Source of the DNA: Acidobacteriota bacterium
GTDB taxonomy: Bacteria > Acidobacteriota > UBA890 > WLXD01
Direction of reading: 5' to 3'
DNA length: 64,000 bases
Assembly (NCBI GenBank): GCA_965248845.1
Contig: CBDFKO010000002.1
Span: 2,450,369 to 2,514,368, forward strand
Below are positions 1 to 64,000 of the stretch, in pieces (within the stretch, counting starts at the first letter, position 1; each line of letters opens with the position of its first letter). Under the pieces are notes generated by a model. It made no database searches and had not been told where the DNA came from. It saw nothing but the letters and a program-made list of their open reading frames with translations. The position numbers and the translations under genes are program-made.

Positions 1-599
1 GTCGGCTCGTCCGCCAACAGGATCTCCGGCTCGCTGACGACGGCACGGGCGACCGCGACGCGCTGCTGGTGACCGCCCGAAAGCTGGCTGGGGTAGCGCT
101 TGGCCCGATCGGCGATGTCGAAGCGCTCCAGGGCCTCGAGGACCCGGCGCTTGCGCTCAGGAGCGCCGAGCCCGAGGTAGGTGAGCGGCAAATCGACGTT
201 CTCGTAGGCAGTCAGGTCACCGATCAGATTGAAGCTCTGAAAGATGAAGCCGATCTCCCGGTTGCGCACGTGGGCACGCTCCGAGGCGCCGAGACGATTG
301 ATGTCGAAGCCGTTGAGCTCATACGTGCCCTCCGTGGGTGAGTCGAGCAGGCCGAGTAACGACAGGAGCGTCGTCTTGCCGCAACCCGACGGGCCGTCGA
401 CCCCGACAAACTCACCGCGCTCGATCTCGAGATCGATAGCCTCGAGCGCCACGGTTCTCGAGGAGCCCGAGCCGAAGACCTTGCTGACCCCTTGCAGGCG
501 GATCAATGGCCCTTGGTGGCCGTCGTCGCCGCCCTTCACCGTGGTGAAGCCCGTACCGGAGCCTCCAAACCCGAAGACTCGACCCAGCTTCCCGAACAC
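1..599 (-). CDS. ABC transporter ATP-binding protein (LolD/MacB-like), runs off the window edge
   Basis: Manual minus-strand translation: LIRLQGVSKVFG..ALEAIDLEIERGEFVGVDGPSGCGKTTLLS (Walker A), LSGGHQQRVAVARA..EILLADEP (signature/Walker B). GTG start preceded by AAGGAG. Confidence 0.9.
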   Translation of the reverse strand, partial: MFGKLGRVFGFGGSGTGFTTVKGGDDGHQGPLIRLQGVSKVFGSGSSRTVALEAIDLEIERGEFVGVDGPSGCGKTTLLSLLGLLDSPTEGTYELNGFDINRLGASERAHVRNREIGFIFQSFNLIGDLTAYENVDLPLTYLGLGAPERKRRVLEALERFDIADRAKRYPSQLSGGHQQRVAVARAVVSEPEILLADEP

Positions 600-728
600 C
601 GACTTCTCCTTCAATGTGCTGCGCCCGGCGCACCGATCCCTTCGGGGAGTTTAGACGCTGCAGGGCGCGAATCGTTTCGTCGGACCCCTCGGGCATCAAC
701 TTCTGGAAAGCGCGTTGCGGCGGCCATC

Positions 729-760
729 ATTCATACGTATGATTCATACGAACGTTCGAA
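729..760. promoter_or_regulatory. Probable TetR operator / divergent promoter
   Basis: Perfect palindrome TCATACGTATGA (731-742) overlaps a repeat of ATTCATACG. Imperfect palindrome TTCATACGAACGTTCGAA (743-760). Lies in an AT-rich patch just upstream of tetR. Confidence 0.65.
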
Positions 761-794
761 TTAACCTGCGCCGTTCCCGAAGGAGCCCGCGTCG

Positions 795-1469
795 ATGAGC
801 CAACGTTCCACCAAAGAGCGTCTGCTGGATGCCGCCGAACGGCTGTTCGCTGACCAGGGCTTTGCCGCGACCTCGCTGCGCGACCTGACCGCCGCGGCCG
901 ATGCGAACCTGGCGGCTGTGAATTATCACTTCGGCAGCAAGGACGCGTTGCTCGAGGCGGTCTTCGAGCACCGTCTCGGGCCCGTGAACCGGGCGCGTCT
1001 GGAGTTGCTCGACGGCTTCGAGGCCGAGCATGGCAACGACGCAGTGGCCCTGGAGCGGATCCTCTGGGCCAACCTGTCGCCGCCGTTCCGCAAGCTGCAC
1101 GACGAGCGCGACCCCGGGAGTAACTTCATGCGCCTGGTGGCCCGGCTCAACGTCGATCCGAACCACCACATTCACGAGGTCTTCTTGCGCCAGTTCGAGA
1201 CCGTACGCCAGCGCTTCTTGGCGGCGCTCGAGCGTACGCTGCCGCACCTGGATCGCACCGAGGTCGAGCGGCGTATGCACTACGTGCTGGGCTCGATGAT
1301 GCACACCTTCTGCTGGAGCCAGGCGGTTCACTGTCTGTGCTCGGTGGCCCCGCCCGAGGGCGACCAGGTTCTCCGCTCGCTGATCGGTTTCGCGGCCGCG
1401 GGCATGCGCGCGCCAGCGGGCAACCCCGCGCTCGATCTCGAGCCGCAGGCCGTGGGGGTCTCGGCGTGA
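795..1469 (+). CDS. TetR/AcrR family transcriptional regulator
   Basis: N-terminal HTH TKERLLDAAERLFADQGFAATSLRDLTAAADANLAAVNYHFGSKDAL; AAGGAG RBS. Confidence 0.95.
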   Translation: MSQRSTKERLLDAAERLFADQGFAATSLRDLTAAADANLAAVNYHFGSKDALLEAVFEHRLGPVNRARLELLDGFEAEHGNDAVALERILWANLSPPFRKLHDERDPGSNFMRLVARLNVDPNHHIHEVFLRQFETVRQRFLAALERTLPHLDRTEVERRMHYVLGSMMHTFCWSQAVHCLCSVAPPEGDQVLRSLIGFAAAGMRAPAGNPALDLEPQAVGVSA

Positions 1470-2926
1470 GGGCAACCAGCGTGGCGCTGGTCGTGCTTCT
1501 TTCGGCCTCCTGCGTTTCGGCGCCGCCGGCAACGCGTCCCGCGACCGACGTGCGCGTCCCGAACGCCTGGACCGCAGATCTGGATCCCCGGGAGCAAGCA
1601 GCCATCGACGAGACCTGGTGGGAGCACTTCGGCGATGAGCAGCTCACTAGCGTCGTCGAGCAGGCACTGGCCAACAACACCGATCTGCTCGCCGCCGCGG
1701 CCCGTGTGCGGCAGGCCGAGGCCAGCGCGCGCATCGCCGGTGCCGACACGAAGCCCCAGCTCGGAGCATCGTTCAACGGGAGCCGCGGCAAGCGCAACTT
1801 CGTCGGCTTCCCGATTCCGGGGGGCGAAGGCGACGTCCTGAGCACCACCTCGACCACGCTGGGGGTATCGCTGGACCTGTCGTGGGAGATCGACCTGTGG
1901 GGCCGCCTCAGCGCCCGGGCGCGTGAGGGAGTGGCGTCCTACCAGGCCAGCCGCGCCGACCTGGCAGGCGTCAGGCTCTCCGTGGCCGGGCAGACGGCGA
2001 AGGCTTGGTTCGCGGTAGCCGAGGCTTGGCAACAGGCGCGGCTCGCCGAGCAGACGGTGTCGAGCTTCGATCGTTCGGCCAACCAGGTTCGCGCTCGGTT
2101 CGAGCAAGGGGTACGACCGTCACTCGACCTGCGACTGGCACTCTCGCAGCTCGCCGCGGCACGAGCGATCCTGGAGGCCCGCAAGCAGCAGCTCGACGCT
2201 GTGAGCCGGCAGCTCGAGATCCTCATCGGCCGCTACCCGGGCAGGGATCTGGAGCTCCCGGAGCTGCTCATCGACACCCCTGCCCCGATCCCGGCGGGCC
2301 TGCCCGCCGACCTGGTGGCGCGCCGCCCCGATCTGGCGGCGGTCGAACGCCGGCTGATGGCAGCGGATGAACGCCATCGGGCGGCGCGCCAATCGCTGTA
2401 TCCGCGGCTCAGCCTGACGGCCTCCGGCGGCACCTCGAGCAACGAGCTCGGGGACCTGGTCAAGGGTAACTTCAGTGTCTGGAGCCTGGTCGGCAACCTC
2501 GCTGCCCCGATCTTCCAGGGCGGCCGACTCCGTGCCGGCGTCGATCTGGCGGCTGCTGGCATCGACGAGTCCTTTGCCAGCTATGTCGGCACCGCGCTGC
2601 GCGCCTATGGGGAGGTCGAGACCACGCTGACCGCCGAGGGTCTGCTTGCCGAGCAGGTGCGATACCTGGGCGATGCCTCCCGCCAGTCGCTGGCAGCGCA
2701 GAACCTGGCCGAGGATCGCTACCGCTCCGGACTCTCCGACTACATAACCGTATTGGAGTCGCAGCGCCGCTACTTCGATGCCGAGAGTGCCTACCTCGCT
2801 GGGCGCCGGCAGCGTCTCGACAACCGGGTCGATCTGTTCCTCGCGCTCGGCGGCGGCTTCGACTCCCGAATGGTCTTGACCGAGACTGCCGACCCCGATG
2901 CCGCTGCGCAGGAGAGCCTCCGATGA
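1466..2926 (+). CDS. RND efflux outer-membrane lipoprotein (NodT/OprM family)
   Basis: Lipobox LSAS-C; WWEHFGDEQL, LSWEIDLWGRL, PAGLPADLVARRPDL, LFLALGGG motifs. GTGA overlap with tetR. Confidence 0.95.
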   Translation: MRATSVALVVLLSASCVSAPPATRPATDVRVPNAWTADLDPREQAAIDETWWEHFGDEQLTSVVEQALANNTDLLAAAARVRQAEASARIAGADTKPQLGASFNGSRGKRNFVGFPIPGGEGDVLSTTSTTLGVSLDLSWEIDLWGRLSARAREGVASYQASRADLAGVRLSVAGQTAKAWFAVAEAWQQARLAEQTVSSFDRSANQVRARFEQGVRPSLDLRLALSQLAAARAILEARKQQLDAVSRQLEILIGRYPGRDLELPELLIDTPAPIPAGLPADLVARRPDLAAVERRLMAADERHRAARQSLYPRLSLTASGGTSSNELGDLVKGNFSVWSLVGNLAAPIFQGGRLRAGVDLAAAGIDESFASYVGTALRAYGEVETTLTAEGLLAEQVRYLGDASRQSLAAQNLAEDRYRSGLSDYITVLESQRRYFDAESAYLAGRRQRLDNRVDLFLALGGGFDSRMVLTETADPDAAAQESLR

Positions 2927-4127
2927 ACCCCAAGCTCGTCACCGCGCTCAAGATCGTGGTACCCGTCGCCATCCTCGCCGCCGGCGGCATCGGCGCCGCC
3001 CAGCTGGCCACAATCCGGCCCGACGTGGAGACACGCCCGGCCGAGGTACTCGCGCCCCAGATCCGGGTTCTGCGGGTCGAGCCGCAGGACATCCGCCTGA
3101 GCGTACGGAGCCAGGGCACGGTGAGCCCGCGAAGCGAGAGCCGTGTCGTGCCGGAGATCTCCGGTCGGGTCGTTTGGGTGTCACCCGATTTCATCTCGGG
3201 CGGCTTCTTCGAGGACGGACAGCCGCTGCTGCGCATCGAGAGCTACGACTACGAGCAGGCGGTCGTCCGCGCCCAGGCCCAGGTCGCAGCGACCAAGCTC
3301 CGGCTGGCGCTCGAAGAGGCGGAGGCCGAGCTCGCTGCCGAGGAGTGGGCCGAGCTCGGCGAAGGCGAGGCGCCGCCGCTGACCCTTCGGGTTCCGCAAC
3401 TTGCCAACGCCAGGGCGGCGGTAGCGGCGGCCGAGGCCAACTTGCAGCAGGCCGACCACAATCTGCGGCGCACCGAGATCCGAGCTCCGTACGCCGGCCG
3501 GGTCCGCGACAAGAGCGTCGATATCGGTCAGTTCGTCAGCCCGGGTGCCTCGCTCGGCGTCCTGTATGCCATCGACTACGCCGAGATCCGCCTGCCCCTG
3601 CCCGACGGCGACCTGGCCTACGTCGATCTACCCCTCGTTTACCGGGGCGACCGCGCCCGGCGCGGGCCGCGGGTGACGTTGAGCGCAGAGTTCGCCCGCA
3701 GGACCTGGACGTGGAGCGGCCGCGTGGTCCGCACCGAGGGCGAGATCGACCGAGCCAGCCGCATGGTGCACGCGGTCGCCCAGGTGGCCGACCCCTACGG
3801 CCGCGGCGCCGATCCCGATCGCCCTCCGCTTGCCGCCGGCATGTACGTGCGCGCCGAGATCGCGGGCATCACCATGCACGATGTCGTCGTGCTGCCGCGC
3901 GCGGCGGTTCGAGCCGACGGGCGCATTCTGGTGGTCGATGCCGACAATCGGCTTCGCTTCCGCGAGATCGAGGTAGCGCGCGCCGACCGCGAGCAGGTAA
4001 TCGTCTCGGCAGGCCTGGGATCCGGTGATCGTGTCTGCCTGACGAACCTGGACGTGGTGACCGACGGCATGCCGGTGCGAGTCGCCGAGCCGACCACCGG
4101 CAGCGACACGATGACCGAGGCAATCCA

Positions 4128-4131
<4 letters not shown>
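2923..4131 (+). CDS. RND efflux periplasmic adaptor (MFP)
   Basis: N-terminal TM; VPEISGRV lipoyl half-motif, EIRAPYAGRV, GMYVRAEI, LPRAAV. Confidence 0.95.
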
Positions 4132-7367
<3,236 letters not shown>

Positions 7368-8400
7368 CGATCAGGGCCTCGTCCGACGCTTGGCGCGCGA
7401 CCTTGCGAGCCCCCGCCACGGCGGCGGCGCCGGACGTACCCGTGAAGATGGCCTCGGTGCGCGCCAGCTCCATAACGGTGCGATACGCCGTCTTGTCGTC
7501 GATCGTCACCACGCCGTCGATGTAGTCCCACCAGACGGTCTCGGGCATGAAGTCCTCGCCGATGCCGTCGATCAGGTACGGGTGGATCTGCTCGGCGGGC
7601 GGCAGCTCGCGGTGCTCGAAGTAGTAGGCATAGATGCTGCCCACGGTGTCGACGCCGATCACCTGGATGTCCGGGTTGCGCTCCTTGAGGAACTTGCCCG
7701 TGCCGCTGATCGTCCCGCCGGTGCCGATCCCAGCGACCCAGTGGGTGATCCTGCCGTCGGTCTGACGCCAGATCTCGGGCCCCGTGGTGGCGACATGGGT
7801 CAACGGATTGGCCTGGTTGTAGTACTGGTACGGCAGGTAGGCTCCCTCCTCGTCGCGGATGCGCTCGGCGACCTTGTAGTAGGAGCTCGGGTCGTCGGCC
7901 TCGACGTCCGTCGGGCACAGGATTACCTCGACGCCGAAGGCCTTCATCAGGGCCACCTTCTCGGGCGGGATCTTGTCGGCGGCCGTGCAGACCATGCGGT
8001 AGCCCTTCAACACCGCGGCCATCGCCAGCCCCAGACCGGTGTTGCCTGAGGTGGGCTCGACGATGGTGCCGCCCGGCTTCAGGAGCCCGGCCTCCTCGCC
8101 CGCCTGGATCAGGGCCGGACCGATGCGGTCCTTGACGCTGGAGCCGGGGTTGAAGGACTCGATCTTGGCCGCCACCCGGGGGCCGTCGGGGAACATGCGC
8201 GCCAGCTGCACCAGCGGCGTATTGCCGAGCGTCTCGAGGATGTTGCCGTAGATCTCCACGCGCCTATCCTGGACGTACTGATCCCGGAGGTCGGAGTAAG
8301 GAGACGGAGCCCGGAAGCGCCGGAACCGGGGACCACAGATGATAATGTTCTGACCTTACCACGCTCGCCTCAGGCCCCTTTAGCGCCGCACTGGAGCAGC

Positions 8401-8709
8401 ATGACCACGATCGCGCCGGAGGAGCTGGCCGAGCGTCTCCGGGCTGGCGAACGCCCGCAGATCATCGATACCCGCAGCACCTGGGAGTTCGGGCGCGGGC
8501 GGGTTCCTGGTGCTCGCCACGTGCCATTTTGGCGGTTGCTGCGGCCAGCCCCAGATCTGACGGCCGGCAGCCACCCGATCCTGTATTGCGGCTACGGTCC
8601 CCGCGCCTGGCTGGCAGGCTGGGCCCTGCGGTGGAGCGGCGTTCACCCTTGCTACCTGCGCGGCCACATGAGCGGCTGGTACCGACGCCGCCTACCGGTC
8701 GAACGATGA
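8401..8709 (+). CDS. Rhodanese-like domain protein
   Basis: IIDTRSTWEFGRGRVPGARHVP, LYCGYGPRA, LRGHMSGW. Confidence 0.85.
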   Translation: MTTIAPEELAERLRAGERPQIIDTRSTWEFGRGRVPGARHVPFWRLLRPAPDLTAGSHPILYCGYGPRAWLAGWALRWSGVHPCYLRGHMSGWYRRRLPVER

Positions 8710-9242
8710 GCCCGGCCCGACTCACCTTCGCGCTGACGGCGGCCATCGCCTTGCTGCTGGTAGCGCTCGCCTTCGTCCCCGTGGCAGACGGCGCCACCGG
8801 GTTCCCACACCCTGACTTCGCCGGCATGCTGCAGGGTGGCGACGGACTGGTGCGTCACGGCCACCTCCTTGTGCTCGGGTGGCTCTTCGCGGCCCTGCAG
8901 GTCGGCCTTTACGCTGCCATGATCGCGCTCGGGGCCTCGCGGCGCGGGCACCTCGGTGGCCTTGCTCCCCATCTGATCGGCTGGAACCTGCTGTACCTGG
9001 CAGTGTGGACCGGGATCATCCTGGCCTATCGCGTCGAGTTCGCCGACCCGGCCGCGCGCCTCGGCGGCCTACCGCTGTCCACCGCGATGCTGGTCTATGG
9101 GCTGTGGCCGGTACCGGCGTTCTACGGCTGGCTCTACTTTCGCTCCTTCCGCCGCTGGATCTTCCGGGCCGAGGACGAGGCCGCGTTTCACCGGCTGCTC
9201 GCCGAGCGCCGCGCCCGCACCGAGTCCGGCGAGTCGAGCTGA
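8706..9242 (+). CDS. Small membrane protein, probable partner of the downstream SSS transporter
   Basis: About 4 hydrophobic segments; overlapping start/stop junctions with both neighbours. Confidence 0.7.
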   Translation: MSPARLTFALTAAIALLLVALAFVPVADGATGFPHPDFAGMLQGGDGLVRHGHLLVLGWLFAALQVGLYAAMIALGASRRGHLGGLAPHLIGWNLLYLAVWTGIILAYRVEFADPAARLGGLPLSTAMLVYGLWPVPAFYGWLYFRSFRRWIFRAEDEAAFHRLLAERRARTESGESS

Positions 9243-10738
9243 TGGAGTCCTGGCGACCCGAGATCATCATGACCTGCCTGGCGCTCTACCTAGCGCTGTG
9301 CCTCGGCATCGGGCTCTGGGCCCTGCGGCGAACCCGGTCGCCACGCGACTTCTTCGTCGCTGGCCGCCAGCTCGGCTTCATGGTCACGGGCCTGGCGATG
9401 TTCTCGAGCACGCTGAGCGGCTTCGGCTTCGTCGGCGGCCCCGGCCTCATCTACACCATGGGCATGAGCTCGGTGTGGATCATCATCACCGCCACCTCGG
9501 GCAACGCGATCTCGACCTTTCTGCTCACCAAGCGCCTGCGCCTGATCGCCGAGCTGCGCGACACGGTGTCGCTACCCGACGCGGTCGCGGCGCGCTACGG
9601 CAGCGAGACCACCCGCCTGCTCACGGCGGTCGCCATCCTGCTCGGAGTGCTCGGCTACCTGGGAACCCAGATCCTGGCCATGGCGACCGTCCTGCAGACG
9701 TTGCTGCTGAGCACCGACACCTTTGCGGGCATCGGCCTCGTGGCCTGCGTCGCCTTCTCTTCGGCGGTTCTGATCTTCTACTGCGTCACCGGCGGCGTGA
9801 TCGCCGGGGTCTACACCGACTTGGTCCAAGGCGGCGTCATGCTCGTCGCATCCGTGCTCGTGTTCGTCGCCGCGGCCGCGGCGGTCGACGGTGGGCTCGG
9901 CGGGGCGGTTGACACGCTGGTAATCGACGACCCGGAATCAGCCAGCGCTTGGGGCACCATGGGCATCGTCGGCTGCCTGTCCTGGTACTTCCTGTTCACC
10001 GTCGGCGGCGTCGGTCAGCCACACATCATCACCAAGTCGATGATGTACCGCCGCGTCGCGGACGCCCCCAAGATCCTGCCCGTCATCCTCACCGCCTATA
10101 CCTTCTCGGCCCTGCTCTGGATCGGCATCGGCCTGGCTATGCGCGCGCTCGTCCTGCAGGGCGCCCACCCACCGCTGAGCGCCCCCGACCAGGCGGCGGC
10201 CCAGTTCCTGCAGACCTACGCCAACCCGCTGCTGGCCGGTGTCGTGTTCGCCGGCCTGTTCGCCGCCATCATGTCGACCGCCGACGCCTTTCTGAATATC
10301 GGCGCCGCCGCACTGGTCCACGACATCCCGATCGGTCTACGGGGTCGTGCGGCGGGCCGGGAGCTGTTCTGGGCCCGCAACGCGACAGCGATGCTCGGCG
10401 TCGCCGCCGCGCTCTTCGCGCTCTACTCCCACTACGTCAACGACCGGCTGGTCGCGCTCCTGGGTGCGTTTGGCTGGGGCACGTTCGCCGCCGCCCTCGT
10501 CCCGGTCGTCGGCATCGGTTTCAACTGGAAACGCGCCACGCCCCTGGCCGCCAACACGGCCATCGTGGTCAGCCTGATCCTCAACTTCGGCATCGAGGTT
10601 TTCGACGTTGCCCTGCCCCACGGGCTGCATGGCGGGACCGTGGCGTTGATCGCCTCGCTCCTCTTGTTCTTTGGGATCTCGTATGCGTCGGAGCCGGTGG
10701 GGATCGCGCCGGATATTGATGCGGTGATGGATCTTTAG
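9242..10738 (+). CDS. Sodium:solute symporter (PutP/PanF-like)
   Basis: DFFVAGRQLG, SGFGFVGGPG, YTDLVQG, GQPHI, AAIMSTAD motifs; many TM helices. Confidence 0.93.
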   Translation: MESWRPEIIMTCLALYLALCLGIGLWALRRTRSPRDFFVAGRQLGFMVTGLAMFSSTLSGFGFVGGPGLIYTMGMSSVWIIITATSGNAISTFLLTKRLRLIAELRDTVSLPDAVAARYGSETTRLLTAVAILLGVLGYLGTQILAMATVLQTLLLSTDTFAGIGLVACVAFSSAVLIFYCVTGGVIAGVYTDLVQGGVMLVASVLVFVAAAAAVDGGLGGAVDTLVIDDPESASAWGTMGIVGCLSWYFLFTVGGVGQPHIITKSMMYRRVADAPKILPVILTAYTFSALLWIGIGLAMRALVLQGAHPPLSAPDQAAAQFLQTYANPLLAGVVFAGLFAAIMSTADAFLNIGAAALVHDIPIGLRGRAAGRELFWARNATAMLGVAAALFALYSHYVNDRLVALLGAFGWGTFAAALVPVVGIGFNWKRATPLAANTAIVVSLILNFGIEVFDVALPHGLHGGTVALIASLLLFFGISYASEPVGIAPDIDAVMDL

Positions 10739-10750
10739 CGCGGGCGAAGC

Positions 10751-10838
10751 TTCGGCGGTAAGGCGGCGTGGGGCGTCGAGCTCCGCCCAAGTTGCGCCGA
10801 ACCACGATACCCCACTGCGCCGCCGCCCCACCTCCGAA
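10751..10838. repeat. Palindromic intergenic repeat, short copy
   Basis: TTCGG...CCGAA ends; core GTCGAGCTCCGCCC-N3-TTGCGCCGAACCACG-N2-ACCCCAC shared with 20927-20967. Confidence 0.75.
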
Positions 10839-10840
10839 CG

Positions 10841-10878
10841 AAAACAGCCCCCGGCAGCCTCAGCCGCCGGGGGCGGTT
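10841..10878 (-). terminator. Rho-independent terminator
   Basis: Stem GCCCCCGGC/GCCGGGGGC followed on the minus strand by a T-run; downstream of the 10896 gene. Confidence 0.7.
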
Positions 10879-10895
10879 CCCTACGATCCGTCAGC

Positions 10896-11888
10896 TCAGG
10901 AGATCTCGAACGCAACCTCCGTCTTTGCCTCCTGATCGGTCACCTTATCCTTCACCGTGATCTCGAACTTGTACATCTTGCCGACCTCCAACCCCTGGAC
11001 CTGCGACAGCGGGATCGGCTGGCCGACCGTCGGGCGGCTCATGGTCTGTGGTGGCATGCGCACGATGCTGGCGCCGGTCTCGTCGAGAATCCGGTAGTTG
11101 AGCTCGATGTTGAAGGCGTGCGTGGCCGGGTCGGGCTGGGCTCCGGTGACGATGTACATCAGCTCGATCTGCGGCGTGTCCTTGGGGAACACGTGGGTCA
11201 CGTTGTCGGGCACCAGGATGGTGAGCACCATGATCCCGTCGTAGACCGTGTTCGCCAGGAAGGAGCCGGGGGCGATGCTCGGTGGCCCCACGACCATGAG
11301 CACGCTGCTCGTCCCCAAGCGTGTCAGCAGGTTGGGAACCTCGAAGCTCTCCAGTCGGGTCGCCGCCTTGCCGCTGACCGAATCGCGGACGCCCCAGACC
11401 AGCTCGTAGGTACCGGGCTGGAACGTGTCGCCGAAGCTGTAGGTCCCCGACGTCGTTTCGTCACCACCGGTCTTGGCGAGCTGGAACCCCGCGCCGATAC
11501 GGGTGATCTCGGCGCCATTCTGCAGCACGGCACCGAATAGCTCCATGTTGGCGACCTCGGTCGGCATGGCGCCCGCGGCCTCGGCCGCGGCGTCCGCAAA
11601 CGGGTCGGCGCCGAACATCACGCCTTCCTTGCTGGTGCGGAAACCAATCATGGCCAGCGTTCCGCCTTGCAGCGACGGGAAGAAATAGGTGCGCGCCGTC
11701 AGGTCGAGGTCTTCGGCCATAGTGCCGCCGAGGGCCGCCTCGAGCACCGCGCTAGCCTCGGGCGACAGAACCACGCCCGGGGCCATCGGGGCTGCGGGGG
11801 CCAGCGAGATCTCCTGCGCCGCGGCGGGTAGGGCGGCGACGACGACGAGGGCGCATAGGGCGCCCGAACGGACGGTTGATCGAAGCAT
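10896..11888 (-). CDS. Exported hypothetical protein with tandem Ig-like domains resembling the GWxTD/VWA C-terminal region
   Basis: Signal peptide (LPAAA-QE); PGTYELVWGVRDSVSGK and GKMYKFEITVKDKVTDQ motifs; AAGGAG RBS. Confidence 0.75.
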   Translation of the reverse strand: MLRSTVRSGALCALVVVAALPAAAQEISLAPAAPMAPGVVLSPEASAVLEAALGGTMAEDLDLTARTYFFPSLQGGTLAMIGFRTSKEGVMFGADPFADAAAEAAGAMPTEVANMELFGAVLQNGAEITRIGAGFQLAKTGGDETTSGTYSFGDTFQPGTYELVWGVRDSVSGKAATRLESFEVPNLLTRLGTSSVLMVVGPPSIAPGSFLANTVYDGIMVLTILVPDNVTHVFPKDTPQIELMYIVTGAQPDPATHAFNIELNYRILDETGASIVRMPPQTMSRPTVGQPIPLSQVQGLEVGKMYKFEITVKDKVTDQEAKTEVAFEIS

Positions 11889-11923
11889 CGGGGACTCCTT
11901 GTGAGGCTGGGCGACCCGTAGAG

Positions 11924-14101
11924 CTACTGCTGCGGCTCGCCTACCGGGTCCGAGATCTGCTCCAAGAGTCTGCGGATCTCCGGTTGATCGATGTCGAGCT
12001 CGAGGGAACGTTGCCAAAGCTCACGCGCCTTGCCGGATTTCCCGTCGGCGAAGTAGGCAGAGGCCAGGGCGTTGAGCACGGGCGGCTCGTCGGCACCATT
12101 GACCATCCGCGAGCGCTCATAATAGCGGATCGCGTCGTAGTGCTCTCCCGCCTCGGAATGGGCGCCCGCCAGCGCCAACATGGCCTCGACGTTTCGTGGG
12201 TCCTCCACCACCTCGGGTGTGAGCAGACCGATCAGATCCTGCCAGCGGCCCGCGTCGCGCAAAAGCAGCATTTGCAGCCGTACGATGTCGCCGTTGTCAG
12301 GCTCGCGATCCAGGGCCTCGCCCAGGTAACCGATGGCCCGTTCGTACTCGCCGAGCACCCGATACTGGCGGGCACGCTCGAGCGCGACGGTAACGTCGGT
12401 CGGCGGCGGCGCGTGCTGCGAGTTGACGAACGGAAGCGCTTGGTCCTCCTTCGGCACCACGAGCTGAATCTCACGCCGACGTGCGGCCTGCCCGTCGCCG
12501 TCGAGGCTCACCTCGACCATGTAGCGGCCGGCGCCCAGACCGCGGGTGTCGATCTGCCACACATGCGGCAACACGCCGTAGACGTCGGCGTCCTCGGGCG
12601 AAAGCGTCTGGCTCCCCTCACGAACGGTCGCGCCCGAAGGATCACGAACGACGAAACGGCCTGTCAGCGGAACCGCGAAGCCCTCGGGCAGGAGCACCTG
12701 CTGGAAGACGCGGAGCGGTGGCCCGGCGAATGCCTGGTCGACAATCGGCACCATCAGCACGTTGGCGTATTGGAACGCGTAGCGCGTCGCGTACGGATCC
12801 CAGTCGGGGACATCACGCGTGTCGGCGACGACCACAGGGCCGATCAGGCGCGGGCGCGACGGATGAATCGACGGCACGTCGAGGTCGATCACCTGCTGGC
12901 CGAAGGAGCGGGCCACCTCGTTCTCGATCATCACGGTGAGCAACTGCCTACCCGGCACCGTCGGGAACATATCGAGATAGACCAACTGCTGCCGGCTGAA
13001 GCGGCGCGCCTGTTCCTCGTCGAGCTCGCCCGACAGCGACGCGTCGAAGTTCAGCAGCACCTTGCTGTCGGGAAGCGTGACGGCACCCGAAGCACCGAAC
13101 GAGAAATAGTAGTGGTCCTCGTACTCGTCGATGTTGAGGTGCTCCCCGGACGCACTCGTGGCGATGTGCAGGAAGGGCTCGCCGTCGGTATCGATGAGGG
13201 CCGTAGCGTACGCACTCATGCGGAGCGTCTCGAAGCGCACGTCGGACTCGGTCACACCCGTGAGCACCCGGTAGGCCCAGGTCTTGTCGGGCATGATGCG
13301 CTCGGGTACCGCGGCCACGTCGCCGATCAGCATCTCGGAGCGCAGCGGCGTGATGCCGTACTCCAGTCCGGCCTCCGACGGGAAGAGGCTGAACGCGGCG
13401 CTCGCGAGGTCGTAGTCGATCTCGCGCAACAGCGAGTACAGCGCCGTGCTGTCGCCGTAGCCGGTCGGTGCGTAGGTGTCGAACCGGTAGGAGTCTTGCT
13501 GCGCTCGTTGCTCGACCTCGCGGATACCGGCCCCATTGAGCAACTTCTCGGGGCCGTCCGCCAGGGGGCTGTAGAGCCGGAAGTCCCCGGAGCCGTACCT
13601 TTGGTAAAAGACCATGTAGAAGAAGGGAGGAAGGCCGAGCTCGGTCTCGCCCGCATACATCCAGATCTCGGCCGGATACGTCACCATCTCCGACTGGTAG
13701 CGATTGCGGCTGATCGGCTCGCCGAGCAGGATCCAGATGCGACCCCGGTCGGTCTGCCAGCCGTCGAGCGATGTGCCGCGTCCGAAGAACTTGTTGACGT
13801 AGGCAAGCCGCTCGTAGTGCAGCTCGTAGTACTCGTTGCGTGGTGTGCCCGGAGTCGGGTCGCGGTTCTTCCAGAACTGCTCGATAAAGATATCGTACTT
13901 GGCATCGATGTCGAGCCGCAAGAAGACGTCGTACTCCTCCTCGGTGATGAGGTGCCCGACGCCCGCCGTGACCCACTCGCGGTACCGTTCCGGGATCTCG
14001 TCCAGGTCCCTGGCCTCGTAGATCGACGTATCTCGTTGCTGGCCCGCAACGGGAGCAGCCAGGATCAGCGCCAGGGCGCAAATGAGAAAGCGGTGTCTCA
14101 A
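11924..14101 (-). CDS. GWxTD domain protein with C-terminal TPRs
   Basis: Signal peptide; FIEQFWKNRDPTPGTPRNEY..RLAYVN..GWQTDRGRIWILLGEP signature; TPRs at the C-terminus. TTG start assumed. Confidence 0.92.
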   Translation of the reverse strand: MRHRFLICALALILAAPVAGQQRDTSIYEARDLDEIPERYREWVTAGVGHLITEEEYDVFLRLDIDAKYDIFIEQFWKNRDPTPGTPRNEYYELHYERLAYVNKFFGRGTSLDGWQTDRGRIWILLGEPISRNRYQSEMVTYPAEIWMYAGETELGLPPFFYMVFYQRYGSGDFRLYSPLADGPEKLLNGAGIREVEQRAQQDSYRFDTYAPTGYGDSTALYSLLREIDYDLASAAFSLFPSEAGLEYGITPLRSEMLIGDVAAVPERIMPDKTWAYRVLTGVTESDVRFETLRMSAYATALIDTDGEPFLHIATSASGEHLNIDEYEDHYYFSFGASGAVTLPDSKVLLNFDASLSGELDEEQARRFSRQQLVYLDMFPTVPGRQLLTVMIENEVARSFGQQVIDLDVPSIHPSRPRLIGPVVVADTRDVPDWDPYATRYAFQYANVLMVPIVDQAFAGPPLRVFQQVLLPEGFAVPLTGRFVVRDPSGATVREGSQTLSPEDADVYGVLPHVWQIDTRGLGAGRYMVEVSLDGDGQAARRREIQLVVPKEDQALPFVNSQHAPPPTDVTVALERARQYRVLGEYERAIGYLGEALDREPDNGDIVRLQMLLLRDAGRWQDLIGLLTPEVVEDPRNVEAMLALAGAHSEAGEHYDAIRYYERSRMVNGADEPPVLNALASAYFADGKSGKARELWQRSLELDIDQPEIRRLLEQISDPVGEPQQ

Positions 14102-14193
14102 GGTCGGGTTTCTGCGGGTTTGCGGCTCTCGATGAACCGAGAGCCAAGCTCGTCCAGGTGCGATAATGGCAACCGGACCATGGAGCACGGAAG

Positions 14194-15987
14194 TTGAGAT
14201 TATACGCTGGCTGGCCCCCGAAACGCTCGTCTGTGCGCCCGCTCACGAGAGGGCTGGCTTGCGCCCTGATGCAAGGTCTCGCGCTCTGTGCTGGGACTGC
14301 CGGCGCGGGTCAGAGTGCTGATGACGCCACGTCGATCCGGTTCGAAGACGTGCGCGAGGCGATGGGCGTCGACTGGGCCCACTTCGCCGGCCGCAGCGCC
14401 GCCAAGGAGATGCCGGAAACCATGGGCGGCGGCATCGCCTGGCTCGACTATGACAACGACGGTCGCTACGACCTGTATTTCGTCGACAGCGGCACCCTGG
14501 CCGGTACCACCCCGCTGACCGAGGCGCCCGCCCGGGCCGGAGAGAACCGGCTGTTCCGCAACGCGCCGTCCGGGCGCTTCGAAGATGCGTCCCAGGCCGG
14601 TGCCGGTGACCCCGGCTACGGGATGGGCGTAGCGGTGGGCGACTACGACTCCGACGGCTGGAGCGATCTGTTCGTGACCAACTACGGTGCCAACGCCCTG
14701 TACCGCAACAACGGCGACGGGACCTTCGGCGACGTGACCGCCGAGACGGGGCTGGCCGGCGATTCCTGGAGCACGAGCGCGGCCTGGGGCGACCTCGACG
14801 CCGACGGGTTTGCCGAGCTGTACGTGGCCAACTACGTGAGCTACGAGGTGCCGAGCGTCAACAAGTGCACCGACGTAAACGACCGGTTGATCTACTGCAC
14901 GCCGGATCTGTTCGACGGGGTTGTCGACGAGCTGTACCAGAACCTCGGGGGTCGCGCCTTCGAGAACGTCACCGAGGCGGCCGGCACAGACAACGCCGCC
15001 GACGGCAAGGGCCTCGGTGTGGTGATCGTAGATATCGACGCCGACGCCCGGCCCGACATCTACGTCGCCAACGACGCTACCCGCAACTTCTTTTACGTGA
15101 ACCGCGGGGAGCTGCGCTTCGAGGACCAGGGCGTTATCTCGGGGACCGCCGTGAGCGCCGAAGGCTATCCTCAGTCGGGAATGGGCGTCGACATCGCCGA
15201 CATCGACGGCGATGGGAGCGTCGAGATCGGAGTGACCAACTTCGAGCGCCAGGCGGTGAACCTCTACATGGCCATGGTTCCGGGCCTGTTCCAGGATCAG
15301 ACCTTCGCCGTCGGCCTGGGCGAGCCCACGGTGGGGACGCTGGGCTTCGGCCTGGCCTTTGTCGACGCCGACGGGGATGGTGACCTGGACGTGGTGATCG
15401 CCAACGGCCACCTGGACTACGACGAGACCTCGCCCCAGGCGAACCAGGTGTTCCGCAACCTGGCTGCCGAGCGGCGCGCGGCAGGCGGACTCGATGGCAC
15501 CTCCGGCCTGCTTCGCGAGCTACCCGCCGGCGCCGGTGACCCGATGCAAGCTCGTCGGGTCTCGCGCGGGCTGGCCGCGGGTGATCTGGAGGGCGACGGC
15601 TGGCCCGACCTGGTGATTACCAACGTGCAGGAGCGGCCCACGATTCTGCGCAACACGGCGCCGCGCGCTGACTCTCGCCTGGTGCTGCGCCTACGGGGCC
15701 GCCAGGCCAATCGCGACGGCTACGGAGCCCACGTCGAGGTAACTCCGCTCGTGCACGACGGCACCACGGCAGTGCAATATCACGACGTGAAGAGCAGCAC
15801 CTCATACCTGTCGCAAGGCAGCAACGAGCTCTACCTCGGGATCGGGCAGGCCGATCGGGCCCGGGTCGTCGTGCGCTGGCCCGACGGTACGACCGAGGAT
15901 CTGGGCGAGCTCGAGGCCGGGTGGCTGATCCTCGTTCGCGAGGGCATGGGCGTTGTGGCCCGCCGGCCGCTGGAGGACTCGGCTTGA
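14194..15987 (+). CDS. CRTAC1 family (FG-GAP repeats + ASPIC/UnbV) protein
   Basis: MPETMGGGIAWLDYDNDGRYDLY, repeated DxDxDG loops, NRDGYGA..SYLSQ..VRWPDG. True start may be ~14233-14269. Confidence 0.92.
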   Translation: MRLYAGWPPKRSSVRPLTRGLACALMQGLALCAGTAGAGQSADDATSIRFEDVREAMGVDWAHFAGRSAAKEMPETMGGGIAWLDYDNDGRYDLYFVDSGTLAGTTPLTEAPARAGENRLFRNAPSGRFEDASQAGAGDPGYGMGVAVGDYDSDGWSDLFVTNYGANALYRNNGDGTFGDVTAETGLAGDSWSTSAAWGDLDADGFAELYVANYVSYEVPSVNKCTDVNDRLIYCTPDLFDGVVDELYQNLGGRAFENVTEAAGTDNAADGKGLGVVIVDIDADARPDIYVANDATRNFFYVNRGELRFEDQGVISGTAVSAEGYPQSGMGVDIADIDGDGSVEIGVTNFERQAVNLYMAMVPGLFQDQTFAVGLGEPTVGTLGFGLAFVDADGDGDLDVVIANGHLDYDETSPQANQVFRNLAAERRAAGGLDGTSGLLRELPAGAGDPMQARRVSRGLAAGDLEGDGWPDLVITNVQERPTILRNTAPRADSRLVLRLRGRQANRDGYGAHVEVTPLVHDGTTAVQYHDVKSSTSYLSQGSNELYLGIGQADRARVVVRWPDGTTEDLGELEAGWLILVREGMGVVARRPLEDSA

Positions 15988-17552
15988 GGGGATCGATACG
16001 GCTCCTGGTGCTGGCGTGGGCCTTGGTGCTCACCGCACCGGCCCATGCCCAACAGGACGACACAACCGAAACCGCCCAGGCGCGCTTCATCGCGGCGCTG
16101 CGGCTTGTCGAGCAGAGCCGCTTCGAGGAGGCCCTGACCGAGGCGACGGCGGGCGCCGAGCTGGCCCCGGACGACCCCGACGGTCTCAACCTTCTGGGGC
16201 GGATCTACGAGCAACTCGAGCGCGACCAGGAGGCCGAAGACGCCTACACCCGGGCCATGCGAGCCGACCCGCAGTGGAGCCCGCCTTTCATGAACCTGGG
16301 GACCTTGTATCTGAGGCAGTCGAAATTCGCCGCGGCCGTAGCGCCCCTGCAGCAGGCCACGACGCTGGACCCCGACAGCGCCCAGACGCACGCGTTGTAC
16401 GGCGTGGCGCTGCGCAACTCGAATCGAGTCGCCGATGCCGTCGGTGCATTCGAGCGCGCTTGGGAGCTGGCACCCGGCGACGGCCGGCTCGGTACCGATG
16501 TAGCGATCACTCGTCGCATGGCTGGCGACCTCGCCGGGGCGATCGGCGCCGCGGAGCAGGCGGTGGAACAGCTACCCGGCGATCCGCGGCCGCTCGGCCT
16601 GCTCGGTCAGCTACTTGTGGAGAGTACCCGGGCGGAGGATCTGATTCGTGCGCCGGCCGTCTACCGAAAGGCCATCGCGCTAGCCCCCGAGAACCCCGGC
16701 TTCTGGGCAGGGCTCGCCGCTGCCTACACCGAGCTGGCCCTGCGAGCCGATGCCGAACAGGCGTTAGGGCGGGCGATGGAGCTCGGCGCGAATACCCCCG
16801 ACCTGCGGTTTCGTCTGGGGCAGACGCTGGCGCGTCAGGCGAAGTGGGCCGCGGCGCTCGAGCAGTACGACTCGGTTCTCACACCCCTGCCCGACTCCCC
16901 CGTGGTGCAGCAGTATCGGGGCGAGGCCCTGTTCAATCTGAACCGTGCCGACGAGGCACTCGTCGCTTTCGAGCGCGCCATGGAACTGTCGCCCGGCGGG
17001 ATCGACCCGATCCTGTCGGCGGTGCAGATTCTCTTCGTCAAGGGGCAGCTCGACAGGGTCGAGGAGTACCTGGGTCGCGTGGCGATCACCGATGCGCGCG
17101 AACAGGCGCGGCTCGATCTCGAAACCTCACGGCTGCGGTCGCGCCAGGGGCGCGACCAGGAAGCACTGGAGGCGGTGGAGCGCCTGCTCGCGGTCGACCC
17201 CACGAACGTCGACGGCCTGTATCTGAAAGGACAGTCGCTGCTCAAGCTCGGCCGCATCGAGGAAGGCCGCGCGGCGCTCGCCGAGTACCAGACCCACTTC
17301 ACCGCCGAACGCGGCCAAGAGGTCGAGGCGTTGCGCTTCGGTCTCATCGGCCGCGCGCAGGTCTACACACTCCGCAGCCGCGTCTACATCGCCGAGGGGC
17401 GCTACGACGACGCGCTGGAGCAGCTCGTGGCGGCGACCGAGCTGGCCAGCGACAGCGCCGAGGTCTGGAGGCTCCTGGCCGAGCTGCACGACCTGCGCGG
17501 TGACTCGGAAGCGGCGGCCGCGGCCCGCGAGCGGGCTCGCGCGCTGCAGTAG
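15984..17552 (+). CDS. Exported TPR protein
   Basis: Signal peptide (PAHA-QQ), multiple TPR repeats; TTGA overlap with the CRTAC1 gene. Confidence 0.88.
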   Translation: MRGSIRLLVLAWALVLTAPAHAQQDDTTETAQARFIAALRLVEQSRFEEALTEATAGAELAPDDPDGLNLLGRIYEQLERDQEAEDAYTRAMRADPQWSPPFMNLGTLYLRQSKFAAAVAPLQQATTLDPDSAQTHALYGVALRNSNRVADAVGAFERAWELAPGDGRLGTDVAITRRMAGDLAGAIGAAEQAVEQLPGDPRPLGLLGQLLVESTRAEDLIRAPAVYRKAIALAPENPGFWAGLAAAYTELALRADAEQALGRAMELGANTPDLRFRLGQTLARQAKWAAALEQYDSVLTPLPDSPVVQQYRGEALFNLNRADEALVAFERAMELSPGGIDPILSAVQILFVKGQLDRVEEYLGRVAITDAREQARLDLETSRLRSRQGRDQEALEAVERLLAVDPTNVDGLYLKGQSLLKLGRIEEGRAALAEYQTHFTAERGQEVEALRFGLIGRAQVYTLRSRVYIAEGRYDDALEQLVAATELASDSAEVWRLLAELHDLRGDSEAAAAARERARALQ

Positions 17553-17567
17553 CGGCCCGCTGTCGTG

Positions 17568-19676
17568 CTATTGCTGCAGTCCCTGGTCTTGCTTGATCCG
17601 CGCGACCATGTCGCGTAGCTGCGGGATCTGGAACTCGCCGTGCAACCGCTCCGGCACCGTGTCGACAAGCCGGTCGAGAACCTCGACCGCCTCGGCAAAC
17701 CGGTTCATGCGAACCAGCTCGATGCCGAGAGCGCGCATTGCCTCGAAGTTGGTCTCCGACAGCGACACCGATGTGCGCCAGTGCTCGAGCGCCTCCTCAG
17801 GGCGGCCCGACTGGAACGCGACGACCCCGAGCAAGTGGTGCGCCTCCGAGCTGGTCGGGTCGTACTGCAGTGCCCGCTGAAGCGATGACTCGGCATCCGC
17901 CACCAGGCCGCTGTCGAGCAACAAGACCCCCATGTTCAGGTGCAGGCTGGTATAGGTAGGATCGAGCTCGGCGGCACGATCGAAGGCAGCCCGGGCCTCC
18001 ACGGCGCGACCGGCCGCCCCGTGCACGGTACCCAGCAGGATCAAGGCATCGACGTTCGTGGGCTCCTCGGCGAGGGTATCCTCGAGCAGGGTGCGGGCCT
18101 CGTCGAAACGGCCTATCTCGTTGAGGTAGAAGGCGAGCTTCTGCCACAGCGCCGGCGTGCTCCAGCTCTGGGCCGCCGCAGCACTGAGGCGATCGACGGC
18201 CGCCGCGGTGTTGCCGAGGGCGTGCTGGAAGTTGGCGTGCAGCAGATAGGCGGCCCCGTAGTCGGGTCGCTCGGCGAGCACGCTCTCGGCCCGGGCCAGG
18301 GCCCCGGCGAAGTCGCCCTCCTCGGCCGCCAGAATCGCATCCTGCAGCTCGTTGTCGAAGCGAATGAGCGCCTTCGGGTCGTCCTCCGGGCCGTAGGTCT
18401 CCCGAGCTATGCCGCTGGAGGACCCACCGACGTAGCCGAGCGCTCGCAGGCGCCGCAACGTCTCAGGATCCTCGGCCAGAGGCCGTGCCGGGCCGCCGCC
18501 CGCCTGCAGATGTTTCTCCAGCGCGGCGCGCATCGCCGCCACCTGCGCGGCTTCGGCCTCGATCAGGTCGCTCGCCTCCACCGGGTCGGCGTCGACGTCG
18601 TAGAGCTCCGGCAGCGGTAGGTCGATGTACTTCCAGCGTCCCTGGAACAGACCGCGCAGCGGTGCCCAGCTGCGAGTGAGACTAGGGCCGAGCGACTCGA
18701 AGTAGACCACCCCGTCAGGGTCTGCCGCAGGCCCACCCTGCAGGCGACCGAGCAGCGCCGCACCCTCGGTGCCATCCCGCGCCAGCCCCAGCGCCTCGAG
18801 CACGGTAGGCAGAATATCGGCGTGGCTGACGCGGTCACCGACGACGCTACCGGCCGCAACTCCGGGGATACCGGCCATGATCAGCGGAACGCGCAGGGTC
18901 GAGGCGTAGGCAAAGATCCCGTGCGTGAGCTCGCCGTGATCGCCCAGCGCCTCGCCGTGATCCGATGTCAGCACCACGAGCGCACCGCGGTTTTCCGCGT
19001 CCTGCAGCAGTGGCGCCAACGCCGAATCGGTAAAGGCGACCTCGCCGGCATACGCATCCGCGGCGTAACGCTCGTCGAAGGGTGGCGGCGGCAGGTACGG
19101 CGCGTGGGGGTCGTAGACGTGTACCCAGGCGAACCAGGTACCCCGCTGGCGGCGGATCCAGCGCCGCGCGATCGACACCACAGCGTCGGCGGGCCGCTCG
19201 ACCATGCGGAACGAGCCGGAATCCAGGCTGCCGTAGAAATCGTCGTAGACGTCGAAACCCTGGGCCAACCCGAACTGGGAGTCGAGCGGGAACGCTCCGA
19301 CGAAGGCACCGGTCGCGTACCCAGCAGCACCGAGACGCTCCGCCCAGGTATCGATCGCGTCGGCCACCCGGAAGCCGGTGTTGTCGTGCACGCCGTGCCG
19401 GCTCGGATCCAGGCCGCTGAGAATCGACGTGTGCGACGGCAGGGTCATCACGGCGTGTGCCACCGCTTGATCGAAGCGCACGCCGCGGGCGGCCAGGGCA
19501 TCGATCGCCGGCGTCTGGGCCGCGCCGCCGGTAACCCCGAGCGCGTCGGCGCGCAGGGTATCGATCGTCACCAGGAGCACGGGTAGCGCCGGCTGCCGTC
19601 CCGGCGCCGCGAGTGCCGTGCTCAAAGCGAAGACGGCGACGCCCGGGCCGAGCGCCGCCGCCAGAAGTCTGTTCAC
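17568..19676 (-). CDS. Sulfatase-like (alkaline phosphatase superfamily) hydrolase/transferase with C-terminal TPRs
   Basis: LLVTIDTLRAD, TLPSHTSILSG, HVYDPHAPY, TSDHGE, LRALGYV, then TPRs. Confidence 0.92.
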   Translation of the reverse strand: MNRLLAAALGPGVAVFALSTALAAPGRQPALPVLLVTIDTLRADALGVTGGAAQTPAIDALAARGVRFDQAVAHAVMTLPSHTSILSGLDPSRHGVHDNTGFRVADAIDTWAERLGAAGYATGAFVGAFPLDSQFGLAQGFDVYDDFYGSLDSGSFRMVERPADAVVSIARRWIRRQRGTWFAWVHVYDPHAPYLPPPPFDERYAADAYAGEVAFTDSALAPLLQDAENRGALVVLTSDHGEALGDHGELTHGIFAYASTLRVPLIMAGIPGVAAGSVVGDRVSHADILPTVLEALGLARDGTEGAALLGRLQGGPAADPDGVVYFESLGPSLTRSWAPLRGLFQGRWKYIDLPLPELYDVDADPVEASDLIEAEAAQVAAMRAALEKHLQAGGGPARPLAEDPETLRRLRALGYVGGSSSGIARETYGPEDDPKALIRFDNELQDAILAAEEGDFAGALARAESVLAERPDYGAAYLLHANFQHALGNTAAAVDRLSAAAAQSWSTPALWQKLAFYLNEIGRFDEARTLLEDTLAEEPTNVDALILLGTVHGAAGRAVEARAAFDRAAELDPTYTSLHLNMGVLLLDSGLVADAESSLQRALQYDPTSSEAHHLLGVVAFQSGRPEEALEHWRTSVSLSETNFEAMRALGIELVRMNRFAEAVEVLDRLVDTVPERLHGEFQIPQLRDMVARIKQDQGLQQ

Positions 19677-19689
19677 AACGGGACCGCGA

Positions 19690-20688
19690 TCAACTGATCG
19701 AGTTGAGGAAGTCCTGGGCCAGCGCCGCGTTCTGTGAGCCCGGGTCGAGCTCGATTACCTTCTCGAGATGCGACTTGGCCTCGTCCATCTTGCCCTGCTG
19801 GATGAGGCACAGCCCCACCTGCATGTGGGCATCCGCGAAGCCCGGGTTTCGCTGAATCGCCAGCTCGTAGTATTTCTGGGCCTCAGCCGACTGACCCTGA
19901 TCGAACAAGAGCGAGCCGATGTTGTAGAAGACGATCGGGTCCCGGATGTCGGCCGGATCGACGCGCTCGAGATGCGCCATGGCACCGTCGAGATCCCGCT
20001 GCATCATCGCGACCTTGGCCAGGCCGAGGTGGGCCTCGGTGCTCTCGGGATCACCGCCCACCGCCGTCTCGAAATGCGACGTAGCCCTGTCGTGATCGCC
20101 GGCCGCGTAAGCAGCGTTGCCGGCGTTGATGCTCACCAGGTACAGCAGCTCGAGCGGGTCCTCCTTGGCACCTTCCTCGGCGATGATGGCTTCGAACGCG
20201 GCCAGCGCACCGGGGTAATCGCCAGCGTCGTAGAGTGCATTACCGGCCTTCATCTTCTCGCCGAGCTCGCCGCTGAACAGCGCCATCCCGCCGGGCACGG
20301 CGTCGCCCGCGGCGCTCGCATCCCCCGGCTGCAGGATCGTCTCGACCGGCTTGTTCTGGGTGTACTCCAATATGTTCGCGCTCTGAGCGCCGGGGAGGAA
20401 ACCCTCCGCTGAGATATCGATGTTCCAGGTACCTCGACCCATGGCGCCCTTGAGCCAGCGGCCGTCATTCTTCGTAATGAGTGTCCAGCTGTCGCCAGTC
20501 GCCACATAGGTCAGCACGACGGTGGCCCCGGGGATCGGATTGTGCTCGTGGTCGAACACCTGGCCCTGCAGACGACCGCGGCCCTGGGCGATGTTCTGCG
20601 CCGCGGCCGTAGTCGCGATAGCCAAGATGAGCGCGGCGACGGTAACGCCCAGAAGGGAGCTCCCGGCACGTTGCCTTGCCACTGCCAT
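19690..20688 (-). CDS. Exported carboxypeptidase-regulatory-like (Cna-B) domain + TPR protein
   Basis: Signal peptide; GRLQGQVFD..PIPGATV..GTWNIDISAEGF; TPRs. Confidence 0.88.
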   Translation of the reverse strand: MAVARQRAGSSLLGVTVAALILAIATTAAAQNIAQGRGRLQGQVFDHEHNPIPGATVVLTYVATGDSWTLITKNDGRWLKGAMGRGTWNIDISAEGFLPGAQSANILEYTQNKPVETILQPGDASAAGDAVPGGMALFSGELGEKMKAGNALYDAGDYPGALAAFEAIIAEEGAKEDPLELLYLVSINAGNAAYAAGDHDRATSHFETAVGGDPESTEAHLGLAKVAMMQRDLDGAMAHLERVDPADIRDPIVFYNIGSLLFDQGQSAEAQKYYELAIQRNPGFADAHMQVGLCLIQQGKMDEAKSHLEKVIELDPGSQNAALAQDFLNSIS

Positions 20689-20783
20689 GGTGTACGTGAA
20701 CAGGGGATTCCTCCGTTCTCGAGCGCGAGGGACTGCCTCTAGCTTCTAGCTTAATACGTCCGGCTCTCGTGATCCCACAGGAG

Positions 20784-20987
20784 TTCGGCGGGGAGGCGGC
20801 TCGGCGTGTGGGCAGTGGGGCGCAACTTGGTCGAGGTGGACGCGGCGCGTCGGAAATCCGCTTGCTCACTACATGACGTTCGGAAATCCACGGCCGCGCC
20901 ATGCAAGCGGAGTTCCGACGCGAGGAGTCGAGCTCCGCCCCCATTGCGCCGAACCACGCAACCCCACACCGCCCCCCCACCTCGCCT
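20784..20987. repeat. ~200 bp imperfect palindrome (MITE/REP-like or structured RNA), long copy
   Basis: Inner IR GCGTCGGAAATCCGCTTGC / GCAAGCGGAGTTCCGACGC; outer arms also pair; homologous to 10751-10838. Confidence 0.75.
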
Positions 20988-21029
20988 CAAACAACGAAAG
21001 GGCCCCCGAAGCCGAAGCTCCGAGGGCCC
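20988..21029 (-). terminator. Rho-independent terminator of the TonB-dependent receptor gene
   Basis: GGGCCC-CCGAAGC-CGAA-GCTCCGA-GGGCCC hairpin followed on the minus strand by TTTCGTTGTTT. Confidence 0.75.
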
Positions 21030-21084
21030 GATCTTTCTCGGTCGCTATCCGACCCGAGGGTCGGGCAGCAACGTCATGGCTCTC

Positions 21085-23901
21085 CTAGCGGAGAATCAGA
21101 CGCAGACCGAAACGGATCGTCCGACCCTGCTGCACCTCGCTGATCCGCTCGAACACACTCGAGTTGATCTGCGTTTGCTGCGCCAGAACGATGTCGTTGC
21201 TGGTGAGGTTGAACGCATCCACGATGAAGTGGACACGACCACGATCACCCATGTCGAACGTCTTCTCTGCGCGCAGGTCGAGGTTCCAGTACGTGGCCAA
21301 CCGATGCGAGCCGAACGCATCTTGGATCGCGTTCACACGGCCCGAGCTGTTGGCTCGGTTGTTGGAGCGCACGTACGGGGCAATGATGTTGCCCTCGCGT
21401 ACCTGGAAGTACCCGGCAATGTTGAAACCACCACCGAACTGGTACATCCCTGACGTCTTGAGGTACCAGCGGCTGGCTCCCCAGTACGCCTCCGTGCGCG
21501 ATCCCGCCGACTCGATGTTGCCATCGAGCACTGCGATGTTGGTCGGGTCGGTGAACCCGCCCGTATCGTAGTTCTGCTTCGGTGAGGACCACGTGAACGA
21601 GGCACTCGACATCCACCGGTCGGCGAAGCGCTTCGTCATGTAGAGCTCGATGCCGGTGTAGGTCGTGTTGTAGCCCGCGCGCTGCTGGTACTCGTTGAAC
21701 CTCGAGCGCGCACCCGTGGGCTGGAAGACGGTGATGTTGCCAGCCGAGGTCGACTGCTGTACCGCTTCCCAGAAGCTCGAGTCGTTCTCGCCCGAACGAA
21801 TGTTCCAGGTGTTGTTGGAGTTCTTGCGGTAGATGAAGTTACCGCCAACACCGAACGTGCGGGTGATCTCGTGCTCCATGCCCAGGAGCAGCTCGTCCGA
21901 CCACGGTGCATTGGTCGCGTTGACCACGTTGGAGGAGGGAGCCAGCGGGTTGGCCGGATCCCAGCCACCGCTGGTCCACAGGATGTCGCCGGTCTCGCCG
22001 ACGTCTATGTCACCGTTGCCGTTCAGATCGAACCACTCGTAGTCGATCTCACGGCCAGCGGTCGTGTTCTTGCGGTGAAACTCGCCCGAGTACTGCTGCG
22101 CGTAGTAACGAGCAGCGTTGAACCGCAGGATCGTGCTGCTATTCCCCGACAGGTCGTAGGTCAGACCCACGCGCGGCGAGATGCTGTTCCAGGCGAAGTC
22201 AGGCTCGAAGCCCGGGAACGAGTTGGCCGGGAAGGTCCCCGGCGCAAACGGGTGGGCTCCAACCTCACTCGCGTACGAACGCGACTTCTGGTTGTCGTAG
22301 CGCAGACCAACGTTGATCGTCGCGCGACCCGCGCTGATGGTGTCACCAGCGTAGAAGCTGTACCGGTCACCACCGTAGTTGTCGAAGTCGGTCTGGATCA
22401 GCCAGGCCTCGGCAGCTGCACCAGCGATAGAAATGGCGACGGCGCCACCGGAGGGACCCCACTCCGAGAACGTATCGGCCGAGCGGGAGCTGAACCCGTA
22501 CTTCAACTCGTGATCGACACTGCTGCCAGCCAGATAGCTGTTGCCGTCCAGCTTGGCGTTCTTGAGCGGCCGTGTCGTGTCGTAGAAGTAGTAGCTAGCA
22601 CCCCACTGGCCCGTCGCCAGGTCGTACCTCGGCTGCGTCGTGCAGCAAACCGCCGGCGTCAACGAGAACCCGAGACCCGTGTCGTTGTACGTGGCCTCCA
22701 GGTAGTTGTTGTCGTTGATGGTCCACTGAACCTTGCCGGTGTTGATCGGCGTCGGACCTTCCTGGTTGAAGGTCGTTGCCGGCGGACGCGAAGCCGAAGC
22801 ACCACGGCCCTGCTTGGTCTTGTCGCCAAAAACGAACGTGTAGTTCAACACGAGGTTGTCGCTGACGTGCCAGTTGGCCTTGGCGTGGTAGTTGCGCAGC
22901 TGGGTGTTGTCCTCCGAGATCCCCACCTGCTGCTTGATGTCCTGCTTGCCGTACGCCGCCCACACAAAGAACTTGTTGCGCGCCAGCGGGCCACCGAGCT
23001 CGCCGCCGAAGTCCTTGATGTCGTTGATGCGGTTGCCGATGTAGCGGGGGTACAGCTCCTCAGCGGTGAAGTTACCGACCAGGTTGCCTTCCGAGTCCCC
23101 CACCGTCTGGCTCTGCCAGTCACCATCGGTCCAGTAGAACCGACCCGAGCCACGCCAGGAGTTGCCACCACGCTTCGTCACGAAGTTGATCCGAATTCCA
23201 CCCGACTGGATGGACGGATCGTTGCCGCCCGTCGTGAGAGAAATCTCCTCGAAGGCGTCGAAGTCGTAGTACATCGGCGAGGCGCCGAGCGCTGCCATGT
23301 CGGTGATCTCGGCGCCGTCATAGGTCCACACCGCATCCGAGCGCCTAGAACCGTTGGCCGAGAAGCTGGACTGCTGTCCACCCTCGGAGCCGCCGATGTT
23401 CTGGCGATCGACCTGCAGGCCGCGAGCCTGCTCCATCATGACCCACGGATCGCGCCCAGACGGGATCGACTGCATGTACTCCTCGGTCACGTTGGTGCCC
23501 GTGCCCGTGTTCTTCACATCGACGATCGGTGTGGAACCGGTAACCGTCACGGTCTCCTCGACCGTCGAGAGCTCCATGCCCACGTTGATCTGCGTGTTGC
23601 CGCCGACGCGAACCAGAAGCAGCTGCTGCACGACCGTCTTGAAACCTTCCAGCTGGAACGTCAGCTGGTAGTCGTCGCCCGGCGGCAGCACGGGAAAGCG
23701 GTACACGCCGTTGGCCTGCGTATAGATCGTCGAGGTCGGCACTAGGTTGCCTTCCACGGTGACCGCAACGCCTGGCAACGGGGCACCATCCGGGTCCGAT
23801 GCGGTACCCGTGATCGACCCTGTCTCCTGCGCCCACACGGGGGCCGCAATAAACAGGGTGATGATAAAGCTCGCGATCAGCGAGCGCTTGAGATGCTGCA
23901 A
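21085..23901 (-). CDS. TonB-dependent receptor (Oar-like, N-terminal carboxypeptidase-regulatory domain)
   Basis: Signal peptide VWA-QETGSITG; plug motifs DAFEEISLTTGG, INFVTKRGGN; NVGLRYD, ISPRVGLTYD; C-terminal GRTIRFGLRLIL. TTG start after GAGGAG. Confidence 0.95.
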   Translation of the reverse strand: MQHLKRSLIASFIITLFIAAPVWAQETGSITGTASDPDGAPLPGVAVTVEGNLVPTSTIYTQANGVYRFPVLPPGDDYQLTFQLEGFKTVVQQLLLVRVGGNTQINVGMELSTVEETVTVTGSTPIVDVKNTGTGTNVTEEYMQSIPSGRDPWVMMEQARGLQVDRQNIGGSEGGQQSSFSANGSRRSDAVWTYDGAEITDMAALGASPMYYDFDAFEEISLTTGGNDPSIQSGGIRINFVTKRGGNSWRGSGRFYWTDGDWQSQTVGDSEGNLVGNFTAEELYPRYIGNRINDIKDFGGELGGPLARNKFFVWAAYGKQDIKQQVGISEDNTQLRNYHAKANWHVSDNLVLNYTFVFGDKTKQGRGASASRPPATTFNQEGPTPINTGKVQWTINDNNYLEATYNDTGLGFSLTPAVCCTTQPRYDLATGQWGASYYFYDTTRPLKNAKLDGNSYLAGSSVDHELKYGFSSRSADTFSEWGPSGGAVAISIAGAAAEAWLIQTDFDNYGGDRYSFYAGDTISAGRATINVGLRYDNQKSRSYASEVGAHPFAPGTFPANSFPGFEPDFAWNSISPRVGLTYDLSGNSSTILRFNAARYYAQQYSGEFHRKNTTAGREIDYEWFDLNGNGDIDVGETGDILWTSGGWDPANPLAPSSNVVNATNAPWSDELLLGMEHEITRTFGVGGNFIYRKNSNNTWNIRSGENDSSFWEAVQQSTSAGNITVFQPTGARSRFNEYQQRAGYNTTYTGIELYMTKRFADRWMSSASFTWSSPKQNYDTGGFTDPTNIAVLDGNIESAGSRTEAYWGASRWYLKTSGMYQFGGGFNIAGYFQVREGNIIAPYVRSNNRANSSGRVNAIQDAFGSHRLATYWNLDLRAEKTFDMGDRGRVHFIVDAFNLTSNDIVLAQQTQINSSVFERISEVQQGRTIRFGLRLILR

Positions 23902-24061
23902 TTTGCCCTCCTCGGCAGTGCAACCCGAGACCCTCAAATGGGGACGTCAACGCCGACCGGGTCCCTTGTGATCGGCGCGGATAATCCGGGGACACGCTGG
24001 TCCCACCCGGTATGAATGCAACTCGCATACCAGACCGAATCCAAGGAGTCGGATTTCTGTC

Positions 24062-24082
24062 ACATTCGTGTCAACGAAATGT
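24062..24082. promoter_or_regulatory. Candidate operator upstream of the TonB-dependent receptor
   Basis: ACATTCGT-GTCA-ACGAAATGT imperfect inverted repeat in an AT-rich leader. Confidence 0.4.
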
Positions 24083-24350
24083 AAAGTTGCGTCTTGTCAG
24101 GTTTTCTTGGGGGCCGACCGCGAGGGGGAAAACTGCACGAAAACCCAATCCAGTCAGGGAGATACGCATTATTGGATCTTGACTCCATTTCCCTGGATCG
24201 GGGTTCGATCTGATGGAACAGCAGCGCCTTCTGCCACCCAAGACGGCCGATTTCTGGCCACTCCTGCACTGCAGAGGCTGCTGGCAGTCGCTCCTGACCC
24301 CTGCCCATCACCGGGCTGGGGCCCCCGGGACGGGCTCTCGGCACCGGCAT

Positions 24351-25883
24351 TCAGTCGGTGATCAGCTCCGTCTCCGGGTACTGGGCATACCAGCCGAACC
24401 AGAAGGCGCGGAAGGCCACCAGGCGGGGTAGCCCCTCGCCGGGAGCATCGGCCCGGACGATCATGTCCTCGCGGGCCTCCCAGACTCGGCCCTGGTCGTC
24501 GCGCACCCGGCCCTCGCCTGCAAGCTCGACGAACTTGACTCCCGGTGCCGGGTAAACGCGGTTGGCACCGTCGGCGCTGGTAACGACGACCAGCTCCCGG
24601 CCAGCGAAGTTCGTCTGGAACACGCGGTGGGCCCGCAGGTACTCGGCGCTGATCGCCAGCGCATCGTCGCCGCCACCGGGACGCGGGAAGCGGATCGCCA
24701 GGATCTCGGCCTTGTTGGCCAGCCGGTCATCCCGCTGCGAGACCTGGAACATCAGCTCGTCGGTCTCGAAGTACCCGCTGTACGCGGCGCCCTCGGAGTA
24801 ATCACGCTCGTGGCCGGTGTCGACCGAGAGCACCGTGGTCTCCGGGTGCTCGGCCTTCCACTCCCCCCAGGTCGTGGTGACTACCGGCACGGCGACCAGC
24901 CGCACGCCGCGGCCCACCATGCGGCCGACCACCGGCTCACCGGTGATCGAGGACCAGAGGGTATGGGTAATGTCGTCGAACATCAGCTTGTTGGAGCGGT
25001 ACAGCAACCCGGAGGTACCGAACTTGACCTGGCGACCGCCGACCGTGCTCTTGTAGGGGATCACGGTCCCGCAGAGCGTGCAGTAGACGACGGTCAGCTC
25101 CTCGCCGTCGACCTGGTCGTACATCAGCTCGTGCCAGCCGAGGACGCGCTTGGGCCAGGCCCGTGCCTCACCGTTGTGGGAAAAGCCGAACACGATGTTG
25201 CTGTCGTCGAGGTAGCCGGCGTCTGCTGCGCTCACCGTGGTCGGGTGATCGAGCGGTGGGATGCCGTTGACGCGCACGCCTCCCCACTCGACCTCGTCGA
25301 TACGGATCGCGGAGGTTCCCTCAGGCGAGAAGAAGTTGGCGAAAGTGGGGTCGATGTTGCGATACAGGTTGGCCTTGAAAACGCCCATGCCCGGGTGCGG
25401 GTCGTAGGGCTGGGCCCACATCCAGTGGCGCCAGTCTTTGGTCTCACTGCCGAAGGATTGGCCGGTCATCTTCTGCAGGAACCCGACCACGCGTTCGTGC
25501 GCCTGCACGCGCGGGCTGCGCCGGTTGCCGAAGCGCGAGCGGTCGGCGCGAAAGCTGTCGCCGAGGCCACCGCCGGAGTCGCCCTGGACGAGCCTCGACG
25601 TCTCTTGGCCGACACCGGGATCGCCGAGACCCGTCCCTCCCCTAAGCACGTCGCCCTCGACGCGCGTGCCCGACGGCAGGAACCGAATCCACTCCACGAG
25701 CATGGGCGCGTAGCCGTCGCGCCAGTTGTTCTCGAGCTCCTCCATCGCCGCCTCGGCGACGTCCTTGTCGGTGGAGCCGATGTCGAAGAAGAGCTTCAGA
25801 TCGGGATGGGTGGGCTGCTGGGCGATGGTAGGTCCGGCGACCGCGACCAGGAGCAAAATAACGACAACACTGCGCAGCTTCAT
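24351..25883 (-). CDS. DUF3179 domain protein (exported, CxxC)
   Basis: Signal peptide; WGGVRVNGIPPLDHP, WHE, VVYCTLCGT, FGTSGLLYRSNKLMFD, FWFGWYAQYPET. Confidence 0.9.
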   Translation of the reverse strand: MKLRSVVVILLLVAVAGPTIAQQPTHPDLKLFFDIGSTDKDVAEAAMEELENNWRDGYAPMLVEWIRFLPSGTRVEGDVLRGGTGLGDPGVGQETSRLVQGDSGGGLGDSFRADRSRFGNRRSPRVQAHERVVGFLQKMTGQSFGSETKDWRHWMWAQPYDPHPGMGVFKANLYRNIDPTFANFFSPEGTSAIRIDEVEWGGVRVNGIPPLDHPTTVSAADAGYLDDSNIVFGFSHNGEARAWPKRVLGWHELMYDQVDGEELTVVYCTLCGTVIPYKSTVGGRQVKFGTSGLLYRSNKLMFDDITHTLWSSITGEPVVGRMVGRGVRLVAVPVVTTTWGEWKAEHPETTVLSVDTGHERDYSEGAAYSGYFETDELMFQVSQRDDRLANKAEILAIRFPRPGGGDDALAISAEYLRAHRVFQTNFAGRELVVVTSADGANRVYPAPGVKFVELAGEGRVRDDQGRVWEAREDMIVRADAPGEGLPRLVAFRAFWFGWYAQYPETELITD

Positions 25884-26060
25884 GACGGCACCTTGGGAAC
25901 GGGGGGACCACGGGATGGCGCGGCGGCGGGATCGCGCGCTGGCCCAGACAGAGTCAAGAGTTATCCTACCGCGTAGACTCGTCGGAGTTGAGTCCTCGGC
26001 GTGAACTAGGGCACGTCGCCGGCCTGAAACGCCACCAGCCCCACATCCCGGAGTACTGCC

Positions 26061-27941
26061 GTGAGAGCCTCGATCCCAGCCGCCCTGCTCGCCGTGCTCC
26101 TGGCCAGCGCCACCATCGCCGCTGCACGCCAAACGAGGGTGAACGTGCCCAATCCCGACATCGGCGAGACCACGCTGGCCGCCCGCCGTGACGCCCAGCT
26201 CGCCGCCGCGGCCGACCTCGGTGTCTTTCACGACTTCGGCTTCACCGATCGCATCCTCGAGACCGGTATCACCTTCCGCCATCGCGTGGTCGAGGACTCG
26301 GGCAAGAGCTACAAGGCGGCCCACTACGACCACGGCACCGCCCTGGCCGTCGCCGACGTCGACGGGGACGATGTGCTCGACCTTTACTTCGTCACGCAGA
26401 TCGGCTCCAACGAGCTGTGGCGAGGTACCGGTGACGCCCGCTTCGAGAACATCACCGAGCGCGCCGGCGTCGGTTTGGCCGACCGCATCGGTGTCGGTGC
26501 TTCCTTTGCCGACATCGACAACGATGGCGACGCTGACCTGTTCGCCACTTCGGTGCGTGGCGGCAACGCCCTGTTCGAGAACGACGGCACCGGCCGCTTC
26601 CTCGACATCACCGAGCGCGCCGGGGTCGCCTATTCGGGCCACTCCTCGGGCGCCGTCTTCCTCGACTACGACGGCGACGGCCGCCTCGATCTGTTCGTCA
26701 CCAACGTCGGTAGTTACACCCTCGAGGAGCAGGGTGAGGGAGGCTTCTGGCGGGCCCGCGACGACGCTTTCCAGGGCCACCTGCTGGCCGAGCGTCACGA
26801 GCGCTCGATCCTCTATCGCAACCTGGACGACAACCGCTTCCGCAACGTCTCGAGCGAAGTGGGCCTGGTCGATAACTCGTGGAGTGGTGACGCCAGCCTG
26901 GTCGACTTCAACGCCGACGGTTTCCCCGACCTGTACGTGCTGTCGATGCAGGGCGACGACCACTACTACGAGAACCGCGACGGGCGGGCCTTCAGCGCGC
27001 GGACCGCAGCTCTGTTCCCCAAGACCCCCTGGGGCGCCATGGGCATCAAGTCGTTCGACTACGACAACGACGGCGACCTGGACCTGTTCCTCACCGACAT
27101 GCACTCCGACATGAGCGCCGAGGTGGGTCCAGACCAGGAGTTCGAGAAGCCCATCGTCGAGAATGCGGAGCGCTTCTACCAAGACAGCTCGAACAACCTG
27201 CTCGGCAATGCGTTCTATCGCAACGACGGCGGCAGCTTCACCGAGATCTCCGACGCGATCGGGCTCGAGAACTACTGGCCCTGGGGCACCAGCGTCGGCG
27301 ATATCAACGCCGACGGCTGGCAGGACGTGTTCATCGCCTCGTCGATGAACTATCCGTTCCGCTACGGCATCAACTCGATGATGCTCAACGATGCCGGTGA
27401 GAGATTCGCGCAGGCCGAGTTCGTGCTCGGCATCGAGCCCCGCCGCGATGGCGCCGTGCGCACCGAGTGGTTCAACCTCAACTGCGGCGGCGCCGACGCC
27501 GCCCACGAGATCTGCCAGACCTACTCGGGTCCGCTAACGGTCATGGGGACGCTTGGAACCCGCACCTCGGCGATCGTCGATATCGACGGCGACGGCGACC
27601 TCGATATCGTCACCGGAGAGTTCGGCTCCGCGCCCCAGTTCCTGGTGAGCAATCTGAGCGAGCGGCGGACCGTTAGCTGGCTCGGAGTCGAGCTCCAGGG
27701 TGACTTCTCGAACCGCGCCGGCCTGGGCGCCATCGTCGCGGTCCAGGCCGGCGGTAGCACCTACACGCGCATCAACGACGGCAAGACCGGCTACCTGTCG
27801 CAGAGCCGCCTGCCCCTCTACTTCGGGCTCGGCAATGCCGCCAGCGTCGAGAGGGTGACGGTGCGCTGGCCCTCGGGGAGCGAGCAGACTGTGCAAGGAC
27901 CGCTCGAGCCCAACCGCACGATCCATATCGAGGAACAGTAG
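26061..27941 (+). CDS. CRTAC1 family (FG-GAP + ASPIC/UnbV) protein
   Basis: Signal peptide; many DxDxDG loops; NRAGLGA..GYLSQSRLPLYFGLG..VRWPSG. Confidence 0.93.
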   Translation: MRASIPAALLAVLLASATIAAARQTRVNVPNPDIGETTLAARRDAQLAAAADLGVFHDFGFTDRILETGITFRHRVVEDSGKSYKAAHYDHGTALAVADVDGDDVLDLYFVTQIGSNELWRGTGDARFENITERAGVGLADRIGVGASFADIDNDGDADLFATSVRGGNALFENDGTGRFLDITERAGVAYSGHSSGAVFLDYDGDGRLDLFVTNVGSYTLEEQGEGGFWRARDDAFQGHLLAERHERSILYRNLDDNRFRNVSSEVGLVDNSWSGDASLVDFNADGFPDLYVLSMQGDDHYYENRDGRAFSARTAALFPKTPWGAMGIKSFDYDNDGDLDLFLTDMHSDMSAEVGPDQEFEKPIVENAERFYQDSSNNLLGNAFYRNDGGSFTEISDAIGLENYWPWGTSVGDINADGWQDVFIASSMNYPFRYGINSMMLNDAGERFAQAEFVLGIEPRRDGAVRTEWFNLNCGGADAAHEICQTYSGPLTVMGTLGTRTSAIVDIDGDGDLDIVTGEFGSAPQFLVSNLSERRTVSWLGVELQGDFSNRAGLGAIVAVQAGGSTYTRINDGKTGYLSQSRLPLYFGLGNAASVERVTVRWPSGSEQTVQGPLEPNRTIHIEEQ

Positions 27942-27976
27942 CCGGGGCCGTCAGAGCCGTCGTTGGCCACCCGCTC

Positions 27977-29340
27977 GGATGTGCCCCGAATGTCGTGGAA
28001 ATTGGATGAGCGCAGCCTCCTGGGCAACGGCTGATCGTATCGGTTAGGCGGCCTGCTCGTCCGGGCCGCGAGTGATCTGGGCAAGGTGACGATAGCCGTC
28101 GACGCGGCGCATGCGGATCTGGCCGAAGGCGACCAAGCCCCACAGCAACGTCACGCCAGCTGCCTCGGTGCAGAACGAACCCTGGGTCTTGGTACGGCGC
28201 CGGAACTCCCGGTTCAGGTTCTCGAGCGGGTTGGTCGTTCGCAACGTCTTCCACATCGGCCTGGGGAACTCGTAGAACGTCAGCAGGCTCAGGCCCGCTT
28301 CCTCCAGGCTTCGGGCAACGGCCGGCACGAGCCTGGACCATTTGCGCACGAAGGCGCTGTACGCGGCCCGAGCCTCGTTGCCGTTGTCGGCGCGGACGAT
28401 GGCATGCCAATCGCGCCTCATTTCATCGCGCGCATGCACGGGGCAGTGATCGCGAAGGTTGCTCCACTTGTGCTGGATGCATCGCTGCACCTGCGACCGC
28501 GGCCATGCCTCGGTCGCCTTCGCCAGCCCCTTGTGACCGTCGGCGATCAGCAGCTGAGGCGATCGCAGCCCCCGGTGCACGAGCGAGTCGATCAACCCTC
28601 GCCAGTGAACTTCCGCTTCCGAGGCCGCCAACCGCAACGCCACCAACACCTTCTGGCCGTCGGCTTTGACTCCGAGCACCGCCAACACCGGCACCGAGAC
28701 CACGCGCCGCGCCAACCTGACCTTCAGGTGAAACCCGTCCAGATACAGAATCGGATACCGCTCACCGGACAGCTCTCGCTCGCTCCAGCTCGCGAAGTAC
28801 GTCTTGAGCCGCCCCACCACCCGCGAGACCGTGCTCTTGGACAGGTGCGCTCTCCCGAGCAACGGAGACAACGCCTTGCGGATCCGCCGCGTGTTGGCGC
28901 CCGCCAGGTACGCTCCCAGGATCGCCTCGTCCACCTGTCGTGCTCGCCGCGCGTACCGTGGCAGGATCGCGCTCCGGAACTCCCGGGTGCCGCCGTCTTC
29001 GTCCACGACGCGACCGCGCGGCACGTCCAACTCCTGGAGTCCCTGCGCCGTCGTCACCCGCCGGCTTTGGGTGCCGTTGCGGTAGCCTCGGCGCGCCGAC
29101 CGTTGCGCTCGTATCGCGCGCTCCCCAGAGCCTCCGTGAGCTCCTCCTGGAGCGTGATCTGGATCGCCTCACGGATCCTCGTCCGCAGCAACATCTGTAC
29201 GTCCCGTCGAAACTCCACGACCTCGTTGTCGTGCGTGCTAACCTGCTTCACGGCGTAACCTCCTGCCGCTCGTGGCGGCTCTGAGTTTTGCTACTCGGAG
29301 GTTACGCCTTTCTAATTTCCACAGGACTCGGGACGAATCC
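27977..29340 (-). mobile_element. IS256 family insertion sequence (1364 bp)
   Basis: 30-bp imperfect TIRs (GGATGTGCCCCGAATGTCGTGGAAATTGGA vs GGATTCGTCCCGAGTCCTGTGGAAATTAGA). 8-bp target duplication ACCCGCTC at 27969-27976 and 29341-29348. Confidence 0.93.
28044..29251 (-). CDS. IS256 transposase (one frameshift near 29095)
   Basis: LGSARYER..RGYRNG split across frames; YLDG, IADGHKGL, QRCIQH, LRTTNPLENLNREFRRRTK. Confidence 0.9.
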
Positions 29341-29394
29341 ACCCGCTCCCGCGGCACGCGACTACTCGTCCGGGCGCGGTACTGTTGAGGGACC

Positions 29395-31224
29395 ATGAAA
29401 CGACGCGGTCGAGAATCGAGGTCCGGGCCGTCACGGTACTCGTGTGCGGGAGCGCTAGTCGCGCTGGCGATGCTCCTGGCGACTTCGGGCATCGCAACCG
29501 CCCAGACGCGTGCCTTCGGCGAGACCATGAATCGCGGCTTCGCCGCCATCGAGGCCGAGGATGCGGCCGCTGCCGCCGCCGCCTTCCAAGCCGCTCTGCT
29601 GATCACGCCCGGTCATCCGGCGGCCCTCGCCTGGCTGGGCAACGCACGGCGGCTCGAGGGTGACCTCAGCACCGCCCTGCGGAGGCTCGACGAGGCCGTG
29701 ACCGCGGCACCCGACTATTACCCGGCACGGTTGTTCCGCGCCCAGGCCCGGGAGCAGGCCGGCCATGTCGGCGAGGCGATCGATGACCTGCGCGCCGCCG
29801 TACAGCTCGACTCCGCCGACCCCACTGCCCGCGCCAGCTTGGCACGTCTGCTCATGCGCACGGGTCGGCTCGAGGAGGCTGCGGCGCAGGCCGATGAGCT
29901 CATCCGGCTGGCGCCCGACGTCTTCGCCGCCCATTATCTGCTGGCTACCGTGCAGCAGCAGCGCCAGCGGCATTCGGCCGCACTGACCGCGTTCCTGGAG
30001 GCCGACGCACTGCAGCCCGGAGAGCGAACCGTGCTGTTCGGTATCGCCGATGCCCTGGCCGGGCTGGGCCGTGTCGAGGACGCGTTCGGCGCCCTGGCCC
30101 GGCTGGTTGAGACCCATCCCGACTACCCTTACGGCTGGCGCCGCTACGCCGAGCTGCTCGCCGCGAATCGCTTCGAGCTCGATGCACGCATTGCGGCAGC
30201 GGACTTCTATACCCGCGCTCTCGAGCTACAGCCGGGTGAGCTCGATGTCGTTCGTCCGCTCGCAGCCCTGTATCTGGAGCTGCGACTCTTTCAGCGGGTG
30301 CAACGGCTGGTCGAGGCGGCCCCGCGCGCCGAAAGCGATGCCGAGATCCAGTTCCTCTTGGGCAAGGCACAGGCGCAGATGCGTGCTCACGAGTCGGCGT
30401 TGAGAACCTACGACCGGGCCTTCGAGCTATCGCCGCGCGCCGACATCTTGGCCTACCGTGCTGCCTCCGAGCGCAACCTGGATCGACCCGACGCGGCGCT
30501 GGCGACGCTGCGCAGCGCGGTGGAGCTCGATCCCGGATACGGTCCGGCCTGGGTCGATGTGGGTGATCTGCTGCTGCACCAGGACCAACTCGCCGAGGCC
30601 ACCACCGCCCTGCAGAACGCGGTGGGCCTTCTCCCCGAACATGGCCAGGCCCACTACCTGCTCGGCCAGGCCCTGCGACGGTCCGGTGACCCCGCCGGGG
30701 CGGTTCGAGAGCTGGAGCGCGCCGCCGAGCTCGACGAGACAAACGCTAACGCCTTCTACAACCTGGGTCTGGCCTACCGCGAGAACGGCGATGCCGAGCG
30801 CAGCCGGGTCGCGCTGGAGCGCTTCCAGGAGCTCGAGCGCACGTCCGGACGGGGTGCCGAGCAGGAGCGCAGAACCCGCGCCCGTGGCCTGCTTCGAACC
30901 GGGCTGGTGCAGTACCGGCTGGGCGACAATGCCGACGCCGCCGGCACCTTGCGACAGGCCACCGAGCTCGCGCCCGATGCTGAGCCGGCCTGGTACTACC
31001 TCGGGCTGTCGCTCGCCAACGAGCGCGATATCGCCGGGGCCATCGAGGCACTCGAACGAGCGGTCAGCTTGGCACCCGACCGCCTCGGCAGCCACGACGC
31101 CCTCGCCACGCTGTACGAGCAGGTGGGACGCGCCGACGATGCTGCCGCTGCCCGCGCGCGTGCCGCACAGCTACGCCAGCAGGCCCAGCAGCCGGTTAGC
31201 GCTCGGTCACGGCCGCGCCGGTGA
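29395..31224 (+). CDS. Exported TPR protein
   Basis: Signal peptide (IATA-QT) followed by many TPR repeats. Confidence 0.88.
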   Translation: MKRRGRESRSGPSRYSCAGALVALAMLLATSGIATAQTRAFGETMNRGFAAIEAEDAAAAAAAFQAALLITPGHPAALAWLGNARRLEGDLSTALRRLDEAVTAAPDYYPARLFRAQAREQAGHVGEAIDDLRAAVQLDSADPTARASLARLLMRTGRLEEAAAQADELIRLAPDVFAAHYLLATVQQQRQRHSAALTAFLEADALQPGERTVLFGIADALAGLGRVEDAFGALARLVETHPDYPYGWRRYAELLAANRFELDARIAAADFYTRALELQPGELDVVRPLAALYLELRLFQRVQRLVEAAPRAESDAEIQFLLGKAQAQMRAHESALRTYDRAFELSPRADILAYRAASERNLDRPDAALATLRSAVELDPGYGPAWVDVGDLLLHQDQLAEATTALQNAVGLLPEHGQAHYLLGQALRRSGDPAGAVRELERAAELDETNANAFYNLGLAYRENGDAERSRVALERFQELERTSGRGAEQERRTRARGLLRTGLVQYRLGDNADAAGTLRQATELAPDAEPAWYYLGLSLANERDIAGAIEALERAVSLAPDRLGSHDALATLYEQVGRADDAAAARARAAQLRQQAQQPVSARSRPRR

Positions 31225-33424
31225 TCAGGAACGGCATGATTTGCTTCACCCGCTGACCGGCGATCTCGTCGGCCAAGTCGATCTCGAGCAGGTAGGCGCC
31301 CTCGCGCAGATCCTCAGGCAACTGCGCCTGCACCAACATGCTGGTGGCGTTGCTGTCGGCGTCGAAGTCGCGCGCCAGCAGCTCGATGCCGGCGACCTCG
31401 TGGATCTGCCCCAGCTCGTCGATGGCCCGCGCGTCGATCTTCGTGTGCACCTTGCCGGTGAACGGGTGGCGCGCCAGGTTGTGGGCCACGAGCATGAAGT
31501 AGCAGGAGCCACCCGGCTGGGTAAGCGTGTAGACCTGCGGCGTGACTTCCTGCTCGCCGATGACGAAGGGGTAGCCGATCGGCCCCCCGGCCCGGTGCTC
31601 GGGTGGCGCTGCCGCGTCGAAGCCCCGAATCAGCAGACCCGGATGGTCCCGATCGACCGGCACCGGCCCGCTGACCGTGACCGCCGTCGGGTTGCTCCAG
31701 CGCGGTACCTCGAGCGTCTCGGTGCGCGTGCTCAGCAGACCCACCTCCGCATCGCGAACCAGGACGCGGACCTCGTAGGTTCCCTCCGTGGCCCACAGCA
31801 GATCGTAGTAGCGGAAGGGCAATCCGGACAGCCGTCCGCCCATCCGTAGCATGTCCAGGCTGACACGACGGCTGAACAGGTCCCGCATCTGTCCCTTGTC
31901 GTCCATGATGTAGCCGAGGATGTCGAGCTCGGCGCGGTCGTCGGCGCGGGTCGCTGCGATCTGCTCGAGCTGCTGATAGGGAACCTCGACGACCACGGCG
32001 ACCCGGCTGACTCCTCGGTCACCGACGAAGGGCGTGACCCGCACGTCGAAGGTCAGGTTCTCCTCGTCGAGCCCCTTGGTGATGAACTCCGACAGCTGCA
32101 GCTGGCGCTGCGCGTCGTCCATGTCCGTGTAATCGGGGGGCGGCGCCAGGCGCTGCGGCGCCGCCACGATCCGCGCGCCCTGCCGCAGGACCTCGACGTC
32201 GATGTCGACCACAGGAGGATCGTCTTTCTCCTTGCGGTAGGCGATCACGTAGTACTGGCTCGTATTCTCGGCCAGGTCGACCAATGCGGGCAACAGCTCG
32301 TTCTGATTCCACGACATGGTGCCGTTGGTGCCGTTGGCCAGGTAGGAGAGGCCCTGCCTGCCCGAGGTGTGGGTCTTGAAGGTGTCGTCGAACGCCTGGG
32401 AGTCCAGGCCCGACACGTCGAATGCGTGAAGGACAGTGTCGGAGGCCAACAGGTTCTCGAGCGCATTGGAGAGGCTCTGGCGCAGGTCGGCGCTCCCGAA
32501 GCGCTCCTCCGAGTTGACCGCGAAGGCCAGACCATCCTCGATCAGCTGCGTATCCTCCGCCAGCTCGTCGAGGCTCTTGCCGGAGAGCACCTTGTCGTCG
32601 AAGCCGGCGGAAAAGAGCAGCACGTGCTTGCGCCCGCGCGTCGCCTTGAGCATGTCGCCGAGCGCTTCGAGCTGGTCGGCGTAGTTGACCACCTCGTCGC
32701 GGTAGCGGCGAAAGTCGGCGGCGTAGGTATCGGCGAGCTCGGCAAACAGCGTCGCCTCGATGAGGGTCTGGAGCTGGGCGCGCGTCGTCTGGACGTCCTG
32801 CGCGAAGGCCACGTTCGACGTCTCCATCTCGAGCATGTCGGACAGCGGTGCCACCGCGAAGCCGGCCGGATCGACGATGAAGCCCGACCGGTTCAGACCG
32901 AACCCCTGGAGAGCGCTGATCACCTGCGACCGGTCGCCGGTGAAGGGCGAAACCAGTTGCAACCCGCCGGCAGTGCTATAGGTGGCGACGCCGATCAGGT
33001 CGTTCGGGTGGGTGTGCCGCTGTACGAACTCCAGCGCCGACTCCTGGGCTCGGAGCAGACCGCGCTTGGTCGAGAAGCTGAAGTCGAAGAAAAGGAGGAA
33101 CTGGCGCCAGCCGGCGGCCGGGATGAAGTCGTCGATATCCGGATCCGGGTTGGCTCGCAGGTCGATCTCGTAGACCGTCGTGATGTCACGCACGCGCCCG
33201 TCGACACGCAGGATGAAGTCGTCCCCGGTCAGCCGCGGGATATGGAAGCCGCGCGAGTCGGCGATCGCCACCTGCATCTGCACGACCTCGACGGTGGTGC
33301 GGAACTGCGGTCGATCCTGTGCCGCCGCGGAGCCGCCGGCGGCCGTGGTCACGGCCACCAGGGCGATCGCGGCGGTCGCTCCGCGCGCACCTCGGCTGAT
33401 GATCCTGCGCTCTCGATCGTGCAC
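31196..33424 (-). CDS. Acidobacterial VWFA-related domain protein with C-terminal Ig-like domains
   Basis: QDRPQFRTTVEVVQMQV..GFHIPRLTGDDF; FFDFSFS (MIDAS DxSxS); GRKHVLLFSAGF; LANGTNG..YYVIAY. GTG start after GGAGG. Confidence 0.9.
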   Translation of the reverse strand: MHDRERRIISRGARGATAAIALVAVTTAAGGSAAAQDRPQFRTTVEVVQMQVAIADSRGFHIPRLTGDDFILRVDGRVRDITTVYEIDLRANPDPDIDDFIPAAGWRQFLLFFDFSFSTKRGLLRAQESALEFVQRHTHPNDLIGVATYSTAGGLQLVSPFTGDRSQVISALQGFGLNRSGFIVDPAGFAVAPLSDMLEMETSNVAFAQDVQTTRAQLQTLIEATLFAELADTYAADFRRYRDEVVNYADQLEALGDMLKATRGRKHVLLFSAGFDDKVLSGKSLDELAEDTQLIEDGLAFAVNSEERFGSADLRQSLSNALENLLASDTVLHAFDVSGLDSQAFDDTFKTHTSGRQGLSYLANGTNGTMSWNQNELLPALVDLAENTSQYYVIAYRKEKDDPPVVDIDVEVLRQGARIVAAPQRLAPPPDYTDMDDAQRQLQLSEFITKGLDEENLTFDVRVTPFVGDRGVSRVAVVVEVPYQQLEQIAATRADDRAELDILGYIMDDKGQMRDLFSRRVSLDMLRMGGRLSGLPFRYYDLLWATEGTYEVRVLVRDAEVGLLSTRTETLEVPRWSNPTAVTVSGPVPVDRDHPGLLIRGFDAAAPPEHRAGGPIGYPFVIGEQEVTPQVYTLTQPGGSCYFMLVAHNLARHPFTGKVHTKIDARAIDELGQIHEVAGIELLARDFDADSNATSMLVQAQLPEDLREGAYLLEIDLADEIAGQRVKQIMPFLITGAAVTER

Positions 33425-33595
33425 GGTTGACCTCCCTCGCACCGCCGGTCCGAGATCTTGCGTGGACGCGACCCGCGCCGCCGAGCCGGGGCAGCGAGGT
33501 CTAGGGGAGCGATCCTCGTGAGCCTGAAGCATATCCCAACGGGTATCCTCGACCCCAGTCCGAGCGCCGACCGGCTGGCGACGATCCGCCAAGCC

Positions 33596-35365
33596 TCAGG
33601 TAAGCGGCCAGACGAGCGGCACGAGCAGGAGCAGGACCACCAGGGTGATTGCCGTCATCGGCAGCCCCGCGACGATGAAGTCCCGGAACCGGTACTTGCC
33701 CGGCGCAAAGACCAGGAGACAAGCGGGCTCGAGCGGCGCGACGAAGGACAGCGACGCCGACAGCGTCACCAGGATTGCCAGCGAGCGCGGCTCGACCCCC
33801 ATCTGGTGCGCCGTCGAGATCGCCACGGGCAGCATGACGAGCGCCGCCGCGGCGTTCGACATCGGCTGAGTCAGCGCCATCGTCACCAGCGCAAACACGG
33901 CCATCGTCACGGTCAGGCCGAAGGGCGCGATCCACTCGGTGATGGCCGAGGCGATCAGGTCGGCCGTGCCGGTCTTCTGCAGGGCCAGCCCCATCGAGGT
34001 CATGCCGCCGATGAGCACCACCAGCGGCCACTCGACCATGCCGTAGATCTGGTCGGCCCGGATGACCCCGGCGAGCACGATGCCGAGCACCGCCAGCAGC
34101 ATGGCGATCGACAGCGGTAGCCAACCCGCGCCGCCCACCGCGACCGCCGCCAGCACCGCACCCAGCGTCAGCATCCCCTTGCGGCGGCGAAAGCGCATGT
34201 GAGCGACCTCGCCCAGGACCCAGACGTCGCGGTTGGCCCCGAGCAACTCGAGCTGCTCCTTGCTCCCCTGCAGCAGCAGCACGTCGCCCACCGCCAACGG
34301 GAGCCGGCCAACGGTCACCGGGCGGGCGTGGCCGCGTCGGTGGACCGCGAGCACCGAAACCCCGTAGCGCTCGCGCAGGCGTAGCTGGGTGAGCGTGCGC
34401 CCGGCCAGCGAGGAGCGGGGCAGCACGATGGCCTCCGCGAGCCCGACGTCGGCGTCGGTCAGGTCGGAGTCGTCCCAGGCGCGGGCAGCCTCGAGCGACA
34501 GGCCGGGAATGTCGTGAGCCTGCAGCAGGGCATCCCGGTTCGCCTGCACCACGAGAACGTCGCCCGCCTGCAGACGCTCGCCCGGCCCCGGAAAGATGTG
34601 GCGCTCACCGCGCAGGATCGCCAGCACCTTGACCCCCGCCTCGGCAAGCGGGGCGTCGCGCAGCGTCTGCCCGACCAGATCGGAGTCGGGATCGAGCACG
34701 ACCTCCGACAGGTAGCGCGCGATCTCGTACTCGGCGCTGAGGCTGGTGCCGGCACGCTGCGGGAGCAGGCGTCTGCCGATCGTGACCATGTAGAGGGTGC
34801 CGATCAGCGTCATGGCCAGGCCGACCGGCAGGAACTCGAACAGGGAGTAGGGCTCGAGCCCGGCGCGCTGTAGAAACCCGTTCGCCGCGAGGTTCGTCGA
34901 GGTGCCGATCAGCGTCGCGGCGCCACCCAACATCGAGGCGTAGGCCAGCGGGATCAGCAGGCGGCTCGGGCTCAGGCCGGCGCGACGGGTGTACTCCATG
35001 ACGGCGGGCAGCAGCACTGCCGTCACGTTGGTGTTGCTGAGAAAAGCCGACAGCCCAGCGCTCATCGACATGACGAGGCCCACGCCCCGACCCTCGCCAT
35101 CGCGGGCCCGGCGGTACAGCTCGTTGCCCAGCCACTCCATGATCCCGGTGCGGACGAGCGCCCCCGAGAGCACGAAGATCGAGCACAGCACGAGGATGAA
35201 CTCGTTGGCGAAGCCCGCGAAGGCCTCCTCCGGCGACAGGATTCCGGCGACCACCAGGATGACCACGAGCGCTACCGCCACCACGTCGATGGCAACCCAC
35301 TCGGTGGTCAGCACCACCATCACGCCGCCGAGCAGCAGCAGCAGCAGCCAGGAGTCCGCACCCAT
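33596..35365 (-). CDS. SLC13/CitMHS family permease with TrkA-C domains
   Basis: SAFLSNT, PSRLLIPLAYASMLGG..LIGTSTNL, two TrkA-C repeats, MSNAA, PGKYRFRDF. Confidence 0.93.
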   Translation of the reverse strand: MGADSWLLLLLLGGVMVVLTTEWVAIDVVAVALVVILVVAGILSPEEAFAGFANEFILVLCSIFVLSGALVRTGIMEWLGNELYRRARDGEGRGVGLVMSMSAGLSAFLSNTNVTAVLLPAVMEYTRRAGLSPSRLLIPLAYASMLGGAATLIGTSTNLAANGFLQRAGLEPYSLFEFLPVGLAMTLIGTLYMVTIGRRLLPQRAGTSLSAEYEIARYLSEVVLDPDSDLVGQTLRDAPLAEAGVKVLAILRGERHIFPGPGERLQAGDVLVVQANRDALLQAHDIPGLSLEAARAWDDSDLTDADVGLAEAIVLPRSSLAGRTLTQLRLRERYGVSVLAVHRRGHARPVTVGRLPLAVGDVLLLQGSKEQLELLGANRDVWVLGEVAHMRFRRRKGMLTLGAVLAAVAVGGAGWLPLSIAMLLAVLGIVLAGVIRADQIYGMVEWPLVVLIGGMTSMGLALQKTGTADLIASAITEWIAPFGLTVTMAVFALVTMALTQPMSNAAAALVMLPVAISTAHQMGVEPRSLAILVTLSASLSFVAPLEPACLLVFAPGKYRFRDFIVAGLPMTAITLVVLLLLVPLVWPLT

Positions 35366-35422
35366 GCGCCAGAGTCTGGCACAGGCGGGCGACCGGTGGG
35401 TCGGACCGACCGGGGCCTTCGG

Positions 35423-35995
35423 CTATTCGAGCAGCCCCAGCTTGCGAAGTTGCTCGGGCGGACAGCCCTCCCACCGGGGGGCGAAGACGTTGCCGATGTA
35501 TTGCAAATCCTCGACGCCCATGCGACTCGACCAGAAGCCGCTCGCCACCAGGTCGCGGAAACGGTTGAAGAAGGCGACCCCGTGCCGCACCCGGCCCGGA
35601 GCCCGATCGGGCCAGGCGATCTCGTCCAGAAACTCGATTCGCTGCGCCTCGTCGCAGTCGGCGAAGCGCTGGTCGAACCGATCGAGCGACTCATAGTCGA
35701 GCCAGGCCAGGCCGCCACGGATCGGCACGGCCTGATCCTCGTACTCTGACAGCATGAAGTCGATGAACTCCGGCACGCCCGCGTCGGAGGCGCTGCCCGA
35801 GCGCTCGTCGGCCGGCAACACCATGTCGGCGAGCAGCCGCACGGTCCGCATCTCACGTTCCGTGAAGAACAAACGGTCCACTTCCTGGGGCGCCGCCTCG
35901 AAGGCCGAGCGGGCGCGGGCCACCTCGGCCGGGCCCAGTGTGGCCACGGCGGAGGCGGTCGCCAGCAGACGCAGGGCTTCGCGGCGGCTGATCAC
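35423..35995 (-). CDS. Gluconate 2-dehydrogenase subunit 3 family (Tat-exported)
   Basis: SRREALRLL Tat motif; LPADERSGSASDAGVPEFIDFM; FFNRFRDLVASGFWSSRMG. Confidence 0.92.
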   Translation of the reverse strand: MISRREALRLLATASAVATLGPAEVARARSAFEAAPQEVDRLFFTEREMRTVRLLADMVLPADERSGSASDAGVPEFIDFMLSEYEDQAVPIRGGLAWLDYESLDRFDQRFADCDEAQRIEFLDEIAWPDRAPGRVRHGVAFFNRFRDLVASGFWSSRMGVEDLQYIGNVFAPRWEGCPPEQLRKLGLLE

Positions 35996-37689
35996 GACAG
36001 CTCTCCCTTGCCGGCGGCCTGAGCGATGTACTCGCTGCTGCGCAGCGCCAGCGCCAGGATCGTCCAGGTCGGGTTCTTGTCGGGCTGCGAGGCAAAGGGA
36101 CCCGCGTCGGCGACGAAAAGGTTCTTCACATCCCAGGCCTGGCAGAACGAGTTGAGCACCGAGGTCCGGGCCGAGTGGCCCATGCGGGTAACGCCGAGCT
36201 CGTGGATGATGCGACCGCCGGCGGCGATCCCGTAGCCGCTGCTGCGGCTCGGCTGGTCCCACAGCGGCGTCCCGCCCATGGTGTGAATCAGCTCGCGGAA
36301 GGTCTCGTGCATGTGTCGCGCTTGGCGGATCTCGTGATCGCTCCACTCGAAGTGGAAGCGCAGCACGGGAATCCCCCACCTGTCCACCACGCCCGGATCG
36401 ATCTCGCAATAGGAGTTGTCGTTGGGGATCATCTCGCCGCGACCCGAGAAACCCACGGTGGCCCCGTAGACGCTCCGGTACCGGTCTTTGAGGTCCTTGC
36501 CGTAGCCGCCGCCTCCGGGATAGCGGTGGATCCCGCCGAGAACGCCGTGCCCGGGCAGCCCGCGGCCACCCCACATTTCGATGTGGTAGCCGCGCGCGAA
36601 GTCGAGCTGCCGGTTGTCGATCCACCAGGGCATGTACAGGTGGGCGCCGCCGGCGCCGTCCTCGTTGTGCGGGATGCCGTCGGCCAGCGCGGGGATGTAG
36701 CCCATCATGTCGGTGCCGACGGTGTCGGTCAGGTAGCGCCCGACCGCGCCGCTCGAGTTGGCCAGCCCGTCGGGGAAAAGGCGTGACTTGGAGTTGAGCA
36801 GCAACCGCGCGGACTCGCAGGCACTCGCGGCCAGCACCACGGCGCCTGCCCGAACCTGCATCTCCTGACCCGTTGCCTTGTCGACGTAGGAGACGCCGCT
36901 GGCGAGCCCGCGATCGTCGAGAGTCACCTCCCGCGCCATGGCACCGGTGATGATCTTCAGGCGGCCGGTCGCGAGCGCCGGCGGCAGCAGCACCGACGGG
37001 CTGGAGAAGTTCGAGTGGGTACCGCATCCCCGTCCGCACTGACCGCAGTAGTGACACGCCAGGCGGCCGTTGAGCGAGTGAGTGAGAATCGACAGACGCG
37101 ACGGGATGCAGGTGACCGCCAGCTTGTCGGCGGCCCGTTTCACCAGCTTCTCCCAGCATCGAGGCTCCGGTGGGTCCATGAAGATCCCGTCGGGGGCGTT
37201 GGGCAACCCCTCGACGCTGCCGAAGATCCCGATCTCACGATCGATGCGGTCGTAGTAGGGCGCCATGTCCGCGTAGCTGATCGGCCAGTCGTCGCCAAGA
37301 CCATCCTTGCTGCGCGGCTTGAAGTCATCGGGGCCGAAGCGCAGTGAGATGCGTCCCCAGTGGTTCGTCCTACCACCCAGCATGCGCACCCGGAACCAGT
37401 CGAAGCGCTCGCCGTCGGCAACCGTGTACGGCTCGCCCTCGAGCGACCATCCGCCGATACCGGCGTCGAGCTCGCCGAATTGGCGCTCCGGAGTCGCGGC
37501 TCCACGCCGGGGCGACTCATACGGCCACTCGAGCATGGCCGTATCGGTCTCGGTGTCCCACCAGCCGCCGGCCTCGAGCATCACCACGCTGGCGCCGGCC
37601 TCGGTCAGCACCTTGGCGGCCATGCCGCCCCCGGCGCCGGAGCCGATGACGCACACATCGAACAGTTCGGGCGAGCGGATCACCTGCAT
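35992..37689 (-). CDS. GMC family oxidoreductase (glycoside 3-dehydrogenase-like)
   Basis: VIGSGAGGG, LGGRTNHWGR, CHYCGQCGRGC, IIHELGVTRMG, KNPTWTILAL. Confidence 0.95.
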   Translation of the reverse strand: MQVIRSPELFDVCVIGSGAGGGMAAKVLTEAGASVVMLEAGGWWDTETDTAMLEWPYESPRRGAATPERQFGELDAGIGGWSLEGEPYTVADGERFDWFRVRMLGGRTNHWGRISLRFGPDDFKPRSKDGLGDDWPISYADMAPYYDRIDREIGIFGSVEGLPNAPDGIFMDPPEPRCWEKLVKRAADKLAVTCIPSRLSILTHSLNGRLACHYCGQCGRGCGTHSNFSSPSVLLPPALATGRLKIITGAMAREVTLDDRGLASGVSYVDKATGQEMQVRAGAVVLAASACESARLLLNSKSRLFPDGLANSSGAVGRYLTDTVGTDMMGYIPALADGIPHNEDGAGGAHLYMPWWIDNRQLDFARGYHIEMWGGRGLPGHGVLGGIHRYPGGGGYGKDLKDRYRSVYGATVGFSGRGEMIPNDNSYCEIDPGVVDRWGIPVLRFHFEWSDHEIRQARHMHETFRELIHTMGGTPLWDQPSRSSGYGIAAGGRIIHELGVTRMGHSARTSVLNSFCQAWDVKNLFVADAGPFASQPDKNPTWTILALALRSSEYIAQAAGKGELS

Positions 37690-37715
37690 GGCGGGCAATC
37701 CTAGCAGCCAGGCTG

Positions 37716-39243
37716 CTAGCGCCGTAGGATGCGCCCCGGGCGCTCGCCGGTGACCATGGTGCCGTCCCAGACCCGTACCCCGTTGACCCACACCTGCTCG
37801 ATGCCCAGCGAGGTGGTGTGGGGCGCATCGGTGGTGGCGCGATCGACCACCCGTTCGGGATCGAACACGACCAGGTCGGCAAACTGGCCGACGGCGATAC
37901 GACCGCGATCGGCAAAGCCCATGTGCTCGGCGGCCAAGCTACTGGCCTTGCGCACCGCCTCCTCGAGACGGATCACGCCACGCTGGCGCACGTACCGCCC
38001 CAGAATGCGCGGGAACGAGCCATAGCCGCGTGGATGCGTGCCGTGCAGTGCCCCGTCGGTGCAGAAGTTGCTGTGGGGCCAGGCGATCAAGCGCTCGATA
38101 TCCGACTCGCTCATGCTGGTGCCAATGACGCTCTCCACCGGGCCGCCCGAGTCGAGCTGGGCGCGCGCCGCCTCGGCCGCCTGGATCAGGGCTAGCAAGG
38201 CGACCGCTGGCTCTTCGTCGCGAAGCTCGGCGATCTGTGCCAGCGTCTTGCCGGCGTACGCGGGTTCGGGAAGGTAATCGACGATCAGTGCGCCCTCCGG
38301 CGGCATGACCTGATCGAGAACGTAGCGCGCCTCCTGCAGGTCGTCGAAGTTACGCTGCGGGAACAGGACCGTGAGCGTCGATTGCCAGTAGGGGTAGGGA
38401 TATACGTCGGCGGTCACCTCGATGCCCTCGGCCCGCGCGGCATCGAGAATCGCCAGCGCGGTGCCGGCCTCGCCCCACAGCCCCTTCATGGCGAGCTTCA
38501 TGTGGCTGACCTGCACTGGAATGTCGGCCTCGCGCCCGATACGGATGATCTCGTCGAGCGACTCCCAGAAATAACGGTCCTCGCTGCGCATGTGGCTGAT
38601 GTAGCGCCCGCCCTGCGCGGCGGCGACACGCGCCAACTCCATCACCTCGCTGGTCGCTGCGTAGATCCCGGGGTCGTACTCCAGCCCGGTCGAGAGCCCC
38701 AGCGAACCGGTATCCAGGTCGGCGCGCAGCAGCTCGGTCATTCGGCCGATCTCCTCCGCGGTGGCCGGCCGCCGATAGTCCTGCCCCATGACCTTGGAGG
38801 CGCAGTGTCCCGTGACCGGTGTACGACGCCAGGTTGACCGCGGCCGGCGTTGCGTCGAGGGCCGAGAACAGATCGGCCAACGGCAGCTGCGAGCCACCGT
38901 CGTTGCCGACCGCGAGGGTGGTGATGCCCTGGCTGACGGCGGCCTCGGCAGGGTGCTCGGTGAGCTGCCCGTCGGCGTGACTGTGGGTATCGATGAATCC
39001 CGGCGCCAGCACCAGGCCGCCGACATCGACCACCGGCTCGCCTGCGGCCGGGGACAACTCGCCGACCTCGTGGATGCGGTCCTCGACAATGCGTACGTCG
39101 GCCTCGAAGGGCTCGTTGCCATTGCCGTCGATGACACGCGCGTTGACGAACAGCAACGCTCCCGGAATCCCGGGCGCCGGGTCCAGGCAGGCGACCGCCG
39201 CCAACAACGCGGCGACGGTGGCGGCGACGCTCAGACGTCGCAC
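37716..39243 (-). CDS. N-acyl-D-amino-acid deacylase / amidohydrolase lipoprotein (frameshift ~38797)
   Basis: APGFIDTHSH in one frame; GLSTGLEY, SHMRSE, HPRGYGSFPR, ADLVVFDP in the next. One extra base joins them. Confidence 0.88.
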
Positions 39244-39992
39244 AGCTGTACGGCCGCCCGTAGCGAGGCGATCTTGTCGTCGGCCTTCGGGATGAACTCG
39301 TGGGCGAAGTAGCCGTCGAACCCCGTGGCCAGGATTGCCTCGACGATCGCCGGGTAGAAGAGCTCCTGGGTCTGGTCGATCTCGTTGCGCCCGGGTACAC
39401 CACCCGTGTGGTAGTGGGCGATGTGCTCGTTGTTGTCGCGGATCGTCCGAATCACATCTCCTTCCATGATCTGCATGTGGTAGATGTCGTAGAGCAGCTT
39501 CACCCGAGGCGAATTGACGGCAGCGATGATCTCGACACCCCAGGGGGTCGTGTCGCCGATGTAGCCGATGTGGTCGACCTTGCTGTTGAGCATCTCGACC
39601 ACGATGGTCACGCCGTGATCCTCGGCGACGCTCTTGCACCGATCGAGGCAATCGATGCTGTTGCGGATGGCCGTACCATCACGCATCGAGTCGACGCGAT
39701 CACCGAAGAAGCAGATCACGTTGGGCACCCCGGCGACGGCCGCCGCGGGTATGTGGCGCCGAAATGCCTCGACGATGGCGTCGTGGTGACGCCGGTCGTT
39801 GAGCCCGTTACGAATGGTCCCGGCGCCCACGTCGCCGATGGAGACCACGAGGCCATGCGCATGGGCGACCGGCCATTCCTCGACCCGGAGCAGGTCGATC
39901 GCCGGCATGCCGAGCCCGGCGACGGAGGCACAGAGGCTATCGAGCCCGATATCGGAATAGCACCAGCGCGCCACCGATTGATTGAAGCCACC
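39231..39992 (-). pseudogene. Hydroxypyruvate isomerase-like (Hyi/AP endonuclease 2 TIM barrel), 5' end missing
   Basis: FNQSVARWCY, EMLNSKVDH, LLYDIYHMQIMEGD, HYHTGGVPGRNE, HEFIP. No start or signal peptide before the junction at ~39990. Confidence 0.8.
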
Positions 39993-40299
39993 AGCCCCAG
40001 CCGATCCTCCGGGGAGCAGTCGACGAAGTCGTGAGCGAGGCGCTCGTTGGCGCGCGCATCGACCGGTGGAGACCTTCGACCACGAGGTGGCCGAGCTCAT
40101 GCTCGCCGACCGTGCCACCCTCGCCGACGAATCCCTCGAGGGCTCCGAGCCGCAGGCACCCAAGCACTTCTTCTACCAGATGAAGCGCCTGACGATGCTG
40201 GGCTACTTCACCTCCGAGCCGGGCATGGTCCAGAGCCTGCGCTTCAACCCCTTCCCGGGCCGCTGGGACCCCTGCATGGTCGTGGAGGAAAGCCGATGA
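39988..40299 (+). pseudogene. Gluconate 2-dehydrogenase subunit 3 remnant (5' missing, 39988-40063 inverted)
   Basis: Plus strand VETFDHE..HFFYQMKRLTMLGYFTSEPG; the preceding residues DARANERLAHDFVDCSPEDRLGLV lie on the minus strand. Confidence 0.75.
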
Positions 40300-41970
40300 A
40301 GCGCTGGGACGCGATCGTTATCGGCACCGGCATCACCGGCGGCAGGGCCGCCAAGGAGCTGACCGAGGCGGGACTCGAGACCCTGGTGCTCGAGGCCGGC
40401 CCCATGATCGTGCCGGAGCGTGACTACGTGGAGCACGTGCCCCCCTGGGAGCAGCAGTTCCGCGGGCTCCGGAACCAGCGGCGCCAAGCCGACCGGCAGT
40501 CGGTGCAGCGACGCTGCTACGCCTGCGACGAGCTCGCTGAGAAGTTCTTCGTCGACGACGTCGACAACCCTTATACGGTTCAGGACGGCAAGCCGTTCAC
40601 CTGGATCCGCGGCCGCCAGGTCGGGGGCAAGTCGATCATGTGGGCGCGGCAGAGCTACCGCATCGGCGACATCGACTTCACCGCCCCCCAGCGCGATGGC
40701 ATCGGCATCGACTGGCCCGTGCGCTACGCGGAGATGGCGCCCTGGTACGACCACGTCGAGCGCTTCGCCGGGATCAGCGGCCGCAACGAGGGACTATCGC
40801 AACTGCCCGACGGCCAATTCCTGCCCGCCATGCCCCTCAACTGCGTCGAGGAGCACGCGCGCGGCGCAATCGCCGCCAAGTGGCGCGGCGAGCGCACTCT
40901 GACCTCGGGGCGTACGGCGGTGCTGACCCAGGCACACAACGGCCGCGCGGCCTGCCACTACTGTGGTCCCTGCCACCGCGGCTGCATCACCCGCTCCTAC
41001 TTCTCGAGCCTCAACGCCACCCTGCCGGCGGCGCAGGCGACGGGCAAGATGACCTTGCGGCCTGACAGCGTCGTGCGCGCCGTGAGCTGGAAAGACGGTC
41101 GGGCCACTGGCGTGGTGGTGATCGATCGAGAGAGCCACGAGGTGCTCGAGTTCGAGGGCAAGGTGGTAATCATCGCCGCCTCGACGCTCGAGTCGACCCG
41201 CATACTGCTCAACTCTGGCAACGCCGAATTCCCCGACGGCCTGGCCAACTCGAGCGGCGCCCTCGGCCACTACCTGATGGACCACACGATGAGCGTCGGC
41301 GCGGCCGGAAGCTTCGACGGCTGGGAAGACCGCACGACCTTCGGCAACCGTCCCAACGGCGCCTACATCGCCCGCTTTCCGCAACGTCACCGACCAACGC
41401 CCCGACTTCGTGCGCGGCTATGGCTATCAGGGCTCGGCCTACCGGTCCGATTGGAACCGGGGGGTCGCCGAGGCCGGTTTCGGAGCCGCCTTCAAGCACG
41501 CCATGGCGCGTCCCGGCCCGTGGCGCATGTCGCTTGGCGCCTGGGGTGAGTGTCTCCCCTACTACGACAACCATGTCGAGATCGATCCACAGGTCGAGGA
41601 CGCGTGGGGAATCCCGGTACTGCGCATCCACATGGACTGGCGCGACAACGAGCTGATCATGCAGCGCGATGCCGCCGAGCAGGCCGCCGAGATGCTGGAG
41701 GCCGCCGGAGCCAAGGACGTCGAGATGCGCACGGTCGGAACCGAGCCGGGCCTGTGCATCCACGAGATGGGCACGGCACGCATGGGGCGCGATCCGCGGA
41801 CCTCGGTGCTCAACGGTCACAACCAGTGCTGGGACGTCCCCAACCTGTTCGTCGTCGACGGCGCGGCGATGACCACGACCGCCTGCCAGAACCCGTCGCT
41901 CACCTACATGGCGTTCACGGCGCGTGCCTGCAACCACATCGTCGAGCGGATGAAGCGCTTCGAACTCTAG
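40296..41970 (+). CDS. GMC family oxidoreductase (frameshift ~41378)
   Basis: IGTGITGG, GGKSIMWARQ, CHYCGPCHRGC, then IHEMGTARMG, QNPSLTYMA after a +1 T in CGCTTTCCGC. Confidence 0.9.
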
Positions 41971-42459
41971 CAGGCCTGCTAGCTGTGAGTTCTGGGTAGG
42001 TTGTTCACGGACTCACCTGGAGCCTGGACATCGGAGTCTGCATGCCGATGCCCGCATGGGGTCGGTGACGATTGTAGTGGTTGGTCCAGGGTCCGAGAGC
42101 TCGAGTTCGGTGAGCGGAGGTCTGGTAGCAGGCTCCGTAGGCCCATTGTTCCTCGAGCGTGCGTATGAAGCGCTCGGCCTTGCCGTTGGTCCGGGGCGTG
42201 TAGGGCCTGGTGTAGAGGTGGCGGATGTTGAGTCGCCGACAGGTTCGATTGAAGCGTTTGGAACGATAGCCGGGCCCGTTATCGGTCATCACACACTCGA
42301 TGACGAGGCCAAGTTTTCGGTAGAACTGGACTGCTCGTATCAGGAACTCGGTACAGGTGAACTGGCCCTCGTTGTGTAGCACCTGGACGTAGGCGATGCG
42401 GCTGTGGTCCTCGACGGCAACGTGGGCATGTTCCCAGCCGGCTCCCTCAACGGTCCTAG

Positions 42460-43764
42460 CAGGCTGCTGAAAAACTCCTCTTTTTCGAGTAGATTCTGAA
42501 CCACGCAGCCCGCGGCAAAAACCGAAGCATCAACGAGGTGAGCAGATGCGTGGTGAGGACGCGAGACAGGTGGCCGCCTTTAGTTACGTATCTCCGGAGC
42601 AGCGAGTACCGAAAGAGCATCCGCTGCGGCCGCTGCTGAGGATCGTCAACGACGTGCTGGGGCGGATGTCGCCGCTGTTCGAGAAGCTGTACTCGCACAC
42701 GGGCCGTCCGTCTATCCCGCCGGAGAAGCTGCTGCGGGCGCTGCTGCTGCAGGTGCTGTACACGATTCGCTCCGAGCGCATGCTGATGGAGCAGCTCGAC
42801 TACAACCTGCTGTTCCGGTGGTTTGTGGGCCTGAACATGGACGATCTGGTGTGGGATGCGACGGTGTTCACGAAGAACCGGGATCGAGTGTTGGGAGGCG
42901 AGGTCGCCGAGGTGTTCTTCCAGGAAGTGCTGGCGGAGGCACGGCGCCGCGGTCTGCTATCGGATGAGCACTTCACGGTGGACGGCACGCTGATCGAGGC
43001 GTGGGCCTCACACAAGAGCTTCAAGCCGAAGGATCAGAGCGACTCCGATGAGGGAGGCAGCAACCCGAGCGTCGATTTTCGCAAACAACGGCGCACAAAC
43101 GATACTCACGCCTCCAGGACCGATCCGGACGCACGCCTGTACAAGAAAAGTAGGGGAGCCGAGTCGAAGCTCTGCTACATGGGGCACCTGATGATCGACA
43201 ACCGCCACGGGTTAGCAACCAAGGCATGCGTAACGATCGCTTCCGGGACAGCGGAACGAGAGGCGGCGGTGCAAATGGCGGACAAGATTTCCGGTAACCG
43301 CAGGGTGACCTTGGCGGCCGACAAGGGCTACGACACACGCGAGTGCGTCCGTAAGCTTCGAGATCGGAACATCACCCCGCACGTTGCACAGAACGACACC
43401 AATCGGCGCAGCGCCATCGACCGGCGCACAACCCGCCACCCCGGCTACCAGGTCAGTCAAAGGAAACGCAAGCTCGTCGAGCAGATGTTCGGATGGGCCA
43501 AGACGGTCGGGCTGATGCGCAAGACGCGGCACCGAGGCACCGAACGCGTCGATTGGATGTTCACCTTCACCGCCGCTGCCTTCAACCTGGTCAGAATGCG
43601 CAACCTCCAGGGGGCGACGTGACGATATCGGGACTAACCGCCCAAGAAATACCGGCGCGGCCGGCAACCAGAGCCTCGCACTCGCACTCGCCGCCCCGCT
43701 AACTCACCGTGATCGAGACGATCCAGCCCAAAATGGCGCGCTCGAGCCGTTTTTCAGCAGCCTG
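42460..43764 (+). mobile_element. IS5 family insertion sequence (1305 bp)
   Basis: Perfect 16-bp TIR CAGGCTGCTGAAAAAC; CTAG duplicated at 42456-42459 and 43765-43768. Confidence 0.95.
42546..43622 (+). CDS. IS5 family transposase (intact)
   Basis: GRPSIPPEKLLRA, VDGTLIEAWAS, ADKGYD, RKLVEQMFGWAK (DDE). Confidence 0.95.
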   Translation: MRGEDARQVAAFSYVSPEQRVPKEHPLRPLLRIVNDVLGRMSPLFEKLYSHTGRPSIPPEKLLRALLLQVLYTIRSERMLMEQLDYNLLFRWFVGLNMDDLVWDATVFTKNRDRVLGGEVAEVFFQEVLAEARRRGLLSDEHFTVDGTLIEAWASHKSFKPKDQSDSDEGGSNPSVDFRKQRRTNDTHASRTDPDARLYKKSRGAESKLCYMGHLMIDNRHGLATKACVTIASGTAEREAAVQMADKISGNRRVTLAADKGYDTRECVRKLRDRNITPHVAQNDTNRRSAIDRRTTRHPGYQVSQRKRKLVEQMFGWAKTVGLMRKTRHRGTERVDWMFTFTAAAFNLVRMRNLQGAT

Positions 43765-44336
43765 CTAGAGCGGTCGCGGTGGATGCGGTGACCCGGCCGC
43801 ACGATGCGGGCGAGCTTCTTGGTGTCCATGTGCAACAGCTCGCCTGGTCGCTCCCGCTCGTAACGCCGGATGACTGCCTTCGGTTCCAGGTACAGCAGCC
43901 GGCCCAGGCCCGATCGCTTCAACCAGTCCGAGACCGTGGAGCGCGGGACCCCAACGCGCCGGCTGATTTGCCAAGCCGTCAACCGACGGCGTCGCAGCCG
44001 CTGGATCCGACGCACCGTACGAGCGCTCGTCTGACCGGGGCTCCGGTGTGGCCGACTGGTTCGATCCAGCAGTCCCGACTCGCCCTCCTGCCGATACCTA
44101 CGCAGCCACTTGTAGAGCGTTCGAGGGGATACACCCAGCGCCGCGGCCGTGTCCTTCACAGGCTCCGCCTGCTCCAGGACACGGCGGACCATCTCGCGGC
44201 GTATGTACGGGGTCGTTCGGGCGTTACTATGCAGCTGCATCGGGCGCTCCTTCTGAGCTGTGGGTGTGTGGTAACCCCATTGTTCTCAGAAGTGAGCCCC
44301 GATGTGAACAACGTCCTCGGAATACACAGCAGCGGC

Positions 44337-45464
44337 CTACTGACTCAGGAAGCGTTCGATATCGTCCCAGCGGGCGCGTGCGTCGTCGAAACCGAGCTGC
44401 ATCAAGCGCTCGACGTAGGGGCGCTCGAACAACAGGTAGCTGAGGAAGTCCGGCGTCGTGGTGCGCGAGGCGCCGAGCCCGCGGGCCAGCAGGCGCAACG
44501 AGCGGGGTAGGCAGCCGATCAGGTCGGCCGACATCTTGCCCAGGTCACGGGAGGGCCGCAGGAGCAGGATCTCGATCGGCCGCAGCCCGTCCGGGTGACG
44601 AGTTCCCGCCGGCAGCAGGGCCAGCGTCCGGTTAATGCGCTCGAGCCGCTCGGCGTCGTTCTCGAGCGCGTCGATGAACACCCCGTGCATGATCATCCCG
44701 AGGATCTGCGCGGGTGGCGGATAGCCACGAATCTGCGGCACCTCGCGCTCGTTCTCGCTCGCCGGGTAGCGCACCGAGATCGACAAGAGCCGGCTGGCGC
44801 CGAGATGCACCGCTGGGGCCAGCGGAGCCGACTGGCGGATCGAGCCGTCGCCGAAGAACTCGTCGCCCAACTGGATCGCCGGGAAGATCATCGGCAAGGC
44901 GGTCGAGGCCATGACGTGCTCGACGCCGATGCGGCAGTGCCGCGAGCGCCGGCGGGCACGTACCCAGCCCGGGATCCCCTCGGCCCCCTGAACGAAGGTG
45001 ATCGTGCGCCCGGTCGCATAGCCGGTAACCGAGAGGGCCAGCGCGTGCAGCCGCCCGGCAGCGATGTTGTCCCCGATTCCCGAAAAGTCGATCACCGAGC
45101 GCAGATAATTGCGCAGCGGCTTGGTATCGAGCAGTCCGTGCACGGTGAGGGGCACCCGCCCACCGCTGCCAATCTTGGTGGCCCAACGGACAAGGCTGCC
45201 ACCGATCGATCCGAACCCCGAGCGGAAGACGTGGCCCACATCGAGCTGCAGCCAAGCCTCGCGCAGGTGGTCGGTACGCTCGCCGAACGAGCCCCGGTGG
45301 CTCGCCAGGCCAGCGGCGTTGATGCCGCCCGCCGATACCCCCGTGATGATCGGAAACGACAGGTCGTCGCCGCCTCGGTCGGCGATTCCCGCGAGAACAC
45401 CGGCCTGGTACGCACCACGCGCCCCGCCGCCGGTTAGAACCAGCGCGGTACCGCCGTCAGCCAT
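44337..45464 (-). CDS. Patatin-like phospholipase
   Basis: LVLTGGGARGAYQAG, GVSAG nucleophile, DGS. Confidence 0.93.
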   Translation of the reverse strand: MADGGTALVLTGGGARGAYQAGVLAGIADRGGDDLSFPIITGVSAGGINAAGLASHRGSFGERTDHLREAWLQLDVGHVFRSGFGSIGGSLVRWATKIGSGGRVPLTVHGLLDTKPLRNYLRSVIDFSGIGDNIAAGRLHALALSVTGYATGRTITFVQGAEGIPGWVRARRRSRHCRIGVEHVMASTALPMIFPAIQLGDEFFGDGSIRQSAPLAPAVHLGASRLLSISVRYPASENEREVPQIRGYPPPAQILGMIMHGVFIDALENDAERLERINRTLALLPAGTRHPDGLRPIEILLLRPSRDLGKMSADLIGCLPRSLRLLARGLGASRTTTPDFLSYLLFERPYVERLMQLGFDDARARWDDIERFLSQ

Positions 45465-45522
45465 TCGCCCCGACCTGCATGGGTAGAATAGTCGCACGCT
45501 GGAACGTGTGAGCGGAGCAACC

Positions 45523-46434
45523 GTGCCCGAGTTACCCGACGTCACCGTCTACATCGAGTGTCTGCGGCCGCGGCTCCTCGGCCAGACGCTGGAGAATGCT
45601 CGCATCGCCAGCCCCCACCTGCTGCGCACCTGGGATCCTCCGATCTCGGCGGTCACGGGCCAGGCGATCACCGCGGTCGAGCGGCTGGGCAAGCGCATCG
45701 TCCTGGCGCTGGAGCAGGATCTGTTTCTCGTCTTCCACCTGATGATCGCGGGCCGTTTTCGCTGGCGCGAGCCGGGGGCCCGGGTGCCCGGCCGGGTGGG
45801 ACTGGCCGCCTTCGACTTCCCCGCCGGCACCCTGCTGATAACGGAGGCAGGCGCCAAGAAGCGCGCCGCGCTGCACCTCGTGCGCGGGCGCGACGGCCTG
45901 AGCGAGCACGATCCCGGCGGGCTCGAGGTGATGGAGTCGAGGCTGTCCGAGTTCGACGCTGCCCTGGGAGCCGAGAATCACACCCTCAAGCGAGCCCTGA
46001 CCTCGCCGAAGCTGTTTTCGGGCATCGGCAACGCCTACTCCGACGAGATCCTGCATCGCGCTCGGTTATCACCGCTGCAGTGGACCTCGCGACTGAGCGC
46101 CGCCGAGATCGCCCGGCTTCACGCGGCGACCACGGAGGTGCTGGCCGAGTGGACCGAGCGGTTGCGTGCCGAGGTCGGCGACGGATTCCCTACGAAGGTC
46201 ACCGCGTTCCGCGACGGCATGGCGGTGCACGGTCGCTACAACCGCCCGTGTCCCGACTGCGGCTCTCCGGTTCAGCGAATCATCTACGCCGCCCGCGAGA
46301 CCAACTACTGCGCCGCCTGCCAGACCGACGGTCAGGTGTACGCCGACCGGGTGCTGTCGCAGCTGCTCAAGAAGGACTGGCCGCGAACGCTACAGGAGTG
46401 GGAAGCAATCCGCGCGCCGGAGCATGGAGGGTGA
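45523..46434 (+). CDS. Fpg/Nei family DNA glycosylase/AP lyase
   Basis: N-terminal PELPD, HLMIAG, GIGNAYSDE (H2TH), CPDC..CAACQ zinc finger. Confidence 0.93.
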   Translation: MPELPDVTVYIECLRPRLLGQTLENARIASPHLLRTWDPPISAVTGQAITAVERLGKRIVLALEQDLFLVFHLMIAGRFRWREPGARVPGRVGLAAFDFPAGTLLITEAGAKKRAALHLVRGRDGLSEHDPGGLEVMESRLSEFDAALGAENHTLKRALTSPKLFSGIGNAYSDEILHRARLSPLQWTSRLSAAEIARLHAATTEVLAEWTERLRAEVGDGFPTKVTAFRDGMAVHGRYNRPCPDCGSPVQRIIYAARETNYCAACQTDGQVYADRVLSQLLKKDWPRTLQEWEAIRAPEHGG

Positions 46435-46438
46435 TCGC

Positions 46439-48139
46439 GTGAGGACTGCGGACGAGCTGACACAACGGCTCCGGCAGATCGACGGACGTGGATACAAGGC
46501 CTACAAGTCGATCGCCGGCGAATACGAGCTCGACGACTTGTGGCTGTCGATCGATCACGTGCAGGGGGATCCGTTCGCCTCGCCGAGCCGACTGCGCGTG
46601 CGTGTGCCGGCGAGCATCGCAGGGTTCCCCGAATCGGTTCGCGAGGGGCGGGCGCGGCAGGTAGCGTTGCGGGACTTCCTGGCGCGCCGGTTCGCGACAA
46701 GTGCGCGGGTGGCCAGCAGCAAGCGCGGACTCGGCTCCAGCGGCCTGATTGCCATCGACGAACCCGGACAGGAAGTGCTCGATCGCAGCGCCGTGATCGA
46801 GTGCGACGGGGTCATCGAGGCACGTTTCGTGCTCGGCCTGCCGGCGCGGGGGCGCACTGTGCTGGGTCGGCAGGCGGCGCAGATGCTCGGTGAGTCGGTG
46901 CCCGAAGTGGCGCGGTCGTCGCTGCGATACTCGGCGCTGGACCACGCCGCGTTGCGCCGCCACGTCGACACGGTGCACGACGCCCGCTGGCTGCGCTCGC
47001 GTCTGCGCGATCTCGGGTTGATCGGGTTCGTAGGCAACGGGGCGAACCTGCCGCGCCGCAGCGGTATGGACCCGCGGCCGCTGCGGGGCGGCGTGCCGTT
47101 CCGGGCTCCCGACTCGCTGCGCGTCGAGATCGACCTGCCCTGCCAGGGCAGGGTTCAGGGGCTCGGTATCCCGCCCGGGGTGACGCTGATCGTCGGCGGC
47201 GGATACCACGGCAAGTCGACCCTGCTGCGAGCCTTGATGCTGGGGGTCTGGGACCACGCCCCCGACGACGGCCGCGAGCTCGTGGTCACCGACCCGGACG
47301 TCGTCAAGGTGCGGGCCGAGGACGGCCGCGCCGTGCATGCGGCCGACCTGTCGGCCTTTCTCGGCGAGCTTCCAGATGGCTCGCAGCCGCGCGCCTTCTC
47401 GACCGCGAACGCCAGCGGCTCCACCTCGCAGGCCGCCGCCATCGCCGAAGCGCTCGAGTCCGGCGCCAGCGTCTTGATTCTCGACGAGGACACCTCGGCC
47501 ACCAACTTCATGATCCGCGATCGCCGCATGCAGGCACTCGTGCCGCCCGGCGACGAGCCGATCACCCCGTTCGTGGATCGCGTCCGTCAGCTCTGGGAGG
47601 ACAACGGCGTCTCGACGGTGCTGGTCATGGGTGGATCCGGCGACTACCTCGACGTCGCCGATACGGTGATCGCGATGCGCCAGTACCGGCCCCACGACGT
47701 CACCGAGCGGGGCCGCGAGGTCGCCGATCGCTTCCCCACCGGCCGCGAGCTCGAGCGTGCCGATGCCCCGATTGCGCCGCAACGGCGCACGATCGACGGG
47801 GCGTCGCTCGATCCGAGCCGGGGCCGGCGCGCGGTCAAGATCGCCGCACGCGGCACCGACGCCCTGTCCTACGGGCGCACCGGCATCGATCTCACAGCGG
47901 TCGAGCAGCTGGTGGACGCCTCCCAGCTGCGATCCATCGGCGCGGCCATGGCCTGGGCCCGGGTGACGGCTACCGCCGGCGACACCCTGGAGAGCATTCT
48001 GGACCGGGTCGGCCGGCGACTGCAACAGGATGGGCTCGGGTCGCTCGTGGCGGATCCGCGCGGGGACCTGGCAGAATTTCGTCGCCACGAGCTCGCCGCG
48101 ACGATCAGCCGTCTGCGGAGCCTGAGCACGCAGCCCTGA
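46439..48139 (+). CDS. ABC_ATPase-family P-loop protein (soluble, MRB1590-like)
   Basis: IDHVQGDPFASPSR, GGGYHGKST, RAEDGR, ASGSTSQAA, DEDTSATNFMIRD, GGSGDY. Confidence 0.9.
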   Translation: MRTADELTQRLRQIDGRGYKAYKSIAGEYELDDLWLSIDHVQGDPFASPSRLRVRVPASIAGFPESVREGRARQVALRDFLARRFATSARVASSKRGLGSSGLIAIDEPGQEVLDRSAVIECDGVIEARFVLGLPARGRTVLGRQAAQMLGESVPEVARSSLRYSALDHAALRRHVDTVHDARWLRSRLRDLGLIGFVGNGANLPRRSGMDPRPLRGGVPFRAPDSLRVEIDLPCQGRVQGLGIPPGVTLIVGGGYHGKSTLLRALMLGVWDHAPDDGRELVVTDPDVVKVRAEDGRAVHAADLSAFLGELPDGSQPRAFSTANASGSTSQAAAIAEALESGASVLILDEDTSATNFMIRDRRMQALVPPGDEPITPFVDRVRQLWEDNGVSTVLVMGGSGDYLDVADTVIAMRQYRPHDVTERGREVADRFPTGRELERADAPIAPQRRTIDGASLDPSRGRRAVKIAARGTDALSYGRTGIDLTAVEQLVDASQLRSIGAAMAWARVTATAGDTLESILDRVGRRLQQDGLGSLVADPRGDLAEFRRHELAATISRLRSLSTQP

Positions 48140-48220
48140 TGCGGCCCTGGGGCATTCCGGTGGGCGGGCGGCCTGCTACCATCCGGCTGCCGCCCTCCCT
48201 CCGAGCCCGTGGAGACTCCG

Positions 48221-50316
48221 ATGCCGATCCGTACCCTCCTGCTCGCACTCGCCGTGGCCCTCACACCCGGGGCGCAGGATCAGAGCCGCGAGCTGCTCGA
48301 CGCGGCGCGTACCGGTGATCAGGCGACGGTGGAGCGCCTCCTGGACGCCGGTCTCGACGTCGAGACCGCCGACCGCTACGGCTCCACCGCCATCGCTTTC
48401 GCGGCGCGCGGCGGCCACGCCGACATCGTCGCGTTCCTGCTCGCGCGCGGTGCCGACCCCAACGTCATCGACACCTTCTACAACATGTCTCCCGTGGCTC
48501 GGGCGCTCATGGAGCAGCACACCGACGTGGCGCTCATGCTGCTGCAAAACGGCGCCCGCGACAACGTTCAGGCACTGACGGCGGCGCTGCAAAGCGGCGA
48601 CCTCGAGCTGGCACGGGCTGCGGTCGCAGCCGCCCCGCTGCCCGCCGCGGCCGCCTCGAGACTCGTCGCGATGGCCGAGGAGACCGGCAACGAGACACTC
48701 GCAGCTCTGCTACGCGACGCCGAGGTCGCCGCGGCCGGGCTCGAGAGCATCCCGTTCGACCCGGCGACTCTGCCCGACTACGCCGGCATGTACCGCAACG
48801 AGCAACAGGGCGTCGTGGTCGAGGTGGCGGCCGGGGAAGGAGTGCTCCTGGTGCGAGTCGGCGACGGCGATGCGCGTGAGCTGAACCCGGTCGGCGATAG
48901 GAGCTTCGTCGGGGTCGACGAGAACCTTCAGCTGGGCTTCTTCGGCCGGGGTGGGGCGATCGAGTTCGCGCGGCGGCGCCGGTGCGCGGACGGTCGCAGA
49001 GGCTAGCGCGCCGGACGCTGCCCCCCATGGACCGGTTCCGTGGTCCTCGTTCCGCGGTCCGGGCGCCTCCGGCATCGGCGACGGCGCGCCGGTGCCCGTG
49101 TCGTGGGATGTCGACTCCGGCGCCAACGTGCGCTGGAAGACCCCGATCCCGGGCATCGCCAACTCCAGCCCGATTGCCTGGAACGACGTGGTCTTCGTCA
49201 CCACGGCGATCAGCGGTGCCGGCAACGACACCGTCCGCACCGGGCTCTACGGCGACGTGACTCCGGTCGAGGATCTTTCGCCGCACGAGTTCAAGCTCTA
49301 CGCGCTCGATCGCATGACCGGGGAGATCCGCTGGGAGCGGCTGGTACACCAGGGCCCGCCGCAGGTAAAGCGTCATTCCAAGTCGAGCCAGGCCAACTCG
49401 ACTCCGGTTACCGACGGTGAGCGGGTCGTGGTGCTGTTCGGGACGGTCGGCATCCTCGTCGCGTACGACTTCGAAGGCACCGAGCTGTGGCGCCACGACA
49501 TCGGCGTGCTCGATTCGGGTTGGTTCTACGACGCCGACTTCCAGTGGGGGCATTCGGCCTCACCGGTGATCTACGACGGCCTGGTGATCGTACGGGCGGA
49601 CATCCAGCGAGCACCGTTCCTTGCCGCCTACGAGCTGAGCACGGGACAGGAGGTCTGGCGAACGTCGCGCGAGGGGGAGATCCCCACCTTCGCCACGCCG
49701 ACGATCTACCGCGGCGCGCCACGCGACGAGCTGATCACCAACGGCACCCGGATTCGCGCCTACGACCCGCGAACCGGCGCGGAGCTCTGGTCACTGGCGC
49801 CCCAACTCGGAGGTCATCGTCGGCACGCCCGTCGCCGGACCGGACCTGATCTACATCACCGCCGGCTACCCGCCGGTGCGGCCCATTTATGCGGTGCGCC
49901 CGTGCGGCAGCGGCGACATCTCGCTACCCGAGGGCCTCGACTCCAACGAGAACATCGTCTGGAGCAAGAACCGCGGCGGAACCTACATCCTGTCGCCCTT
50001 GCTGTACCACGGCATTTTCTACACCAACGCCAACAACGGCCGGCTCACGGCCTACGACGGTGGCTCGGGCGAGATGATCTACCGGGCTCGCATCGGCGGC
50101 AGCGGAGGCTCCTACGTCGCCTCGCCGGTGGCGGCGAACGGCCACCTCTACTTCAGCAGCGAGGACGGTGTCATCACCGTGGTCAAGGCCGGGCCCGAGT
50201 ACGAGCAGGTGGCGAGCAATGCGATGAGCGAGGTCATCTGGGCCACACCGGCGATCACCGACGGCGTTCTCGTGGTGCGCACACTGGGCCACGTATACGG
50301 ACTCGGGAGCGAGTGA
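48221..50316 (+). CDS. Exported ankyrin-repeat + PQQ-like beta-propeller protein (frameshifts ~48970 and ~49800)
   Basis: Signal peptide, ankyrin repeats; then WSSFRGP..WKTPIPGIANSSP, ANSTPVTDG, ASPV, ATPAI spread over three frames. Confidence 0.8.
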
Positions 50317-50331
50317 CGACGTAGCCGGTAG

Positions 50332-51552
50332 CTAGTCGCGACGCGGCGGCCACGCCACGTCGAGCCAGACGAGCCGATGGTCGGAGGCCTCCTCGGCCAG
50401 CGCGTTTCCTTCGGGGTCGGTGGCGGCGGCCGGCCAGAAGACGCCGCCGTCGAGCACCTCGAGCTCGACCCCGGGTAACACGTAGTCGATGCGTGCGCCC
50501 CGCCCCCGGAACGCGGTTGTCGCCGCGGGCACATCCGCTGGAGCCCCGGTACTGATCGCCACGTCGCCGGTATCGCGAATCCGCGGGTGCTGCAGCAGTT
50601 GCGAGATGGCGCTGCGACCGTCGTATCGTGAATCCTCGTCATCGGGTCGTGCGTTCAGGTCGCCGAGAATCATGAACGGGGCCGCGGCGACATAACCGCC
50701 GCGCTGCCCCTGATCGTCGAGCAACGCGCCGCCGTCGAGATATTCGACCCAGAGCCTGATCTCGTCGAAGTTGCGGCGGCCGTTGCGGTCCTCCTCACCG
50801 TCGAAGACGGGAGGTATGGGATGGGACATCCACAGGTGCAGGGTGTGCTCGCCGATCTGCACCGGGAGATCCTGGTGCGATTTGCTCGACAGTCGCAGAA
50901 CCCCGATCGCCTCCTCGGAGTAGAAGTCGGCCGGAAGATGGTTGCCCTCCAGGTCTGCCCACAAGAATCGCTGGAACGTGCGCACGTCGGTATTGGCCAG
51001 CGGGAAGCGCGACAACACCGCGATCGAGTACTGGCCGGGATACTCGCCGTAGCCGAAGCTGTCGTTGCCGTGCCGGCGCTCGCCGCGGTCGGCGTCGATC
51101 GCCACGTGGCCGTCGTTGTCGAGGTCGACGCCGCTGAGCCGCCCGGTGTTGTTCGGCCCCGCCCAGGCGTAGGGGTAGTCGAGGGGCGCCTCCCCGGTCT
51201 GCAGATAGTTGCGGGCGAAGCGGCGGGCGATCTCCTCGAGCCTGACCTCAGGGGTCGCGGCCAGCTCGTGATCGATCTCGTTGATCACCAACACGTCCGG
51301 GCGCACGCGCTGGATAATCGTTGCCGCCGCGCGCGCCTGCGGATCCGCTCCGGCACCGTCGCTATCGAGTGTGTCGACCTTGGCAGCGGTCAACTCCCGA
51401 ATGTTGAACACCGCCACCCGAACGCGCTCATCGCCGGCGGCCGGCAACTCGGTCGGTTCCGAGTCGATGTCGGCCGCGGCGCAGGCCTGGATCAGCAACA
51501 GGAACATCGTCAGCGCGCCGTTCGCAGGCAACCGGGGCATCGCGACCCTCAC
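50332..51552 (-). CDS. Endonuclease/exonuclease/phosphatase family lipoprotein
   Basis: RPDVLVINEID, RLSSKSH, GDLNA, RIDYVLP, ASDHRLVW. Confidence 0.92.
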   Translation of the reverse strand: MRVAMPRLPANGALTMFLLLIQACAAADIDSEPTELPAAGDERVRVAVFNIRELTAAKVDTLDSDGAGADPQARAAATIIQRVRPDVLVINEIDHELAATPEVRLEEIARRFARNYLQTGEAPLDYPYAWAGPNNTGRLSGVDLDNDGHVAIDADRGERRHGNDSFGYGEYPGQYSIAVLSRFPLANTDVRTFQRFLWADLEGNHLPADFYSEEAIGVLRLSSKSHQDLPVQIGEHTLHLWMSHPIPPVFDGEEDRNGRRNFDEIRLWVEYLDGGALLDDQGQRGGYVAAAPFMILGDLNARPDDEDSRYDGRSAISQLLQHPRIRDTGDVAISTGAPADVPAATTAFRGRGARIDYVLPGVELEVLDGGVFWPAAATDPEGNALAEEASDHRLVWLDVAWPPRRD

Positions 51553-53077
51553 CGCATGGTCAGGAGCGAGGCGTACAGATCGATTCCGTACCAGAGATTG
51601 GCAACACGGACGTTTTCGTTCGACGCGTGCTGGTTGTTGTCGTGGTTGGCGATCGGCAGGATCACCGCGGGCGCGCCCAGCAACTCGGTGAACAGGTACA
51701 GCGGCAGCGAGCCGCCGAGCGCCGGAACCAGCAGCACCTTCCTGTCGCTGGCGGCCTGCGCCACCTCGACGATACCCTCCGCCACCGCCAGGGCCATGTC
51801 GGTGCGCGCCGCTGGGTAGCCACCGCCGCGGACCACCTTGACCAGCTTCGGGTGGCGCATCCGTGCCTCCGAGTCGGGGTCCTCGCGCACGATCTCCCAG
51901 CCCTGGGCGCGGATGTGGGCCTCGACCAGGTCGAGCATGTCCTCCGGGTCGTTGCCCTTGACCAGCCGTACGCCCAGCGCCGCCTCGGCGCGATCGGGGA
52001 TCACGTTGCGGGCCGCGGCCCCGAGGCTGCCGCTGGCCAACCCCTTGACGGTCAGCGACGGTAGCAGGAGCCGCTCGTTCAGCGTCCCCTCACCCTCCGT
52101 CCAGGCCAGGCCGAGCTCGTCGCGGAGCTGGTCGTCGTAGACCGGCAGTCGCGCCAGGGCTTCTCGCTCGTCGCGGCCCAGGGCTCTACCGTGTCGTAGA
52201 AGCCCTCGATGATCACGTTGCCGGCATCGTCTTTCATCGACGCGAGCAACCCCGCCAGCATCATGCCGGGCACCGGAGCCCAGTTGCCATAGTGGCCCGA
52301 GTGCAAAGGCCGCGCCGGCCCGTAGACCGTGAGATCCAGCCCGGTAACGCCGCGCACACCGAAGACCACCTGGGGGCTGCCGCTCTGGTGCACCGGGCCA
52401 TCGCAGAAAAGCCAGACATCGACGTCGAAGTGATCCCGATACGTCTCCAGGTACTGCTGCAGGTGCGTCGAGCCCATCTCCTCCTCCCCCTCGAACAGCA
52501 GCTTCACGTTCGAGGTGAGCGGGATCCCCGCGGCGCTCAGGGCATCCAGCGCCGCCAGCAGCGCCGGGATCGGAGCCTTGTCGTCGGAGGCCGAGCGGGC
52601 GTAGATGCGCCAGCGCGGATCCACCGGCTCGCCGGCTGCCGGGAAGTCGATCGGCGTGCCGCCCAGGTCCATCCGATCGGTATAGAGCGTCGGCTCGTAT
52701 GGGCCGTGTACCCAGTCGGGCCCCGCCGGGGGCTGCCCGTCGTAGTGGACGTAGATGCCGACGGTGCGCTCGGCACCGGGCGTCTCGATCTCGCCGTAGA
52801 TCAGCGGAGGCACGTCGGGAAGCGTCAACAGCTGCATCGAGACACCGCGGCGCTCGAACTGTCCGGCGATGACCTCGGCGTTGCGCGTAATCTCCTCGAG
52901 GTTGCCGCCGAAGTTGGGCAGTCGCAGCAGTTCGGCGAAGCCTCGCAGGATCTGTGCCTCACGCTCGCCGCGGTAGGCGCGCGCCGCGGCGACGCCATCG
53001 ACGCGCCCGGTCGACTGCGGCGCCAGGCCGAGCGTCACGACGACCAGGGGCAGGAGTGTGAGCTTTCGCATTCTCAT
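51549..53077 (-). CDS. M20/M25/M40 metallopeptidase (frameshift ~52180)
   Basis: HYDGQP, ARSASDDK, EGEEE, LHSGHYGNW; C-terminal GGSLP, NHDNNQHASNEN in a second frame. Confidence 0.88.
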
Positions 53078-53204
53078 GTGCTGTCTCGCTCCGGTCCTCG
53101 TCCACGGCTCGTGGCAGAGATTAGCAGGCCATGGTGGAACCATCAGAGTTTCACCGCGGCCTGCTACCCTACGGACGCGCCGTCGCAAACGATCGAGCTG
53201 TCCC

Positions 53205-53933
53205 ATGTCGCTTTCCACGCCGCTGCTTGCCGCTGCCGGGCCTATCTTGCTGCTCATCGCCGTTACGGGGCGTGACGAAGCGCGCCGGCCCACCTACACG
53301 GTCGCTTCATCGAGCGCCGCGCCCGGGGCTCTGCTGGCGGCCGACGCGGCGGCGTGGAGGGCGGCCGAGCCGGCCTCCTGGGGCAGCGCGCCCTACCGAA
53401 CGAGCTTCCGCGCACTGCACTCGGAGGCGGGACTCTGGGTGCGCTACGACGTCACCGATCCCGACCCCTGGCACACCCTCACCGAAAGGGACGATCATCT
53501 GTGGACCGAGGAGGTCGTCGAGATCTTCGTCGACCCGGACGGCGACGGCCGTTTCTATGCCGAGGTCGAGATCAACCCGGCCAACGTCGTCTGCGACCTG
53601 CTGGTGCACCGCGGCGATCCGCACCTGGCCGCGGAGCTCGAGTGGGACTTCCCCGGGCTGACCACTGCCGTTCATGCCCTGGCCGACGACGGCGATCCCC
53701 CCGGCTGGACGGCGGTTGCCCTGCTGCCGTGGGAGGGGTTCGCGACGCTTCTCGAGACCGAGGTGGCCCTGCCGCCCCGCGCAGGCGACCGCTGGCGCTT
53801 CAACGCCTTCCGGATCAAGCGGCCTCACGGCCCGCGGCAACCCCGGCGCGACGTTATCCTCGACGCCTGGTCGCCGGTACCAGGCGGCAGCTTCCACGTA
53901 CCCGAGGCGTTCGGCGAGATGATCTTCGAATGA
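53205..53933 (+). CDS. CBM9-like (DOMON-like) carbohydrate-binding protein
   Basis: RDDHLWTEEVVEIFVDP..YAEVEINP..WRFNAFR..WSP..FHVPEAFG. Confidence 0.85.
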   Translation: MSLSTPLLAAAGPILLLIAVTGRDEARRPTYTVASSSAAPGALLAADAAAWRAAEPASWGSAPYRTSFRALHSEAGLWVRYDVTDPDPWHTLTERDDHLWTEEVVEIFVDPDGDGRFYAEVEINPANVVCDLLVHRGDPHLAAELEWDFPGLTTAVHALADDGDPPGWTAVALLPWEGFATLLETEVALPPRAGDRWRFNAFRIKRPHGPRQPRRDVILDAWSPVPGGSFHVPEAFGEMIFE

Positions 53934-56890
53934 GAGTCCTGGCACCGCGACCACTTGTCGCCAGCGCCACCCTGCTGCTGGTGACGGCCGGGCTCGCCGG
54001 GTCGGCCCCGGTGGCCGCCCAGCGGGGCCCCTCGGTCCGTGTCTGGCTCGGCGAGGTCACGATCCCGACCTATCGACTCGGACCCGAGGACATCAATCCG
54101 CATTTCTACGAGCTCGGCGGCTCGATCATCTACCCGTACACCATGCAGGACCGGTTCACGACCGAGCGGGTCGATGTCACCTATCGGGCCGCCTACCTGG
54201 AGAACGAATACCTGCGGGTCATGTGTCTGCCCGAGATCGGCGGTCGCATCCAGTCGGTGCTCGACAAGGTCACCGGTGAGGAGATGTTCTACCGGAACAA
54301 CGTCATCCGTCCGGGCCACATTGCGCTCCGGGGTGCCTGGGTCTCGGGGGGTATCGAGTGGAACCGCGGCCCCCAGGGACACACGGTGACCAGCTTCTCG
54401 CCGGTCGATGTGCTCCCGGTCGGCAACCCTGACGGTTCGGCCAGCCTGCTTATCGGCACCACGGAGATGAACTTTCGCACCGGCTGGCAGGTGCGGCTGA
54501 CGTTGCATCCGAACGGCCGCTACCTCGACGAGCAGGTCAAGCTGTTCAACCCGACGGACGGGTACCATCCCTACTACTTCTGGAACAACACAGCGTTCCC
54601 CAATCGCCCCGGCACCAAATTCGTCTACCCCATGAGCCTGGGCATGGACCACGCGGGAACCACCTTCTTCAGCTGGCCCGTGCACGAGGGGCGGGACCTG
54701 CGCTGGCTGCGCAACTACCCGTCGCCGACCTCGGTGTTCGGATACCGGGTGGAGCTCGATTTCTTCGGCGCCTACGACGTGGACCGCGATTTCGGCATCG
54801 TGCAGGCGGCCGACCATCACGTGCTACCCGGCAAGAAGGCCTGGACGTGGGGCCAGGCCGACGCCGGGCTCGTGGCGCAGTCGGTGCTGACCGACGACGA
54901 CGGCCCCTATATCGAGGTGCAGAGCGGACCGCTCCCGACCCAGAACGATCTCGGGCTCCTGGCCCCGGGGCAGGAGCTGGCGTGGCAAGAGTTCTGGTAT
55001 CCAGTGAACGGCCTCGGCGACGGCTTCGAGTTCGCCAACCGCCACATCGCCGTGCAACGCCTCGATACCGACGGCACGGTCGAGTTCCGCATCGCGGCGA
55101 CCTCGCCGTTTCCCGGCGCGCGCGTCGTGATCGAGGGGATCGATGGCCGGCGGCACCAGGTGCAACTCGATCTGTCGCCGGCGCGTACCGACTCCATCAG
55201 CCTGCCTGCGCCCTCCCGGATCGACCGCAGCCAGCTGCGCTTCCGGCTGGCGGTGCTCGCCCAGGACGACACCGAGCTGTTGGCCTACGAATCGCCGCTG
55301 GCCATTCCAGAGCAGTCCCCTCCCGCGCCGTCGCCGGCGCCCCCCGAGCCCGATGCGCAGCACGCGTTCCGACAGGCCGCGGAGCGCGACCGGCACGGCG
55401 ACCGGGCCCTGGCGCGGGCCGGGTACGGGGCGGCGCTCGCTCTCGAGCCCAGCCACCTGCCGAGCCTTCGGGCCCTGGCTTCGCTCGACCTCGAGGCAGG
55501 ACTCTACGAGGCTGCCCGCAACCGGGCGCAGGCCGCCGTGGCCGCCGACCCGGACGACGGCTGGGCCCGGTATCTGCTGGCGGTCGCCATCGACGCCGGC
55601 TTCGAGGCGACCCAGCGCGCCGGCACGATGGCCCTGGGCCACTCGGTGGTGGGACGCGCGCGGGCACGCCGGGGCGACTACGAGGGCGCGCTGGATGCTT
55701 TCGACGCCGGGCTTTCGGCCGGCGGAAGCGACTGGACGCGTCTGTTCGACAACCTTCTGCTCGCCACGTACGCCTCCGGATTCCGCAGCGTCGCGGGCGA
55801 GATGGCGCGCCGCGCCACCGATAACGGTATGTTGCGCTTGGTCCCCCACGCCGTACAGGTGCTCAGCAACACCGAGGCCTTCGACGAGTTCGCGGCGCGG
55901 GCACGCGAATGGCTCGGCGAGCCGGAGTTCGCGTTCCTCGAGCTGGCCAACTCCCTCGTCGATGTCGGACTGCGGCGTGATGCCGCCAACCTGATCGAGG
56001 CGGGCCTGGTCCGGGGTAGACCGATCGCACAGCTGCGCCCGCTACCTCTGTACTACCTCGCCTACCTGCACGACCTTCTCGGCGACGACATCGAGTCACG
56101 CCGGCGCCTCGCCCAGGCCGCCGGGTTACGCTCCAACGCGGTTTTCCCGTCGCGGCCCGAGACCCTGCCGGTCCTGCGCTACGCCGTGGCCCAGAACGCC
56201 AACGACGGCCGCGCCCATCTGTACCTGGGCAACCTGCTGGCCGGTCTGGGACGACTGGACGAAGGGGTCGAGCAATGGCGTGAAGCGGCGCGCGCCGACA
56301 CCAACGGCGCCGTGGCTCGCCGCAACCTCGCCCTGGTGGCCTGGCGCGACGGCGAGCTGGAGGCCGCGGCCGACTGGTTCGAGCAGGCAGGCGCGCTACG
56401 GCCGGCCGAGCAGACCTATGTGCGCGACCTGGCCCGCATCCGACTCGAGCAAGGCATGCCCGAGGTCGCCCTGGCACTCCTGCAGGCGACTCCTGGCGCG
56501 GGCCGCCGCGCCGATCTGACCCTGCTGCTGACGCGCACCTACATCGATACCGGCCGCCACGACGACGCGATCGAGCTTCTCGAGTCGACCACCTTCACCA
56601 ACCGGGAGGGCGACACCGGGACCTGGCAGGCCTTCTCACGGGCGCACATCGAGCGCGGGGTCCGACGCCTCGAGGCAGGATCCGTGAGCGGGGCGCTGGC
56701 CGACTTCGATGCCGCTCTCACCTACCCGGCAAACCTCAACTCGGGCCGGCCTCATCGACCGCGCGAGGCGCGGGCGCTGTACTGGCGAGGCCGCGCCCTG
56801 GAGGCACAGGGGCGGCTGGAGGAGGCGCTCGCGGCCTTCCGCACCTGCGCGGCCGGAGACCCGCTGGGCGGCGAGCAGGCGGAGCATCTC
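53930..56890 (+). CDS. DUF5107 domain + TPR protein (3' end runs into an unrelated gene fragment)
   Basis: IYPY..LENEYL..LPEIGGRI..FYRNNVIRP..GGIEWN, PGKKAWTWG, PYIEVQSG, then TPRs. The ORF continues to 57064 through a junction. Confidence 0.88.
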
Positions 56891-57797
56891 GAGCTCCTCA
56901 TCGTCACCAATAGCCGCGGTAGGGAGCTATGGCGGAACGAGTTCGACGGGGGTTTGACTCGCGACGAATACGCGGCGACCCGGTTTTCGCCACGGTTCGT
57001 TGATCTCGACGAGGACGGTCGCACAGAGGTGTTGTTCGTCCAGGCAACCTCGATCAGTGGCTAGCCCGGATACACTCTTCTGCTTTTCGAGCGACGGCAC
57101 CGAACGCTGGCGTTATCGACCGGGTCGAGAGATCTCCGTATCCAACCGGACGTTCGACGATGTCTACAGAATCTCACCGGTGAAGATCGGGCGACGTCCG
57201 GATGGCTCCCGAATGGTGGTCCTGGGAAGTCATCACCGCCTCTATTACCCGTCTCACATCGTCGTGCTGTCTGCGACCGGCCGCACAGTCGGGGACTATT
57301 GGCACGCCGGCTACGTCGGAACCGAGGCGGATCGCCTGCAGGTACTGGACCTGGACCTGGACGGACGCGTCGAGATCTACGCGGCCGGAGTCAACAACGC
57401 GAGGGAGCTGGCAACGCTGGTCGTTCTGGACCCCGAGACGATGGGCGGTGTCGGGGTCGAGGACAACGCGAAGTACCAGTTCAAGGGGTTCCATTCAGGC
57501 CGCGAACTCGCGCGCGTGTTCTTCCGGCGTAGCTCCGTAAGTAAATCGGATCGATACAACGTCGCCTACAACATCCTGATCGGATCAAGCGTGCTGACGA
57601 TAGCGGTCAAGGAGTCACTGCTTGCACCAGGTGCTCCCACGGTTTTCTACGAGTTGGACTCGGACCTCCAACTTCGAGATGTTTCCTTCTCGGACACCTT
57701 CGTCGGTGCGTATAGGAGGCTCCGGCTCGATGGCCTCCTGGAGGTTGACATGTCCTGGGAACGGGAGGCTCTTCGGGACATCTGGGTCATCCGTTGA
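56890..57797 (+). pseudogene. C-terminal part of an FG-GAP-like beta-propeller hypothetical protein (5' missing, frameshift ~57060)
   Basis: LIVTNSRGRELWR..VDLDEDGRTEVLF..TLFCFSSDGTERWRY..YWHAG..DLDLDGRVEIYAAGVNN; visibly lower GC than flanks. Confidence 0.65.
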
Positions 57798-57839
57798 CGC
57801 CGGGCGCGAGGTAACCGATCCAATCGTTCGACGCTTCAG

Positions 57840-58045
57840 CCCGCTGCGGGCGCCGCTTTCCGCGCTCACCGCGGGCCGCGGAAACAGGGAAATTCCGCGC
57901 TCGCGCCCGGGAGCCATGTTCGCGAACCGGTACCCGGGGGGCTTCTGCTGCTGCCCCGTTCAGATCCCAGGGATCCAGAACCACGAGCGTGGCCATCTTG
58001 CGGGCATTGCTGATTCCTGCCAGATAGATCTCGTCGTGGTCCAGG
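57840..58045 (-). pseudogene. Internal fragment of a paralog of the adjacent FG-GAP-like protein
   Basis: DEIYLAGISNARKMATLVVLDP..YRFANMAPGRE aligns with VEIYAAGVNNARELATLVVLDP..YQFKGFHSGRE. Confidence 0.65.
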
Positions 58046-58049
58046 GCGG

Positions 58050-59406
58050 CTAATCCGACGGCAGCGTAGCGTAGCCTCCGTGGACGGCGAGCTCGAGCGG
58101 CACGGGAATCGTTCCTTCGACCACCGCCGATAGCGGCTCGACCTTGCCCGAGATGTGCTTGGAGAGCATTTCCATCGGAGTGTCGCTCTCGAAGACCTGG
58201 CGCCCGCTCAGCAGCCAGTAGGCGATGCAACCGGGCGAGTACAGGTCGCTGGCCGGGGTGGCCTGGTCAGCACCGAACTGGGCGACTTCCGGGGCGGCGT
58301 AGGCGGGGGTACCGGCGAAGGTGAGCTGGCCGGTCAGCGCCGGCGAGTCGGGGCTCGTCGGCACGCGGCTCTTCACCAGCCCGAAGTCGAGCACCTTCAC
58401 GAAGTCGGCCTCCAGACCGACGCGGCAGAACATCACGTTGGCTGGCCTTATGTCGCGATGCACCAGCCCGCGGGCGTGCGCCTCGGCCAGCGAGGCGCAG
58501 ATCTGGCGCAGGATCTCGGTCACCCGGGCCGGAGGTGCGGCCCGTGGTGCAGGACCAGATCCTCGAGATCGATCCCGTCGAGCAGCTCCATCACGTAGTA
58601 GAAGGTGCCCTCGCGACTGAAGCCGTAGTCGTAGACCTGAATGGTGTGGGGCGAGTCGAGCTGCGAGGTTGCCTGGACCTCACGCTCGAAGCGCTCCATG
58701 AGTGTCCGGGCGCGGCGCTCGTCAGTCTCGTCCGACCGGATCAGTCACCGCGGCCTGGCGCGCCAACATGCGGTGCTTGGCGATCCAGACCTCGCCCATG
58801 CCGCCGGCGCCGAGCTTATCGACCAGGGTGTAGGCACCGAGCTCCCGAGCAGGCCTCCCGGCGTCAGGTTCTGACTCTGGCGCGCCGCCCAGTAGCCGAT
58901 CCCCAGACAGAGCAGGGCACCGAAAACGAGTTGGGCAATCACGGCCAGCGTCACCGTGTCGACCCGGGCCCCCAGCTCGGCGGGCACCGGATAGACCGCG
59001 AGCGAGAGCAGCGGCCAGGCCACGAGAGCCGCGATCGAGAGGACACCGCCGAGCAGATGGAGGCGGGGGCGCAGCGGAACGACGATGGCGAACAACAGGA
59101 TCCACACACCGGACCAGGCCACCTCGCCGCCGCCCAGACTCCACGGAGCCTCCTTGCGGGTCTCGAACCAGGCATCGAGCACCTCGGCCGTGATGATGCG
59201 CCGCCAGCCCATGAGCCCGGCGCCGAGCAGGAACGCGGTGATCACCTCGTAGCCGATCGCCACCCAGGCGAACCACACCTTGTCGGGCGGGTGTCGCAGA
59301 CAGACCGCCATGACCGCAGCTCCGAGGCACGCCGCGATCAGCGTGCTGACGAAGTTGTAGGGGCCGGGCGGCGGCGACACCGCCGACGATGATAGGGATC
59401 AGCATG
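58050..59406 (-). pseudogene. Membrane Ser/Thr protein kinase, frameshifted and 3'-truncated
   Basis: TM region; LGAGGMGEVW, RFEREV, YYVMELLDG, HRDIRPAN, DFG, GTPAYAAPE over several frames. The VAIK-motif Lys codon is broken at ~58745. Confidence 0.85.
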
Positions 59407-59527
59407 CGGGGCCTTCGTGCACAGGGACCGACCTCGGTCCGGATTCTATGCCCCGCGCGGCCCTCTCGTCCGCCGACTATAGTGGCCACCATGGCCTGCT
59501 CGTAGCCCGCGCAAAGGAGTCATCCGT

Positions 59528-61179
59528 ATGAGTCTCACCCGTCGTTGCCTGCCGCTAGCCTTCCTGATCCTGGCCCTCGGGTGTCAGCCGCAGGAGGGAA
59601 GCGCTCCCGAGGAGTCAGTCGGCGAAGCGTATTTCTCCGCCGAGGCGATCCTCGCCGATGTCGCGGCGCTGTCGGCCGACGCGATGGAGGGTCGGGCTAC
59701 GGGAACCTCGGGCGAGGAGCGCGCCGCTGATTACATCGAGCAGCGGTTCCGTGAAGCCGGACTGCAGCCCGTGGGTGACAGCTACCGGCAGGAGGTACGG
59801 CTGGTCGGAATGCAGCGCAGGGCGGACTCCGCTCTGCAGATCAGCGGCCCGGCGGGCCCGATGGCGTTACAAGACGGAGTGAACGTCGCCTTCTGGTCGA
59901 CCGCCCAGCAGGACGCCGTGCGCCTCGAGCAGGCACCGCTCCTGTTCGTGGGCTACGGCGTGCAAGCCCCCGAGTACGACTGGGACGACCTCAAGGGCAC
60001 CGACGTCGCCGGCAGGTGCTGCTGTTCCTGAACAACGATCCGCCGGTGAGCGAGGACGGCGTCGATCTGTTCGGGGGGGAGGCTCGGACCTACTACGGGC
60101 GCTGGACCTACAAGTTCGAGCAGGCAATGGCTCACGGCGCCGCTGGGGCGCTGATGATCCACACCACGCCCTCGGCCTCGTATCCGTTCAGCGTGGCCTC
60201 CGGCAGCGGCGAACGTGAGAGCTTTGCGCTCGACCTGCCGGGCGCCGGGTATCAGGTACCGCTGCTGGGGTGGATCGACGAGCATCTAGCGGCCGAGATC
60301 GCGGCCACCCTGGGCACCGATCTGGACGGCCTGTTCGAGATGGGGCGCGACCGGAGCTTCGCGCCGATCGACACTGGCTACGTCGTGTCGGCGCAGATCG
60401 GAACCGACGTGCGTCAGATGAGCACGTTCAACGTGGCCGGCATGCTTGCGGGCAGCGATCCGGAGCTTTCCGACCAGGTGGTCGTGTTCTCGGCCCACTA
60501 CGACCACATCGGGATGAACCCGAACGTAGAGGGCGACGACAAGATCTTCAACGGCGCCTGGGACAACGCCGCCGGCGTCGCGGCAATCACGCCGCTGGCC
60601 GAGGCCTTCGCCGCCGGCGAGTCGCCGCGGCGCTCGCTGCTGTTCCTCGCTTGCGCCGCGGAGGAGAGCGGGTCGCTCGGAAGCGCCTGGTTCGTCGCCA
60701 GCCCGCCCTTGGAGCGCAGCCGCCTGGTCGGCAACTTCAACATCGACATGCCGCAGATCTTCGGCGTCACGCGCGATATCGCCGCGATCGGCGTCGAGAC
60801 CAACAGCCTGGGTGACGCCTTGCGCGAGGCGGCCGCCGCCGCCGGCGTGGTGGTGACCGGTGATCCCAACCCGGCCGCGGGGAGCTTCTACCGCTCCGAT
60901 CAGGTCAACTTCGCCAAGGCCGGCATCCCGGCGTTGTTCGTCAACCCGGGGGTGGACCACGACGACCTGGGCTTCGATCCACGCGAGTACCGCGACGCTC
61001 ACTACCACCAGCCCAGCGACGAGATCCGCGACCAGTGGGAACTAACCGGACTGGTGCGAGACCTGCAGCTCGTATACGCGGCCGCGACCTCGGTAGCCAA
61101 CGCGGACCCGATGCCCCACTGGGCGGCCGGCAACGAGTTCGAACAGGAGTGGCGCCAGCTGCACGGCATCCAGGAGTGA
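59528..61179 (+). CDS. M28 family peptidase lipoprotein with PA domain (frameshift ~60015)
   Basis: LALG-C lipobox; MEGR, FVGYG, YYGRWTYK, SAHYDHIG, GAWDNAAG, AEESG, YRSD, YHQPSD. Confidence 0.9.
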
Positions 61180-61209
61180 GCTAATGGCCTGTCGTGAGAC
61201 CTTGATCGG

Positions 61210-61524
61210 TCAGAGTCTCACAACGGCTTGCTCGCCCAGCCCTCCGACAAACACGGTGTCCCCCTCGACTCGCGTCGGGAGCGTCCACATATACCGAACG
61301 ACCGGACCGGACCGCGGCGACCCGTCGGCGGCAAACTGGGCACCGTGACACGGGCAACGGTATCCGTCGCTCGCCGGGTGCCAGAACATGCGGCAGTACT
61401 CGTGGGTACAGATCAGGGAACGGGCGACAACCACGTCACCCGCTCGTTGGAGCTCGACGGGCTCGCCGTGATGATCGATCTTCAGCCTCATGGCCGTGCG
61501 TCGCGTGGCGCGGTTCTCGGACAC
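61210..61524 (-). CDS. Rieske [2Fe-2S] domain protein
   Basis: CTHEYC and CPCHGA ligand motifs. Start is either GTG 61524 (MSENRATRR) or ATG 61491. Confidence 0.85.
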   Translation of the reverse strand: MSENRATRRTAMRLKIDHHGEPVELQRAGDVVVARSLICTHEYCRMFWHPASDGYRCPCHGAQFAADGSPRSGPVVRYMWTLPTRVEGDTVFVGGLGEQAVVRL

Positions 61525-61528
61525 GGCG

Positions 61529-62020
61529 TTACTCCAACCCGGCGAATAACCGCGCCGCCAACCGCTGCAATTCGGCGACCCGGGACTGGAACTCATCGTC
61601 GGCGTCGGAGCAATAGTGGATCTCGAGCCCGTCGTGCACCCGATGGCGCACCCACTGACGGTCGCGGGCGTCCGGTTCGGTGGGCACCCGCGGCATGGGG
61701 GGTTGGGCCGTGCCCCAGGCAGTGCCAAGCCAGGCCGCCAGGGCGTGGGGATCACGACACTCCGGGTCGGCGGACAGCTCGGCCAGGCGCCGCATCTGGG
61801 CCAGGCTCAGGGCATCGAGGGTCGTGGCGATACGGTCGAGGCGCAATCCCCCGCGCTTGAGAACGCGGATGAGTCGCAAGCGCAGCAGGTGCTCCTCACC
61901 GTAGAAGGCGCGGCGACCGAGACCCGCCGGACCCGGCAGCAGCCCGCGACGGGTGTAGTAGTGAATCGTACGGCGCGCCAGTCCGCTGTCGCTCTCGAGA
62001 TCCCGAATCGTTAGTCGCAA
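61529..62020 (-). CDS. MerR-family HTH regulator
   Basis: TIRDL..SGLARRTIHYY..GLLPGP..FYGEEHLLRLRLI; C-terminal WVRHRVHDGLEIH. Confidence 0.88.
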   Translation of the reverse strand: MRLTIRDLESDSGLARRTIHYYTRRGLLPGPAGLGRRAFYGEEHLLRLRLIRVLKRGGLRLDRIATTLDALSLAQMRRLAELSADPECRDPHALAAWLGTAWGTAQPPMPRVPTEPDARDRQWVRHRVHDGLEIHYCSDADDEFQSRVAELQRLAARLFAGLE

Positions 62021-62075
62021 TTGGCTGCGCTCGGCTGTGCCATGGCCTACACCAACATGCCATCTTCACTGATAC

Positions 62076-62097
62076 GTAACACCACAAGTGTTACAAT
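62076..62097. promoter_or_regulatory. Inverted-repeat operator overlapping a -10-like box
   Basis: GTAACAC-N5-GTGTTAC perfect IR overlapping TACAAT, between divergent merR and the 62160 gene. Confidence 0.6.
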
Positions 62098-62159
62098 ATG
62101 GGCATGTGACTTCGGAAAACAAGTTCGTCCCCTGAGCACTACGGCCCGAGGGGGTCACC

Positions 62160-62672
62160 ATGCGAACCATCGCCATCGAACTGGACGGCAACACCTACCT
62201 CTGGAGCGGCAGCTCGTGGACCGACGAACGGTTTCTGGCGCCGCCCTCCAAGGTGCGACCGCGACTGATGCCTGGGCTGATCCAGAAGCTCGAGCGCACC
62301 GCCAACCGGAATCTCGACGCCGAGCTGGTGACCCGCGCCGCTGCGGCCTGCCGCGACACAGGGCGTCTCGACGATGCCGCCTGGCTGGCGCAGCGCGTGC
62401 TGCGCGCCGACCCGAGCCATGTCGATGCGGCGATCGTGGCGAGCAAGCAGCGGGATCCGCGCACCGCGGTAGCCGCGACCGACTCGTTCACCCGGCGACG
62501 ACGCGCCGACTTACACACCGTTCGCGCCGCCGCGCTGGCCGATCTCGGCGAGTGGGAGGCGGCGGAGAAGGCGGCACTTCGGGCGATGGCGTTGGACGCC
62601 GACACCACGCGGGAAACCCTGCGCGTGATGGCCCGCGTGATGAACGCCAAGGTCAAGGCGATCGCGGCCTAG
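62160..62672 (+). CDS. Hypothetical protein with TPR-like helices
   Basis: GAGGGG RBS; helical repeats (AALADLGEWEAAEKAALRAMAL). Confidence 0.7.
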   Translation: MRTIAIELDGNTYLWSGSSWTDERFLAPPSKVRPRLMPGLIQKLERTANRNLDAELVTRAAAACRDTGRLDDAAWLAQRVLRADPSHVDAAIVASKQRDPRTAVAATDSFTRRRRADLHTVRAAALADLGEWEAAEKAALRAMALDADTTRETLRVMARVMNAKVKAIAA

Positions 62673-62711
62673 GACGCCGTAGTGAAAGTGTGGAGGCGCT
62701 GGTAAGTAGGT

Positions 62712-63206
62712 CTAGAACGTCACTCCGATCATCAGGTACAGCGCGCTCCACTTGGCATTGGCGACCGTCTCAGACTTGTCGATGCTGGTCAGTCCGTGGT
62801 TGTAGCGGACGTCCAACGTCAGCGCGCCGAACAGCTCGTGGAACTCCACCCCGAGCCCGAAGATCAGTCCCCAGTCGACGGCTTTGATCAGATCACCGGC
62901 CGCGACGTCGACGATCTCACCGGCAGCCCGCAACTCGCGTGTCGCCTCCAACTTGATCGCCGCCGCCGGTCCGAACACGAGGTTCGTCGAGAGTCCACGG
63001 CGATCACCGGGGTAGATCTTGGCCAGCAGCGGGATCTCGACGTAGTTGACGCTGAGCTCGGAGCGGAGCGTGTTCTCGTCGACCCCCAGGTCGAGCTTCG
63101 AGTCCTTGCGCACCACGTGCAGCTCCGGCTGGATCGACACTCGGTAGCTCACCGGGATTTCGAACGTCACCCCGGCATCAAAACCCCAGTCGGTCTTGCC
63201 TCGGCC
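62712..63206 (-). pseudogene. Porin family / outer-membrane beta-barrel protein, 5' end missing
   Basis: SIQPEL, NYVEIPLLAK, DWGLIFGLG, LDVRYNHGL, terminal F; no signal peptide or start. Confidence 0.8.
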
Positions 63207-63632
63207 ACGCTCCGCCTGGCAGGCGTGGTCGAAGGGCTCGAACGAGCGGGCTTGCCGGCCGAGCATCTCGTGCTCGCCGGCTTCTCACAGGGCGCTTGCC
63301 TGGTGCTGGAGTTTGCGGCGCGGTTCCCTCGGCGGTATGGGGCGGTGATCGCATTCACCGGGGGCCTGACCGGCCCGCCCGGCATGCGTCCCGAGCTCGC
63401 GGGTTCCCTCGCAGGAACCCCGGTGTTCCTGGGCGCCGGAGATCCTGATCCGCACGTGCCCCGATGGCGGGTCGAGGAGACGGCGGAAATCCTCGGCAGC
63501 TTGGGAGCCGACGTCACCCTGTCCATCTATCGCGACCTCGGGCATACGATCGGTCTCGAGGAGATGGCAACGGCACGCCGAATCGTCGCGAAGGCACGGC
63601 GCGAGCAACGTCCGGTCGCGGTAGGTGGCTGA
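63200..63632 (+). pseudogene. Phospholipase/carboxylesterase (alpha/beta hydrolase), 5' end missing
   Basis: GFSQG nucleophile, DPHVP, GH catalytic His; N-terminal third absent. Confidence 0.82.
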
Positions 63633-64000
63633 ACCATCGACCTCGGGCGCCCTCGAGCAGGCGCTGAGCGCTTACCGGCGTCTGTACCGGGCCTTTCGCT
63701 CGGTGCAGCAGGAAGCCAACTCCGGATACGCCAGTCACGACCTGACCCCGAGCCAATTCGCTTCGCTCGAGGCGCTCCACGCTCACGGCTCCCTGTGCCA
63801 GAGCGACATCGCGATGCGAATCCGCCGCTCCGGCGGCAACCTGACCATGGTTATCGACAATCTGGAGCGGCGCGGGCTCGTACTCCGCCGTCCGTCTGAT
63901 ATCGACCGCAGGTTGAAGCTTGTAGAGCTGACCTCAGCAGGCGAGACGAAGATCGCGGCCGTAATGCCGGAGCACGCGGCGCGCATCCGGGAGCTCATGG
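63625..64000 (+). CDS. MarR family regulator (MhqR-like), runs off the window edge
   Basis: Manual translation: LTPSQFASLEALH..LCQSDIA..SGGNLTMVIDNLERRGLV..DRR..VELT. Confidence 0.9.
   Translation, partial: MAEPSTSGALEQALSAYRRLYRAFRSVQQEANSGYASHDLTPSQFASLEALHAHGSLCQSDIAMRIRRSGGNLTMVIDNLERRGLVLRRPSDIDRRLKLVELTSAGETKIAAVMPEHAARIRELM

Follow-up and report, generated by a model that had tools for sequence, protein, structure and literature searches.

The analyses presented here indicate that the 23-kb region at positions 10896-33424 of the window (the whole 64,000-nucleotide stretch of acidobacterial DNA that was analysed) is a mosaic, in which additions are interleaved with an ancient core module, rather than one 11-gene machine. 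The core is a real, ancient module that consists of the GWxTD-long protein g02, the body-only protein g01, the enzyme g05, the CarboxypepD_reg-TPR protein g06 and the TonB-dependent transporter (TBDT) g07, sometimes joined by the VWA protein g12. This GWxTD-TonB module is widespread across Acidobacteriota and is kept next to a TBDT. As to its function, the best explanation that we can infer, and to which we give about an even chance, is a TonB-coupled, SusD-independent uptake system for capture and processing, with import as the most likely direction.

Gene content and organization of the region

Gene calls, family profiles and thresholds were home-made, with calling based on GC3. Pfam, NCBIfam, the gene calls and translation together bore out the inventory of the original prediction (11 exported genes and an IS256 element), and every gene described earlier was present:

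g01, 10896-11888, minus strand: exported protein of 330 aa without a Pfam or NCBIfam match
g02, 11924-14101, minus strand: GWxTD (TIGR04514) and TPR
g03, 14194-15987, plus strand: FG-GAP/ASPIC, CRTAC1-like propeller; start codon uncertain
g04, 15984-17552, plus strand: exported TPR protein, paired with g03
g05, 17568-19676, minus strand: Sulfatase-family domain and TPR
g06, 19690-20682, minus strand: CarboxypepD_reg and TPR
20916-24075, no strand: 3160-bp segment containing g07 alone, with a second copy elsewhere in the genome
g07, 21085-23937, minus strand: CarboxypepD_reg and PF25183 barrel, a TBDT
g08, 24351-25883, minus strand: exported DUF3179 protein with a C-T-L-C (CxxC) motif
g09, 26061-27941, plus strand: FG-GAP/ASPIC, second CRTAC1-like propeller
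IS256 element, 27977-29340, minus strand: transposase ORF at 28044-29057, between g09 and g11
g11, 29395-31224, plus strand: exported TPR protein
g12, 31196-33424, minus strand: TIGR03436 acidobact_VWFA protein with a D-F-S-F-S MIDAS motif

The five TPR proteins (g02, g04, g05, g06 and g11), two FG-GAP/ASPIC propellers, MIDAS VWA protein, GWxTD protein, CxxC DUF3179 protein, alkaline-phosphatase-superfamily enzyme and Oar-like receptor named previously were all found. Also as claimed, the 12 ORFs yielded no match to SusD, to a glycoside hydrolase or to any cytoplasmic catabolic family (Pfam, E ≤ 0.01); glycoside hydrolases, lyases and esterases had no Pfam match in these ORFs, and with neither SusD nor a carbohydrate-active enzyme the region is not a classical PUL. 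A hydrophobic, signal-peptide-like N-terminus was judged by eye to be present in 11 of the 11 proteins. By the same visual judgement, the module proteins carry plain signal peptides without a lipobox or an obvious lipoprotein signal, which counts against capture at the cell surface.

The region contains at least six transcription units in mixed orientation and is thus not one operon. Because collinearity with family-level relatives extends over the whole window including its flanks, synteny at the family level is uninformative.

Lineage-specific additions

The two CRTAC1-TPR pairs, the DUF3179 gene and the IS256 element are later lineage-specific additions. Both propellers belong to the CRTAC1/ASPIC-UnbV type, with FG-GAP and UnbV_ASPIC matches above cut-off in g03 (FG-GAP_3 E 1.1e-39, UnbV_ASPIC E 4.8e-13) and g09 (2.9e-41 and 2.6e-15, respectively), and pairs of a CRTAC1 gene followed by a TPR gene recur elsewhere in the genome. 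In two relatives (G006 and G010), g09 is missing between the DUF3179 and VWA genes. The DUF3179 gene itself, g08 (PF11376, E 6.5e-72), is syntenic only within the family.

The IS256 element (1364 bp; NF033543, 268.8 bits against a cut-off of 150) has 18 further full-length copies (at least 1364 bp) in the genome with at least 99.4% identity, in addition to truncated copies. The target duplication of IS256 elements is 8-9 bp long, and an 8-bp direct repeat, ACCCGCTC, flanks the element (27969-27976 and 29341-29348), as is typical of the family. Once the element and the repeat are subtracted, the spacer between g09 and g11 is reduced to approximately 81 nt; the two genes formed a pair until the IS inserted between them.

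The GWxTD protein and a body shared with other proteins

The GWxTD-long protein g02 is the module anchor. Its family membership is clear from matches to TIGR04514 (98.4 bits, cut-off 28) and PF20094 (33.5 bits, cut-off 26.9), and across 89 homologues the G-W-x-T-D residues show little or no variation. A signal peptide is followed by a GWxTD head of 270 aa, beta-sandwiches and a C-terminal TPR region. The AF2 model of g02 has a pLDDT of 92.1, and that of the head folded alone 91.9. When the head model was compared with 48,161 solved PDB chains, no structural match was obtained (best Z 3.9); the predicted head is therefore an orphan fold, unlike any solved structure. The head family is large, with 12,460 representatives at 50% identity (E ≤ 0.001), and no mention of the domain was found in the literature searched. 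With a large family, a confident model, no structural relative and no such mention, the head is an attractive candidate for structural and functional work.

Downstream of g02, at a distance of 35 nt, lies g01, with a terminator-like hairpin (10847-10874) behind it. This protein matched neither a GWxTD model nor any other in Pfam or NCBIfam and is thus not a GWxTD family member. A profile built from g01 nevertheless scored 389-437 bits against the GWxTD-short proteins (566-612 aa), over their C-terminal 300 aa, and also matched the middle of the GWxTD-long proteins and the C-terminus of g12. Hence, g01 is a headless copy of the GWxTD-short beta-sandwich body and is to be counted as a core module member.

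The same body recurs in g12, which is an acidobact_VWFA protein (TIGR03436, 105.7 bits, cut-off 81.25) with the D-F-S-F-S MIDAS motif and a weak Pfam VWA_2 match (18.3 bits). As g01 and g12 match each other in BLASTP (E 1e-4) and the IgC body profile matches g12 with 32 bits over profile positions 17-297 of 298, the C-terminal body of g12 is homologous to g01, the same beta-sandwich body bearing another head. This protein is only sometimes a member of the module, and its own paralogues score higher against it (516 bits) than the GWxTD-linked copies do (316 bits). The common body with swapped heads in GWxTD and acidobacterial VWA proteins unites two "unknown" families in one system.

The enzyme and the TonB-dependent transporter

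In g05, a core module member, a sulfatase domain (PF00884, E 6.8e-34, 118 bits; PF01663, E 2e-12 over 70 residues) is fused to TPR. Its T-L-P-S-H motif aligns with C-S-P-S-R, the C-x-P-x-R motif of the S1 sulfatase 6pt4, and since it replaces C/S-x-P-x-R, a formylglycine (S1) sulfatase is ruled out. NPPs carry a T-x-P-x-H motif, and g05 matches the NPP structure 7n1s with an E value of 5e-5. The motif and the Asp/His metal ligands are kept in 36-37 of 37 gap-free homologues (Thr 36/37, motif His 37/37). The Thr-type active site is intact in sequence, and g05 is a putative periplasmic enzyme of the alkaline-phosphatase superfamily for which NPP-like chemistry would be consistent with the conserved residues.

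Upstream of g05 by 13 nt lies g06 (PF13620, E 1.5e-9, and TPR), which like g07 is a core module member. The transporter g07 matches CarboxypepD_reg (PF13620, E 3.3e-16, 59.8 bits) and PF25183 (E 6.6e-11, 41.8 bits) above cut-off and Plug weakly, below cut-off (16.8 bits); by this domain architecture, an N-terminal CarboxypepD_reg and a PF25183-type barrel, it can be classed as an Oar-type TBDT. It is apparently monocistronic, with a terminator-like hairpin at 21000-21029. The surrounding segment (20916-24075) is 99.84% identical to C2:288655-291814, a copy that adjoins IS elements. As four relatives keep g07 orthologues at the same place, the copy in the window is the original.

Judging by bit scores, the GWxTD-linked partners represent specific orthologous subfamilies, to which g05, g06 and g07 are closer than to paralogues within their own genome. 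The g05 sulfatase domain scored 278-352 bits against GWxTD-linked copies of other classes, while none of its own paralogues exceeded 157 bits; g06 scored 100-150 bits against GWxTD-linked copies and 94 bits against its best own paralogue; and g07 scored 300-483 bits against GWxTD-linked TBDTs of other classes, its best intact own paralogue reaching 264 bits. Expansion of these families in this genome is modest, with 2 GWxTD-long, 7 TBDT and 3 CarboxypepD_reg-TPR copies.

Linkage around GWxTD-long genes across Acidobacteriota

A GWxTD-long profile search yielded a broad set of 78 loci (L035-L112; L034 was left out as a family-level relative), 74 of which had a GWxTD-long anchor by our in-house profile. 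These loci are the best 80 by score of at least 573, mostly from Aminicenantes, and come from related genomes, i.e., they are not independent samples. The neighbours of GWxTD-long at the 74 loci included TBDTs (29), CarboxypepD_reg-TPR (22), GWxTD-short (19) and the Sulfatase-type enzyme (14). Of the 35 full-length loci, which span 18 kb or more, 18 had a TBDT, 10 had CarboxypepD_reg-TPR and 8 had the enzyme; 17 of the 35 had no TBDT within 10 kb.

Gene density fell steeply with distance from the anchor. In bins of 0-2.5, 2.5-5, 5-7.5 and 7.5-10 kb, it was 65.6, 37.5, 4.5 and 11.1 genes per Mb for TBDTs, 65.6, 3.7, 0 and 11.1 for GWxTD-short, 53.1, 11.2, 9.0 and 5.6 for CarboxypepD_reg-TPR, and 40.6, 18.7, 9.0 and 5.6 for the enzyme, so that the density of core partners drops about tenfold past 5 kb. 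The genome-wide density of PF25183 in five of these genomes is at most about 4-12 per Mb. CarboxypepD_reg-TPR lies on the anchor's strand in 22 of 23 copies; for the TBDT this holds in 19 of 34 cases, and co-transcription with the anchor is thus not the rule. Core genes adjoin GWxTD-long, with the gene order shuffled, in Aminicenantes, Vicinamibacteria, Terriglobales/Acidobacteriaceae, Bryobacteraceae and other Acidobacteriota. Likewise, 10 loci of order- and phylum-level relatives that are not of the ExbBD type contain TBDT (6), enzyme (4), CarboxypepD_reg-TPR (4) and VWA (3) genes in differing orders.

Synteny beyond what family expansion would give therefore exists for the core, as cross-class linkage, distance decay, orthology and low copy numbers, and does not extend to CRTAC1 (5/74 loci, without distance decay around GWxTD-long), VWA (4/74) or DUF3179 (0/74 broad loci); g01-like genes were found at 3 of the 74. 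Of the single 11-protein machine originally proposed, g01, g02, g05, g06 and g07 remain, the VWA protein is occasional, and the CRTAC1-TPR pairs and DUF3179 fall away. For the core, an organization around the receptor is plausible.

A related arrangement occurs in a paralogous cluster shared by this genome, four family-level relatives and six order-level genomes, with the order GWxTD-long, GWxTD-short, CarboxypepD_reg-TPR, transglutaminase-TPR, Big_7-VWA, ExbB, ExbD, ExbD, TonB and TPR (TonB set: PF01618, PF02472 twice, PF03544 and TPR); no TBDT receptor is present in it. This genome has three sites where a TBDT and a GWxTD gene are at most 10 kb apart, i.e., the window, a locus with a second intact TBDT (L113) and one with a broken TBDT (L114), and no TonB-system gene lies near four of its eight GWxTD loci.

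Possible function of the module

In the uptake system that we favour, GWxTD and VWA heads on beta-sandwich stalks would catch a substrate, either large or scarce, at the envelope, and the TBDT would carry it over the outer membrane, with a TonB-ExbBD energiser working with the module. The TPR proteins may dock the module parts in the periplasm, and the Thr-nucleophile enzyme could cut a phosphoester-type bond in the cargo. The GWxTD loci without a TBDT or a TonB-system gene nearby, the mixed strands and the weak VWA linkage are observations that count against an uptake role.

A less likely alternative, though the strongest of the rivals, is export or surface assembly, in which an Oar-type TBDT moves adhesin- or scaffold-like GWxTD and VWA proteins out, TPR proteins serve as periplasmic chaperones or adaptors, and modification of the cargo or of a surface polymer falls to the g05-type enzyme. 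Core linkage and partner orthology support it as well as they support uptake. Plain signal peptides without a lipobox suit soluble cargo, and the intact MIDAS of g12 is typical of adhesive VWA domains. The g02 body gave structural matches to RbmA, a biofilm scaffold of tandem domains (4kkq, Foldseek E 5.5e-7), and to transglutaminase C-terminal barrels, but these matches are generic beta-sandwiches with low TM-scores (0.14). A precedent is Oar of Myxococcus xanthus, a TBDT reported to be needed for secretion of the protease PopC (PMC6434023). However, only one TBDT has been reported as a protein exporter, import being the rule, and the module has no protease or other typical secreted enzyme. 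In its boldest form, which we regard as doubtful, a hitherto unrecognised, phylum-wide outer-membrane machine would use a dedicated Oar-type TBDT and ExbBD-TonB to export or display at the surface stalked proteins with a common body and interchangeable GWxTD or VWA heads, the GWxTD head having a novel fold and a novel function in binding or catalysis. If this were true, TBDT-dependent protein secretion or display would be a general mechanism and no Myxococcus curiosity.

Somewhat more unlikely still is an envelope-integrity or stress scaffold, comparable to Tol-Pal with CpoB or the Bat VWA/TPR operon, in which TPR, VWA and beta-sandwich proteins together span the periplasm and use TonB/ExbBD energy for upkeep or remodelling of the outer membrane or peptidoglycan, and the TBDT is a mere frequent neighbour. 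The receptor-free paralogous cluster, which joins GWxTD to ExbB-ExbD-ExbD-TonB-TPR, a transglutaminase-like TPR protein and Big_7-VWA, points this way, as does the absence of a TBDT from 17 of the 35 full-length loci. The weak matches of g06 and g11 to tol-pal YbgF, BatC and BamD-type TPR models are, however, far below the family cut-offs, and MoxR ATPase, DUF58, TolA, TolB and Pal were not found in the ORFs scanned in the window region and the paralogous cluster. The linked TBDT, moreover, forms an orthologous subfamily of its own, which speaks for its being part of the function.

Finally, it is highly improbable that the region is no system at all, with exported proteins of families widespread in the phylum lined up by chance and held by inherited gene order. 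Family-level collinearity of window and flanks, CRTAC1 without decay, absent DUF3179 and rare VWA linkage, several transcription units in mixed orientation, and a genome actively rearranging through IS256 and TBDT duplication all agree with this account, and it stands for g03, g04, g08, g09 and g11. For the core genes it is contradicted by their cross-class linkage in shuffled orders, the roughly tenfold distance decay, the low copy numbers in this genome and the partners, which resemble copies in other classes more than their own paralogues.

In soil, Acidobacteriota rank among the most abundant bacteria. To our knowledge, they have many Oar-type TBDTs yet lack SusD, the partner that accounts for such receptors in Bacteroidota. 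A conserved partner set for one receptor subfamily offers a testable handle on macromolecule capture or display in this phylum.

Comparison with known systems

Like the Bat (aerotolerance) operons, the region clusters exported or membrane VWA proteins with TPR proteins. It has a TBDT and an alkaline-phosphatase-superfamily enzyme instead of MoxR/DUF58, and the BatC-model matches of g06 and g11 are weak (27.6 and 33.4 bits, cut-off 175). A Bat/MoxR-VWA operon was rejected, as the MoxR AAA+ ATPase and DUF58 are absent from the ORFs scanned in the window region and the paralogous cluster.

The SusC/SusD PULs of Bacteroidota also place a TBDT with an N-terminal CarboxypepD_reg-like domain beside exported binding or processing proteins and an enzyme, in modular loci of which a genome can have more than one, much as GWxTD lies beside a TBDT at three places here. 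In contrast, neither SusD nor a glycoside hydrolase nor a hybrid two-component/ECF regulator occurs in the 12 ORFs of the region, the partner set consists of GWxTD, VWA and TPR proteins whose signal peptides are ordinary, and the enzyme is a Thr-nucleophile alkaline-phosphatase-superfamily protein. A Bacteroidota-type PUL was rejected, there being neither a SusD-like gene nor a carbohydrate-active enzyme in these ORFs.

With M. xanthus Oar, g07 shares the domain architecture of a CarboxypepD_reg N-terminus and a large barrel (PF13620, PF25183). The region has no PopC-like protease, and the abstract of PMC6434023 describes the Oar system without GWxTD, VWA or TPR partners.

In comparison with ExbB-ExbD-ExbD-TonB-TPR energiser clusters, the TonB-related part of the window is a receptor and not an energiser. 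We know of no TonB operon that includes GWxTD, transglutaminase and VWA genes upstream of the energiser, and the paralogous GWxTD cluster ends in exactly such an energiser set.

Gene content and organization of the cluster

The original prediction placed 11 genes for apparently exported proteins and one IS256 element between 10896 and 33424. The Pfam and NCBIfam matches, GC3-based gene calls and direct translation behind our gene map agree with this reading, with the DUF3179 gene (g08) set by hand and signal peptides read by eye. The reported lack of SusD, glycoside hydrolase and cytoplasmic catabolic families also held, as none was matched in this interval.

Features of the cluster
g01, 10896-11888, minus strand, no family match in Pfam or NCBIfam
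g02, 11924-14101, minus strand, GWxTD and TPR (GWxTD-long)
g03, 14194-15987, plus strand, FG-GAP/ASPIC (CRTAC1)
g04, 15984-17552, plus strand, TPR
g05, 17568-19676, minus strand, Sulfatase family and TPR
g06, 19690-20682, minus strand, CarboxypepD_reg and TPR
g07, 21085-23937, minus strand, CarboxypepD_reg and PF25183 barrel, TonB-dependent transporter (TBDT)
g08, 24351-25883, minus strand, DUF3179 with CxxC
g09, 26061-27941, plus strand, FG-GAP/ASPIC (CRTAC1)
IS256, 27977-29340
g11, 29395-31224, plus strand, TPR
g12, 31196-33424, minus strand, TIGR03436 VWA with D-x-S-x-S MIDAS motif

Gene orientation, together with terminator-like hairpins 3' of g01 and of g07, shows that the cluster is divided among several transcription units and is not a single operon. 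As called, the 3' ends of the convergent g11 and g12 share 29 nt (31196-31224). The pairs of a CRTAC1 and a TPR gene are separate two-gene units, which recur elsewhere in the genome.

The predicted alkaline-phosphatase-superfamily enzyme is g05, which aligns to S1 sulfatases with Thr at the formylglycine Cys position and His at the Arg position. Both this motif and the metal-binding Asp and His residues recur in 36-37 of 37 gap-free homologues, and g05 is therefore not a formylglycine sulfatase. A Thr nucleophile instead suggests phosphoryl transfer, the chemistry of nucleotide pyrophosphatases (NPP), which carry a T-x-P-x-H motif; g05 also has a short PF01663 match and a weak match to 7n1s.

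Insertion sequences and duplications

The genome, from the phylum Acidobacteriota, comprises 5.1 Mb in two contigs (C1 and C2) and is rich in active IS elements. A search of sequencing runs listed four matches, all from one study and none of RNA. The IS256 between g09 and g11 (1364 bp, bounded on both sides by an 8-bp direct repeat) is a true insertion, and 18 other full-length copies share at least 99.4% identity, besides truncated ones; a second IS256 subfamily is about 83% identical. Without the element, g09 and g11 would lie about 81 nt apart, resembling the g03/g04 pair. At C2:121774-127911, paralogues of CRTAC1b (786 bits) and of VWA (516 bits) are convergent with two small ORFs between them, an arrangement that mirrors g09 to g12 and suggests an old segmental duplication.

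A 3160-bp segment holding the TBDT gene alone (20916-24075) is 99.84% identical to C2:288655-291814 (6656-9815 of the fetched locus), where the second copy is flanked by IS-type transposase and Ser/Thr kinase genes. One of these kinase genes looks split (9952-10623 and 10635-12593 of that locus). The near-identical duplicate and the lower G + C content had raised the possibility of a recent TBDT insertion in the window, which is ruled out by an orthologue at the same position in four same-family relatives; the window copy is thus the original. Two adjoining ORF fragments at C1:461463-462736, 64-65% identical to g07, may be what is left of a third member copy of the subfamily.

Gene order within the family

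The order from g01 to g07 is kept in same-family genomes of other genera, two of which also keep g08 and g12; one same-family relative lacks g06. The flanks (1-10800 and 33500-64000) are largely collinear with two same-family relatives (G006 and G010), most flanking proteins sharing 57-78% identity and two only 36-41%. As these flanking housekeeping genes are equally collinear, synteny at this level shows inherited order only and is uninformative. Moreover, g09, g11 and a CitMHS gene (33596-35365) are missing from G006 and G010, the sole two genomes reaching that far, and are therefore not fixed parts of the cluster.

Linkage around GWxTD-long genes across Acidobacteriota

A profile of the GWxTD-long protein was built, and 79 loci with flanks of up to 10 kb were fetched from other species. 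One locus, from a family-level relative, was left out, and the anchor was found in 74 of the remaining 78 loci, which by hand tally come from 68 assemblies. By record title most are Aminicenantes, with Vicinamibacteria, Terriglobales/Acidobacteriaceae, Bryobacteraceae and others also present. Many metagenome-assembled genomes (L036-L038, L041, L046, L050 and others) are titled 'uncultured Eubacteriales' or 'Clostridia' and have Aminicenantes-like neighbourhoods; these titles may not be the true taxonomy. Six-frame ORFs were annotated with profiles grown from the window proteins, TPR parts removed; the profiles, thresholds and gene calls behind the counts are all home-made.

Partners near GWxTD-long (all 74 anchored loci; the 35 loci of at least 18 kb). 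Loci are from the best 80 of at least 573, one class dominates and related genomes are non-independent samples; contig ends truncate many loci, which makes the counts lower bounds.
TBDT: 29/74; 18/35
CarboxypepD_reg-TPR: 22/74; 10/35
GWxTD-short: 19/74; 6/35
Sulfatase-type enzyme: 14/74; 8/35
CRTAC1: 5/74; 5/35
VWA: 4/74; 2/35
g01-like: 3/74; 2/35
DUF3179: 0/74; 0/35

Partner density in genes per Mb at 0-2.5, 2.5-5, 5-7.5 and 7.5-10 kb from the anchor
TBDT: 65.6; 37.5; 4.5; 11.1
GWxTD-short: 65.6; 3.7; 0; 11.1
CarboxypepD_reg-TPR: 53.1; 11.2; 9.0; 5.6
Enzyme: 40.6; 18.7; 9.0; 5.6
CRTAC1: 6.2; 0; 9.0; 5.6

A third profile round over the loci yielded no additional VWA, enzyme, CRTAC1 or DUF3179 genes. 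One of the loci (L105), with a TBDT followed by GWxTD-long, is from the cultured acidobacterium Paracidobacterium acidisoli. Such linkage might reflect the chance meeting of expanded families. However, the density of the core partners drops steeply away from the anchor, the genome-wide density of PF25183 matches is no more than 4-12 per Mb in five of the genomes sampled, and the families are small in the window's genome (GWxTD-long 2, TBDT 7, CarboxypepD_reg-TPR 3, VWA 5 and CRTAC1 8 copies); together, these observations leave the core unexplained by chance. Thus, of the predicted synteny beyond family expansion, the part concerning the core stands on linkage, decay and low copy number, and the core in GWxTD-long neighbourhoods is real, while CRTAC1 and DUF3179 fall away, DUF3179 being linked at family level only, and VWA joins the module only occasionally.

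Ten order- or phylum-level GWxTD-long loci without the ExbB-ExbD arrangement contain the partners (TBDT 6/10, enzyme 4/10, CarboxypepD_reg-TPR 4/10, VWA 3/10) in varying gene orders and orientations; one (L020) carries two TBDT genes, CarboxypepD_reg-TPR, VWA and GWxTD-long in that order on one strand.

The partners belong to specific subfamilies. For the g05 enzyme domain, GWxTD-linked copies from other classes give 278-352 bits at 39-51% identity, whereas no paralogue in its own genome exceeds 157 bits; the corresponding scores are 300-483 versus 264 bits (best intact paralogue) for g07 and 100-150 versus 94 bits (best paralogue) for g06. These cross-class scores indicate that the TBDT, the enzyme and CarboxypepD_reg-TPR have long travelled with GWxTD-long. 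The exception is g12, for which a paralogue in the same genome (516 bits) scores higher than a linked copy (316 bits).

The GWxTD head and a shared body

The predicted model of g02 is confident (pLDDT 92.1, 89-sequence alignment) but matched only TPR and tandem beta-sandwich folds, among them RbmA and the barrels at the C-terminus of transglutaminases, and the head was therefore folded alone (269 residues, pLDDT 91.9). Foldseek against the PDB gave nothing better than E 0.32, and VIA-align a best Z of 3.9, with 0 of 48,161 chains reaching Z 5, although the lack of a match is not proof of a new fold; the ESM Atlas held no usable named match for the head with PF20094 excluded. The head family numbers 12,460 representatives at E <= 0.001, with 1,460 remaining at E <= 1e-30, and was not found in 14 control genomes. 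Its invariant residues (Glu56, Arg80, Asp81, Asn89, Glu90, Thr117, Asp118, Glu145 and three Trp) mark a candidate site. Our literature search found no mention of GWxTD, TIGR04514, PF20094, TIGR03436 or 'VWFA-related Acidobacterial', and by title and abstract nothing relevant linking Acidobacteria TonB-dependent, carboxypeptidase regulatory-like and tetratricopeptide proteins.

A profile built on g01 covers the last ~300 residues of GWxTD-short proteins of 566-612 aa (389-437 bits). A further round extended the matches to the central part of many GWxTD-long proteins, with E down to 3e-12, and to the C-terminal end of g12 and its orthologues, where it scored 32 bits across positions 17-297 of 298. 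These matches make g01 a headless member of a body family bearing GWxTD or VWA heads, with an optional TPR tail. The matching part of g02 was modelled as beta-sandwiches. BLASTP of g01 against g12 reached E 1e-4 across a common strand motif; g01 against g02 and g02 against g12 were not significant, the shared body being visible by profiles only. The only ESM Atlas clusters that g01 resembles are unnamed, 350 aa long and mostly from Aminicenantota. Complex prediction of g01 with g02 residues 24-565, both as alignments, scored 0.00 in two runs without controls, which speaks neither for nor against an interface.

A proposed TonB-coupled envelope module

A second link to TonB is provided by a paralogous cluster at C2:3466000-3485999, which encodes, in order, GWxTD-long, two CRTAC1, a 617-aa GWxTD-short, transglutaminase-like-TPR, Big_7-VWA, ExbB, two ExbD, TonB and TPR proteins. 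Conserved across the order, clusters of this type also occur in four family-level relatives and, on one strand, without CRTAC1 and with a CarboxypepD_reg-TPR gene, in six order-level genomes. A third GWxTD-TBDT association in the genome lies at C1:570232-577349, where an Oar-type TBDT gene shares its strand with genes for a DDE transposase, a TPR protein of 470 aa and a GWxTD-short protein of 532 aa. At a further locus, another GWxTD-short gene has a broken TBDT at a distance of 5 kb; no TonB-system gene neighbours the remaining four GWxTD loci of the genome.

Taken together, g01, g02, g05, g06, g07 and sometimes g12 read as a TonB-coupled envelope module. Since TBDTs normally import, the most economical interpretation is that the module would import a captured, esterified substrate. 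Export or surface display would be a bolder alternative, with the reported need for Oar in PopC secretion (PMC6434023) as the precedent; a third reading would be a scaffold resembling Tol-Pal or Bat.
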